A DNA stretch of 64,000 nt, taken from assembly GCF_963921235.1 (NCBI RefSeq), contig NC_086108.1, positions 53,322,001 through 53,386,000 of the forward strand, given 5' to 3'. Position numbers and translations under genes: made by a program. This DNA is from Mobula hypostoma (Eukaryota). The notes beneath the pieces were generated by a model. That model searched no databases. It was not told the DNA's origin and saw nothing but the letters and a program-made list of their open reading frames with translations. This document shows, piece after piece, positions 1-64,000 of this stretch (within the stretch, counting starts at the first letter, position 1; the number at the start of each line of letters is the position of its first letter).

Positions 1-299
1 CTGGATCGTATGCTACAACCGGTTCTCCCCAGCGTATTCTCTCTTTATCTCCTCTCAAACAAAAGCCCAACACCAATCTTATTGTCCCTCACTGAGAAAA
101 ACCTCCTGCTAATTGGATGGCACACATTCCACATCATCCCTTATCTTCAACAATAACACAAACAGGCTGAAAGTAGAACAAGTAGCTCTTACAAAGCTGC
201 TAAATGAAATACCTACAGCATAACAGTAAAGATGTGAACCAGGGCACGGCATGAAGATGACAACAATTCAAGAGCTGGAAAATTTCAGAGTAACTGGCT

Positions 300-1490
300 T
301 GTTTTTTTTTGTAATTTTTTTAATTGAAGTTCATCAAACAAACATTTCCATCTGATGTACTTCAGATACTGTACATATATATCTAATATTTGTCACAAAT
401 CTCCACATAATATTTGTCTGAGGTATACACTTATAGAAAGGAGAGGAAAGAAAGAACAATCGAAAGAAGAAAACTATGTACAAAGTAGGGAGTGATTTTT
501 TTTTACAACATATTCATTGACTTGTGAGTATAAAATCAGGCCGATGAGGTGTTATGGAGTTAAACCATTTTTCCCAGTATGAATCAAATTGTTCCAACTT
601 ATGATTAACAGATGCTGTTACCTTCTCTATTTTGTAAATGTCCATTGTAATTTCCATTCATACATTTAAAGTTGGACTTTCCTGTGATAATCATTTCCTG
701 GTAAGGGCCTTTTTACCAGTCACCAGCAGTATATTCACTAAATATTTATCTCTTTTCAACCATTCTTGAGGTATATACCCAAAATATATGGTCTTACTCT
801 CTAAGAGTATTTCACATTTAAAGATGTCTTGTAGGGCATTATGTATCCCACTCCAATAGTCTCTGATAATGGGGCATTCCCAGAAAATATGATAATGGTT
901 TGCATTTTGATTTCCACAATTTCTCCAGCAAACAAGGAGGTTACTATCATAATGGGATTTCTGAGAGGGTGTAATAAAATATCAAGTGTTTCCACCCAAA
1001 TTCCCTCCATTTCTGTGAACTGGTACACTTCCATTGATACCTCCATAATATTGTCCAGTCTTCCTCAGATATTATTATCCCTCCTTCCTTCTCCCATTTT
1101 GTTTTAAAGTATGAAGTTGAATGTGTTTTAAGATTTGACAAACCCTTATACACGCTTGAAATGATTCTACTACCGTTGTCTGAATTATATGCTTTTCTAA
1201 ATACAGTAACTCTATCAGACATGTACTTTCCTTGGTTACATTCTTAACCGTCCTATTAACATACTGTCGCATCTGTAAATACTGGTAAAAGCCTTGTTTT
1301 TCTAATAAGTGTTTCTCTTTGAGCATTTCAAAACTGAACAGTGTTCCTTCTTTCATTATATTGCAAATAGTTGTCATTCTTTTAGCTGTCCAGTCCTTAA
1401 ATCTAGCATCCAGTTTATTCGGCGCAAAATCCGAGTCATATGCACACCATTTAAGAATTGCAATGTTTCTGGCTATGTTTTTATACATTA
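300..1490 (-). mobile_element. L1/Tx1-clade LINE, 5'-truncated ORF2 3' end with A-rich tail
   Basis: Minus-strand frames give ISEEDWTILWRYQWKCTSSQKWREFGWK and the CCHC knuckle CWRNCGNQNANHYHIFWECP; the T-run at ~302-321 is the poly(A) on the minus strand; frameshifted. Confidence 0.85.
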
Positions 1491-2149
1491 AGTAAGTCTA
1501 CCTCAATGCAGCATGTAAATCTGATCCTGTACACACATCAATGCAATTTACGACAAAGGGTGACTGAAGAGTTATCAACAAAAATAGTCCTGGTGCTTTT
1601 ATTTTGCCCCATCTTTTATTTGAGCCTGTCATAACATTGGTAGTTCTGGTTGCAGTTCATCATTATAGGATGATGATGAACCAATAATCTGTCCAATTGG
1701 TATGAGTTTTCAAATCGCACATAAGGTTGATCTCTAGGCTTAGTGTATACCTTTTTTGAACTTCCTAAATTTTCTTCTCATGAGTCAACAGTGTGAAAAT
1801 AAAAGCAAGGTAGAATACAAGAAAGATACAAGAAAATGAAGGTGCTCCATACAGGATCTTGGCCATACCTCTGCCTTCATTTATGCTGCCTGATCTGCTG
1901 AATTCCTCCAGCAGTTTGCTTTTTTGCTGTTGGGGAATTGAGGTCTAAGAAATTACAGAAGGGTTTTTTTTTTCTGAAGCCTCAAAGTCTTTTGATCAAA
2001 CTGAAAATTAAGCTTGCTCATTATGAATTATGTCTGTTGAATGCTACTCCACAGTATATTGTTAGGAGATTAAAACTCCAGGTCAAAAATTGCATATGAG
2101 CCATATGATTCAATGCTGCACATTATCTTATTGAGATTTAATCAGAGAA

Positions 2150-2405
2150 TTAAACATGACAACCCACTGTATTGCTGAAGAAGCGCCATACTATCAGAAA
2201 AGATGTTAAGCCAAAGTTCTAGCTTCCCCTTTAGATGAATCTTCCCATGGTGTTTTTACAAGAAGGATAATCTTCCTAGTGTGCTAGCAACATTTATGTT
2301 ATTATTGCATTAGTTGTTGTATTTATAACTGAGCAACAATGATTACTTTGGGACGTTCTGAGGGTCTTGTAAGATGCCATGTAATTGTAAGTGATGTTTT
2401 GTTCC
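2150..2405 (+). mobile_element. old Deu-domain-type SINE remnant with L2-like tail
   Basis: Degenerate match to the Deu domain (gatgttaagccaaag..cccatggtgttttt..agaagga..cctagtgtgctagcaacatttat) followed by an L2-type tail (ctttgggacgttctgagg..agatgccatgtaattgtaagt). Confidence 0.5.
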
Positions 2406-2417
2406 TTTGAGCATAGC

Positions 2418-3160
2418 AAAGTTCAAAGTATATATCTGTCACCATATACAACCCTGAGATTCATTTTCTCGTGAGCATACTCAATAAATTGAATAACCAT
2501 AATAGATTTAATAAAAGACCACACCAACAGGATGGCCAACCAGTGTGCCAAAAGGCAACAAACTGCAAATACAAAAAGAAAAATAAGTAAATAAAGAATA
2601 AATATCAAGAACATGAGATGAAGAGTCCATGAAAGTGAGCCCTTAGATTGTGGGAACAGTTCAGTGATGGGGGAAGGTGAAGTTGAATGAAGTTATTCCC
2701 TCTGATTCAGGACCCTGATGCTTGAGGGGTAATGCCTGTTCTTAAACCTGGCGGTGTGAGCGCACTGACCTCCCCATATTCAAGAAAATCTTCAAAAGGT
2801 GGTGACTGAAGAAGGTGGCATCCATGGTGAAGGACCCTTCATCCATGATGAAAGACATGCCTTCTTTGATTACTATGGTCAAGGACGAGATGCAGGAGCT
2901 TGAAGATGTTCACTCAGCATTCTAGGAATAGTTTCTTCTGCTCTGCCATCAGGTTTTTGAAGACCTGAGACCTGAGGCTCCTGTACCTTCCTCCTGATGG
3001 TAGGAGCGAGAAAAAAGCTGGGTGGTTGGGGTACCTGATGATGGATGCTGCTTTCCTGCAACAATGCACAAAGGTGGGATGGGCTTTACCGTGAAGGACT
3101 GGGCCATATCCACTACTTTTTGGAGGAGTTTCTATTTATGGACATTGGTATTTCATATGG
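2418..3160 (-). mobile_element. Rex1/Babar-type LINE 3' fragment
   Basis: The 3' end at ~2420-2470 is the reverse complement of the element end at 57050-57120; remnants of [10 protein letters not shown] / RNSF coding motifs. Confidence 0.75.
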
Positions 3161-3627
3161 AGCATAGAAGCAGTGCATTTGTCTTAAGTCTTAAAGATGC
3201 CCTACTCGGCTCTTTCTCTGTTTAACTTTCCTGTCTCATTTGTGTTAGGAATTTTAAGAGCAAGAAAGGAGTATTAGGCACAATATGACTGTCTATATAC
3301 TGTAGATCCCAATGTCACCAAACTGCCATATTGGTTTTCTTTTGTGTAACCCTTTTTCTTTAGGATTCAATACACTTGTTTTTCTTGGTGATTAATTTCA
3401 TTTGTTTGGGAAAAGTCAATATTGGCTTTCTTTATAATTCTGATGTCCTATATTTAATATCTATGTTCCCTAATAACTGAGTCCTTTCTTATAAAAATTA
3501 AATGACATAATTTCAGCATTTCATTTCACATTGCATCACTTCTTCATTGTGAAATGTTATTAGTGGATGAGTAATTTTTACATGGCATTCTAGTCTCACA
3601 AATATTTGTGCTATTATTTTTCTGCAG

Positions 3628-3714
3628 AAAGGCGAGAAGATGACACATGAAGAAGTTAAAATGATTATGGATGAAACTGATGTTAATAATGATGGAAAAT
3701 TGGATTATAATGAG
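3628..3714 (+). CDS. EFCAB7: EFCAB7 exon, EF-hand ([29 protein letters not shown])
   Basis: ttttctgcag acceptor, gtattg donor, 87 nt, phase 0/0; EF loop [12 protein letters not shown]. Confidence 0.95.
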
Positions 3715-6700
3715 GTATTGAAATGTAACATTAAGCTGTTCTTACATTTATCATGCTTCTCATGGAAAATCCAGGAGAAGTGTGCTCTACATTTCTGGAA
3801 GGTATTTGATCAATTTTAGTGTCCTGGAGCAATTGTAAAATATAGCTTCACCTTTTCTCCAATTTTGTCTCCTTGAAGCTTCTGAATTTATACTACCACA
3901 CTTACTTCTTCTTTTAATTGTCTTTCTCAACTGAACATGTCCACTTACCTGTTGAGATTATGATTTTCCTCCTTTCCTTCTACAGACTCTGAATCTAATA
4001 ATTCCACTTTTTCACAACTCTTTCCTTTTGAATTCAGTTTTTCCATTCTCCTCTAATTTGTCTGCTATCCAACCATTTTGGGTATCAGCCCCTGTGTCTA
4101 CTTTTTAACCATATTCATGGATAATCTTTTATCCATATCATCTCACATTCTTTAAATACCACAGAAGGTGCTGACAAGGTAAAAGGCCAAGCATGCTCCT
4201 ATCAGATCGTGGAGCAGACATAGAGGGCCAGCTCCTTCTGTTTCTTCAATATTTATGGTATTTGCCATGATATTTTGCTTAAAGAAAATTTGCAGGAACA
4301 CACAAATCCTTTTGCCAGAATTACATTGTGATGTGAGAAAGCCTATTGTCTGCTCTGATGGGACAGAAGCTGAGGAAAACAGAGCATAATTAATGCTGTG
4401 CAGGGAATAGAAATGCCAAAGGAGAAAAGTTATGGGAGGGTGATGTATTTGCACGTGTGCATTGTCTAGTCCATATGGTAGGGTCTTCTCCATAATCATT
4501 TTGGACCTTCCTGCCATTGGACCAAGACTTCGCTTTGTTGAGATATGATAGCTAGTGTGCAGCAGCCATTGACTGTTAAAAGAAATCACACAGGGGCATC
4601 TCCTGTTTCTCGGAACTGGAAGCAAGGCATATTGATCCTGAGGGACACCTAAAAGGATATTTATTGAAATTTCAAGCTTGAATTTATTTTTTTGCCAATT
4701 ATAATAAACGGCCACTGTAGTTCTGCATTAATTTTTATTTACGCACTAGTAAAAATCTTTGTTGCCAATTTTATCACAGTCATGTATTTTACCTCAAGAG
4801 TACAGGTTCTAAAATGCAGAGAGACTACTGGACTATTTATTTGTGCATGTTCATCAATATTGGGTGCTAGGAGAAAAACCTGGATTAATTAAATCATAAG
4901 AATCAGTGAATGACTTTGAATGTGCAGGAATTGTATATTGTCATTACCAATTTACTTATAGTTTATTATAGAACTATGAAAAAAGTGCATTTACCTGAAG
5001 TTTTTATAAACTGAAAATCCTGCTGCTGTCTGTAAGGAGTTTGTATGTTCTCCCTGTGACTGCATGGGTTTCCTTCAGGTGCTCCTGTTTCCTCCCACAG
5101 TACAAAGACATACTGGTCGGTAAGTTAATTGGTCATTGTAAATTGTCCTGTGATTACATTAGTGCTATACCTGGGATTGCTGGGTGGTGCGGTTCAAATG
5201 GCTAGAAGGGGCTATTCCATGCTCTTTCTCAATAGTAAGTAATAAAATAATAATTTACCAAATACACATATGAAAGCACATTTCTCAGCAAAACCTAAGA
5301 GTAATGCTCTTATCAGATCGTGGAGCAGACGTGGAAGGACCAAATGGCCAACTAAGAAATCAATAAAAACTTAAGAATTCTTGCTGAACATATAGTGGAA
5401 TGTAGATGATTATTATTCAGCGTTTTGATATGAAAAAGTAGTTAATTGGTTGTAATTTTTTTCTGTTACCTGTAAGGCTGTGGGGTTATTTCTTTTTCAA
5501 AGTTCCATAAATTAGAAATTTATAAACTAATGGCTAAGTTTGTTTTGTAATGTTTATATCATTTGTTAAATGATTGAAATTAAATGTAGGGTACATATTT
5601 TGCACATGCAGATAGAATATAAAATAATTAGAAGGTAAAATACTCAGATAATTCCTGATTTCCCACCCCCCCCCCCAACAAACAGTATTACCTGCCAGGA
5701 ATTCAAAATCACATTATCCCTTTATACCAAAGCACTTTAGTATGAGAAGTTACCCTTCCTTTAATTTAGTATAGAAAATAGTGCCATAGTTGTTGTAATA
5801 TAAATATGTTAGAATTTCTCCTGGTTAAGATAGAAACACCTCAAGGTAATGTTTCTCCAGAGAGAGCAGTGCTGTAAATAACAGCTATGGGAAACTCGTT
5901 TAACTAGGTCTGTAAAAGGTATCAGGATGATTAATCAGTAATGACCAGAATTGAATTAGAATTGTTCAGTTACTGATGCTGTAGAATCCACTTTCCTGTA
6001 CAGTATATGTAGTGTAAAATCTACAGAACAGCATGTTATAGAATTACTACTACCCGAAGCTATGTTGGAACATAATGGGATATTAGCATTGAACTGGATT
6101 TTATGATTTTAAAATAGTAGTGTGGCTATCTGTGTTCACCATTATTAAAGCGGGACCAGCTTCCTGTGTCTGCATGCATACAGATAATTGTGGAAATCAA
6201 GAAGTTATTGGTTTCCTTGTAGGATCTATGAATCAGAATTAGACGAATCGGAATCAGGTTTAATACCACTGGTGTATGTCATGAAATCTGTTGTTTTGAG
6301 GCAACAGTACATTGCAATACATAATAAACTATAAATTACAATAAGAAGTATATGCGTTTATTAAACCATATTAAGTAGTTCAAAAGGTGACACACTGAGT
6401 GTGTGTCTTCAGGCTCCTTTACCACCTCCCCGATGGCAACAATGAGAAGAGGGCATGTCCTGAGTGATGGGGGTCCTTCATGATGGATACCACTTTTTTG
6501 AGATACTGCCTTTTGAAGATGTCCTTGATGCTGGGGAGGCTAGTGCCCATGATGGAGCTGGCTGTAGCTCACAAATTTCTGCAGTTTTTTCCCGTCTTGT
6601 GTAGTGGGCCCTCCAAGCCAGACAGTGATGCAGCCAGTTAAAATGGTACACCTGTAGAAATTTGTGAGAGCCTTTGATGACATACCAAGTCTTCTCAAAA

Positions 6701-9700
6701 TTAACAATGAAATATGGCTGCTGTCGTGCCTTCTTTGTAATTGCATCAATATGCTGGACTCAGGATAGATCTTCAGAGATGTAGAAACCCAGAAACTTGA
6801 AAGAATAGTTGCTGGGCAAGTCCTAACAGTTTGCCTGAACGGTTAAGTCCAAGGTGGGGAATCATAAGCAAAGCAGGGAAAACTCCAAATTCCTCGTGCA
6901 CCAATTCCTAAACAATCCTTTGTTTTAAAAAATGCAGTATCTTCATAAGGAGAAACATTTCTCAACATAATACAACTTTTTTTTCCAAATGATTTGAAAA
7001 CACACAAGAAATGAATCAGGTTTAATATTACTGGCATATGTTGTGAAATTTGTTGTTTTGTGGCAGCAGTACATTGTGTTGGCATTTCTCATTCTATATT
7101 GGTGATTCAACTACATAGCGTGTTCATGAAATTGCAGTATTTGGTTACCCACTAGACATGCTAGGGAAGTTAAATATTTATTGACTTTTTCTTTTAAATA
7201 TTTTGTAATAGATTATAAAACATATTATGATCAAATTATAATTTGATTTTCCTCTTTCTTATTTTGCTTTGAATATGATTTGTCATTGAATTAACTATTC
7301 CAATTTGCCTTCAGTCATGCTGTTTATGATTTGTCAATTCTACACTGGGTGGTCATTTTGTTAGATGCAGGAGTGGCCTATGCTTTATGTGGTCTTATGC
7401 TGCTGTAGCCCATCCACTTTGAAGTTTAACATGTGCATTCAGAGATGCTGTCCTGCACACCTCTGTTGTAACAAGTGATTATTTGAGTTACTGTCGCCTT
7501 TCTGTAAGTTTGAAACAGTATGACCATTCTCCTCTGACCTCTTTAATTAACGGACTGTTTTTGTGTATAGAACTGCCACTTAATGGATTTTTTTTTGTAT
7601 TTTGCACCATTTTCTGTAATCTCTAGAGACTGTTTGCATGAAATCCCAGGAGATTAGTAGTTTATGAAATACTCAAACCACCCCATCTGGCACCAACAAT
7701 CATTCACACCAAAGTCATTTAGGTTTCATTTATTCTTCCTTCTGATGTTTGGTCCAAACAACAAATGAACAAGTTGGCCATGTCTGCATGCTTTTATGCA
7801 CTGAGTTGCTGCCACATGATTGGCTGATTAGATATTTACATTAACGAGCAGATGTATCCAATAAAGTGGCCACATAGCATATGTTCTGATTTGTTAAAGA
7901 GATACCATTACTTAACATGATGTAGAGATACGAGATCCCTTGCCAATACCTCTAGAAAGTCTGAACAAGGATTAAAAAAACAGCTGATTCTCTTTACTTT
8001 GCCTTTGACTGCAAATCTGAAGTATTATATTCAGGTACCTTAATGTCTACTTTTATTGAAATTAATGTACTGATGATTCAAAATTGACTTGTATAAGCCA
8101 AGTGGATTTGTCTGTGGTTTTATTTTAATATAGATTTTGATTATATTTGGTCTTTGCTGATAGATAGAGAGAAAACAAGTGACCTGAATTGCTGGCACCT
8201 CTCAGTGTCATTTACAATTGTACATTAGAGAAAGTTATTATGCAACTAGTCTAGTAATAGGGTAAGTTTAATTTGAGGCTTAGAAGCCATCTTTTTTGGC
8301 CAATTGGTTAAGATTGACAGTCCCACTCTAAAGTACTTGTCATGCCCCTGTGTATATTTCCTCTTCCTTCAGCTGTATACACAAACTTGAACTTAAATGT
8401 GTTATTACTGGCATTTATTAAATGGGATTTAAACAGATCTAGCATTTGAAGACATATTTGTAGTGATTGATTTCAGCTGTGATAAATTGTACTTCAGTCA
8501 TGTGCTTGTTAATCATTTTTAGTTCCTTGTTAAACAAAGTCACAATTTTGAAATACTCGTTCATTTTCAAATCTCCGTGCTCATCCTTCTCTATTTCTGT
8601 AATTTCATCTAGACTTGTAACCCTTCAAGCTATCTGTGCTCCTTTAATTACAACCTCTTGTTTATTCCCAAATTTCATAACTTGCCATTGGCAGCTGTGC
8701 CTTCAGCTGCTATGGTCCTAAGCTCTGGAATTCACTGCCAAAACGTCTTGGCCTCTCTATCTCTCTTTCTTTCTTAAGGACATCCCATACAATCTACCAC
8801 TTTGACTGAACTTTTCACCTGCCAAATAACATTATGAGTGGTTCACATCAAATGACTTAAGAAATATTGCTTTGTTAAATATGCCATGAAATGTAAATTG
8901 TTGCAAAAACACGTGATAAAATCTCAAAAGTTAAGTTTAAGGTCAAGTTTTAGTTACCTTCTTCATAATAACATTGCAATCCTCTGAATTATCTAAAGGA
9001 GATTGACCATTCTGGGATGTGCTTTGAAGGTACAATTTGGACATAATCTGTTATTTTTGGTCCCAGACAAGAAATTACATCACTTGCACATGTATAGCTG
9101 CATCTTCCAGCTTTTATTGATAGCCATTGAAATATTTGATTCTTACTCTCCTTATAATTTTAGAAGTTATAAACATTCAGTTTGTGCTGCAATCTATGCA
9201 CTTTCAAATGCTCATTTGCTGTCACTTCACTTACAAATGATTTTCTTTCTCTCTAACCTCTTATGTTTAATCTTGTTAATCTTTTCCTCTTGTGACCTTG
9301 ACTAACTTCTATAAAACTTAGCAATTTACATTTAATTATGGAGCCTGAACCTGTATTATGAATTCAGAATAGCAAGTTTTCATATCAATAGAAAACTCAG
9401 TATCTAAAACTTCTGAAAAGAAAAAGATTTTGTAATTTTAACTCCTGCAAGTATATGAAGGAGTAGATATTCTTTTCCATTTTTAATTTACTGGAAAATG
9501 TTCATAATGCTGATTGTGCAAACACAGTACTGATTTATATTGCACCTCTACAGTTTTGTAGATTATTTCTGACAACAATTGAAACAAGTCAAAAGAATGC
9601 AGTAGCAAGGTTAGATGCTAATGCAAAGATGAAACAACAGCAATTTGGAAACTTGACGTCACTTGAATTTTCATCCTTACCTTCAACAAAATCACTGCAG

Positions 9701-12700
9701 GGAGCTTCTCAAGATCAAGAAACTGAAACAATTCCCAGAAAAGGTAATATAGCCACAACATTTATTTTATATAATATGTCACATTTTGAATAGACTGCTG
9801 TATTTTTAAAAAATAGAATCGGTACTTTAAAAATTTGTTACTTTATATTACAACTTTTAATAATGCCATGATAAATAATATAACCCACAGAACTGCAATA
9901 AATACCAGAATGCACCTGTATTAAATTTAAACTAAACTGCAATATACTGCAGTTTCATTAAAATATTGAATCCTATGATAGAGAAATATTTTGTTGAATA
10001 GATTTAATTGGATAACCTTTGTGATTGTGAAATGGCGATTCATAGTTTAATTATAGGTTTCTTAAAATGTCACTTCCAAAATATTGCAATTATATTGATA
10101 TCCAAGTTAAAACAAAGGTTCTGACATTTATGTTAATTATTTGGTAGGAGGTACAGATATGAAAGGAAAAATGGCAGTTAACTCTTGAAGTTATTTTGGT
10201 GTTTTGAGAATGGATGCAAGTATATCCAAAACAAACATTTTTTTTTCTGATCAGAGATATAGGAAATGTACCTTTGAGTGGAATTACAATAATTGGTTAA
10301 AAGATTGTATTTGTAATATACGTAGCTATGCCTTTTATGTTGTTCCAAGTTCTGTGATTCTTAAAATATAAATGTAAATATAGATTCTCATTTTATTCAC
10401 AATTCTATTACAGGTGATGTTAGACTTTCATCAAGACCCTCAACTGCCCAAAGTCGAAGGACATCTGTTTCTTCTACAATTAACATGGGAGCTATTACTA
10501 CAAAGAGTCTTAAATTAGCAGAGCCCAAAACAATAAAGGTAATTTTCATATCTATGAAATCTGTTCTTTTATAGTTAAAAGTAAAAATTGCAGATAATGC
10601 CTCAGAAATACATACTCAGTTTGTATGTTTGTGAAACAAATAGTAATGTTTTGTTTGAGATCCAAATTCAGCATTGCACATATTATTTGTATCTTTAGCT
10701 ATATGTATAAGGTCTAGTAAGGTGATAATAGAGCTTCAGAAAAATTTCTAAAGATAAAATTGTGTTGAATAAAGGGAATGAAAATTTTCACTATTTAAAC
10801 TATTCTGAAAATATTGCATTATTACTTCATGTAATTCTCAGCAAAATATAGTATGATTATATAAATGTTACCTATCTACAGGTTTGTGAGTCCATACTAA
10901 AAATAATAGCTCAACATAATTAATGTTATTTACACCATTGGCTCTATTGAAAGAAGCACAGAAATGACACGGTATCCCTCAGGACATTATATCCTATATT
11001 TCTCAAGCTACTGTGGTGACATTATTGATTACTGGTTACTCTGACATGGAATTTTGTGCATTTCTTATATCAAAATGGAATGGACATAATTTTCTCCTAT
11101 TGTGGGAATTCTGTGAATTTTGAAAATACTCTTTAAAAAATAAATCACATTTAATTGCAAAGTAAAGCAAAAATCTACAAATGTTGGAAATCTGAAATAA
11201 AAAAAGGCAAAATCCTGGAAGTATGTAGTGAGGCAGTCATGAAGTGGTATTTATTTGCTAACATTTCCCTACTTTTTCCCCTCAATACATCAAGCTCACT
11301 CAATGCTACAGTGCTGGCTGACCTTGGGTACCTTACCTAAGTGCCATTCTTCAAAATAAGCCCAGATAGTGTGTGGTGATATGCTGTCTGACTGACTTTA
11401 ACAGGTGGTGTAGCTGAGCCTTATTTTCTGGAGTTAATTTTCAATGTCATGAATCACTTCACTCTTGTGTGAAGCTGTTGCTATTCTTTGCATGTCAGTA
11501 TTGAAAGAGTTGATATTGCACCTCCAGTTGACAAAACCACAAAGCTGATAAAAGATAATAAAAGTTATTTGTCTGTAAAGATTCATAGATTTGAGAATGC
11601 CCCAGTGCAGTAAACCATCTTGGTTCACTTTATGATATACTCAACATTTATTCTGGTGATCATTTTAACTTCCTGGTGTGGTGCTACGGTCTTAGAATTT
11701 TACAAATCTAAACATGGAAAAAAAAAATTAGCTTTCCACCAAAGCCAAGTGGGATTAGGCAGTGCATATTAACCTATGGAGTTAAATGAATGAAGAAATG
11801 TTTAGGAAAAAAGGTTTAAGAACTTGTTCATTTCACTAAGTGATGTGATTATGACCTATTTTAACTTGCAGGCCCAGATTCTGTCCCAGATCTGTGCTGT
11901 GTCAGAGGTTTAATCGAAGATGATGTTAGATTGATTTTTTTCCTTCTGGGTGAGGAGAAGCTGGTTTGGGTTTTGTGGTCAGTAGCCAAGTGGCACTGCT
12001 TGACATTGACCTTATAAAAAGCAACCTTGAAATTTTCAGAAGATTTTTTTCCTAATGCCTTTGTCAAGCGTCAACAATGGAAGATTTAAAAAGCTCCTAA
12101 GAAGAGATTTTTTTGTGTAATATCAAAACAAACAGTTTCTATGAATATATAAACAGGAAGAAGGTGGCTAAAGTAGTTGTGTATCTCTGGTAAATTATCT
12201 TATTATTGTGTCATAAATCAAAATACAATGAAAAGCTGATATTTGCATGCCGTCTGACAGTTCATTCCATACATAAGTAGGTCAAGGAAGCATAAAAGAT
12301 TACAGAATATAGAAACAGGTGTGGCCTCCTATATACCAGTGAGACACGATAGAGTTTGGGAGACCGCTTCACCAAGCATCTACACTCTGTCTGCTAGAAA
12401 ACGCGGGAGCTCCCAGTGGCTGCCCATTTTAATTCCACTTCCCATTCCCATTTTGACATGTCAGTCCTTGGCCACCTTTACTATTGCAATGAGGCCACAC
12501 TCGGGTTGGAGGAGTAACACCTTATATTCCTTCTGGGTAGCCTCCAACCTAATGGCATGAACATCGATTTCTCGAACTTCCGGTAATTTCCCTTCCCCTC
12601 CCCGCACCACTATTCCCCGTTCCCATTTACCTCTCACCTTATCTCCTTACCTGCCTATCACCTTCCTCTGGTGCTTCTCCCCCTTTCTTCCGTGGCCTTC

Positions 12701-15700
12701 TGTCCTCTGCTATCAGCAGGCTAGGCAGCATCTATGGAAAAGAGTACAGCTGATGTTTCGGGCTGAGACTCTTCATCAGGATTGGGAAAAAAAGATGAGT
12801 CAGTGTAAAAAAAGGGGGTGGGGTCCAATCAACTTCCCCAGCTCTTTACTTCTCCCTTCTCCCTCCTTCCTGGTTTCACCTATCACCTTGTGGTTCTTCC
12901 TTCCCTCCCCCACTTTCTTACTCTGACTCCTCATCTCTTTTTTGTCCAATCCTGATGAAGGGTCTCAGCCTGAAATGTCAACTGTACTCTTTTCCTTAGA
13001 TGCTGCCTAGCCTGCTGAGATCTTTCAGCATTTTGTGTGTGTTGCTTGCAGAATATAGTATTACTGTTTCAGGGAAAGTGTACTGAAGTTAGATAAATAA
13101 GGTGCAAGAGCCATGACAATGTAGATTGAGAGATCAAGAATTTATTTTGTTGAGAGATCTGGTTAGTAGTCATAACAGTGAAATGGAAACTGCCTTTGAA
13201 CCTGGTGGTGCATGTTCTTAAGCTTCTGTACCTTCTGCTTAATGGGAAGGAGAAGAGAGAGACTGACCTGGGTGGGAGGGCTCCTTGATTATGTTGCCTG
13301 TTTTCCTGAGGCAGCAAGAATTGTATAGACAGAGTTAATGGAGGGAAAGCTAGTTATTGTGATAGTTGTGAATGCATCCCAGTCTTTCTTTAGTTTCCTA
13401 TGGTCTTAGGCAGCGCAGTTTCCATACTAAAACGGGTTGCATCCAGATAGGATACTTTCTGTGGTGCATCTATAAAATCTATTGAGGATTACTGGGGCCA
13501 TTCCAAAGGCTAATGGATTAATAACAGGAAAAAGGAAGAGGCAGCAAAGTTAAATCAATGTCTTGCATGTGTCAACACCATGGAAGACAACTTCCATCCT
13601 CCCAAGATAGTACATAGGTTAATTTCAAATACAGAAGAACTGATAGAAATCCCAATCCCAAGGGATAAAGGCAGAAAAATCACCGGGACCCAATGGCCTG
13701 CTCCCAAGCATTCTAAAGAGGTGGGTTCATAGATAGTGGACCTATCAGTTGAAAATTCACTAAATTCTAGGTGATTACATTGGATAATAACCATTGTAAC
13801 TCCCTTGCAGTAGGGAGCAAAACAAAAAGCAGAGAATTATGGGCCAACACGAGGAAATCTGCAGATGCTGGAATTTCAAGCAACACGCAGCACACATAAA
13901 AGTTGCTGGTGAGTGCAGCAGACCAGGTAGCATCTCTAGGAAGGGGTACAGTCGACGTTTTGGGCCGAGACCCTTCGTCAGGACTAACTGAAAGAAGAGC
14001 TAGTAAGAGATTATGGGCCAGTTAATTTTACAAGATGGCTAACTCAATAATCAAAGAGGAAATAACCTTTTAAGAAAGCTGAAGATAATTAAATCTGGTC
14101 AGCATGATTTTATGGAAGTTTTTTTAATGTTCTTTTGAGATCTTTATTGTCTAAAAATAATGCCATTATCCAGCAAGAACAACAGCCAATTATGTGCAAA
14201 AGATTCTTGGACAAACCAAGACGTAAATACTGTTGTTGCAAAGATAAAAGACTGGGACATATGTGATATTAAGGTAAAAGGCTACAATATAAACAATGAA
14301 AATCTGCAGATGCTGGAAATCTGAGCAACACATACAAAATGCTAGAGGCAGGCCATGTAGTATCTATAGAAAAAAATGACAGTCGACGTTGCAGTCCTGC
14401 AGAAGGATTTCGGCCCGAAACTTTGATTGTACTTTGATTGTACTTCCATAAATACTGCCTGGCCTGTTGAGGTCCACCAGCATTTTGTGTGTGAGGCTCA
14501 AATATAAACTTAACACATTGAGTTAATTTTAATTTTGATTTGGTTATCTGAATGAATGACTGTTGTTTACTTTTGAAGGGCCATGAAGATTGTACATCTG
14601 CTCTCACCCCATCCTCCTGCCACCTTACCAGGGAAAGAGTTCCTCACGTCCTCAGCTTCCACCCCACCAGCCTCTGCGTCCAGCACATAATTCCCCACAA
14701 CTTGCACCATCTTCAACGGAACCCCACCACCAAGCACATCTTTCCCTCACTTGGCACTTTTTGTTTCTGCAGGGATCGCTCCTTATGCAACTTCCTTGTC
14801 CATTCGTCCCTCCCCACTGACCTCCCTTCCTGACACTTATCCTTGCAAGCGGAACAAGTGCTACACTTGCCTCTACATCTCCTCCGTCACTACCATTCAG
14901 GGCTCCAAACAGTCCTTCCAGGCGAGGCAACACTTCACCTGTGAGTCTGTTGGGGTCGTATACTGTGTTCAGGTGCTTCCAGTGTGGCCTTCTGTATATT
15001 GGTGAGACTCGAGGTAAATTGGGAGACTACTTCACCAAGCACCTACGCTCCGTCCAGCAGGAAAAAAGGGATCTCCCAGTGGCTACCCATTTTAATTCAT
15101 ACTTCTCATTCCCATTCCGATATGTCTATCCATGCCCTCCTCTACTGTCGCGATGAGGCCACATTCAGGTTGGAGGAACAACACCTTTATATTTCATCTG
15201 GGTAGCCTCTAACTTGATGGCATGAACATCGATTTCTTGAACTTGCGGTAATGCCTCTCCTTTTCACCATTCCTCATCTCCTCCCTTTCTTACCTTATCT
15301 CCTTGCCTGCCCATCGCCTCCCTCTGATATCCTTCCACCCTTTTTTTTCTCTGATGGCTTTCTGTCCTCTCCTATTAGCTCAGTTTGAAAATGAAAATAG
15401 GGTGCAGAGATTTTAAATGTAATAGCAGCTATTCTTTAGTTCTTTACTTCACCCTTCCCTGTCCCAGTTTCTCCTATCATCTTGTGCTTCTCCCTCCCAT
15501 CTCCCCAGCTTTTAACTCTACTCCTTGTCTTTTTTTCTCTAGCCCAACACATCAACTATACTCTTTTCCATAGATGCTGCCTGGCCTTGCTGAGATCCCC
15601 CAGCATTTTGTGTGTGGCTTGGATTTCCAGCATCTGTGGATTTCCCTGTGTTTATTAAATAGCTTGATACACATTTAGTAAGGTGTAGCATTTTCCATTT

Positions 15701-18700
15701 TGCTTTAACAGAGAGGGTGACTCTTAAATATCTCACTTCTTATCAGTTGTAACACACAGACAAAATGCTTTAGGAGCTCAGCAGGTCAGGTAGAATCTGT
15801 GAAGGGAAATAAATAGTCAATATTTATTTCCCTCCTGATAAAGGGACTTGGCCCGAAGCATCGACTATTTATATCCCTTCATAGGTGCTGCCTGACCACT
15901 GAGTTACTCCAGTGTTTTGTGTGTTCCTCAAGATTTCTAGCATCTACAGAATTTAATGTGACTTTTTATCAGTTCACTGATTACATCAGCAATCTCTGCA
16001 AAGGGTTCCTATGTTTAAAACTGCATGCTATCATGTCATCTTTTGAGGACAAAAATCAGAATATCCAAATGTAAATAAAAATTTAATCTGTTTTATACAG
16101 TTAAATCTTATTTATTGACTGATGGGCATGTGATGGAATACAAAAGTGTGATCAGAATTAAGGGATGAGAAAGTAATTTTGTAAGTTTTTGGGAATATTG
16201 AATTGACTTTGTTACTTATATCCTTCATATACATGAGGAGTAAAAATCTTTACGTTATGTCTCTGTTCAAATGTGCAATTATAGTAATAAAAATATTATG
16301 TACAACAGGATAGTCAATATAACATAGAAATACAATTGCATCAGTATGAATTAAGCAGTTTGATGGCCTGGTGGAAGCAGCTGTCCTGGAGCCTGTTGGT
16401 CCTGCTGTTATGCTGCAGTACCGTTTCCTGGATGGTAGCAGCTGGAACAGGTCGTGGTTGGGATGTCTTGGGTCTCCAATGATCCCTTGGAACCTTTTTA
16501 CACACCTGTCTTTGTAAATGTCCTGAATAGTGGAAAGTTCACATCTACAGATGCACTGGGCTGACCACACCACTCTCAGCAGAGCCCTGCGATTGAGGGA
16601 AGTACAGTTCCCATACTAGGCAGAGATGCAGCCTGTCAGGATGCTCTCAATCGTGCCCCTATAGAAAGTTCTGAGAATCTGCGGGGCCATACCAAACTTC
16701 TTCAACTATCTGAGGTGAAAGAGGCGCTGTTGTGCCTTTATCACCACATAGCTGGTATGTACAGACCACCTGAGATCCTCAGTGATGTTTATGCTGAGGA
16801 ACTTAAAACTGTTCACTTTCTCAGCCCCAGATCCATTGATGTCTATAGGGGTTAGCCTGTCTCCATTCCTCCTGTAGTCCACAACCAGCTCCTTTGTTTT
16901 TGTGACGTTGAGGGAGAGGTTGTTTTCTTGACACCACTGTGTCAGGGTGATGACTTCCTCTCTGTAGGCTGCCTCATTATTACTTGAGATTAGGTCAAAC
17001 AGTGTAGTGTTGTCAGCACATTTAATTAGCAGATTGAAGCTGTGGGTGTCGACAAAGTCATGGGTACATAGAGAGTAAAGGAGAGGGCTTAGTACACAGC
17101 CCTGAGGAGCACCTGTGCTGAGGGACAGAGGTGAGGGAGCCCACTCTTACCCCCTGCTGGCGATCGGACAGGAAGTCCAGGATCCAGCTACACAAGGCAG
17201 GGTGAAGGCTGAGGTCTCTGAGCTTCTTGTCAAGCCTGGAGGGAATCATGGTGTTGAATGCTGAACTGTAGTCCAAGAGCAGCATTCTCACATATGCATC
17301 CCTCTTCTCCAGATGTGTAAGAATGGTGTGTAGAGCTGTGGCTATTGTGTTGTCTGTTGATGAGTTGAGTCAGTAAGCGAATTGTAGGGGGTCCAGTGTG
17401 GGTGGCAGCAAGCTGCAGATGTAGTTCTTGACCAGCCTCTCAAAGCATTTACTTATTATCGAGGTAAGTGACTTCTGCGGGTCAATTGGTGAAGTATTTA
17501 TTTAAACTGTTCTGCATCTGTTTGAAGTTCAGTTTGAATTTTTATATCTAATTTGAGCATCTGCCAATTATAGCAGTGTCCGATTTTGTAGGTTTAATAA
17601 TTTTGATTTTTGCCTTATGTTACACTATGTGAACAAAAAATATAGAGAAGAAATATTGACTGCTGTTTGCTTCAAAACTAGAAGCAACCTCTTTCAATTT
17701 CCGTTCCTAAGGGGTAAAGATAACATGATATTGACTTTGTAAAGTCAATATTTGTGTAGTGTTAATGTTGATTTTTTTTGTTTTCTTTCCTCCTTTCATT
17801 GGTTATATCTTCCTTTCAACATCCAATACAATAACAGTTGTAAATGCTTGGAGAGAAAATTGGAAAATGCTACTGTTCTGGTTGTGAATGAGAGCCTGGA
17901 GACCTTCTGTAAAAATTGTGCATTGATGATTTTTGTGCTGCAGTGTGGAGAAACAACAGAGCCACATCCCACTTGACACCTTTTCCCCCATACCTATCAA
18001 CCCCAAAACACAAAGGCAGCATAAATATATGATGAAATAGAAAAGACGTCATGCCTTTCTATATTAGATGTCTGAATGCAGGGTCTCAATGGGACTGTAT
18101 GTCACATACTCCTTCCAAGTAATTATACCCCTTAGGTTCTTTTGAAGATAATTCCACCCCATTAATAGCTTCCACCAAAAAAAAGACATCTGATGCAAGA
18201 AAGGCCCTGGTGTTATTTTATTTTGAAATCATGTTTTGTTTAACAAAATGGTAGAATGTTGTAAATTTATTGCAGAATACATTGGAGTTTGTTAAAAGGA
18301 TTGCATGTTAATTGCTTATGAATTACCTGGTCAGTTAAGCATTTTTGGGAAGAACAGAAATAGTTATGCACCACAGAAGCAGGAATATTCCTTACTTGAG
18401 TTTATGCAATCCTATTCCCATTTACCCTTGTTAAGCAAAGATTAGTTAAAATGACACAGCATTTGTAGATGCTTTTAGCTGGGGGTGACAAACTCCTTTA
18501 AAAATGAACATCTTAGCACAATAGCAAAGTGAAATATATTTTTTTTAAAAATAGCTGCAACTACATTTAAAATCTGTGCATCCTTTTCTCATTTTCAAAC
18601 TGAGCTGAATATTACGCCTGGGGCATAGGGATGTTATAATGTATTACAGCCCAGCCTCTGTCTGCTCTTTGTGATCAGTAGGTCTGTCTTGTTTTTAATC

Positions 18701-21700
18701 TTTTGTCCCTGATACAGAAATTTTTAAAATACAAAAGACATTCATAATATATCGATCTTACAAGATATTATCTGTTCAGCAGAGTTAAAACAGATTACAT
18801 TTTACTTGTAAATTATGATGAAAGTTGTGTGGTGACTTCATCAATCACACCTCATTGCTGTTAACTGTGTGGAGAATTTCACATGGCTGATGCACTGTTG
18901 CAGGAATTCTTACACAGGTGATCACAAAGAAAGATTTTGGCTTGGATATCCTGATACTAATCAGATTTTTCTATTACTTGGTTTTATTGTTGTCCCAAGT
19001 GGTTTGTTTATCTTCAAATTAATTTGGGTTTTAAGTAGTTCAAGGCTTAATGCATTTCCTGGCCATTTAGACTAGGGACTATGGATTCAATTCCAGTTGA
19101 TGCTGAATGAACGATTCTCATCAGTAATAACCCTATATGTAATCCAGAGTTTCTGGGCTAGAGAAGTAAAATAAAACCCAGTGTCCAAAAGTTCATTGGT
19201 TTTCCAGTGACCCCTGCTGGAAGAAGTATCTGCACATACTGTGAAGTCTTTCACCTTTGAACAAGCTGGAAGTATTCTCTATTTTGGTGTTAAATGAGGT
19301 ATCTCAGGGTCCATGGTATCTGGTATATCTCTGTATTAAAAAATAAGAGTCAAGCCCACAGATAAACAGATATTTTAAATCACTCCACTGGATTTTATGA
19401 TATCATAATCTTTTGATTTGAATGTTTAGTTTAAAAGAAAGGTAAGAGTCCACGTAAATTTTCGCTATGCACATGTGAAATGAAAGAAAACAGATTAAGA
19501 ACGTATTTGTTTTGCCACGATATTAATGAACTAAATTGCAAATGTTGACTTTAATTATCTGGCAAATTCTTCTCCAGGTTGGTATGCAAATTTTAAAGAG
19601 ACCAAGTTTAAAAAGTAATTGTTTGAAGCTTTAAGATGAAATGTCATTCATCAAGGAAGTATTACCTTCCTAGAACGTCTATTAAACCTGTGAAAGATTC
19701 TATGTGTTTCCAGAAGTCAAGAGTTAAAGGATGTGATTAACAAGTCAAGCAATAAGATTGAAATCAACAATGAAATGGTAGAATTGCTTTACCAATATTG
19801 TAACTTTTTATATCTTGCACTATATGGCTGCCACAAAACAACAAATTTCTTGATGTATGTCAGTGATAATAAATCTAATTCTGATTCTGAACTCTCTTTT
19901 GAATGTTGCAGTTGAATCTGCTTCCACTACTACCCTGATAGTGCATTGTTGATGTTACCTGTAAAATGACCCATGAGACCTACAAGGTCAGAGCAGCTTT
20001 TTCAGGACATTGCATTAAAATCATTATCTTTCAGTGGAAAGAACCCGGAGCTGGATTTCATTTGACTTGACCAAGCTTCCTGTTTATTCATGTTGGCCGG
20101 TTCGAATTATTATAGGCTGACCTCATAAACACTCTGCACATTAGTTTAGCAATAAATGAAGCTTTAGGCAAGAGGGTTTAAGGAGTGTAGTCTTTTGATC
20201 CTATCCCTGGAATACCATGATAACTTGATGTAGATTCATCTCTGATCAAAGCCAGAACTGTAATTTAAAATTTTACCAAAGGAAAATTTTAAAATAAAAT
20301 TAATTAAAATACAAAGAAGTAATTAAAATATTAAAATAAACTAAAGAAAAAATTCTCCTAATTTCATGACTGGGCACCTGCATTTGAATATGGACTCTAG
20401 CCTTACACAGGCATATGATTGGACAGGAGTGTTCCCTAGCAAGACCTATTCAGTTGCTGGAAAGTGAGTGGGATAAGTCTCAAACTTAATTATTCAGTTG
20501 TATTAGTGTGGGATTCTGAAACTTAGAGGTTTAAACATCTACAGGTCATGACTCCAGTCAGAAGAATGCGTGTCTGAAAATCTAAGTGGCTAGAGCGCCA
20601 CCTGGTGCATTATGAGAAACAGAATGTCAGTGGAATGCTTTGTGAAATTTTAAGTGAAAGTAAATAAATACAACAATTTTTTCAACTCACATTTCTTGAT
20701 GCATGAATAGAAGTCATAGCTTAACGAAATGGAAAACTGCGATACAAACCCCTCCTCCCAACCCTTGCAATCTGGGGTTGGGGGGGGGGGGGTCACCTGC
20801 AGATTACGGTGCTGTCCACTTATCCATTTGAAGAATTATTGATCTTCCAGGACTGGGGATTGGAAGATACTGACACACTTTCCTCAATCTGGAATGGACA
20901 ACAAAATGAAAAATATCACTGCGTACTATGAAGCACAACAAATTATTTTAAATGAGTTCAGCCAAACAAAACAGATTGCTTTTTTAAACATTTTGCATAT
21001 TGTTATCTCGTAGGAAAAAAATCACAGAACAAACCTAGTATAAGCTTCTAAGCCAAGTTCTGCCAGTTTACTTAGAACTTCCACTGTCCTTCGTTCATTT
21101 TTGTTTTATAAGGGGGCCACACATGCATTGATAAGGTGTTACTTGCATGGATGCTACTGAGTGATGGATTAATTATGGCTGTTGAAAATGCCTTAGCAGG
21201 AAATAAACCAGGTAATCATAGGTATGAACACCTTAGGCTTGTTCAGTACTGTCTCACATGAAAAGAAGTAGGCAAGGCTTTCAAAATTCATGCCTTAACA
21301 GAGCTGTTATATTTTGTGTGGCAAAGAAAATAATCTGAAAAAAACTTTTGAAAGAGGCAGTGGAATGCTATTAAGTAGTTGGGGGCAACCATTTTAGCAA
21401 CATTATATAAAGAGAGCAAACAGAAGTGTGATGGCAGGTTAGAGAATACAGCATATTGAAATGATTACTGTCCAGCATTTAGGTGAGCTTTCATTCTGAG
21501 TAAGTTATTATTTTGGGCTCCAGTTTAGCACTGCTCGTTCTGTGACCAAGGGACTATGAAATTATTTTCTTCACTCGATGCAACCTATTCCCAAAGTGAA
21601 TTTATTATTAATGCTTTTGAAGATGTTTCTCTTTATTGAGTCTTTTAAGTTGCCTGGAATAATCCATGTTATTCGTGTTTTTTTTTCTTAATGTGTAATT

Positions 21701-24700
21701 AGACGTAGATTAATAAGATTCCGTGAAGGTTAGATGGTTTTTTATTAGTGTACTCTAGGAAGTTGGAAGTGTCTCTACCAGTAAAAAGCTTGCTGCATGG
21801 TTATATGTTTATTTGAGCACATATTTATTTGTCATGGAATATTAGAAAATAAAAAATGCCTTTTTCCAAAATGTCCCTTCTATTAATTTTAAAACCACAA
21901 TTCTATGTCCCAAGTATTTTGCATTCATGTCTTGTGTATTCCTCATTCTCACTCAGGTTACCTTGAGAAGGTGTTGAGTATTGCTAGATAACACTTGAGT
22001 AATTAATTTAAAATTGTGTACAATAACTTTTAAAAGATAAAGAAGATATTGATTTCCTAAGAGTATATAAAATTATTTTAATGGCTAATTTTAAGGATTT
22101 TGTGTGCAAATTACATGTGAGTTTACAGTCTTTAAATCTCTGTTTTGAAATTGACCCAGAAATTTTTAATATAGCATCTCTCAATTTTATCCTCAGTATG
22201 ATCAAAGTTTTTGGCTATCCCAAAAGCAACCATGCAAGGCATTGGAAGTGAGTCAATTGCACTGTGAAGGGTCTTTGTGATCCCATTTAAAAAAAACATT
22301 GTGACTCTAGAGTTAGAAACTACTACCTTAACATAAAATTGTAGGCCACTCTACATCCAGAATCTTACATGATTTTTTAAAGTTAATCAAATTTCGAAGC
22401 TCGCAAATAACTAAAGTGTGCAAAATTTCACTTTTAATATATTTAATTATTTTTTCAAATTGAAATGCTATTTTGATGTCTGCCTGCATTAATGAACATT
22501 AATAAAAATCATGTCATGCACTTCTTATACAAGGCAACTTTTGATGTTTCATATTTATACCTTTTTATTATAGAATTGGCAACATGCTTGGTCAAAGGGA
22601 TGCTTTTTCCTTGAAGATAATGATGGAATTGTTAGTCATCGTTATAGACTGGAATTACATCAAACTACTAATGTTTTTCTTACCATCGGACCATTAAACC
22701 TTGGCCAAACTGAAGGTATAATTTGTCAAGAATTCTGCAACAACTAAACTACAGTGGGTTGATATTTTAAATACTGCAAACAGTTTAAACAAAAAAAATA
22801 TATTTCCCCGAGATTAGTTGGTCTGCTGGAAAAGGAAGACAATTTGCTTCGTGTAAGTAAGATGAGGAAAGGTATTTTAAATTAATATGAGATTTGCAAA
22901 CAAAGATATAATGTGTGATTGTTTCTTGGCTCAACGTGTCTAAGAGGCCACAATGATTACAGTGTCCCTGCAGGTATACATTCATCAGTAATCATTTCAG
23001 TAATAAAAATTCACTCTTTTATCACAAGTCACCACCAAAAGATTTGAAGGAGTAATGTTAGTTCATTATTACAGAGTTTTTATGGGGAAAAAATAAAAAG
23101 CATAATATATACTTAATAATTAAATTAGTTTATCAAGGACGAATTTCTCAAGTCGCTAGTTCACAGCAGGGGGGCCTCTTCAGGGATTTGCTTTGGAAAC
23201 TGACAAGTCAATCTGTTCTATTGGTACTTTATCCAGCAATAAAAATCCATTCTCTAGTTATTTAAAACAATGATCTCCCCCCACAATAAAATCAGAAATC
23301 TTTTGTCAATACACTGTACATCTACAGTGGCATTAATGTCGTGAGAAAAACTTCCCTTGAGAATGCATCTCTGTTTATAACATGGGATTCAATGGGGAAA
23401 AAAGGATTTTGCATTCCAGAAATCGCAATAGAGGTAGTTTTTTATGCCCCTTCTTAACATGGAGGTATATTGAATCTTGATGAGGTATCTGTAATTTTCC
23501 CAAGAAATGCACCTGAAGCAAAATAATCACCCTTGAATTTGAAATACCTAGGAATATATCCTTAAAAGTATCACGTTCAGTGAAATGTGGGTATTTTTTA
23601 AACAAGAAAAATGCAAATCAGACTTCCTGGTAAAGGGACTCATTGATGCTGCCTGACCTGCTGAGTTCTTCCAGCATTTTGTATTAATCAGATTAACAGT
23701 CCCTTTACCAGTGAACTGCCCAACATACTGCTTATCTATGAACACTTTGTGTATCATTTTCCATTGAGAACCTGCTGCAAGGTCTCAACTCTAAGCCCAG
23801 TGACAATGTTCAACTCTGTGGTCTATCCTATATTGGGTGAGACAGAAGTAGCCCTGATATAAAGTTTTTTATTACTAGTTATAGTATTTCTTCCTGTATT
23901 TTATTGTGGGCATAATAGTTATGGAAACTTACTCAAATAACAAAAACAAATGCAGAATTGCTGAAACGTATCTGACATTTTCTTGAAGTCTCACCTCCAA
24001 GAAAGAATAATGTTTCTGACAGTAGATTAACATTCTACAGTAAATGTCTGATGAGTTTTTAAACTTACTTAAAGCAATTTAAATGAACTCAATTTATGAA
24101 ATCTAAAAATATGAGCACTTTAATCCCTTGAAACTGTTCCCCTCCATTGAAATCAAAGAGGAAAATATTTGAAACAACTTCAAATAGACTCCCCTTCTTC
24201 GCAAATGAAAATCATGCCATTGGAGCTGTGGGAAATTGCTAATGTCAGCTGCCAGTCATTTCGGGACTTGACACGTACATGGAAAGTCCAAATTAGCTGG
24301 CACTTGTACAGGAAAATTATGTCAATTCTACATGTAGCTACTGGCATTGTACTGCAAAATCCTGCCCATTAGAAGTAAAATATTAGGGAGTTGTACAGCA
24401 CAAAAACTGGCCCTATGGTCCAACTTATCTTTGTTGACTAATTTGTCTACCTAAGCTAGTTCCACTTACTTATTTAGGCCGTTTCCCTAATCAGCCAATG
24501 CAATTTATTCAAATCCAGTAAAAAGGAAACAGAAGATAAACACTTGGAGAACACAGTTAGAGAGATACTCAGATTACTATAATGAGAGAATAGAAGTTGT
24601 CTAAACAACAGTAAAATGTCTTTCAGAAGTGGAACAATAAGGATGCATTTAAGGATATGAAACAAAAACGATCAACTTGAAAATGTGAGCAAGCACGAGT

Positions 24701-27700
24701 TTAAATATTCTGTTTGGCTAGTTTCTACAACTATTCACAAGAGGAAGTATGTCTTGTATGCTGTCTTCATGATAACACCTCAAGCAAAAACAAACCAAAA
24801 TACTCAACATTAGACAGTATTTCTCTCTGTGCTTAATTGTGGGTATAATATTTATGGAAATTGCTTCAAATGAGTAAAACATAATTCAGAGCAATGGGGG
24901 TAAGATCTCTAGAATTGCATGAATGCTGAATGCAACAATGAGAATGAACTTGGGTTTGTATGGATCGATAGATGAATACCTGTGGACTGATAGTTTTCAT
25001 AATTTATAATTATCTTGTAATTATGTATCAGCCAAGAATACTTGACTGATCTTTGTGTTTCTGTTAGTCTCCCTATTTGCAACAAAATACAAATTCTGAG
25101 AGTTTGTCGATGATATATGTTATCATTTCTTTTATTCCCTGTTTGTTTCTTCCTTCTAAAGAACATAATGCAAGAATGAGATGTCATTTCCTGTGCTGTT
25201 TACTTCATATGTTATATCTGTGTTCAGAATTCAGAAAAGCTACTGTATTCCACAGTAATCACCATTTTCTTTTAACTCATAACTCTGACTTTAATGACGG
25301 AAAATACCAGCTTAATTGATGTTCCTAACTTCTATCCAGTCTTCTAATGCCAGACGTACTTCAGTGAACACAAAGGTATAATGTACCGAGTCTGGTAAAA
25401 ATATAAATGTGTTCATGTTATGATTTCCCTATATATTGTACACAGAACGAATCATGCCTTTTCACACAATGATTAGACTGGGTTTTGATGCCACAAATAG
25501 TCAAACGATTGTCAACACTCATGTCCAGGTATCAAACTTGAAGAATGGCTGTTTAAGTGAGGTTGGACATGGATGCCAAGCTCTAGCCAAAAGGAAATCA
25601 AATTACTAACTTGCAACTATTTTTTTCAAAAGGTTTCTAACTCTAGGTTCATTGCCTGCACAATGTTACACTGACTAATATGTATTTTATCTTATTTTTT
25701 GCATTTTACTGTTCTAGTTGGAAAATGGATGAAATGAATGTGTATGTATTATTTAATAGCATAAAAAAGTGCAGAGCAATACATTTTGTTACCTTAAAAA
25801 ATGTAGAGTTTTTAATACATATTTTACTAATCCTAAGGAAGTTCCCTCCTGTTTGACAGATGCAACATCACAAATCTTGGTAATGGCAGCACATCAATCA
25901 GCCAGTTCAATCATTCACAATATGAGAAATGTGTGTTCTGTAGTTTCATCAGGTTTTTATGAATTTAGCCTGGTATGGTTGCAGAATTTCAGACAGGACT
26001 ATTTATGATCTGAAATGGAAGCAAACTAATTTTGCCTCATAATTCCCTTGTAAAGTATGTTTAAATGATTCCCCAACCATTTTGAACACCTTATTGATTT
26101 TTAAATGTTTTATTCAATGTGCTGTAATCTTGTATTATTTGAATTCTGAACAACTTCTCCCCGATACAATATATCTTTATCCGTTTAACAATTGTAAAAT
26201 GACATACTTCCAACACAAACTTCAGCAGAATAATAAAGACTTTTTAATACACTCTACATTTTTTTGTTGCCTATGGATTAGTCTTTAAGTCTCAGTAACT
26301 TTACATTTGTTTCTACTGCTCAGAAAAATTATCGCCCTGGATGAATGTGGATACAGGATTATATGTTTTGAGGAATGTTGGTGATCCTGAAGCTCTGGAA
26401 GTTGTGTGTGTGACAGAATTACGCGAAAAGGAGGTCAGAATTATTAACAAAAATAAAGTCTTTGAATATGGATTTGTTGATTATTGAATTGACACATGGA
26501 GAGATGAAGTATTGATGATTAGTGTGCATATGGTCTAAATTTGTTATTCATCTATATGGTATCATCACTCAACGCACAATAGCTAATTCATAAATTGATC
26601 TCTTTCTGGGCAATCTCTGCCTCTGCTTTACACACCCATTCAACTTGCAAGAGTGAACCTGAGTTTCCAGTCTTCTGTCACTTTAATTTTCTGTCATCGG
26701 GTCATTGATCTGTACAACTCAGAAATGAGCTGTTCAGCCCACTATGTCTGGGCCATCCTTTTCGCACATCTATCTAATCTCATTTCCCCACATTAGAACC
26801 ATTTTCTTCTGTGCCCTGCAATTTAAGTGTCTGTCTGAATAACTCTTAAGTGTAGTAATTGTATCTTGTTCCACCACTACTTCTGAAAGCATGTTCCATA
26901 TAGCAACCAGTATCCTATTCTCACCTCTGTTCTTTTTCACTTATAATGATTCAATGGAGCCCGGTGTAAGCTCTCAAATGGTATTTCATCTTTCATCAGG
27001 GCATGCTACAGCTGTCAGGACTTAATATTAAAGTTAACATTTTCAGATGATTTTTTTTCTTAGTGCTAATATGATTAGGTGTGTGGTACGTAGCTAAGTG
27101 GTTAGGGCATTGGACTCACGAACTGAAGGTCATGGGTTTGAGTCTTGGCCAAGGCAGCGTGTTGTGGCTTTGAGCAAGGCACCTAACCACACACTGCCCC
27201 TGTCCACCCAGCTGAGAATGGGTACCGGCAAATGCTGGGGTTAACCTCGCAATAGACTGGCGTCCTATCTGGGGGGAGTCTCGTACTCTCAGTCGCTTCA
27301 CGCCACAGAAACTGGCATAAGCACCGGCCTGATGAGCCACAAGGCTCAGGACAGACTTTAACTTTAAATATGATTAGGCCACATTGTTTGAACTTGTTTT
27401 ATTTTACCTTCTGTCCCTACTACCCAGTTTTTAAAACAGCATCCTGGAACTCTGGTGCTGGCCTGGTAGATCATGACCACAGGGGTTTCCTCCAGATGCT
27501 CTGGTTTCTTCCTACATACCAAATATTTGCAGGTTAGTTAGCTAATAGGCTACTGAAAGTGGTATCTAGTATGTAGATGAGTGCAAACTAGAGGAATTCT
27601 GCAGATGCTGGGAATTCAAGCAACACACGTCAATGTTGCTGGTGAAGGGTTGCCTTCGAAGGGTCTCGGCCTGAAACGTCAACTGTACCTCTTCCTAGAG

Positions 27701-30700
27701 ATGCTGCCTGGCCTGCTGCGTTCACCAGCAACTTTGATTTGTGTTGCATGTAGATGAGTGATGGCTTTAGGCTGGGTCAGTGGTTTGGCATGTAAGTAGA
27801 TTGGAATTTGGGGAGAATAAATTAGGTTTGTATAGGATTAGTGTAAAAATGAATGCTTTATAGGCATGGACTTGCTGTGCCTTGGGACCTGTTTGGTGCA
27901 GTTTCTCTGTATGATTCTTGTTTTCAGACTATTGAATGTTATGTTTATTACTCCAGCACACTTCTTGTATTAAAAAAATTAAAAGATATGGTACACAGAG
28001 GTTTAATAAAATTTCAGGTAAATTGAAGTATAAGGGAAAGTTGAGCATCCTTCAAACCCATAATAGAGTTCTCTAGACACTTTAAAGGGTGAAATTTTGT
28101 AATTATTGTCCCACGTGAAGTTTAACAGCAAATTAAGAATCAAAATCAGTTTTATTTCCAATGAAACTATCCTTTTTTTTTACATGAACTGAGTGAGTGA
28201 AGCTTTATCTTCAAATGGCAGTCAGATGGGTGTTTTGTATAATGAAAGGGATAAATGGATTATCTGCCCCCTCTAGAACCAGATTTTGCTTTAATATCTG
28301 TCATCTTATCACATCGATGTCAATCAAAGTCTTGGTCTGCGTCAGTTGAGAACCAACAATAGTCTGATGCATGAACAACAATAACCAACTATTCTCTTTA
28401 AAAAAAAAGGACCTGTCATGGAGAAGGCAAGTTTCACCAGTTTTGCCATTTGAAACTGCATGGATCAACTGCAGTATCCATCTTTGTTTTCCTCATTTCT
28501 TCATAAGAATCACCTGCAGTGTCAGACATTGGTCATTTGTTTGAAACATAAGGAAAACAATATCTTAGATGGATTTTTCATCTCCTTTTCTCTTGCATGC
28601 CAACAGTAGTGTTACACAGTTGTCTATTTTGCTCCACCTAAGCAAAAAGCAGAGGTGGGTATCAGCAAATATTGACTTTTTAAGTCCCACGTCATGTCTA
28701 TCACAACCTGTTGATGCTCCTTACAGTTGTACTGTCAAAGCCTTAAGGCCTCCTGTGGATAAGCAGGACAATGGATTCATTCTGTCTTTGTCTTTAGCTC
28801 CTATGATCTAAAGTGCCAGAGAAAATTGTTTTAGCAAGGAAGGACTCTGACACAAGCTTTGGTAGAAATTCATATTTCCTTAAGTATGAAACCTAGAATA
28901 AGCATTTGGTAACTTTGTGCTATTCGAGCAATTCACCTGAACAATGCAATATACCAACAGCTCTTTCCAATTGTGTTGTCCAGGAGTGTTAAAATGAGCA
29001 ATTTTCTTGATTTGGATTCAAAATTGGAATAAATCTTATTCTTTTATCTTGAAGCTTTATGCTAGTTATAGGGAAACCTGTCAAACTAGTTTAGATTTGA
29101 ATTTGACTCCCATGGGTGTAAGAAAAGTTTGTGGCACCAATTTTTGTGCATTTAAACAAAACCTGTTTAACAAATTGAAGTAAAATGTTTGATTCTTGAT
29201 TTACAGTGATAGCTTGTTTAAATTATAATTTCCTATAACAGAGATTTGGATGGAAGGGAGAGCTTCATTCAGGAGTTTATCAGCTAATCCCATTCACTAC
29301 TGGCTGCAGATTAAGGAAGAGGAATAAATCAATGATCCGAGAGGCCAAATTGGTCCACAGGGAAAATGGTGACTTAATGCTCACCAAGGAATTCAGGTAT
29401 GAGAGTTTATTTTAAATAAATGTTGTGCATAATAGGTAATTTTAAAAAGATGTTATTTGCAGAATATAAACAAATCATCAGTGTTAGAGGTAAAAAAAAA
29501 GAATTTTTGGAAATGCACAGCAGACTCTCAGTTTATCGAAGAGAAAATAATAAGTTAACAAATCAGTTTAACCCCTCTTTATCAGAACACCACACTCATG
29601 CTAGATAAGCCCATTAGTATTACCGAAAATGGGAGAAGTTCAAATATACTTCTCTGATGAACTGATAACTAGTTATTTGTATACATTGTAATAATTGGAT
29701 AATGTTGTAAATTTTTTTGGTAATCTTTACTATTTCATATTAGACGAATAGGCTAATAGGTTAATTGTTCAAATGGGTGGCATGGGCATGTTGGCCTGGA
29801 AGGGCCTGTTACTATGCTGTATATCCAAATAAATGTTGGTACTGTAATTCTTTTAACCAGTTTTAGACAAAAATAAGATGCAAGTTATGTTGCTTCTGAC
29901 TAGTAGGGAGAAAATTTGTCTTTAGAATATTATCTTAGTGCTTATTTTTGCAGTGTTTTCTGCTTTCATATTATTTTGATAATTCTAATCTTTTAGGGAT
30001 GCAGTAACAAAGGGCTTAAAAAACATTGTAAAATTATGCACGTGAGGAGAAAAATGCTATTGAGTTTTCGAGGATGCAATTACCTTAGTACCTAAGGATT
30101 ATTCTGTATTTTGATGATACAATCTCTCCAATTTGATTCTTTTCCTTTGCTTAGGGCTGCACTATCAGACATCTTTGAAGTTATCGATTTAGATGGCAAT
30201 GGGCTTTTAAGCTTTGACGAATATAACTTCTTTGAGTTGAGAACCAGTGGAGAGAAATGTGACAGTGAGGCCTGGGTTTTGTGTCAAGGTGAGGTGAACA
30301 ATATTATTTGCAGTTTGGTAATTCCCATGTTTTCTGTTTTAAACAGAAGTATTTTTAATCTGGACAATTTTTCATTGTTGTTGTGTTTAAATACCAAATC
30401 CTGTTTTTTTTTAAAAAAAGGAAGCTTAAAATTACAATAGAAGTAATGCTGAAAATTTTCATTTTGAGAGTAGCAGTACATTGTTAAAGGGAAGTATTTT
30501 ATCTGGCAATTCAAGATGTAATTAGAAGTTATTGAAAGAAATAGGAAAACAAATGAGAAAAGAAGATGCAGCACACATCAAAGTTGCCGGTGAACGCAGC
30601 AGGCCAGGCAGCATCTCTAGGAAGAGGTACAGTCGACGTTTCAGGCCGAGACCCTTCGTCAGGACTAACTGAAGGAAGAGTGAGAAAAGAAGATGGCTTG

Positions 30701-33700
30701 TTTGGTCTAAGTTCTCATTTCCAGCTGCTCAGATTATAAAACTTATGAGTGTATTTTGGACAACATTCTATCTGTCAGTCAAAAGCATTAAAGGAGCAAT
30801 GAATGTCTCGGATGTTACGAAGAGTTAAAATGGGAATTCTTTTGTACCTTGTAATGGGTGGTTTTAAGGCATCATCTAAAGATACTTGAGCCCCTTTGCC
30901 CACCCCTGTAGATGGCCTGCGTAAATTTCTGGGAAAGAAATGGGACAGTAAGAATTGCTGCATATTTTCAGTATCTTAGGGACATCAGTAAATAAGCAAA
31001 CATCTCCCATTTATTGGGTCAAGCACAAGATAGTTATTTTCAGATTGGGAGTTGGAATATTTTTTCTGTATTCACTCATCTTGCTACCAAAAGTTAGAAG
31101 GATACATTTTATTATACGTACACAGTGATATTTTTGTATTTAAATAGAAACTAGGTAATTGATTTATTCAAAGAATGAGGAACAAGCCTGAGGTCACGCA
31201 AAAATTTAGGCCTTAGCACATATTTTTAAAATTGTTTTTTCAGAAGTTATTGTTAGTGTATGAAGTACCACATGAAGATTTCCTTGCAGTGATATATTCT
31301 GTATTTTTCTTTGAGTAATTCCATTTCTTATAATTTCCTCATACATTAGCTATGATTAGCAAATGTATCTTTAATTACACAACAGATATAAGTTGAAGTT
31401 GAATGTATCTCAGACTAATAGGAGATTGCCAGAGTCTTGCAGTAATAGTGGATTCATGTTGCTGCTCATCAAGAAAAAATGGAAGTTCAGGCATTTGGAT
31501 GGGAGTTACATTTTCATTAACTTTGGAAAAACATAATGGATCCATGCTTGGAAAAGTGTTTAACTACTCTGCAACAGCTACGATTATAAATGAATGAGTG
31601 TGACAATAGAACAGTGTGAAAATATCTCCATGAAGCAATCCAGATTTGCCAAAATTTAATGAATGTTCCTTCATACTCAAGTTATATTAATCAGGCTTGT
31701 TATTGCAAAAGCAAACTCATTTGCCAGTAATGTTTGCCATATTTACCAGATTTTAGTTGTCAAATTCTGCATTGAAATTTATGATGCTCTGCTAAGGATA
31801 CAATAGTAAACCCTTAGTATATTTAGATTTTAAATATAATGTAGTATGGAAGGCTTCCCAGTTTTATTTGTGTACATCATAGGCTCCCTTGAATGAATTC
31901 CAGAACTATCTCTGCCAATGATATGCTAAAAGTTTGAAAAATATTGATCATCATTACATATTTTTCTACTTTGAATATTTTACAAATGCTGTGGGTGGTT
32001 TTGATAAATGTTACTTTGTTTAATTCAACAAATAAGTTGGGTTAATTAGTAATGAAAACCAAACAACTGGAGAAACTCAATGCATCAAGTCACACCTATG
32101 GGAGCAAAGGAATTGTCAGCACTTTGGATGAGGACCCTGCATTAGCACATCAGCAATTCTTTTCTCCCCCCCACCCCCACAGATGATGCTCAACCTGCTG
32201 AGCTTGTGTAGCAATTTTTTTTACTTCAGATTCTAGCATTTGCAGCTTTTGTATCTCCATTGTTAATAAGTGTATATCTTTAAATGATCTAATCAAAGGT
32301 AAGTGGCGATCTGCTGCTATGTAGAAGAGATTTTCTTTCATGAACAAATGCTATGGTCTATATTTAGGGCAATGTGGCATGACATCCATAGACAAATCAT
32401 GTGACATTTTTACACTTACAGTGAAGAGTAGCTAATGGTCGAGTGATTTGATTAGTGAGTATTTTTTGTTTAAAAATCTTGACTGCAGTGAATATGCAAG
32501 CATCATCATAGTAACAAATCAATTCCTATAATCTATTGATGCAAGATATTATTGAATACACATTGCACAGTCCAGAGGGAATAGCAAAGACGTTAACTAC
32601 CTAAAACAGTACGAGTAATTGAAAACCAGGGATTTAAGTATTGAGCTAGGAATCTGCTAATCAAGACAGTTACGATGAGGAAGGTTATTCAGCCTATCTT
32701 CAGTCATTCTTCTGTATTTTAGCAGTTAATTAGTTTTAAAATGTTATGGGGAAATAAATTCCTCTTTTGTTGTAAGCACTAAATGTATACAGCGGTGATG
32801 TAAACACATTGAAGTCTGGTTCCGAAATTCAGTAACTAGATCTAACTTTTGGAAGCAAAGTTCAACATGTATGCATTTCTGCTCATGAGTTAGTACATAC
32901 AACAGAGAGTAAATTTCTACCCAAGAGGTTTTCATCTAACTACTTGGAAAATTGTTTCATATATAGTGATCATTTTTTCTGTAAAGTACAATTTTTTGGA
33001 CATTTGTCCTGAATTTGGTGGAATCTGTTTTCATTTTACCTTTCTTAAACTTAAACTTTTTTTAACCTCAATATTTTAATATCTTTGTTTTGAGAAACAT
33101 ATTTCTAATGCTTACATAAGGGTATTTTAAAATAGGAGATAAACATGGCCTGTATAATGAAAGGAAGACAGAATATTTGAAATGGGGAAGACATTATTTA
33201 TCATCTGAAAGAGACACACAGGGTCAAGAAGTCAAAAGCGCTATGCTCAGTATTGCATAGCATTTTGTTTTAAGATGCTGGTCTGAATGTTTGCTCTGCA
33301 TTCCAGAGCTAGCTGGATATACAGTATAGGATCATTTAAGTTGGCTTTTGTTTTGTCAGCAGGACAAATAGGCTTAAAACCCATTGTAAATCATTTTAGC
33401 ATATCCAAGTAAGAAAAAATATTTAATCTTTTTAAAATTTTCTCTCTAATTTCTCAAAGTGATAACTTGTATTTGTGCAAGATCTTGTGGATATTTGCAG
33501 CTGTATAGTTTTTTCACATCATTTCAGAGAGCAAGGTTATTCAAGAGGTTGATAGTACAAATCAAGGCTAAACCTGAAGTTGATAGAACAAGTTAAGGCT
33601 AAATAAGTTTAGAACTATACCAAAAGGGTTCCCTTCCCTAACCCTGCAACAACAAAGCTAATCCAGAGCCAATAACATAAACCCAAAATGATGTTGTTGG

Positions 33701-36657
33701 ATGGAAGCAACACACATCAAAGTTGCTGGTGAACACAGCAGGCCAGGCAGCATCTATAGGAAGAGGTACAGTCGACATTTCGGGCCGAGACCCTTCGTCA
33801 GGACTAACTGAAGAAAGAGCTAGTAAGAGATTTAAAAGTAGGAGGGGGAGGGGGAGATCCAAAATGATAGGAGAAGACAGGAGGGGGAGGGATGGAGCCA
33901 AGGGCTGAACAGGTGATTGGCAAAAGGGAGACGAGAGGATCATGGGACAGGAGGTCCGGGAAGAAAGACAAGGCGGGGGGAGGAACCCAGAGGATGGGCA
34001 AAATGTGTGGCCACTGGGATTAATTCCACATCCCATTCCCATTCTGACATGTCTATCCATGGCCTCCTCTACTGTAAAGATGAAGCCACACTCAGGTTGG
34101 AGGAACAACACCTTATATTCCATCTGGGTAGCCTCCAACCTGATGGCATGAACATTGACTTCTCTAACTTCTGCTAATGCCCCACCTCCCCCTCGTACCC
34201 CAAGTGTTATTTATATACACACATTCTTTCTCTCACTCTCCTTTTTCTCCCTCTGTCCCTCGGACAATACCCCTTGCCCATCCTCTGGGTTCCCCCCCCC
34301 CCCCACTTTTCCTTCTCCCTGGGCCTCCTGTCCCATGATCCTTTCATATCCCTTTTGCCAATCACCTGTCCAGCTCTTGGCTCCATTCCTCCCCCTCCTG
34401 TCTTCTCCTATCATTTTGGATCTCCCCCTCCCCCTCCCACTTTTAAATCTCTTACTAGCTCTTTCTTCAGTTAGTCCTGACGAAGGGTCTCGGCCTGAAA
34501 TGTCGACTGTACCTCTTCCTAGAGATGCTGCCTGACCTGCTGTGTTCACCAGCAACTTTGATGTGTGTTGCTTGAATTTCCAGCATCTGCAGAATTTCTC
34601 GTGTTTACGTTGTTGGATGGAAACTTATTTAGTGGTAGAATAATTTGTGCAAGAACCTTTAAGGTGCAGGCATCAAGGGATCTGTTTTCCAGTTCATTAT
34701 TGGTCTGCTGCTACTTTTATCATCACCATTCATTTGTTTTAAATATCTAAATTTTCTTTCTCATACTGAATTTAGGAGAATTATTTTCTCTCCAGCTTCA
34801 TTAATTACTAATCCTTGGTGAATCAGCAAATCCAGATATTTACGTAGGTTTGACAGTGTGAGCAATTAGGCTGATTTTCAACTTTTAGGCTCAGAGATTG
34901 AAATGCAGAACATTCTATGTTTGGCAATGCTGGCAAATGGTACCAGCCTGCAGGCAAATGAATGGGCAGAAGGAACCAGGTGGGGGAGAGGGAGGGGTAA
35001 GATGGAGACAGTTGCTGGAGAATGATGTATAGCAAGTGGAAATGGGACTTTTAGGGGAGGGACGAAGTACAGGTTGAACCAGATGGGGAAAAGGATCTGG
35101 TGGGTGAAATGTGTATGTAGTGGGTGGATTGAACCAGGAAGGGGAGGCAGATGCAAATGTATGATGGTGAATGGGGGAGTTCAGGAAAGGGAACAAAGAT
35201 GTGAGGACCAGAGATGAACTGGAAGGAGTGGAGATAATGGAGTACAGGAAATGAGGGTTACATGAAATTGGAAAATTCTGTGTTAATACCATTGGGCTAT
35301 ACAATACACAGATGGAATATTAGATGTTGTTTTGTCAAGTTTGCTTAAATCCTCATCTTAGCAGTTAAGTGGAAAAGACTGAGAACAGTCAGGTTGGTAT
35401 GGAAATGGGGAGGTGAGTTGAAATGGCACGCAACTGGAGCTCGGGCAGGGTGCAGGTACCCTGTGAATCTACATTTGGTCTTTTGATGTAGTGGAGGCTA
35501 AAGTATAGAGGTTGGTAGAAATAAGTAAACTATTGCTGACATTATTTTGTTTTGCAGTTGTAATCATAATTCCAAAATGTCATGTTGCTGTTCTGGTGTT
35601 AGAATAAAGGGTTGAATGAATGTTGAAAATCTTTTGGAGAAGTATGCAGTGCTTTTAGAACAAATTACATGAACAAAGGTAGGTGATGTCGAGCAAAAGG
35701 AGTTTAAGATGTTAAGTGTGAAACAGAGAAAAAAAAGTCCGAAAGATCAATGCCTTTGGATTTCTTATTACATTGTAATTGTTCAGTGAAGATTTTGAAA
35801 CTTAGCATAAAGGCTCAGGGTTTTTGCATATAGAAAACAGCTGGGGTGATGGTGCAATTGTAACAAATGTAACCCATTGGAAGTGAAACCCAATGATTCA
35901 CCCAAATTGCTCTGACAGTTCTTGCACCTCCAGGTCATCATTCTAATTTGAAAGAATATCAGTGGTGCTTCATTGTTTCTGACTCCAATCTTGGGACTGT
36001 GTATGATGGGAGCTCCTTAATCAGATGGCCAAAGGAAGTGCTCCTTGCCAGCTTCTGAAGTGAAATTAAGGATGGGAAATAAGTGTTGGCCTTATCAGCA
36101 ATGTCAATATCTTAAAATTATTGAATCCACTGTTGTGAGAAGTAATTCAGCATGAACGATATTTGCATTTGCAGTGTATTAAACCTTCAAAACAATCAAT
36201 TAAACCAAGAAAATTTTGTAGTTAAGGGAGAATTTGTGAGATCTTGAAAATAACTGGATTGCACAGCCATAAGTGATATCAGCATTAATATGAAAGGATA
36301 ATTATAGTTTAGTTGTGGATGCACAACATTGAACAGAACCAATAATCATAGGGTCCAAAATACAATCTTGGAGAGATTAGGTGGAAAAGAAAATAGATTT
36401 TAAGTGATGCAGAAGAATGAGCGCAGTTCGATAATATGTTTAGTTAAAAAAATCCAGAGGGAGATATTTTGAAGTGAATGTTATCATGCAAGCAAAACTG
36501 AGCTATTTGTCTCTGAATGCTAATCCAAATTCCCAGCTAATCTATTGTACTCAAGCACATCTTCAGTGTTTCTTTATTGTGTCATGACTGTGGGTTTTTA
36601 TATATATATATATATATAATGTGTGTGTGTGTATATGTATATGTGAATATGTGTATA

Positions 36658-36707
<50 letters not shown>

Positions 36708-39700
36708 ATGTAGAGTATAAAACTATAAAACATTAAAAAAACATACTTGGATATTGACTGCTCAGCTACAAATCTGACACATGGGCATGTGCAAATATTT
36801 AAATTTGACCGCCTTTGAAGTGGCAACATACACATGCACATGGCCATCGAACTTTGCAGCTCCTCCCGTGGAGGGTCAGACACCCTGAGCCAATAGGCTG
36901 GTCCTGGACTTATTTCCATTTGGCATAGTTTGCATATTGTTGTTTGATTGTTTGTGGTTTTTGTATTGCTATATTTATGCTCTATTCTTGGTTGGTGCAG
37001 CTGTAACGAAACCCAATTTCCCTCGGGATCAATAAAGTACATCTATCTATCTATCTACATTTCTTGGTTCATTTGTAGGATTCCTGTCTCTATTGCCCCC
37101 TTTGCCCTCCACCTGTCAACAGTGGTGCACCTCCCCACTTAATCATGAATAAGCCAATTAAATAAATCAGTAAAACCCAATTTAGCAACAGGCATACATT
37201 ACAGGGTACAAATTCTTAGAGATGAGAGAAATGGAGCACGTTGACAAAGTATGGTAAATGAGTGCTGCTAAGAGCAGAAAATGAACTGCATTCACGTTTC
37301 CGTGCTCCTTTATTTTCTGCATATCTAGGCATGGCTTCAAAGGGAGACAGTGAGTAGGACTTTCAGAGTTAGTAGAAAGAACAAATGGTGTAGTTTTATG
37401 GGTCTAATTATGAGGTGATGCACTTTGACAAAGAAAGCAAGGGATATGAGCATACACTCAGTGGAAACTCATTCAAAGCTATTTGTTGAAACATGCATTT
37501 CCCCAAAAGTACATTTCTAGATGTCTAAATACATAAAAATGATCTGAGTTTTCAGAAATGCAAACAACAGGAATTCTGCAGATGCTGGAAATTCAAGCAA
37601 CACACTTAAAAGTTGCTGGTGAATGCAGCAGGCCAGGCAGCATCTCTAGGAAGAGGAATAGTCGACGTTTCAGTTAGTCCTGATGAAGGGTCTCGGCCTG
37701 AAACGTCGACTGCACCTCTTCCTAGAGATGCTGCCTGGCCTGCTGCGTTCACCAGCAACGTTTATGTGTGTTGCCTGAGTTTTCAGAATCAGTTTTAATA
37801 TCACTGGCATATGTCGTGAAATTTGTTAACTTTACAGCAGCAATGCAATGAAATAGATGATAAATATAGAGAAAAAACTGAGTTACATTAAGTATATATC
37901 TCTATTAAACAGTTAAGTTAAAATAAGTAGTGTAAAATAACAAAAATAAAAAAGTATTAAGGTAGTGTTCATGGGTTCAATGTCCATTTAGAAATCGTTT
38001 GGCAGAAGGAAAGAAGCTGAGTATGTGCCTTCAGGCTTCCGTACCTCCTTCCCTGTGGAGTGCCAGTGTTAATTGTCAGCAAAGTGAAGATGTTATTTCC
38101 AGTCCGGACCAATTGTGGTCTTCTGATTAGGAAGTCAAGGATCCAGTTACAAAGGAGGTACAAGGGCCTAGGTTCTGTAGCTTTTTGATCAGGACTGTAG
38201 GAATAATGGTGATAAATGCTGAGCCATAGTCAATGAACAGCATCCTGACATAGGTATTTGCATTGGCCAGGTGATCCAAGGCTACATGGAGAGCCATTTG
38301 AGATCACGTCTGCCGTAACCTATTGTAGCAACAGTCAAATTGCTGTGGGTCCAGGTCCTCCTTGAGACAGGTGTTGATTCTAGCCATGACCAACCTCTCA
38401 AAGCATTTCATCACCTTAGATGTGAGTGCTTCTGGATGATAGTCATTGAGGCAGCTCACACTGCTCTTCTTGAGCACTAGTATAATTGCTGCTCTTTTGC
38501 AGCAGGTGGGAATTTCCAACTGTAGCAGTGAGAGATTAAAGTATCTTTGAATACTCCCGCCAGTTGGTTGGTACAGGTTTTCAGAGCCTTACCAGGTACT
38601 CCATCAGGTCCTGCTGCCTTGCAAGACAGCCTGACATCAGCTTATGAGACAGAGATCAGAGGGTCACTAGGTGTTGCAGGGATCCTCATAAATGTGGGTT
38701 TATTCTCCCTTTTAAAGCAAGCATAAAAGATGTTGAGCTCGTCTGGTAGTGAAGCATCACTGCCATTGGGTTTTACTTAGTAGGAAGTAATGGCCTGCAA
38801 ACCCTGCCAGAGTTGACATGCATCTGATGTCGCCTCCAACCTCTCCCTGAATTGTTTCTTGGCGCTTGAAATAGCTCTCCACAAGTCATACCTGGTTTTC
38901 TTATACAGACCTAGATCACCAGACTTAAGTGCCACAGATCTAGCCCTGAGCAGACTTATGAACCTCCTATATCACCCACAGCTTTCGGTTTGGGAATGTA
39001 CAGTAAGATTTTGTTGGCACACGCTCATCCACATAGGTTTTAATGTAGTCGGTAACAATTGTGACATTTTCATCCAGGCTCGAAGATGATGCCCTGAAAA
39101 TTGATTCAAAGCAGTCCTGTGTGTGCTTCTGTGCTTCCCTGGTCCATACCTTCTTGGTCCTCACTACTAGTACTGCAGTCTTAAGTCTCTGCCTATACTC
39201 GGGGAGTAGAAGTACAGCCAGGTGATCAGACTTACCAAAGTGTGGGCAGGGTGTGGAATAGCATGGTAGGCACTCTTGAACTTAGTGTAAGAGTGGTCCA
39301 GTGTGTATTTCCTCTGGTGATATAGGTGATTTGTTGATAATAATTATTTAGTGACTTTCGCAAGCTGGCCTGGTTAAAATCCCCCAAAATAATGGAGAAG
39401 GTATCAGGATGTGTTGTTTCATGCCTGTTGATTATATTACTCAGTTCATCTAGAGTCTGTCTGACATTAGCCTGAAGTGGAATATACACCACTACCAAAA
39501 AGATCATTGAAAACTCTTGCTGCAGGTAAAATAGCCGGCACTTAATTGCGAGGTATTCCAGGTCTGGTGAGCAATATTGGGATGTTACTGATACGATAGT
39601 ACACCACAAGGAATTGATCATGAGGCATATACCTCTAACTCTGCTTTTGAGAGACTCAACCAACCTGTCTTGATGATGTATTGTGAAGCTGTCTATTCGA

Positions 39701-42700
39701 ATCGCTGCATCTGGCACGGAAGGGGTTAACCATGATTCCGTAAAACAAAGGACACACGTGTTCCTAATGTCCCTCTGATACAGCAGCCTAACTCTGAGAA
39801 CATCAGTTTTATTTACCAGAGACTGCATGTTTGCCAGCAAGATAGTTGGTATTGGGAGTCTAAAAAAATGAGGTTTTCAACTCACTTTCAGACTAGCACA
39901 TCGACTCCTCTTTCGCTGGCAGCTTTTTAAAGAGGCGGTGTGCTGGCCATAGTCCAGTATATTTCCGTCGGTTTTAAGCAGTGATGGCTTGTTCAATTGC
40001 ATTAGGACTTCATCACTGACTGTACACATCATAGATGCATTTATGGTTCTCAGTTGTAGCAGACTAAAATGAAAATATTTGATGTGTTCCATCATTTTCA
40101 ATGAGAGCTATTTTAAGAAATAAAATCTGAGTTTTAAAAATAAAAATATGGAAATATAGAATAGAGTCACAGAAATTTGCACAGAACGCCAGTTAAATTG
40201 CAACTGAAGTAGTTTGTCTATTTTGTAAATACCATTAGAATACCATTAAAGCCATCCCGAGCTTATAGCATACATTTCACAGATTCACTCGCAAAGTACC
40301 AAGGTAGAAAACAAGTTATGAGGAGAAAATGAAATTGCTGAAACAATTTCAATGGAACCAGAGAAGGCTAAGACAATTTTTAATGTTGATTTTGTTTTAA
40401 GTTTTTTTTCCTCTATAACTACCTCTATCCAGATCACATGCAAGTGACCTGGGTTATATGAGCTGTATTTAAGTGGTTTGGTGGGTCACATGTTCCCAGT
40501 GTCTTTGGTAATATCTGCTTGAACTGTTTGCTGGAATTTGTGTTACAGCAACCTCAGATGAATGTGGTTTGCAAATCTGTACAGGGTGTTTAATTATACA
40601 TTCACTTCACATCATACTTCCACATTCTGCACAGAAAACTTTGACACAAAGAAAAATCAACTGACACGACAGGGTTTCATGGAATTGAACCTGATGGAAG
40701 CCAATGATCGGGAAGGTGATCCAAGAGATCTCTGGATTACACTTGAATCAATGGGTTACAACAGAGCACTGGAAATGCAAGAGGTATGTGTTCCTTTAGC
40801 CTTAAAGCAATAAGTTGTCGACAATTTACAATAAGAGAGAAGGATGTGCTTAGTGGTGGGGTCCTGTTGAAGGTGGCAGAAGTTGCGGAGGATAATGTGT
40901 TGGATCTGGAGGTTAGTGGGGTGGTAGGTGAGGACAAGGGGAACTCTGTCCCTGTTGTGGTGGCGGGAGGATGGGGTGAGGGCTGAAGTGCGGGAAATAG
41001 AGGAGATGCGGGTGAGGGCATCATTGATGACAGCAGAAGGGAAACCATGATCCTTAAAGAAAGAGGACATTTGAGATGTCCTGGAACGGAAAACCTCATC
41101 CTCGGAGGAGATGCGGTGGAGACGGAGGAATTGGGAATAGGGAATGGCATTTTTGCATGTGGCGGGGTGGGAAGAGGTTTAGTTGAGGTAGTTATGAGAG
41201 TCAGTGGGCTTGTAGAAGATGTCAATGGACAGTCTGTCTCCAGAGATGGAGACCGAGAGATCAAGAAAGGGGAGAGAAGTGTCCGAGATAGACCAAGTGA
41301 ATTTGAGGGCTGGGTGGAAGTTAGAAGTAAAGTTGTTGAAATTGACGAGTTCAGCATGGGGGCAGGAAGCAGCACCAATGTAGTCGTCAATGTACCGAAG
41401 GAAAAGTTGGGGAGCAGTACCAGAATAGGTTTGGAGCACAGACTGTTCCACAAAACCAACAAAGAGGCAGGCATAGCTAGGGCCCATGCGAGTTCCCATA
41501 GCTACACCCTTGGTCTGAAGAAAGTGGGAAGAGCCAAAAGAGAAGTTATTGAGTGTGAGAACCAGTTCCACCAACTGGAAGAGGGTAGTGGTGGTGGGGA
41601 ACTGGTGAGGTCTATTATCCAGAAAGTAGCGGAGGGCTTTGAGGCCTTCTTCATGGGGAATGGAGGTGTATAGGGATTGGAAAGTCCCGACGAAGGGTTC
41701 CAGCCTGAAACGTCGACTCATCGTTTCCACGGATGCTGCCTGACCTGCTGCGTTCCTCCAGCATGTTGTGAGTGTTGCTTTGACCCCAGCATCTGCAGAT
41801 TATTTTGTGTTTACAATAAAAGAGAAATGTAATTCTAAAATTTTTCATGCTTTCAGGTGTATACATTTTATAATTTATTCTGGAACATTGTTATTGCTAG
41901 GTTTATTTAACATGTAAGAAGAAAACTTGTGTTTATAATGTGTATCAGGTTAAGATTTGCTTGTACTGAATGATCATTGATACTTCCTGTTTGTCCCTAA
42001 ATGCTACCTGACCTGCCGAGTATTTGTAGGTAATTTTCTTTTGGTAGTATTTTGCTTTTGCAACAGTGCTAGTGTACCTTTTTTAATTAAGCATTTAAAT
42101 TTAGAACATTAACCAATAGCAGACAGATTTACTGTATGTTGAGCTCCCAATTGTGAGTCAACTGCTACTGGAAAGGCATATTGCATAATTGTTTTGTTAG
42201 GTTATTAAGAATTTCAATAAATTAAGTTTCATAATCGTAGCTTGTAACTAGTATCATTGCCCCTCGTCAGAAATAATTCGCAATTGCACTGCGTATCTTT
42301 AGATTACATTCCATCTCAAGTTCTTCTAACTTTTGGTAGCTATGCCTTCAGTCTGTTAGGCCTGGGTTCCTTAATTCCCTTCATCAAGACTCATTCTTTC
42401 CCCCTCTGTTGTTCCTCAAAATCTAGATCTAACCAAGCTTTTGATTACTCTTTCAAGCTTTCAATTACTATAATTAAGCTTCTGTGTAGAGACTTTCTGA
42501 TGGTTTCTGAGATGAAAGATAATATATAAATGCAAATTATATATTTACTTCAGAGCATTGGTGTTTTTATTTATTAATTTCTCATTAAAGAATTTTTTTT
42601 ATATAGGCTTGTCCATTTGTTGTTGATATCTATGCAGAAGATAGCAAAATTAAGCTGACACCAATCAGTCTGGAAGCAGATGGAAGGCTCCTGAATTTAG

Positions 42701-45700
42701 TTATCTGCAAAAATGTCATAAGTAAAGGAGAAGCAAAAGCCATGAAGGGTTACAATGCATTGGTGATTTACACTTACAAGACTGATACAATAATCACTTC
42801 AGTAATTGAAAATAAAGTATGTATTAACTTTTTATTAGTTTAATTTGATTTTTGTAATACTTGTAGCATCTGCACATTTTGGCAATCTTTAATGCAAATT
42901 AAAATTACAGGAATTTTAAATCTGTGTTGGCTTTTGAATAAATCCCGTTTGTTTAAGGTAAAATTCTGGGTACTCCTTAATTCCAAATTACAGGCTAATG
43001 GAGCATAATCATCCACCATCATTTGTAGCTTGCTGGACTGCAGCGTATGCTCTTACATTTTGGTTGAAGAATGCTGCATTATATCACCTCATTTTCCAAA
43101 CTTATCTACTCTTAGTATTGTAAAACAATAGAAGGCATTGAATCCAGTAAAGGCAGTGGCTTTGTTTAATGTATTCTCAACATACCACTCAAGGCTTGTG
43201 GTTCAGAATTAGCTGTGCTTTGACCAGACTGCTCAAGTACAGATGTAGCAATGATGCTATCCCAACAAATTGGAAAATTTGTCGAAGTACAGGGGTGTGA
43301 GGTGTGGGATGAGTATGGTGGTGTAGTTGCAGTTCTGGGAAGAAAAGTCAGAGATACCAGTCATGTGGTTTTTGCTAAAAGGCAAAGTGAAGTTTTGGAG
43401 ATTTGTTTGGTTTGGTAATCACATCAAAATACTAAGGATATGGCCAATTTAAGAAGCTATTTGTCTAATTCCCATAAACCAAATCATTTCAATTACCCTC
43501 CCATAAGTGGATGCTAAGTCATCAACAGACTATTGGAAGGTGCTTCTTCCTCCTTAGCATTAGAGTAATAGAGGATTACAGCATAGATCCAATCTCTTCA
43601 ACCCATCTGGTTTGTTCAAACTGTTATTTTGCCTAGTCTGGTTGACCCACACCTGGACCATAGCTTGCCATACCCCTCCCATTTATGTACATATCCAAAC
43701 TTGTCTAAAATGTTACAGACAAACTCACACACCACTTCCCCTGGTAGCGCATTCTGCAGTTGCACCACCCTCTGACTGAAGAAGGCCCCCCCACCCCAGG
43801 TTTCCTTTAAATATTTCATCTTTCACCCTTAACCTATGACCTCTAGTTACTTGGATTGTTTTGTACTTTAAGCACTTTCTCTGTTTATTTCATAGCCATC
43901 ACTTCTGCTAGCAGCTTGTTCCACACTTGCACCACCTTTAAATATTTCACCTTTCACCCTTACTCTATCACCTCTAGTTAATTGGATTGTTGAGTAAGCA
44001 TTTTCTCATTTTATTTCATAAATCCAAGGAATTTATTGCTGCACAATTTTTGTTTTTTTTTGGTAACATTTTGATTCTATATTCCCTTTTTGCAGTCTGA
44101 AAGCAAAGTGATCATTCATGTGGACAACGAGAAAAGTAGGAACTGTGTCAGTAGTCGGGGTCTTAATACTTTTGCAATGGAAGTATCACCAAAGGCAACT
44201 ATGGTGAGTTGAATATGCAGAATTTAGAAGCAGAAACTATACAACAAGTTTGCAATTCCTTTGTAATGCACCATCAAATGAAACACTGTCTGATGCTCTG
44301 ATTCCTAGTACCACTATAGAAAATGAGGGATAATGTTTTATGTATTATTTGTTTTTTTAATTGGCCCAACAAGAGAGACCCACCTTGTTTTTTTCTGGAA
44401 GTACTGACCAATATTCTACCTGGGAAAACACCAATATATGCAGAAGGATCAATTGTTTCAATTGATATTCGTGTGAATGTTGTTGGGTATGTTGTCTACG
44501 CAATGATATTGATTGCTTTTGAAAGTTATTTATTTGATATGAACTGTTATAGTTATAGACAATTACAGCACAGAAACAGGCCCTTCTGCCCATTCGGTCC
44601 ATGCTGAAATATTCTGCCTAGTCCCTTTAACCTACCCCTGGACCACAGCCCTAAATACCCCTTTCATCCATGTACTTATCCAGACTTCTCAAATGTTGAA
44701 AGTACTCATATCCACAGCTTTTGTCCCACACTGTCACCTCCAGCTGAGTGAAATTCCCCCTCATGTCCCCTTGACAGTGGTGTCAAGAAAACAACCTCTT
44801 CCTCAATGTCGCAAAAACAAAGGAGCTGATTGTGAATTACAGGAGGAACGGAGACGGGCTAACCCCTATTGACATCAATGGATCTGGGGTTGAGAGGTTA
44901 AACAGCTTCAAGTTCCTCGGCTTCCACATCACCGAGGACTTCACACCAGCTGTGTGGTGAAAAAGGCACAACAGCGCCTCTTTCACCTCAGACGGTTGAG
45001 GAAGTTTGGTATGGGCCCCCAAATCTTAAGAACTTTCTACAGGGGCATAATTGAGAGCATCCTGACTGGCTGCATCACTGCCTGGAATGGGAACTGTACC
45101 TCCCTTATTTGCAGGACTCTGCAGAGAGTGGTGCGGACAGCCCAGCACATCAGTAGTTGTGAACTTCCCATGATTCAGGACATTTACAAGGGCAGGTGTG
45201 TAAAGAGGGCCCGAAGGGTCAATGGGGACCCAAGTCATCCCAACCACAATCTATTCCAGCTGCTACCATCCGGGAAACGGTACCACAGCATAAAAGCCAG
45301 GACCAACAGGCTCCGGGACAGCTTCTTCCACCAGCCCATCAGACTGATGAACTCAGGTTGACTTGAGTGTACTCTATATTACATTGACTATTTTATTTAT
45401 TATAAATTACTATGATTGCACATGGCACATTTAGATGGAGACGTAACTAAGATTTTTACTTCTCATGTTTGTGAAGGATATAAGAAATAAAGTCAATTTA
45501 ATTAAACATTTTACCTTTCACCTTAACTTATGTTCTCCAGTTCTAGTCTCACCCAACCTCAGTTGACAAAGCCTACCTGCATTTCCCCTATCTATACCAT
45601 TATAATTTTGTATTTCTCTATCATATCTCCCCTCATTCTCCTACACTCCAGGGAATAAAGTCCAAGCCTATTCAACCTTTCCCTGGAACTCAGGTCCCAG

Positions 45701-48700
45701 CAACATTGTTGTAAATTTTCTCTACTCTTTCAATCTTACTTTTATCATTCCTGTAGGTATGGTAGTTGATAAGAATTGTACATAATACTCCAAATTAGGC
45801 CTCACCAATGTCTTGTACCACTTCAACATAACATCCCAACTCCTGTACTCAATATTTTGATTTATGAAGGCCAATGTACCAAAAACGCTCTTTAAAGCCC
45901 TGCCTATCTGTGACACTACTTTTAAGAAATTATGGATCTGTATTCCCAGATCCCTCTGTTCTACTGCACTCCTCAATGCCTTGCCATTCACTGTGTAAGA
46001 CCTACCCTGGTTTGTCCTCCCAAAGTGCAACATGTCCCACTTGTCTGCATTAAATTCAATCTGCCATTTTCAGCCCATTCTTCCAGCTGGTCCAGATCCC
46101 ACTGCAAGCATTGATAGCCTTCCTTGCTGTCCACTATGCCTGCAATCTTGGTGTCATTCGCAAATTTGCTGATCTAGTTTACCACATTATCATCATGATC
46201 TTTGTTATTATGGACCCAGCACCAATTCCAAAGGCACACCACTCGTCACAAGCTTCCAGTCAGAGGGGCAATCCCTGTGTTCGGTAAGAGGGAACATTTC
46301 TCCCATGAAGCCAATGTCAAAACCAATTTACTAATAGGGGACCGAGCATCGCACTCTAATTGGGACCTCTATATATTGATTAAAGAAGTTTTCCTGAACA
46401 TATTTGACAAACTCCATCCTATCCAGCCATTGCATGTGGAAGTCTTAGTCAATATATGTAAAGTTAAAGTCATCTATTGTTACAACTTTGTTTCTTGCAA
46501 GTGTCTGCAATCTCTCTACAAATTGGTTCCTCTAAACTTTAGGCCACCTTGAGGCACTTTATTAATTTCATTTATTTGTTTCCCATATCAGTCCTTTCTT
46601 TGAACGGGTCAATTAATCATACACTTATATTGTGAGTTTAATATTACATTATACTTCAAATAACACTGTATGTCTGTTATTAATTTATGCAAGATTGATA
46701 TTGTCAAATTAATTATGGTCATATCTAATTTATTTCATCAATAAAAGGCAGTCTTATATTTGAGATTTGCAAGGTAAGGAAGAAAAAAAAGATTAATGTC
46801 TGGTAAATTGATCAAAAAGAATATTTCAGTACCCCCAAACAAATTCCCTGAGGAGTCAAGTACTGAATTCACGGCGTTTGAACTAAGAAACAATAGAAGT
46901 GTCAATACTACTGCATTTTTGTTATAGGTTGTTAACCAACAGAACAGTATATTTTGGGAGAAATTAAAGGGAGGACTAAGAACTATGGAGAAGTGATAAT
47001 GAGGAACTCCAAATTTCCTATTATAAACTTGGTAGTAAAACTGCAAAGGACAAAAGATAAGAAACAACATTTCAGGAATATTCAGAAGAATATGCTTAGT
47101 TAATCGATTACTGGTTCAATGAGAAGGAAATTATTGCTGGTTTTTGTTCTAAAAATATGCTGCATCAAATGGAACAAATATCACTGTGGAACATCTCAGA
47201 AGAACGGTTTCAGTAGCTAAGGAAAAGCATAAGGAACAATACAAAATTCAGGGGAAAAAATTGCAAGCAGTATGAAATTGGAAACAAAGATTGACAAATA
47301 CAATGTTTATTGAAAGATCAGACATTTAAAGAAAAAAGAGCTTGAGTAATGTTCAGATACATTATTAGGATGTGAAAGGTAGGGCAACAAATGCAGTACT
47401 CCCTGGATGGTGTGAGAGAAAGAAGGGGCATGTATAGAACGTGATTGTAATGACTTTTGGAAGGAAATTTTATTTTATTTTATTTTTTTGGCGTGTGCCT
47501 GCGGGCTTACGAGTCTGTGCATCTGCGTGTGCGTGCGTGTCTGTGCGTGTCCGTGATGATGTCTTTTTCATGGCTTTTACAAGGCACTGAGCAAGAGAGA
47601 GACTGTGTGACGCACCACTCTTCACACAGACATTTTCGCAGTATTTTCCCTTTTTTATTTTACACGGTTGAGTTGAGATCTCAACATTCAACCCGGTACG
47701 GATGGAAAGTATACTTGGGGGTGGACCCGACTAGTTTCGAACCCGGGAACCTCTGCTCCTGGGTCCGGCACCGATGTCGTTGCGCCACTAGTCGGCCCTG
47801 GAAGGAAATTTTAAACAAATCTATTTTTGCATTTATGCATCTTAAGCTGCTTATTGATGTTGAAAATTGGAATGCCACTACCGTCCCATCCTCCCTCCCC
47901 TTACAGCTGCCTGTGAGAGAAAGTAAGATAAAATTAGAGAATGATATTAAGAGAATGTGAGTAAAATACGTATTGGGCAAAGGAGAACCAGGTCAAAATT
48001 AGAAATATCTGGAGGAAATTGAAAAAGGAAATAAGAGGGGCAGAGACATTGTCTGATGGCAGATTAGCAGCTAACGTAAAAGGGAACTCTAAAGTCTCAA
48101 TCTACTGGATTATCATAGGAACATAGAAAATAGGTGCAGGAGTAGGCCATTTGGCCCTTCGAGCCTGCACTGCCATTCAGTATGATCATGGCTGATCATC
48201 CAACTCAGAACCCTGTACCTGCTTTCTCTCCATACCCCCTGATCCCTTTAGTCACAAGGGCCATATCTAACTCACTCTTAAATATAGCCAATGAACTGGC
48301 CTCAACTGTTTCCTGTGGCAGAGAATTCCACAGATTTACCACTCTCTGTGTGAAGAAATTTTTCCTCATCTCGATCCTGAAAGGCTTCCCCTTTATCTTT
48401 AAACTGTGACCCCTCGTTCTGGACTTCCCCAACATCGGGAATAATCTTCCTGCATCTAGCCTGTCCAATCCCTTTAGAATTTTATATGTTTCAGTAAGAT
48501 CCCCCCTCAGTCTTCCAAATTCCAGCGAGTATAAGCCTAGTCAATCCAGTCTTTCTTCATATGAAAGTCCTGCCATCCCAGGAATCAATCTGGTGAACCT
48601 TCTTTGTACTCCCTCTATGGCAAGAATGTCTTTCCTCAGATTAGGGGACCAAAACTGCACACAATACTCCAGGTGTGGTCTCACCAAGGCCTTGTACAAC

Positions 48701-51700
48701 TGCAGTAGTACCTCCCTGCTCCTGTACTCGAATCCTCTTGCTATGTATGCCAACATACCATTCGCCTTTTTCACCGCCTGTTGTACCTGCATGCCCACTT
48801 TCAATGACTGGTGTACAATGACACCCAAGTCTCGTTGCACCTCCCCTTTTCCTAATCGGCCACCATTCAGATAGTAATCTGTTTTCCTGTTCTTGCCACC
48901 AAAGTGGATAATCTCACATTTATCCACATTAAATTGCATCTGCCATGAATTCGCCCACTCACCTAACCTATCCAAGTCATCCTGCATCCTCTTAGCATCC
49001 TCCTCACAGCTAACACTGCCGCCCAGCTTCGTGTCATTCGCAAACTTGGAGATGCTGCATTTAATTCCCTCATCTAGCTCATCAATATATATTGTAAACA
49101 ACTGGGGTCCCAGCACTGAGCCTTTGCTCAGTCGTTGCCTGCCATTCTGAAAAGGTCCCGTTTATTCCCACTCTTCCTGTCTACCAACCAGTTCTCTATC
49201 CACATCAATACCATAGCCCCAATACCGTGTGCTTTAAGTTTGCACACTAATCTCCTGTATGGGACCTTGTCAAAAGCCTTTTGAAAATCCAAATATACCA
49301 CATCCACTGGTTCTCCCCTATCCACTCTACTAGTTACATTCTCAAAAAATTCTATAAGATTCGTCAGACATGATTTTCCTTTCACAAATCCATGTTGACT
49401 TTGTCCAATGATTTCACCACTTTCCAAATGTGCTGTTATCACATCTTTGATAACTGACTCTAGCATTTTCCCCACCACCGATGTCAGGCTAACCAGTCTA
49501 TATTTCCCCGGTTTCTCTCTCCCTCCTTTTTTAAAAAGCGGGGTTACATTAGCTACGCTCCGATCCTCAGGAACTAATCCAGAATCTAAAGAGCTTTGAA
49601 AAATTATCACTAATACATCCACTATTTTCTTGGACTACTTCCTTAAGCACTCTGGGATGCAGACCATCTGGTCCTGGGGATTTATCTGCCTTTAATTCCT
49701 TCAATTTACCTAACACCACTTCCCTATTAACATGTATTTCCCTCAGTTCCTCCATCTCACTAGACCCTCGATCCCCTACTATGTTCGTATTTCCAGAAGA
49801 TTATTTATGTCCTCCTTAGTGACAAGATTGCTAACCAACCCTTCCTCATTGCTCAATACCCAGTCTAGAATGGCCTGCTCTCTAGTTGGTTCCTCGACAT
49901 GTTGGTTCAGAAAACCATCCCGCATACATTCCAAGAAATCCTCTTCCTCAGCACCCTTACCAATTTGGTTCACTCAATCTATATGTAGATTGAAGTCACC
50001 CATTATAGCTGCTGTTCCTTTATTGCACGCATTTCTAATTTCCTGTTTAATGCCATCCCCAACCTCACTACTACAGGTGGCCTGTACACAACTCCCACCA
50101 GCGTTTTCTGCCACTTAGTGTTATGCAGCTCTACCCATATCGATTCCACGTCCTCCAGGCTAATGTCCTTCCTTTCTATTGCGTTAATCTCCTCTCTAAC
50201 CAGCAACGTTACCCCACCTCCTTTTCTTTCCTGTCTTACAATAAGAAAGGTAAGAATTGATCAGACGTAGTCACCATGGTTTTGTTGACGTGAGATCCTG
50301 TCAGACTGAGTTTTTTAAGAAAGTAAATAAAGATATTGATGAAGGCAATGTGGTAGTTTATGTATGTAGACTTCTGTAAAGCCTGTGAGAAGGTCCCACA
50401 TAGAAGGCAGGTCCAAAATTTAGAGCTCATGTGACCAAGGCAGATTGGTAAATTGGATCCAAAATTGGTTTGATAATAGGAGACTGGGTGAACCTGGAGG
50501 GTTACCTTTGTGATTGGAAATCTGTGACCAGCGGTGTACCGCGGGGCTTAATTCTGGGATCAGAGGTGTTTGTTGAAAATGTGAAGGACTGATGATGAGA
50601 AGGGTAAGTTTTGCCACAGAATGATGTCATCAGTTAGTAGGTTGGGCAGGGCAATGGCAGAGAGAACTTAAGTCAAAAACAAGAGAAAATCTAAGCCTGG
50701 GTTTATTGTTAAATGTACAAAGTAGGGTGAGGTACAAGTACAATGAAAAACATGTTTACAGCAGCATCACAGGCCTGTAGAATCAGATGATACACATAAA
50801 TTGTACAAGGCAGTGGGAAAAATGAATGTGCAAAACAAGACATAAGCAGGGAAAAAAACAGTCAGAGACAAGTCCATGCTAGTACATGTCAAACGTGAAG
50901 TCATGCATTGGAGTGGCGGGGTGGGTTAATACGGGTGGAACACATACCTTGGGCATAGCGAGGAACTAGACAGTTTGGGCTGGTTTTCCTTGAAGCAGAG
51001 AAGTCAGGCGGGGTGGCGGGAAACAAAATAAAGATGTACAAAATTATGAGAAACATTGATAAGATAGAGAGCAACGATCCATTTCTTGGGGCAAAGTGTG
51101 TAAGACTAGAGTATATAGGTTTAAGCCGAAGTTTAGAGGGGATCTAAGGAAGAATTTCTTTCACCTAGATAGTGGTTGCAGTCTGAAATGTTCTGCTTGA
51201 GAACTTGGCGGAGGCAAGTACCCTTACAACACTTAAGAAACATCCAGATAAGCACCTGAACCATCAGGCACAAAAGTGCTGGAAAATTGGATGAGAATGG
51301 ATTGATACTACTAGTTAGTATATAGATATGGTGGGAAGAAGGCCCTGGTTTTCAGCTGTATGGCTGACTCTTTCAGAGGTAGATAAATGGGTATTAAGAG
51401 GTGGTGGACAAGAGTGCATCATTAATTAGTAACCAAATAGATATTAAATATGGATGCAGGTGGTAATGATTCTGAATGTGTACATATTTGTGATTACCAA
51501 AGAATCAGAATTAGGTTTATTTTCACCGGCATGTGACGTGATATTTGTTAACTTTGCAGCAGCAGTTCAATCTAGGAGAGAGAGGGAGGGAGAGAGAGAG
51601 AGGAGTAAAATAAAACAATAATAAGTAAGTAAATCAATTACATATATTGAATAGATTTTTTTTAATGTGCAAAATCAGAAATACTGTATATTAAAAAAAG

Positions 51701-54700
51701 TGAGGTAGTGTCCAAAGCTTCAATGCCCATTTAGGAATCGGATGGCAGAGGGGAAGAAGCTGTTCCTGAATCGTTGAGTGTGTGCCTTCAGGCTTCTGTA
51801 CCTCCTACCTGATGGTAACAGTGAAAAAAGGGCATTCCTTGGGAGCTGGAGGTCTTTAATAATGGACACTGCCTTCCTGAGACACCGCTCCCTAAAGATG
51901 TCCTGGGTACTTTGTAGGCTAGTGCCCAAGATGGCACTGACTAGATTTACAACCTTCTGCAGCTTCTTTCGGTCCTGTGCAGTAGTCCCTCCATACCAGA
52001 CAGTGATGCAGCCTGTCAGACTGCTGTCCACAGTACAACTGTAGAAGTTTTTGAGTGTATTTGTTGACATGCCAAATCTCTTCAAACTCCTAATAAAGTA
52101 TAGCCGCTGTCTTGCCTTCTTTATGACTACATCAATATGTTGGGGACTACATCGATATGTTAGAATAGCTGCAAAGTCTCAAAGTAGTTGATAGCTTGGT
52201 AGTCTAAATATTGACTTGAGGAGATGTAGGAAAGATTGGGTAACTTGATGTAGATTAGTCACTAGGTGTGTTTGGAATATATCTTGGGCTGTTGAAGGAA
52301 TTGAAGGTGGAAATTAGTTTTAGAGAGATGCTACATGGAAACAGGCCCTTCAATCCATGGAGTCTGTGCTGCCCATCAGCACTAATTTTACATTGATCCA
52401 ATATTAATCCCATTTTTATTTTTTCCACATTTCTGTCAACTCCCACCCCACAAATCAACTGCTTACTGTGGGAACAATTTACAATGTCCAATTAACCTAC
52501 GATCCTGCACATCTTTGAGCTGTGGGAAAAACTGGGGCATCTGAAAGAAACCCTAGTGGTCACCGGCAAAATAGTTCAAATCCCACACACACAGCATGTC
52601 AGTTCCAATGGGTTATTATTCCTCCAATATTCTACTTTTCAGGTGACATTTTTTATTTATTGATTTTGCATAAATAAGAGTGCATGTGACAAGCTGATTA
52701 ATTTCCCAGCTCACCATAAGCGTATTATTTCACGTTTTCTCTGAAAATTATTGGTGATGGTGATTACATAATTTAAATTTTAACAAGATATTTATGCCAG
52801 TGTTTTTGTATTTACAGAATGCTCTACAGATGGCTGGGCAAACGAATACTTGTGTTAGTCAAATCAAATTCACAGCTGTTGTAATATACAGGTTATGTGG
52901 CAAGTGTTATGCTCCTATACCATAGATGTCCAGATTACAAATAAATGATGATTATTTCCAAGCAGCTAGTTCTAATACAAAACTACCACCAAGTTGCAAA
53001 TTCCACGCACATCGTGGATACAAAATTGAGAATAAATGGTGTGAATTACCCCAGGAAGTAAGGATTAATCTTCAATAAACAGAAGTCTTGTTGGTATTCT
53101 AGTTATCATTTATCCTTTTATCTATCTGTGATTTTGAATCATCCTTATAAACCATCGCTGGTAGTTATAGTTACTGGTACATTAATAAAAAGATTTCTTT
53201 CTGACAGTGAAGAGACAATTGGAGTATATTTTTTAATTAGTGGTGTTGCCGCTCATCTATCTTGCTATTGATCAAAATAGCACTGATGACCAACGGTGAT
53301 GCGTTGCAGACTGCACACAAAACTTCTAAATATACTGCTTCTCAACTACTATCACTGCAATCCGCAGTCTGATTTTTCCCTTTGAGTGGCGTACTATTAA
53401 ACCGTCTTAACAAACTAACAGTATCCTAAAGCAGTGGTCCCCAACCGCCGAGCCGCGGACCGATACCAATCCGCGAAGCATGCAGGGGTGCAGCGGTAGC
53501 CGGAATGTACCCAACACATCTTTAAGAAAAAAGCCGAAATAAACAAGCTAATTAATTAGGTGCCGCCCGGCACGTAAATGTCGGCCCAGATCAGAGGTGA
53601 TTGTGCGTCGCAGTCTCAACTCTCGGGGATGCAAGTATGGCAGCTTTTAAGCAGATGAAGGCACATCACCATGCCCAGAAGAGAGGGAGGAGGGGAGGAC
53701 TGCCAGCCAGACTAAAATGCTGAAGTGTAAAACTTCCTCTATCCAGTATCTCATTAGCAAATGTAGTCACTGGAGAACAAGATTGAGGATTAAGGGCAAG
53801 ATTACTGTTTCATAGAAACATAGAAACATAGAAAATAGGTGCAGGAGTAGGCCATTCGGCCCTTCGAGCCTGCACCGCCATTTATTATGATCATGGCTGA
53901 TCATCCAACTCAGAACCCAGCCTTCCCTCCATACCCCCTGACCCCTGTAGCCACAAGGGCCATATCTAACTTCCTTTTAAACATAGCTAATGAACTGGCC
54001 TCAACAGTTTGCTGTGGCAGAGAATTCCACAGATTCACCACTCTCTGTGTGAAGAAGTTTTTCCTAACCTCGGTCCTAAAAGGCTTCCCCTCTATCCTCA
54101 AACTGTGACCCCTCGTTCTAGACCTCCCCAACATCGGGAACAATCTTCCTGCATCTAGCCTGTCCAATCCCTTTAGGATCTTATACGTTTCGAAGGGAAA
54201 TGAGGGATTGCTGTGTTTTGTGTTTCACGGAGAAATGACTCACTCGGTCAAGCCGGATATGTTGGTAAGACCTGATGGCTTCTTGAGACACTGTATGTAC
54301 AGGACTGCTGATTTTGAGGACAAAATGTGGGGGTTTATGTTTCATGATAAACTCTTCGTGGTGCTCGAACATAGTGGTTTTGTCACAGTCTTGTTTCTCC
54401 AGCCTGGAACATCTAATGATTAAATGCCACCTATTCTACTTAACAAGAGAGTTCTCCTCTGTGATCTTAACCAGGTGGTCAATGCAGTTGAGGTATTGAA
54501 TGCAGCAATAAGTAAACAAGAAACTGCCTACCCCGATTCTTTGCAAATTATTGTCATGACCTTCAGTCAGACTTGTTTGAAGAATCCTCTGCCCAGTTAT
54601 CATCAACATATCAACTGCAGCACAAGTGGTCCCAACACACTTGACCATTGTTACACTAGGATTAGAAATGCCTACCATTCCATGCCTAGACCACATTTTG

Positions 54701-57696
54701 AGTAATTTGTCCTCCTTCTACCTGTATACACACAGAGGTTAAAGCTCAAGTCTCCAGAAGTAAGAACAGCAAAGAGATGGTCACGGGTAGCAGAGGAGTG
54801 GCTACAGGACTACTTTGAGTCAGTGAACTGGGTCATGTTCAAGGACTCATCAAAAGATCTGAACAAATATGCCACAGTTGTCATGGACGAGTGTGTCCCC
54901 ACAAAATCACTTAGAGTCTTCCCCAGCCAGCAGCCCTGGTTGAACCAAACGATTTGCAATCTTCTGAGGGCCAGATCAATGGAATTCAGGTCTGTAATGT
55001 ACAGGAGATCCGGGTACAATCACTGGAAAGCCGTTTCAAATGCAAAGTGGTAATTCCAGTCCAAACTGGAATCTCAGAAGAATGCTTGACAGCTGTAGCA
55101 GGGCTTGAATGCTCTCACCTCCTACAAAGTAAAACCAAGCGACATATGTGGAACAAAGCTTTGCTCTAAGATGAGATCAGTGCCTTTTATGCTTGCTTTG
55201 ACTGACAAAACCTGGAAGCGCCTTCACAATTTTCCACAGACCTTCAGTCTTTGATGCCAACATGAGAGCATCCTTTAGGATGGTGAACCCATGGAAAGCA
55301 TCTGGCCCAGACGGGGTACCTGGCCGAGTACTGAAGACCTGTGCTGATCAGCTGGCTGGAGTATTCACTGAGATCTTTAACCTCTCATTTTGGTAGTCTG
55401 AAGTACTCGCCTGCTTCATTCAAGCTTCAGTTATACCAGTGCCTAAGAAGAATGTGGTAACCTGCCTTCTATCATCCAGTAGCACTTACAACCACTGTAA
55501 TTAAGTGCTTTGAGAGGTTTGTGATGAAACATATCAACTCCTGCCTGAGGATCAACTTGGATCTCTTCTAGTTTGTCTACTGTCACAACAGGTCAACACT
55601 AGATGCCATTTCATTGGCTCTTTACTGAACCCTGGAAATCTGGATAGTAAAGATGCATCCATCAGGATGTTCTTCATTGACAACAGCCCTACATTCAATA
55701 CTGTCATCCCCTCAAAACTAACCAATAAGCTCCAATACCTTGGCCTCAGTACCTCCTTGTGCAACTGGGTCCTCGATTTCCTCACTTGCAGACCCCAGTC
55801 AATTCAGATTGCAACAACATCTCCATAATCACCATCAGCACAGGTGCATCATAAGACTGTGTGTTTAGCCCCTGCTCTACTCGCTTTATACTTACGTTTG
55901 TGAGGCTTAGCACAGCTCCAATGCCTGCTAAGTTTGCTGATGACACCACTGTTGTTGGTCCAATCAAAGGTGGTGACGAATCAGCATAAAGGAGGGTGAA
56001 CGAAAATTTGGCTGAGTGATGCCACAACAAGAACTTTCGCTCACTGTCAGCAAGACAAAGGATTGATTATTGACTTCATGAGGAGGAAACCAGAGCTCCG
56101 TGAGTCAGTCTCATTGGGGGATCAGAGGTGGAGAAGGTCAGCAACTTTAAATTCCTTAGTGTTCTCATTCCGGAGTATCTGTCCTGGGTCCAACACATAA
56201 GTGCAATAATGAAAGAAGCACGGCAGTGCCTCTACTTTTATTTTATTTTACTTTTTATTGAGATACGGCATGGAATAGGCACGCCACCCAGCAACCCTTG
56301 ATTTAACCCTAGTCTAATCATGGGATAACTTATAATGACGAATTAACCTACTAACTGGCATGTCTTTGGACTGTGGAAAGAAACTGGAGCACCCGGAGGA
56401 AACCCACTTGGTCATGGGGAGAACATACAAACTCCTTACAGGCAGCAGCGGGATTTGAACCTGGGTTGCTGGTACTGTAAAGCGTTGTGCTAACCATTAT
56501 GTTAACATGCTTTCTTTCATAGAAGTTTGTGAATATTTGGTATGTCATCTAAAGCTTTGACAAACTTCTATAGATGTGCAGTGGAGAGTATCCTGGTATG
56601 GAAGCACCAATGCCGTTGAATGGAAAAGTAGTGGGTATATCCTAGTCCATCAGTGGTAAAGCCCTCTCCGCCATTGAGCACCTCTACAAGAAGCATTGTC
56701 GCTGGAAAGCAGATCATCATCAAGGACTCCCACCAATCAGGCCATGCTCTGTTCTCGCTGCAGCCATAATGCAGGAGATACAGAAGCCTCAGGACCCACA
56801 CCAACAGCTTCAGGAATAGTTATTACCCCTCAACCATCAGGTTCTTGAACCAGAGGGGATAACTTCACTCAACTTCACTTATCCCACCACTGATCTGTTT
56901 CCATATCCTATAGACTCACTTTGACACATTCTTCATCTCATATTCATGATAGTTATTGCTCTTTTCTTTTTGCACAGTTGTCTTTTGCACATTGGTTGTT
57001 TGTCCATCCTGTGTTCAGTTTTTCATTGATTCTGTGGTGTTTCCCACAAGAAAATTAATCTCAGGGTTGTATATGATGACATATATGTACTTTGATAATA
57101 AATTTACTTTGATCTTTGAACTTGCCCCATCAAAGTAGGTCATGTTTTTCAGCAAAGAATCCCTGACCTACTCCTAAATCTTTGCATCTGGTCAGATTTA
57201 TTGCGCTGTATTTGCTGTGGGCCGAAACTGAGCTTTGGTGAGCTATTATTCATGAGGGGCATTGGTTGTAAACTGTTTTGGATGAAACCAAGGATCTATA
57301 TGTATAAATAATCCCTTCTCAGTCATTTCAAATTTTGCCATGTAAGTATCTCTAAAAGAACATTTCAAACAGATTATTGCATATTGATCAGTAAGAAACT
57401 GATATAATTTTCCTCTCCCTTGCTCATATACAATGAAGAGAGTAATTTCAATTTTTTAAAATGATATCCTAGCTGAAATCAGCCAATATGCCATGGAGCA
57501 TGGAATGATTAAAATTGGAAAAAGGATTATGTAGAAATTATTATCCCTTCTATGTCAGCCTCAAATTTGCCACAAAAGTATAACATAGAAATATTAATTT
57601 TAATATTTCTCTTGTTTGTAGGTCTGCCAACATGTGATGCCTGTCGATGAGAGGCGAGAATGGATTTACTGCTGCACAGAAAGCATTGTGACTTGA
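3628..57696 (+). CDS. EFCAB7: EF-hand calcium-binding domain-containing protein 7, 5'-partial spliced gene (11 coding exons in window, 1485 nt = 494 aa + stop)
   Basis: Exons 3628-3714, 9554-9743, 10414-10538, 22574-22715, 26324-26433, 29242-29396, 30155-30288, 40635-40783, 42607-42816, 44096-44203 and 57622-57696 have AG acceptors and GT donors (the last ends at TGA), with compatible phases. The translation ([76 protein letters not shown]) matches vertebrate EFCAB7 as I recall it. Confidence 0.95.
5010..5250 (+). mobile_element. V-domain SINE (HE1-like), 5'-truncated
   Basis: V domain ggagtttgtatgttctccctgtgactgcatgggtttcc..ggtgctcc..tttcctcccacagt.caaagac plus a CR1-like tail. Confidence 0.8.
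6228..6800 (-). mobile_element. Rex1/Babar-type LINE 3' fragment
   Basis: ORF 6540..6749 [30 protein letters not shown] is the Rex1/Babar post-RT region; (gaatca)n tail. Confidence 0.85.
7341..7881 (-). mobile_element. Tc1/mariner-type DNA transposon, internally deleted
   Basis: Degenerate TIRs: TAcactgggtggtcattttgttagatgca and tgtatccaataaagtggccacatagcaTA; internal gctgctgtagcccatccac..cattcagagatgct is typical of the Tc1 transposase antisense strand. Confidence 0.7.
8500..8890 (+). mobile_element. L2 LINE 3' remnant
   Basis: ccattggcagctgtgccttcagctgc..aagctctggaattcactgcc..ctttgactgaactttt is an L2-type 3' end. Confidence 0.65.
9554..9743 (+). CDS. EFCAB7: EFCAB7 exon ([33 protein letters not shown]...ETIPRK)
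   Basis: ctctacag acceptor, gtaata donor, 190 nt, phase 0/1, open frame. Confidence 0.9.
10414..10538 (+). CDS. EFCAB7: EFCAB7 exon ([42 protein letters not shown])
   Basis: ttacag acceptor, gtaatt donor, 125 nt, phase 1/0. Confidence 0.9.
12191..13490 (-). mobile_element. Rex1/Babar-type LINE 3' fragment interrupted by a PLE
   Basis: ORF 13069..13317 [21 protein letters not shown]; the 3' UTR continues across the PLE insertion. Confidence 0.7.
12313..13048 (+). mobile_element. Penelope-like element 3' fragment (GIY-YIG C-terminus + pLTR with an internal inverted segment)
   Basis: [53 protein letters not shown] remnants; TSD CAGAATATAG at 12303-12312 and 13049-13058. Confidence 0.9.
13847..14009 (-). 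mobile_element. solo PLE pLTR terminus containing a hammerhead motif
   Basis: Reverse complement of the pLTR end seen at 34450-34608; TSD ATTATGGGCCA at 13836-13846 and 14010-14020. Confidence 0.9.
14295..14500. mobile_element. palindromic mini-PLE (two inverted pLTR termini), degraded
   Basis: The left arm (aatctgcagatgctgg..agtcgacgtt) is inverted against the right arm (cagtcctgcagaagg..cattttgtgtgtg); TSD AATATAAAC at 14286-14294 and 14501-14509. Confidence 0.8.
14590..15652 (+). mobile_element. Penelope-like element fragment (RT C-terminal/linker region, GIY-YIG endonuclease, partial pLTR)
   Basis: ORFs [38 protein letters not shown] and [33 protein letters not shown]. Confidence 0.9.
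15749..15965. mobile_element. palindromic mini-PLE, degraded
   Basis: Inverted pLTR termini around ctgataaagggacttggcccgaagcatcgact; TSD TTATCAGTT at 15740-15748 and 15966-15974. Confidence 0.75.
16197..17466 (-). mobile_element. Rex1/Babar-type LINE, 5'-truncated (RT + C-terminus)
   Basis: ORFs [33 protein letters not shown] and [16 protein letters not shown]; (attca)n tail. Confidence 0.9.
20592..20609 (-). promoter_or_regulatory. CTCF-binding motif
   Basis: The minus strand reads TGCACCAGGTGGCGCTCT, a near-consensus match to CCACCAG(G/A)(G/T)GGCGCT, in non-repeat intronic DNA. Confidence 0.55.
22574..22715 (+). CDS. EFCAB7: EFCAB7 exon ([47 protein letters not shown])
   Basis: tttttattatag acceptor, gtataa donor, 142 nt, phase 0/1. 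Confidence 0.95.
26324..26433 (+). CDS. EFCAB7: EFCAB7 exon ([37 protein letters not shown])
   Basis: ctgctcag acceptor, gtcaga donor, 110 nt, phase 1/0. Confidence 0.93.
27080..27368 (+). mobile_element. tRNA-derived SINE, full length, with a conserved central domain (CORE/Meta-like; family uncertain)
   Basis: A box TAGCTAAGTGG, B box GGTTTGAGTCT, central tgagcaaggcacctaacc..gaatgggtacc, (acttta)n tail. Confidence 0.75.
27478..27915 (+). mobile_element. V-domain SINE interrupted by a mini-PLE
   Basis: gggtttcctccagatgctctggtttcttcctacat.ccaaa..gcaggttag..; CR1-like tail at ~27865-27915. Confidence 0.7.
27584..27747. mobile_element. partly palindromic mini-PLE
   Basis: Inverted pLTR tail joined to a sense pLTR end; TSD ATGTAGATGAGTG at 27571-27583 and 27748-27760. 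Confidence 0.9.
29242..29396 (+). CDS. EFCAB7: EFCAB7 exon ([51 protein letters not shown])
   Basis: cctataacag acceptor, gtatga donor, 155 nt, phase 0/2. Confidence 0.95.
30155..30288 (+). CDS. EFCAB7: EFCAB7 exon, EF-hand ([44 protein letters not shown])
   Basis: ttttcctttgcttag acceptor, gtgagg donor, 134 nt, phase 2/1; canonical EF loop [12 protein letters not shown]; lies within ORF 30111..30440. Confidence 0.96.
30569..30680 (-). mobile_element. solo PLE pLTR terminus (112 bp) with an intact hammerhead motif
   Basis: TSD TGAGAAAAGAAGATG at 30554-30568 and 30681-30695. Confidence 0.92.
30631..30666 (-). ncRNA. minimal type-I hammerhead ribozyme motif, core intact
   Basis: Minus strand AGTC CTGACGA AGGGTCTCGGCCT GAAACGTC GACT: CUGAnGA box, short stem II, GAAA box, palindromic ACGU in place of stem III, GUC cleavage triplet, AGUC/GACU stem I. 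Confidence 0.8.
32050..32260. mobile_element. old palindromic mini-PLE remnant
   Basis: actggagaaactcaatgcatcaagtcacacctatg on the left and gatgatgctcaacctgctgagc..ttctagcatttgcag on the right resemble degraded inverted pLTR termini. Confidence 0.5.
33770..33805 (-). ncRNA. hammerhead motif variant (ACGU palindrome changed to AUGU)
   Basis: Minus strand AGTC CTGACGA AGGGTCTCGGCCC GAAATGTC GACT. Confidence 0.7.
34473..34508 (+). ncRNA. hammerhead motif variant (ACGU palindrome changed to AUGU)
   Basis: AGTC CTGACGA AGGGTCTCGGCCT GAAATGTC GACT. Confidence 0.7.
34900..35510 (-). mobile_element. older degraded PLE (pLTR + GIY-YIG C-terminus)
   Basis: Purine-rich antisense pLTR; cagatggaatattagatgttgtt is the reverse of QHLIFHL-like sequence; gttgaaatggcacgcaactggag is the reverse of PVACHFN. 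Confidence 0.6.
36598..36700. repeat. compound (TA)n/(TG)n microsatellite
   Basis: tatatatata..gtgtgtgtgt..atatatatat runs. Confidence 0.95.
36840..37056 (+). mobile_element. LINE 3'-end fragment with (ATCT)n tail
   Basis: T-rich UTR, caatttccctcgggatcaataaagta, then atctatctatct; the layout is typical of Rex/L2-group 3' ends. Confidence 0.6.
37558..37774. mobile_element. palindromic mini-PLE (217 bp), young
   Basis: Arms ~37598-37672 and ~37699-37774 are near-perfect inverted repeats; TSD CTGAGTTTTCAGAA at 37544-37557 and 37775-37788. Confidence 0.92.
37676..37711 (+). ncRNA. minimal type-I hammerhead ribozyme motif, core intact
   Basis: AGTC CTGATGA AGGGTCTCGGCCT GAAACGTC GACT; predicted cleavage between 37707 and 37708. 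Confidence 0.8.
37785..40120 (-). mobile_element. Rex1/Babar-type LINE with 5' end, internally deleted (APE endonuclease + partial RT + 3' end)
   Basis: ORF 39232..39840 [33 protein letters not shown] (APE); ORF 38304..38519 [30 protein letters not shown] runs directly into [10 protein letters not shown]. Confidence 0.9.
40635..40783 (+). CDS. EFCAB7: EFCAB7 exon ([50 protein letters not shown])
   Basis: ctgcacag acceptor, gtatgt donor, 149 nt, phase 1/0; lies within ORF 40562..40813. Confidence 0.96.
40835..41810 (-). mobile_element. PLE reverse transcriptase fragment (minus, to ~41680) joined to a plus-strand pLTR terminus (41681-41810)
   Basis: [50 protein letters not shown] (PLE RT); flanked by TTTACAATAA(G/A)AGAGAA at 40825-40841 and 41810-41826. 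Confidence 0.92.
41683..41718 (+). ncRNA. hammerhead motif with a core substitution (CUGA to CCGA), probably inactive
   Basis: AGTC CCGACGA AGGGTTCCAGCCT GAAACGTC GACT. Confidence 0.6.
42300..42540 (+). mobile_element. L2 3' remnant
   Basis: ggtagctatgccttcagtctgttaggcc..ctaaccaagcttttgattac; similar to 8690-8820. Confidence 0.5.
42607..42816 (+). CDS. EFCAB7: EFCAB7 exon ([26 protein letters not shown]...[11 protein letters not shown])
   Basis: ttttttttatatag acceptor, gtatgt donor, 210 nt, phase 0/0. Confidence 0.95.
43570..43990 (-). mobile_element. CR1 3' fragment with a local duplication
   Basis: ORF 43616..43819 [18 protein letters not shown] is a CR1 ORF2 C-terminus. Confidence 0.75.
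44096..44203 (+). CDS. EFCAB7: EFCAB7 exon ([36 protein letters not shown])
   Basis: ccctttttgcag acceptor, gtgagt donor, 108 nt, phase 0/0. Confidence 0.95.
44555..46545 (-). mobile_element. CR1 LINE fragment interrupted by a Rex1/Babar insertion
   Basis: ORF 45722..46033 [37 protein letters not shown]; the CR1 sequence (cccctt / aaacattttacc) resumes across 44773-45500. Confidence 0.85.
44773..45500 (+). mobile_element. Rex1/Babar-type LINE 3' fragment nested in CR1
   Basis: ORF 44954..45361 [49 protein letters not shown]. Confidence 0.92.
47473..47798 (-). mobile_element. young tRNA-derived SINE with A-rich tail
   Basis: Minus strand starts GGGCCGACTAGTGGCGCAACG (A box) .. GGTTCGAAACT (B box); tail A7(TAAAA)n; perfect 15-bp TSD TGGAAGGAAATTTTA at 47458-47472 and 47799-47813; CpG-rich. 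Confidence 0.85.
48114..50236 (-). mobile_element. CR1 LINE, 5'-truncated and internally deleted ORF2 (APE remnant + RT + 3' UTR)
   Basis: [77 protein letters not shown]; (tttctatg)-type tail. Confidence 0.95.
51500..52160 (-). mobile_element. Rex1/Babar-type LINE 3' fragment
   Basis: ORF 51720..52085 [48 protein letters not shown]. Confidence 0.92.
52325..52610 (-). mobile_element. V-domain SINE
   Basis: CR1-like tail catggaaacaggcccttc and the reverse V domain catctttgagctgtgggaaaaactggggcatc. Confidence 0.7.
53432..53600. mobile_element. hAT (Charlie-like) transposon end, only one TIR visible
   Basis: Starts CAGTGGTCCCCAACC, a hAT-Charlie-type TIR; CpG-rich; no matching GGTTGGGGACCACTG seen. 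Confidence 0.55.
53812..54186 (-). mobile_element. CR1 3' fragment nested in the Rex1/Babar APE region
   Basis: Nearly the same sequence as 48114-48490; (catagaaa)n tail; GTTTC at both junctions (53807-53811, 54187-54191). Confidence 0.92.
56240..56510 (-). mobile_element. V-domain tRNA SINE nested in Rex1/Babar
   Basis: Reverse V domain tgtctttggactgtgg..aaactggagcacccggaggaaaccca..gagaacatacaaactcc; reverse B box ggatttgaacc. Confidence 0.85.
57622..57696 (+). CDS. EFCAB7: EFCAB7 last coding exon ([24 protein letters not shown])
   Basis: tttctcttgtttgtag acceptor, TGA at 57694-57696; resembles the EFCAB7 C-terminus VCQHVMP..ERxEWIY. Confidence 0.95.
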   Translation, partial: VCQHVMPVDERREWIYCCTESIVT

Positions 57697-58307
57697 AATG
57701 CAATGTAGGAAAGGAGCTGTATTATTGAGCTCCATTATTAAGCTGCATTATAACGCATCTGGGTGACAATGTTCCTTTGTGCAAATTGTGCACGTTAAAT
57801 TGACACTACTTTGTGCTTTCTAATGTATTTTTAATTGATCTAATTTATTCGCTGGCTAAATGTTTTGTATAATCATGGTTCTATGGAATATCCATTTACT
57901 AGTCAAGGGAAATTATTGATGTTGATTTGTGAAGTCACGCTATGCAAGAAAACTTCTTTTGAGAGTGGATGGGGAATAATTTCATATGATACATTATTTT
58001 CATTATATGTGTTTGTAAGCACTACTTTAATTACAACAGCACAAGATTTTTAAAATATCAGTGCTTAGTAGCCTAAAAGCATAGATATTGGAGCATATCT
58101 CGCAAGCAGATGGTCTCCTGGCCATCCATCAATCCAGTCCATCTGCTTCTACTAAAATGTGTTTTATAGGGCTTTTGGCCAGGCTACCAGATGCAGTATC
58201 TTGTGTTTGAGTGGCATTTGCCGTACCAAAACTGAAGCTGATATTCCATTATGCCACACGACATGGTTCCCTTGAAGATGCAAGTGGTCAAGGCAAACAG
58301 AGTTTTA

Positions 58308-58313
58308 AATAAA
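58308..58313 (+). promoter_or_regulatory. candidate polyadenylation signal for EFCAB7
   Basis: First AATAAA I found downstream of the stop codon (~610 nt); another lies at 60335-60340. Cannot be resolved without 3'-end data. Confidence 0.3.
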
Positions 58314-58489
58314 ACCATTTAAACAAGTGTATGGATAGGAAAAGTTTAGAGGGATATGGGCCAAACACAGGCAAATGGGACTTGGCATCTTGGTCAACAT
58401 GGATGAGTAGAGCTGAAAGGCCTTTATCTGTGCTGTATGACTCAATGACTTAAATAGTTATGGTATGAAATTTTGAGACTATTGGAATG

Positions 58490-58750
58490 TTACAATACCT
58501 CAGCTAGTAGAGCTGCTGCTTCCCAACATGAGATCCAGGCCCAATCCTGACTTCTATGTGGAGTTTACCCTTTCTCCCTGTGACTACATGGGTATAAATT
58601 GCCCCTAAAATGTAGGTGAATGGTAAAATCTGAGGGAGTCGATAGGAATGTTGGAAGATTAAAATGGGATTAATATAAGTGGATGGTTGATGGTCAGTGT
58701 CAACTTGGTGGGCCAAAGGACCTGTTTCCATACGGTACCGTTCTATGACC
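58490..58750 (+). mobile_element. V-domain SINE, degraded (preceded by a CR1 tail at ~58310-58450)
   Basis: gtagagctgctgc..gtggagtttaccctttctccctgtgactacatgggt..gtgggccaaaggacctgtttcc. Confidence 0.7.
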
Positions 58751-59590
58751 CTGGCTATAACACCTAGCTAGTGTGCTTTTTAATGTGAGAGGAAAGAGAG
58801 CTGAAGGTGCAAGTAACAGTGTAATAGATGTTGGACTTTAAAAGGCACAATGAACAGTAGTGTGGAGAGATTAAAGAAACTGGAACTAAAGTGTGCATAT
58901 GATAAAATCAGCACCATCTTACATTACTAAATTAACGACACAGAATTCTGGTTCTTAATCTGTACAAAAGAACTGATGTAATTTTAGATGTGACATAATA
59001 TCGACTGACCAGTGCAAAAAACATTTATGGAAATATCTTTTTTGGAGTAGTATTAATGACTTATCGCTTTCTCTTCAACATAACAGGCTCTGGTTACTAT
59101 CTCCCTTTATAACATAAAGTCCTGGTTCCCACGTTCCTCTTAAACTCACTAGGGCTAGGTTTCCATGTTCCCTTTATTGAATTGCCAGCAGCAAAGTCCA
59201 ATGGGTGTTGGATTGTTAGAGTTTTACATCATTGCAATTGGGCTTTCTCAGAAGGATTTCATTTACAAGTACAATTTGGTTTAACTGCCAGAGTCTTGCT
59301 CCCCAGGCAGCCTCCTGATTATTAGACAGTTTGTGTAACAAGGATAAAAAATTTAGAAAATTTCCTCGGACATTGGCTAACTGCAACTTAACCATATGTA
59401 AATTGGCTGTGTCTGTCTAAGAGACCACCTGGCTGGTATGAGTGGTGCAAAAGTATCAGACTGACCAAGTAACAGACACCTTTGCAAGGCTGCATGAAAA
59501 CACCTAATCTTGTCATAGTTAAGTCTAGTGTATGCGATACTGAGACACGTCCTTTAAGACAGAATCTGCTCCCAATGCCTAATTCTAATG

Positions 59591-60042
59591 GAGCGGGAGG
59601 AGAAGATGGTGGCACGCCTGCGTGTGCACAGCCCTCCAGTGAAAAATGATATTGTATCTGTTAAAGAGGGGCCGTGGACAATTCTGATTTGATGAAGAAT
59701 GGAAGTGAAAGCACAGAGGAACATCTGGAGAAATTTCTGAAACGCCCGTTCACTGCTGTCGTTACTGTGTTGTCGGGAATCTTTCAAAGGGTAGGCCTCA
59801 AAATCCCTGGCCTTGCCTGCTTTTGGCGACCAAGAAGGAGGTCGAATTGTTTGGACAGATTCGAGTGTCGGAGAGCTGATCAGAGCGCGATGTTTTCGGA
59901 AATTATGTGGTTTTGTCAGTTTTTTCAGTCTTGGTTTGTCCTGTGTTTTGTGATATCACACCGGAGGAAATAATGTATCATTTCTTAATGCATGCATTAC
60001 TAAATGACAATAAGAGAGGACTACGTGTCTTCATAATCATCA
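59591..60042 (+). mobile_element. non-coding bipartite retroposon, copy 1
   Basis: 5' gaagatggtggc start and 3' end homologous to the reverse complement of 61995-62645; (atc/taatc) tail; possible TSD TAATG at 59586-59590 and 60043-60047. Confidence 0.7.
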
Positions 60043-60759
60043 TAATGTCCTTCATCTTGCTAAACAAAAGTACACATATCAGACAAATTCTACATCACAT
60101 GCTTTATTTTTAACATACCAGAAATTTAGCTATTGGATATTGTGGCAATTTTTATTCTATTTTCAAAAATAACATTGGTTTTGGTATTTTTTATATTAGT
60201 GGAAAAAATCAATTTACACTCAACACTAAATACTCAAGGTAATCTCACCCAACTTTTTACCCATTTCATTCACTTTTTCTGTTGCTCTGGAGGATCAATG
60301 TTGTATACCATCTGTGAACACATTGTAATTCATGAATAAAGCTTTTTCCAAAATCTGTGATTCATTGAGGTTTTGGTGTGTTTTGGCAGAGACTTCTCTG
60401 TTTACTGACTACTTTCTGTGTCTGTTAATTGTACTGTTGAAAATAACATGAAGTTGGCATGTTTCTTACGAATTGCATTTCGGCCTCTCAAATAATTCTC
60501 TGGCACTTTCCAATCTTTTCTGCTACTTGGAGCAATCTTTTAAAAACTTGCCAACCTATTTATGCACCATATCTCGTTTATTACTAGTATTCCATCATAT
60601 TTCTTGCCCCAATCTCTGTATTCTGGGTGACTTCATACTACACCTCAGCTCCCTGTAATCTTTGACTTCACCAGCTACTATTCTACCTCAAAATCACCCA
60701 TTCTGTAAATTCTGCAATCTGTATCCCTGCTCAAATTCATTATCTGCCCGCCCATCTCT

Positions 60760-62790
60760 GCATTAGCCTGGAATCAGTGGTGGGGAAGATGCTGGAGTCA
60801 ATTATAAAAGATGAAATAGCAGCACATTTAGATAGCAGTAACAGGATTGGTCCGAGTCGGCATGGATTTATGAAGGGGAAATCATGCTCGAATAATCTTC
60901 TGGATTTTTTTTGAGGATGTAACTATGAAGATGGACAAGGGAGAGCCAGTGGATGTAGTGTATCTGGACTTTCAGAAAGCCTTTGATAAGGTCCCACATA
61001 GGAGATTAGTGGGCAAAATTAGAACACATGGTATTTGGGGGTAGGGTACTGACACGGATAGAAAATTGGTTGACAGACAGGAACCAAAGAGTAGGGATTA
61101 ACAGGTCCCCTTCAGAATGGCAGGCAGTGACGAGTGGGGTACTGCAAGGCTTGGTGCTGGGACCGCAGCTATTTGCAATATACATTAATGATTTAGATGA
61201 AGGGATTAAAAGTAACATTAGCAAATTTGCAGATGACATAAAGCTGGGTGGCAGTGTGAAATATGAGGAGAATGTTATGAGAATGCAGGGTAACTTGGAC
61301 AGGTTGGGTGAGTGGGCAGATGCAGTTTAATGTGGATAAATGTGAGGTTATCCACTATGGTGGCAAGAACAGGAAGGCAGATTACTATCTGAATGGTGTC
61401 AAGTTAGGAAAAGGTGAAGTAAAATGAGATCTAGGTGTCCTTGTTCATCAGTCACTGAAAGTAAGCATGCAGGTACAGCAGGCAGTGGAGATAGCTAATG
61501 GCATGTTGGCCTTCATAACAAGGGGAGTTGAGTATAAGAGCAAAGAGGTCCTTCTGCAGTTGTACAGGGCCCTGCTGAGACCACACCTGAAGTAGTGTGT
61601 GCAGTTTTGGTCTCCAAATTTGAGGAAGGACATTCTTGCTATTGAGGGAGTGCAGCGTAGATTCACACGGTTAATTCCCGGGATGGTGGGACTGTCATAT
61701 GTTGAAAGATTGCAGCGACTGGGCTTGCATACACTGGAATTTAGAAGGATGAGAGGGGATCTGACTGAAACATATAAGATTATTACGGGTTTGGACACGC
61801 TAAAAGCAGGAAACATGTTCCAGATGTTGGGGGAGTCCAGAACCAGAGGCCACAGTTGAAGCATAAGTGGTAGGCCTTTTAGAATGGAGTTGAGGAAAAA
61901 CTTTTTCACCCAGAGAGTTGTGGATCTGTGGAATACTCTGCCTCAGAAGGCAGTGGAGGCCAATTCTCTGGATGCTTTCAAGAAAGAGTTAGATTAGATT
62001 ATGAGAACGCTCAGTCCTCTTTTATTATCATTTAGAAATGCATACGTGCATTAAGAAATGATACAATGTTTCTCCGGCGTGATATCACAGAAAACAAGAC
62101 AGACCAAAGACTAACACTGACAAAACCACATAATTATACCATATAGTTACAGCAGTGCAAAGTAATGCCATAATTTGATGAAGAACAGTCCATAAGCATA
62201 GTAAAAAAAATAGTCTCAAAGTCCCGAGTAGATCGGCTCCCGAGTCCCCGATAGCGGCGGCAAAAGGGAGAAACTCCCTGCCATAAACCTCCAGGCACCA
62301 TCACCTTGCCGATACCTTGAAAGCAGCGGACTCTGAGTCCATCCATCTGAAAACTCCGAGCTTCCGAGCAGCCTCTCCGATACAGCGTCCTGAGCGCCAT
62401 CCTCTGCCGACCGCCTTTGACCTCTCCCCGGCCGCTGAAACACGCAAAGCCGAGGATTTTGAGGCCTTCAGATCCAGAGATTCCGGTTACCACACAGTAG
62501 CAGCGGTAGCAAAGCAGACATTTCAGCAATTTTCCAGATGTTCCACTATGTACTCACGTCCGTCTCCATCAAATCAGGATTGTGCACGATCCCCTACTTG
62601 ACAGATAACAGATATTCATCACCGGAGAGGCTGCGCGTGCTGTCATTAGATAGAGCTCTTAAAGATAGTGGAGTCAAGGGATATGGGGAGAAGGCAGGAA
62701 AGTTTGTGGATGATCAGCCATGATCACAGTGAATGGCGGTGCTGGCTCCAAGGGCCGAATAGCCTACTCCTGGACCTATTGTCTATTATG
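60760..62790 (+). mobile_element. CR1 LINE, 5'-truncated RT + 3' end, interrupted at 61995-62645
   Basis: [65 protein letters not shown]; tail cctattgtctatt. Confidence 0.95.
61995..62645 (-). mobile_element. non-coding bipartite retroposon, copy 2, nested in CR1
   Basis: TSD TTAGAT at 61989-61994 and 62646-62651; the CR1 reads gagttagatagagctc when the insert is removed; (TAATC)n tail; CpG-rich. Confidence 0.85.
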
Positions 62791-64000
62791 TGTAGTTTCA
62801 TCCTCTGACCACATTATATTTTTATTTTAATCACTATTTGAGTTTTGACTTTTTTTTTGTCTGAAGGAAAAGGAATTGTGAACAATGCCAAAGAAATAGT
62901 AAAAGTCTGTCCTTTGTGCTTGTGCTGCACTCAATCAGATCAAGGCCGATCTTGTGTTTCAGTCCCACTTTCATTCACTAATCTTACATTACTCAAGTAC
63001 TTAAATATTCAAAAATCTCTCAATCTGTTCATCTCCATAGCCCTTTTGGATATAGGATTCGAAAGATTCACTACCATTTGAGGTAGTGAATTCTGAATGG
63101 ATGATCCTTTAGTTTGATACTGTGACCTTTAGATCCCAGACATCTCAACAAGTGAATACATGTATGTGAGCTTTGTATTTTTTTTGCTGCAAAAGTTAAG
63201 GCCCATGGGCACTTAAAAAAGGATTAAACACGAACATAATTTCATTACTACTGCACTAAGTTTTGAAGATTTGTGTTAAATCCAAATTACTAGGATATAT
63301 AAATCTCGCACTTACAAACTGCAGTGAGTTATTTGTCTTATCTAATGCCTGTTACAATTTTGCCCCTATTTTCAGAAATAACTGAATATGATCTGCTTAA
63401 TTCTGCACTTTCACTAGTGGGAGAATCTAAAAGGATGGCTACGTTAACATAATTGCAGTTGTTTCCTTGTTCATACTGAGATGAATCAAGGTGAGAACTA
63501 ATTACAAATGCGCATATTAGTTAATGAAAGTTAATGTTTCCTCTGAGATACAACAATTTAAATGATTTGAGCTTGGCCTCATTCCATAGTGTTTCATTCC
63601 ACCCTAGAAAAAGAATGAAGAAATGTTCTGGCAGACATAGCAGGTTCAGATCACAAGAGGGTGCTATGGTTACACCATCAGTGATGCTGTAGTAAAATTA
63701 GTTGATGAGCAGCGTACACGCACTTTCCTATCTTCAAAAAAGATTTTGTTATCCTTTCAACTACTACTTCCATTCCAACATCCAATTCCCTTTGAAATTC
63801 TTTAATTTGTCATTTTGTCTCCCAAAACATCCTTTTGGGCTTCCCCCAGCCTGTATTCTTCTGCACTGGAACAATCCTTGCCATATTCACAAATTACATC
63901 ATTAGTGACTGCAGCTAAGTGGTTTTTCTCTACCATCAAACTGGATGGGCCTATTTGCAGGGTTCCATTACTACCTATCTGAATGCAAGAAGTGCAGCTC

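Follow-up and report, generated by a model that had tools for sequence, protein, structure and literature searches.

According to the parts of the published accounts available to us, minimal hammerheads of Penelope-like elements (PLEs) are inactive as monomers and weak as dimers (PMC4209133), and the PLE PAc is cleaved only with the PLE protein, starts reverse transcription internally and still inserts when its hammerhead is catalytically mutated (PMC11167929). We analysed a 64,000-nucleotide stretch of DNA (the window) with 11 motifs of this kind in introns of EFCAB7, and conclude with a probability of roughly 0.85 that they are pseudo-LTR cargo of truncated PLE insertions and likely inert passengers. 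Since these decaying passengers probably do not cut host RNA, the locus would be ordinary.

Ungapped scanning of both strands of the window with the copy at 37676 revealed the 11 motifs as the best matches (1-9 mismatches over 36 positions) and no twelfth motif up to 13 mismatches. Among dinucleotide shuffles (n=100), no motif came up with 11 mismatches or fewer, and the yield per window was 0.04 with 12 mismatches and 0.2 with 13. The sequence-only reading had listed these 11 sites, each of which was found in its place and on its strand, and the cut positions it predicted (37707/37708 and 30635/30634) are correctly placed. The first check it proposed, Rfam hammerhead models, gave nothing: hammerhead families were absent among the 13 matches of a covariance-model scan at E<=10, and identification is therefore based on core boxes, a structure descriptor and PLE context. 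The descriptor (hammerhead with open helix I and helix II), its second check, matched the window at 30631, 33770, 34473 and 37676; 31 descriptor matches in all stand against 0 in five Markov controls. Core boxes CUGAnGA, GAAA and UH are present in 5/11 window copies (12948, 30631, 33770, 34473 and 37676), in family majorities and in 52/147 sampled genomic copies. Likewise present are an open helix I of 4-5 bp with helix II (isolated folds 0.9) and an unpaired base between 9 and 10.1 (A in 140/147 sampled copies), and a palindromic 15.2-16.2 replaces helix III, ACGU being the majority in all but one of the five largest clusters, where CpG decay has reduced it. Compensatory helix changes gave no covariation support, with no pair showing two-sided change in the 11 window copies and just 0-3 per helix pair in the 147 sampled copies; because the helices are nearly invariant in this genome, this test has little power. 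By their letters, the 11 motifs are minimal type I hammerhead sequences of the published kind (PMC4209133, as far as its available text goes) from PLEs, and core boxes, descriptor and context uphold the pseudo-LTR origin proposed for them. Copies 30631 and 37676, described as keeping the whole core, do keep the invariant core, but their helix II is closed by G-U and not by G10.1-C11.1, and none of the 11 window copies has the full G10.1-C11.1 form plus intact ACGU.

The 11 motifs represent nine insertions, because each of the pairs 12748/12948 and 33770/34473 belongs to one fold-back insertion, with a motif in either arm. The features are as follows (sense and antisense refer to EFCAB7; target-site duplications were read by eye):

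12319..13052, + strand: fold-back PLE insertion with GIY-YIG C-terminal remnant, inverted arm (12713-12822), 3' UTR, motif and tail
12748..12783, - strand: motif copy, antisense, helices I and II damaged, in the inverted arm of insertion 12319-13052
12948..12983, + strand: sense motif copy that retains the core letters, has a broken helix I and is predicted to pair with the 12748 arm
13950..13985, - strand: antisense motif copy with G12A, its insertion (13843-14012) having an 11-bp target-site duplication
14393..14428, + strand: sense motif copy with A6C and damage to helix II and the 3' box, in two-armed insertion 14284-14493
14594..15655, + strand: older PLE relic with linker and GIY-YIG remnant, 3' UTR and tail, motif mostly deleted, outside the 11
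15831..15866, + strand: sense motif copy with G8A, A15.1G and a broken helix I, in old two-armed insertion ~15745-15960
27657..27684, + strand: 5'-truncated motif without CUGA, in two-armed insertion 27582-27754 with a 13-bp target-site duplication
30631..30666, - strand: full-core motif, G10.1-U11.1, antisense, in insertion 30565-30680 with a 15-bp target-site duplication
33770..33805, - strand: full-core motif, G10.1-C11.1, U15.2, antisense, in the inverted arm (33702-34001) of insertion 33702-34613
34020..34613, + strand: direct arm with GIY-YIG C-terminal remnant, 3' UTR, motif and tail
34473..34508, + strand: full-core sense motif with U11.1 and U15.2, for which complete pairing with the 33770 arm is predicted
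37676..37711, + strand: full-core motif, U11.1, intact ACGU, sense, 3' half predicted to pair with upstream arm 37559-37673, in insertion 37559-37790 with a 14-bp target-site duplication
40835..41682, - strand: inverted fragment of a PLE reverse transcriptase that is joined to the motif at 41683 and the tail (to 41814)
41683..41718, + strand: sense motif with U4C, from a second PLE lineage, starting at the inversion junction

The carrier has PLE anatomy. Loci L102 and L107 have a single ORF with RT plus, C-terminally, a GIY-YIG with internal CxxC, a CX3CxxC linker lies between RT and EN in L102, L104, L106, L107 and others, and every examined copy is broken somewhere. A PLE ORF of 717 aa matched RVT_1 at 30.9 bits (above the cut-off) and GIY-YIG at E 0.0013 (below the cut-off); a PDB search with the PLE ORF returned 0 matches. 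The long PLE ORF is followed downstream by a same-strand motif within 12 mismatches in 19/20 loci. Each of the 11 motifs is placed on the ORF strand, 190-300 nt past the ORF stop and ahead of a 60-100 nt tail, and in L101 two motifs 3,484 nt apart flank one ORF region. Insertions show 5' truncation, in many cases a fold-back form, and target duplications of 11-15 bp; a partial tandem, an inverted partner and a tail were also seen, as for EN+ PLEs. By its protein motifs the carrier is probably an EN+ PLE of Neptune/Nematis type; a 'Poseidon-type' label was dropped once the CX3CxxC linker had been checked.

A 1.2-Mb genome sample chosen by position contained 147 motif copies, corresponding to roughly 350,000-510,000 genome-wide and bearing out the proposed high-copy PLE family; two 31-mers combined account for ~50,700 exact full-core copies genome-wide. 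The density of one motif per 3 kb put forward earlier came from a span picked afterwards: the figure is one per 5.8 kb over the whole window and one per 8.2 kb over the genome sample (P(>=11) ~0.17), and local enrichment in EFCAB7 was rejected on this comparison. The motifs are present in EFCAB7 introns because a very abundant retroelement carries them; at such density one is expected in nearly every long intron of the genome, and the locus alone teaches little.

After insertion, copies decay through CpG transitions irrespective of catalytic role. Exact 31-mers with G12A number 1,808 versus 1,638 with a loop G>A (unchanged form, 7,580), and in 41 copies chosen by their tails, changes affected 13/369 non-CpG core sites versus 34/697 other motif sites (p=0.35). 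Decay at the catalytic G12 resembles that of a loop base, and inserted copies change neutrally. Lineages A and B1 share 0.91 identity in the motif, 0.76 at the ORF end, 0.65 in the tail and 0.46 in the UTR (the shuffled level), the motif value being inflated because lineage A copies were partly chosen by motif (3/5; B1 copies were chosen by protein); a comparison of A with B2 was left out of the results because of one mislabelled copy. In four organisms further away, motif changes were confined to N7 and the CpG type, and at 11.1 C outnumbered U in 3/4. The sequence-only reading had named a lack of excess core conservation across genomic copies as grounds for refutation; such an excess is absent among inserted copies, whereas between lineages the motif exceeds the ORF, and conservation across genomic copies is thus the wrong test.

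We infer that reverse transcription would start in the tail downstream of the motif, so that every copy, however short, would bring along an uncut motif. Ribozyme action would not be needed at the insertion step in active elements, where the motif is probably under selection, most likely as a slow dimer- and protein-dependent ribozyme.

The commonest exact form is G10.1-U11.1, with 43,114 copies versus 7,580 of the hallmark G10.1-C11.1, which most lineages have; window copies 30631, 34473 and 37676 are G-U. U11.1 as mere CpG decay was rejected genome-wide, the form being 24 times as numerous as expected (~1,700 per CpG transition), and a shifted A-U register was rejected because folding found it less stable than the G-register. 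In the 1.2-Mb sample, exact U11.1 and C11.1 counts were only 8 versus 4, and U11.1 was not measurably younger (0.059 versus 0.060). A6C occurs in 12/16 copies of an older subfamily versus 1/47 in family A. Both variants favour the somewhat unlikely alternative that active elements keep the motif mainly as a structural or protein-binding element or as a mark of the RNA 5' end, with catalysis largely vestigial. Further points on this side are a monomer rod in which the folding model pairs G5-G8 with C15.2-C17, the clustering of short-copy 5' ends at the outer motif edge (12/50 at -4..+9, none at the cut site, by crude scoring) and, in the available parts of the sources, the in vitro insertion of catalytic mutants (PMC11167929) and the spread of Naiads without hammerheads (PMC8557442). 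By contrast, the positions that vary across five subfamily majorities (N7, loop II, 11.1 and, in one family, A6) are mostly hammerhead-tolerant, A6C and a 10.1-11.1 mismatch are known from natural active ribozymes of low activity (PMC3088659), and the anole element's motif cuts in the presence of protein (PMC11167929), again on partial texts.

It is doubtful that this natural allelic series shows the purpose of PLE hammerheads, as a slow protein-gated switch or an RNP or 5'-end landmark, with weakening and fold-back self-silencing permitting spread; if true, weakening plus fold-back would allow one copy per 8 kb in intron-rich genes with transcripts unharmed. The proposal draws on U11.1 as the most successful recent form and on A6C in the older subfamily, and also cites the rest of the motif as more conserved than the ORF. 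The literature searched, with most subscription papers and Repbase outside it, yielded no prior report of G-U dominance at 10.1-11.1 or of an A6C subfamily, and none of PLE hammerheads in cartilaginous fish. Lunse et al. (2016) reportedly treat PLE hammerhead variants and may already cover shark or ray, G-U or A6C forms.

The host gene was placed by tblastn:

3616..57693, + strand: EFCAB7, partly in the window, outer edges approximate
near 3616-3723, 9551-9748, 10413-10538, 22574-22714 and 26323-26433, + strand: EFCAB7 coding exons
near 29240-29396, 30155-30288, 40635-40783, 42607-42816 and 44093-44203, + strand: EFCAB7 coding exons
57622-57693 (alternative 52818-52922), + strand: EFCAB7 last exon

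The gene is confirmed on the + strand and all 11 motifs are intronic, as had been claimed: five lie in ~10539-22573, one in ~26434-29239, four in 30289-40634 and one in 40784-42606. Relative to EFCAB7, 7/11 are sense and 4/11 antisense. Copy 30631, being antisense, is absent from the pre-mRNA as a ribozyme, and the core or helix I is damaged in 5/7 of the sense copies, only 34473 and 37676 retaining core plus helices. Helix I and II probabilities for these two are 0.0 in context versus 0.9 isolated, in an equilibrium model of naked RNA (450-1,150 nt windows) from which proteins or fast co-transcriptional events could differ. In EFCAB7 pre-mRNA, their own upstream inverted arm, transcribed just ahead, is predicted to lock both in long hairpins, which would make cleavage there negligible. 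A covering upstream arm exists in only 10/30 intact genomic copies, so sequestration is not general, and 41683 has none; its U4C reduces hammerhead activity, not necessarily abolishing it (PMC3088659, in part). Spliced contigs join across the 10,346-nt and 1,823-nt introns at GT..AG in 4/4 runs from two studies, the intron holding 34473 and 37676 being spliced out in all four; these contigs, assembled from probable RNA runs, are evidence of splicing in some transcripts, do not imply that all are uncut and cannot show RNA ends. A special meaning for EFCAB7 is not supported, given the genome-norm density, the antisense and damaged copies and the predicted sequestration of the other two.

Quite improbable, in our estimate, is that sense copies cut EFCAB7 pre-mRNA at a low rate, tuning splicing or expression, either by dimerisation of 34473 with 37676 or by acting in trans together with PLE protein and plentiful PLE RNA. 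The two copies lie 3.2 kb apart in one intron with compatible AUGU/ACGU palindromes, a double hammerhead is drawable for them in the model (-9.7 kcal/mol), family sequence is abundant in probable RNA runs (summed contig depth, not expression), and amniotes have domesticated intronic hammerheads (PMC6155905, in its available part). However, two monomer rods come out more stable (-18.5) than that dimer fold when tertiary contacts are left out of account, both copies are predicted to be arm-locked and carry CpG-type or family changes, locus-specific conservation was not seen, and mRNA is spliced across the intron.

Very improbable, and already largely refuted, is an origin of the copies as non-autonomous retrozymes or as mini-elements resembling SINEs that spread via circular RNA. 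Several insertions are just 115-230 bp with target duplications, and PLE pLTRs have been proposed as the source of animal retrozymes (bioRxiv 10.64898/2026.07.22.740005, in part), but motif tandem arrays and short tandem non-coding units were not found, 5' ends are variable with coverage climbing steadily toward the full element's 3' end, and copies continue past the cut site into the tail. Chance likeness, or a DNA promoter element of the pLTR, is scarcely credible: the lack of an Rfam match and of covariation and the occurrence of promoters in pLTRs (PMC6765202, in part) are set against a fit to the published minimal form in 12/12 core positions, in both helices, in the additional base following A9 and in the palindrome, a motif in the expected PLE place and a variable N7 incompatible with a TGACG-type DNA site.

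The value lies in the genome: tens of thousands of full-core copies would, once combined with gene annotation, give power to ask about host pre-mRNA cutting in vivo, and the G-U and A6C subfamilies are natural variants that make it a test bed for the hammerhead's role in PLE mobility. Compared with the min-HHRs of metazoan PLEs (Cervera and De la Pena 2014, PMC4209133; like all sources here, in the text available), the motifs share type I, a 4-5 bp helix I, the absence of a helix III stem, a palindromic 15.2-16.2, the unpaired base after A9, location in pLTRs and mostly scattered single copies with opposite-strand pairs 100-700 bp apart. Helix II differs (4 bp here, 7-8 bp in Schistosoma), as does the dominant exact form, G-U here, unlike the conserved G10.1-C11.1. 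The ~50,700 exact copies compare with ~9,000 in Xenopus tropicalis and ~4,000 in coelacanth by that paper's descriptor, the methods differing; the portion of its text covered does not name cartilaginous fish. PAc, a Poseidon element of Anolis (Frangieh et al. 2024, PMC11167929), likewise has its hammerhead upstream of internal RT start sites and copies ending in the tail past the motif at two common end points (here ~+95 and ~+130, by eye). Its ORF starts inside the motif, whereas in L101 the apparent ORF start lies ~165-180 nt beyond that of the motif, and Penelope/Poseidon do not have the CX3CxxC linker found here. Neptune/Nematis (Craig et al. 2021, PMC8557442), to which assignment is by motif only, share the C-terminal GIY-YIG with two Cys between its motifs and a CX2-5CxxC linker, together with 5' truncation, partial tandems, an adjacent inverted copy and a tail. 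Animal non-LTR retrozymes are also type I, reach very large copy numbers (in axolotl up to 120,000) and are frequent in introns (PMC7229834; bioRxiv 10.64898/2026.07.22.740005), but they are tandem non-coding units with canonical ribozymes, as opposed to the truncated coding-element ends with a minimal motif seen here (PMC7229834). Finally, the ultraconserved amniote hammerheads of RECK and CTCL are, as here, intronic, type I and in a vertebrate gene, but those are single-copy, canonical and conserved across species, whereas the EFCAB7 copies are recent, repeated and decaying (PMC6155905).

An ungapped scan of both strands of the window recovered, at up to 13 mismatches, all 11 minimal type-I hammerhead sites of the sequence-only reading (starting at 12748, 12948, 13950, 14393, 15831, 27657, 30631, 33770, 34473, 37676 and 41683) and no others, and 100 dinucleotide shuffles of the window gave zero matches at up to 11 mismatches. 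An Rfam search of the window returned no hammerhead family match. Our own structure descriptor (helix I of at least 4 bp, CUGAnGA, an optional base, helix II of at least 3 bp, GAAA-NN-UH) passed 4/11 copies (30631, 33770, 34473 and 37676). A TA/TG microsatellite (window 36599-36701) produced spurious Rfam matches to mir-297 and mir-466, below their cut-offs.

The high copy number proposed for this family of motif-bearing Penelope-like elements (PLEs) was supported in a genome sample of 120 10-kb stretches, picked by position across 23 contigs; the first 40 Mb of contig C1 and the first 54 Mb of contig C50 together supplied 40 of the stretches. This sample holds 147 motif copies (1.2 per 10 kb), corresponding to 350,000-510,000 per genome (bootstrap range), and the window count of 11 is ordinary by comparison (P ~0.17). 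The descriptor matched 31 times in the sample, once outside the motif family, versus 0 in five Markov controls. Exact 31-mers across the whole genome numbered 7,580 for the form closing helix II with G10.1-C11.1 (C11.1) and 43,114 for that with G10.1-U11.1 (U11.1), with 0 for the reversed controls.

Self-comparison placed every window motif within a repeat of 115-980 bp, and several are preceded by coding remnants.

PLE coding remnants upstream of window motifs
~12319, GIY-YIG C-terminal remnant
~14982, GIY-YIG C-terminal remnant
~34020, GIY-YIG C-terminal remnant
40835-41682, RT fragment, inverted

For the RT fragment, a first look across the genome gave 49,810 candidates, of which the 150 that were scored are 89-100% identical. 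At 20 loci picked for long frames the ORF order is RT, CX3CxxC linker, GIY-YIG, and a same-strand motif lies downstream in 19, the nearest motif in one or two possibly being that of a neighbouring insertion; at locus L101 the ORF region lies between two motifs 3,484 nt apart. Judged by its CX3CxxC linker, the family is classed as Neptune/Nematis-type rather than Poseidon (PMC8557442). On the reverse strand of L101, the probable ORF start, ~165 nt past the first motif, overlaps a donor-like AG|GTATG, and introns are known in PLE 5' regions (PMC6765202). Long antisense-strand frames, probably a by-product of codon usage, lie in the RT region at loci L110 (reverse strand 4041-6045), L105 and L117 (400 aa) and at window 40987-41673 (228 aa).

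Nine insertions account for the 11 motifs: six two-armed fold-backs, one with an inverted RT piece and two simple ones, with target duplications of 11-15 bp seen by eye at four. Such architecture is the norm described for PLEs. The direct arm begins about -4 to +8 nt from the motif 5' edge in 5/9 insertions (14393, 15831, 27657, 37676 and 41683), a clustering that recurs in the genome sample. Many fragments of other, non-LTR retrotransposon families (RT and endonuclease remnants) also occur in the window, at 16197-17294, 38129-39876, 44774-45502, 45722-46069, 48114-49634, 51505-52178 and 59626-62786.

The U11.1 form, carried by window copies 30631, 34473 and 37676, is 24 times commoner than one CpG transition predicts, which argues that it was present in source elements. 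It is predicted to retain the register through a G-U pair ~2 kcal/mol weaker (ViennaRNA); G10.1-C11.1 is among the minimal-hammerhead features listed in PMC4209133. Exact copies in the genome sample number only 8 (U11.1) versus 4 (C11.1), a ratio below the genome-wide one and based on small numbers. The core substitution A6C occurs in 12/16 sampled copies of an older subfamily, to which window copy 14393 belongs, versus 1/47 in family A. According to PMC3088659, naturally occurring ribozymes with A6C show slow cleavage, and forms with a 10.1-11.1 mismatch can be active. We found no published report of U11.1 or A6C PLE forms in a search that did not reach the likeliest source.

After insertion the motif is not under selection. 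In the C11.1 background the CpG transition destroying catalytic G12 is present in 1,808 copies and that in loop II in 1,638; loss of G12 is, if anything, 10% commoner. Among 41 copies chosen by their tail (the PLE end 3' of the motif), including a few from other subfamilies, 13/369 non-CpG core sites and 34/697 other motif sites were changed (p=0.35). Between element lineages the motif is under selection: comparing lineage A (5 copies) with lineage B1 (3 copies) gives a motif identity of 0.91, against 0.76 for the final 450 nt of the ORF and 0.65 for the tail; the 3' UTR, at 0.46, is at the shuffled-UTR level. Excess conservation is seen for the motif between lineages but not for the core after insertion. 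Within the motif, subfamily majorities vary only at N7, in loop II, at position 11.1 and, for a single family, at A6. No compensatory helix changes were found among window and sampled copies, so the hammerhead fold rests on pattern and context, not covariation.

All 11 motifs are intronic in EFCAB7, whose exons lie on the + strand (tblastn), with joints taken from transcript-like contigs; an exon peptide from the window matches EFCAB7 proteins, the top one from Mobula birostris (98%).

Candidate last exons of EFCAB7
52818-52922, protein match to Mobula isoform X2 only
57622-57693, matches sawfish and bamboo shark proteins

The first of these may represent a lineage-specific exon or an artefact of gene prediction. 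A ~1-kb PLE insertion (window 40784-41814) begins ~50 bp past the donor of exon 40635-40783 and occupies half of a 1.8-kb intron, with normal splicing across it in 4/4 runs.

Seven of the intronic copies are sense to EFCAB7 and four antisense; 5/7 sense copies are damaged.

Damaged sense copies
12948, + strand, helix I broken
14393, + strand, A6C and further damage
15831, + strand, G8A
27657, + strand, without CUGA
41683, + strand, U4C

Core and helices are intact in only 2/7 sense copies, 34473 and 37676, whose upstream inverted arms (97% and 92% identical) cover the motif either completely or in its 3' half. The predicted probability of helices I and II is 0.0 for both when folded in context versus ~0.9 in isolation; the arm is transcribed before the motif, and these two best sense copies would be locked in hairpins by it. 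A covering upstream arm is present in only 10/30 intact copies genome-wide. Even in isolation, the monomer is predicted to fold into a rod in which the core is tied up; two such rods score better than a double hammerhead fold (tertiary energy lies outside the model). Minimal hammerheads are described as inactive monomers and weak dimers (PMC4209133), and an anole PLE hammerhead as cleaving only with its protein (PMC11167929). The 10,346-nt intron holding 34473 and 37676 is spliced out in contigs from 4/4 probable RNA runs (two studies); such contigs are compatible with partial cleavage. Neighbouring but independent insertions of opposite orientation, 13950(-)/14393(+) and 12948(+)/13950(-), are also predicted to pair in the pre-mRNA, so these introns would contain much long dsRNA, which is likely to serve as an A-to-I editing substrate.

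Directly observed are the pseudo-LTR position of the motif, truncation, fold-back and decay of copies, lineage conservation and splicing across. Reverse transcription of the anole PLE is described as beginning internally, downstream of the motif, with insertion in vitro needing no cleavage (PMC11167929). Sampled copies extend through the cut site as far as the tail; among family-A 5' ends, 0/50 lie at the cut site versus 12/50 within -4 to +9 of the motif edge (crude scoring). On this basis we infer that the Mobula PLE would likewise combine an internal RT start with cleavage-independent insertion. The window contributes a negative for the host-gene idea at EFCAB7, plus the G-U and A6C subfamilies. 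Judged from sequence, the PLE hammerhead motif belongs to a kind already in print; the host group is new for it and its copy number unusually high.

Follow-up and report, generated by a model that had tools for sequence, protein, structure and literature searches.

The DNA analysed here (hereafter, the window) is a 64,000-nucleotide stretch of contig NC_086108.1 of Mobula hypostoma. The 217-bp insert at positions 37558–37774 of this window raises the question of whether a small, hairpin-forming, ribozyme-bearing sequence is an element that spreads by itself or the remnant of a larger one. The initial annotation left the choice between an extreme truncation product of a Penelope-like element (PLE) and a non-autonomous ribozyme retroelement of ~200 bp. 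As discussed below, the insert is very probably a truncated PLE product by one route or another, and it probably represents a known type of insertion at its smallest rather than a ribozyme element able to spread by itself. Its importance as a novel class of element is slight, as the evidence speaks against such a class. The interest lies elsewhere: the origin of the inverted repeats and one-sided tails of PLEs is called an open question in PMC8557442, and minimal insertions, which hold both ends, the target site duplication (TSD) and the junction within 220 bp, are the cleanest record of the inversion and tail step. Repeat finders could also mistake such copies for MITEs or hairpin RNAs, and within introns the copies give rise to strong hairpins. 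The locus is in an intron of the ray EFCAB7 gene. The EFCAB7 exons map to the plus strand between 3616 and 52922, with one 45-residue exon peptide identical to a Mobula birostris protein, and the PLE pieces from 12313 to 41814 all fall between mapped exons.

The insert (copy K) consists of two PLE pLTR ends placed head to head within a perfect 14-bp direct repeat (Table 1), as the initial annotation had described. When 1500 random boxes of the same size were used as a control, a repeat of at least 13 bp was found in 1 and a repeat of at least 9 bp in 3. The absence of coding sequence claimed earlier is borne out by the lack of any overlapping ORF of at least 100 aa and of tblastn matches to either of two PLE proteins (0/2). 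The predicted hairpin of the insert has an energy of -151.6 kcal/mol (z = -17.6), and none of 200 shuffled sequences was as stable. The head-to-head arms make a near-palindrome that is not symmetric, one arm in every case bearing some 35 additional bases. The additional bases of copy K form the tail of its left arm, which retains only the 3′ half of the hammerhead.

Table 1 Features of the focal insert (copy K) and of related PLE copies in the window; signed arm positions and centre junctions are relative to the predicted hammerhead cut
Feature	Position	Strand	Centre junction	Remarks
Left TSD copy, focal insert	37544–37557	+		14 bp; straddles the point where host DNA meets the 3′ tail of an older LINE
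Left arm, focal insert	37558–37673	-		Inverted pLTR end with tail, +106 to -10
Tail of focal left arm	37558–37596	-		About +68 to +106; absent from right arm; from a 21-arm alignment
Centre junction, focal insert (K)	37669–37673		-10/-39	5-base microhomology common to both arms
Right arm, focal insert	37669–37774	+		pLTR end without tail, -39 to +67
Minimal type I hammerhead, focal insert	37676–37711	+		Motif search; predicted cut after 37707
Right TSD copy, focal insert	37775–37788	+		14 bp
Sister palindrome C	14295–14500		-10/-32	Of an older subfamily; left arm tailed (to -10), right arm without tail (from -32); TSD 9 bp, perfect; hammerhead core mutated
Sister palindrome E	15749–15965		-4/-30	Of another subfamily; left arm without tail (to -4), right arm tailed (from -30); TSD 9 bp, perfect; inverted filler of ~11 bases at junction
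Sister palindrome G	27584–27747		+41/-23	Young subfamily of the focal insert; TSD 13 bp, perfect; short filler; tailed arm extends no further than +41; tail-less arm begins at -23, lacking the core
Palindrome I, decayed, probable	32051–32261		About +14/-31	10-bp flanking repeat with 1 mismatch; arms only ~46% alike
Long-armed copy J	33707–34608		-231/-505	Layout and subfamily of the focal insert; TSD 14 bp; 20-base local inversion at junction
Solo tail-less truncated copy H	30569–30680	-		-46 to +66; 112 bp; intact core; TSD 15 bp
Copy B	13847–14009	-		Tail piece (+100 to +62), then same-direction restart at +68 that duplicates ~7 bases; 163 bp; TSD 11 bp
Copy L	40842–41814			RT fragment (minus strand) head to head with a pLTR end that has the tail (-32 to +104); 12–17-bp flanking repeat, one mismatch; ~50 bases past an EFCAB7 exon
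Copy A	12313–13048	+		Endonuclease end and pLTR, tail-less; TSD 10 bp; internal inversion 12714–12810 (hammerhead remnant between two plus-strand parts)
Copy D	14594–15655	+		Thumb, cysteine linker, GIY-YIG remnant, tailed pLTR; no convincing TSD

The surroundings of the insert are informative with respect to its history. An older LINE occupies 37553–40124 on the minus strand, with an endonuclease-like frame at 39232–39876 (weak Pfam match) and an 11-bp flanking repeat of its own (37542–37552 and 40125–40135; chance 0.001). The focal insertion point is 5 bases into the LINE tail; since the focal TSD straddles the edge of the older LINE, the palindrome landed after the LINE. Contigs from four of 24 sequencing runs were compared with positions 37250–38050; none among the matches listed covers this region in full. 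In organisms A, possibly the source of the window, and B, contigs cross the flank and enter the insert as far as 37579. The orthologous contigs of C and G match exactly to 37557, the end of the TSD, and then diverge into 46 and 49 other letters. Because they stop matching at this very position, organisms C and G likely hold empty sites with a single TSD copy, judging from these short contigs.

Several similarities link the insert to longer copies. Its arms are 88–93% identical to copy J, the body of which matches copies A and D at 83–85%; A and D, in turn, match the GIY-YIG end of P0016, a protein with both reverse transcriptase (RT) and GIY-YIG domains. Copy L carries an RT, with the best relatives in rays and sharks (67–85%). 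For the small palindromes in general, the arms are 86–95% identical to arms of longer or non-palindromic copies, and all 217 bases of the focal insert align to the pLTR end and tail of the RT/GIY-YIG element. J's own endonuclease remnant gave no Pfam or tblastn match. By sequence similarity, the inserts can thus be assigned to an endonuclease-bearing PLE, with a PLE-type RT plus a GIY-YIG domain at the C terminus, and the part of the initial annotation that proposed extreme truncation products of PLEs agrees with the match between the arms and longer copies that retain RT or GIY-YIG remnants. A CX2-5CxxC linker is present in copy D (frame 14691–15005), whose subfamily is older than that of the focal insert, and in the homologues P0016 and P0054. 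According to PMC8557442, this linker excludes Penelope/Poseidon and is common to Neptune and Nematis; in copy D it therefore points to Neptune or Nematis, not Poseidon. The RT of the window's PLE is also embedded in database isoforms of rays and a skate that are named as host genes (P0001, P0002, and P0009: kinase-domain, chitinase-domain, and nicotinamide riboside kinase), which would represent either annotation artefacts or exonisation. A SINE consists of a separate RNA-derived head and a LINE-type 3′ end. This identity was rejected for the focal insert, as 217 of 217 bases align to the PLE pLTR end and tail.

Thirteen loci with similarity to the pLTR end were examined in the window. Perfect flanking repeats of 9–15 bp are present at 8 of them and one-mismatch repeats at 2, with nothing convincing at the remaining 3 (D, F, and M); the boxes searched for A, D, F, L, and M were larger than the control box. 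The three sister palindromes C, E, and G, listed in the initial annotation with TSDs of 9, 9, and 13 bp, were recovered with those perfect TSDs; the fourth, copy I, remains only probable given its mismatched repeat and poorly similar arms. Copy J, which was missing from that list, has the same layout on a larger scale, with a tail-less arm of 295 bp, a tailed arm of ~600 bp that reaches the endonuclease end, and two hammerhead motifs on opposite strands. In copy L, the RT fragment begins inside the ORF, beside the left TSD. Copies with the same ends make up a graded series of sizes, 112 to 973 bp. Copies K, G, J, H, and B fall together in a young group (80–97% identity; tree support 0.997), with C, E, I, A, D, and L being of greater age; the tree of arms is poorly resolved among the old copies. 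The two arms of each copy belong to one subfamily or age class.

The outer ends of the arms fall at two fixed places. In the 8 tail-less arms measured, the end lies between +66 and +70, and in the 7 tailed ones between +95 and +106. A tailed arm is paired with a tail-less one in 6/6 two-armed copies (5/5 without the decayed copy I), an outcome with a chance of 1 in 64 if the ends were independent at even odds, although these copies number only six, were picked for recognisable arms, and include one that is badly decayed. The centre junctions, by contrast with the outer ends, differ in 6/6 copies when the window copies are aligned, including the three young copies G, J, and K, which sustains the earlier proposal that each palindrome forms anew at insertion. 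In K, G, C, and I (4/6), each arm has bases that are missing from the other; the arms of E and J (2/6) are nested and compatible with either fold-back or dual priming. In K, G, C, E, I, H, and L, which represent several subfamilies, the inner breakpoints cluster between -46 and -4, around the hammerhead. Four are at -30 to -32, the outer edge of hammerhead stem I, and none is at the +1 cut site. Ribozyme cleavage was accordingly discarded as the cause of truncation, no arm ending at +1. Inspection by eye of eight TSD edges for a cut-site consensus gave nothing firm.

The hammerhead of the focal insert has a 4-bp stem I, the core, a 3-bp stem II, and no real stem III. It shares the conserved core, the 4-bp helix I, the lack of helix III, the extra base after position 9, and the palindromic 15.2–16.2 positions with the minimal metazoan PLE hammerheads described in PMC4209133 (Cervera and De la Pena 2014). 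It differs from these in its shorter helix II and in the absence of the usual G-C pair at 10.1–11.1, position 11.1 being U (the left arm of J has C); moreover, the second hammerhead of the focal copy is cut in half. An Rfam search at E up to 1 returned no hammerhead and 6 weak, unrelated matches. Motif search found four intact cores in the window. The central hammerhead proposed in the initial annotation as a general feature is real in the focal copy; it does not extend to the other four small palindromes, in which the cores are mutated or cut. Its place near the centre of the insert follows from its distance of 70–100 bases from the start sites. In constrained folding, the energy needed to impose the ribozyme fold is 25 kcal/mol within the insert, 8–10 kcal/mol in solo arms, and 4 kcal/mol for the hammerhead alone. 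The ribozyme is thus predicted to be buried by the long hairpin and, on the folding model, is likely inert in the insert; minimal hammerheads are described as inactive as monomers (PMC4209133). The hammerhead is likely a passenger, and the copy was likely dead on arrival. The same paper reports pairs of opposite-strand hammerheads 100–700 bp apart in Schistosoma and attributes them to truncated PLEs.

The layout is less novel than the initial annotation supposed, since an inverted pLTR, a one-sided tail, and a TSD are already published for PLEs (PMC3846280, PMC8557442, PMC4209133). The insertions described by Arkhipova et al. 2013 (PMC3846280) and Craig et al. 2021 (PMC8557442) have the same head-to-head, inverted, 5′-truncated partner, a 30–40-bp tail at one end only, a hammerhead in the pLTR, and TSDs of variable length (8–10 bp in rotifer PLEs; PMC3846280). 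In the ray copies, unlike those, both arms are cut to 60–130 bp with no body in between, and the copies are very abundant. Where they discuss the mechanism, these two papers leave it open or favour self-priming, whereas the non-nested arms found here argue for two primings. In a mainly open-access literature, judged by titles and the openings of abstracts, no report of mini-palindromes like these or of twin priming by PLEs was found.

In our opinion, the focal insert is best explained by a single integration, during which each of the two nicked target strands served as primer for reverse transcription and both products suffered extreme 5′-truncation; we assign this reading a probability of roughly 0.64. 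We infer four steps. The endonuclease would nick the two target strands 9–15 bp apart, and each 3′-OH would prime cDNA synthesis with pLTR RNA as template, the tail site being used by one and the pLTR-end site by the other. Both cDNAs would abort after ~60–130 bases, often in or beside the hammerhead, and their 3′ ends would then anneal via microhomology, with host repair closing the gap. The combination of head-to-head arms with an intact TSD has the geometry of L1 twin or dual priming (PMC2837659, PMC11702581). Copy L, in which the second arm starts inside the ORF at the TSD, repeats the L1 twin-priming pattern, and copy B, which restarts at +68 on the same strand, also supports dual priming. 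Some precedent comes from the Poseidon element PAc studied in vitro by Frangieh et al. 2024 (PMC11167929): the purified protein nicks and extends both strands, the RT has two adjacent start sites that bracket the tail, and the template is uncleaved RNA, just as the arms here cross the cut site. PAc belongs to another clade, however, the family here having a cysteine linker, and the relevant passages of that paper draw no link to inverted insertions. The start sites of the Poseidon-clade element are described as AC-rich, whereas GU-rich sequence precedes both ends on the sense strand here, which counts against the dual-priming reading. As to L1 (Meyer et al. 2010, PMC2837659; PMC11702581), the likeness includes two primings from two target nicks, inverted arms inside the TSD, and microhomology at the inner junction, dual priming being only postulated in the passages of Meyer et al. 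concerned. L1 arms mostly derive from non-overlapping parts of one RNA; here, in contrast, the two arms are copies of one and the same terminal region, begun at two fixed sites, and the result is a near-palindrome.

The regular pairing of a tailed with a tail-less arm is not predicted by independent dual priming, so that paired start sites become an extra assumption. A stricter version, which we hold only tentatively and consider rather less probable than its negation, makes the pairing obligate: a protein dimer would hold the start sites ~35 bases apart, one subunit priming each target strand, and every inverted PLE insertion, one-sided tail included, would consist of two joined cDNAs. If this were true, the tiny ray palindromes would be its minimal products. 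Because palindromes are abundant in rays, such a model is countable genome-wide, and it is testable with the existing in vitro system.

The main competitor of dual priming is fold-back, or self-priming, in which a single strand would fold on a short inverted repeat (-39 to -35 with -10 to -6 in the focal insert) and extend along itself to give a hairpin, the arms of which the endonuclease would later trim unequally, so that the tail stays on one side only. Self-priming on an antisense template has been proposed for PLEs (PMC3846280), as has the origin of the tail by endonuclease resolution (PMC8557442), and a staggered trim would account for the asymmetry of all six copies at once. The focal junction does fall on such an inverted repeat, copy C uses an almost identical repeat, and E, G, and J contain short inverted fillers. 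However, the non-nested arms of K, G, C, and I mean that simple fold-back of one cDNA needs a further step, and without trimming it fails in these 4/6 copies. Trimming of fixed polarity would make one kind of arm always the deeper one, and yet this is the tail-less arm in 4 copies and the tailed arm in 2. Fold-back also leaves unexplained copy B and the second arm of copy L, and the two outer ends match RT start sites found in vitro (PMC11167929). We thus regard it as unlikely. Of the earlier suggestion of de novo fold-back or template switching, the unique junctions uphold the de novo origin; simple fold-back does not fit most copies. Later central deletion of longer, J-like inverted insertions via microhomology appears improbable. 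Long inverted repeats are unstable, and the microhomology and fillers at the junctions would also fit repair deletions, but the breakpoints cluster near the hammerhead in several subfamilies and copy J itself survived. Furthermore, H (112 bp) and B (163 bp), neither of them palindromic, are equally short with intact TSDs, which indicates that short products arise at insertion. Microhomology-mediated loss has nonetheless been described in PLE copies (PMC3846280). A MITE moved by a DDE transposase has in its favour only size and hairpin appearance and can practically be dismissed: the TSDs tabulated in the window are long and variable (9, 9, 13, 14, and 14 bp), as already noted in the initial annotation in favour of retrotransposition, the inverted repeat fails to reach both ends, and every base of the insert aligns to the end of an RT/GIY-YIG element. 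Variable TSDs together with unequal termini led us to reject the MITE.

The idea of a ribozyme mini-element, under which some palindromes would give transcripts that the PLE machinery copies again as whole units, fares about as poorly as central deletion. The cis start region is retained in the insert, and non-autonomous PLE derivatives are known (bioRxiv 10.64898/2026.07.22.740005; MRC1, PMC8557442). Among them, the non-LTR retrozymes (bioRxiv 10.64898/2026.07.22.740005) are likewise small, non-coding, hammerhead-bearing, and PLE-derived. Their units are, however, head-to-tail tandems, each with a ribozyme, whereas the inserts here are head to head with one ribozyme or none; retrozyme identity was rejected, as two or more head-to-tail units with complete hammerheads, which define retrozymes in that report, are absent. 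The lack of tandem ribozymes, the high cost of the ribozyme fold within the insert, and the junctions that differ even between young copies all weigh against a self-copying unit, and this part of the initial annotation is only weakly supported.

Contig joints from the four sequencing runs bear on the same point. Of 1086 joints, the best-supported 15 include 8 within the insert, with no dominant junction among these 15 and none above ~20 copy-equivalents; a very common junction might go unseen in short contigs, and no joint would be produced by copies sharing the focal junction. A joint at 37557–37789 is absent from these best-supported 15 of 1086. Head-to-head joint types reach depths of 185–197, compared with 9–17 for the flank, and the depth of the arms is in the millions, i.e., five to six orders of magnitude above that of the flank; summed depth does not equal copy number, and counts for run X1 are incomplete. 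Still, some head-to-head junctions recur at ~5–18 times the single-copy depth among the best 15 of 1086, and the few recurrent ones favour limited re-copying. Joint 37605–37676 is found in all four runs (depth 7–197). Joint 37632–37739 has a depth of 185 in one contig of run X1 (organism A) only, where the flank depth is ~10; it gives a palindrome free of ribozyme and is a candidate for amplification on a small scale. Joints whose intervening sequence is labeled "between: not known" and loose ends at 37676 were left uncounted and may reflect diverged subfamilies. The "opposite strands" joints at 37605–37757/8 were disregarded, since they probably arise where mapping jumps from one arm to the other. 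A scan for the focal pattern gave no match in viral contigs and one in metagenome contigs, which had no pLTR on either side and was attributed to chance.

A pLTR scrap at 23623–23711, flanked by 7-bp repeats, was also noticed. It starts with a 14-base inverted copy (23627–23640) of its right flank (23698–23711), which, as read by eye, suggests a template switch onto target DNA.
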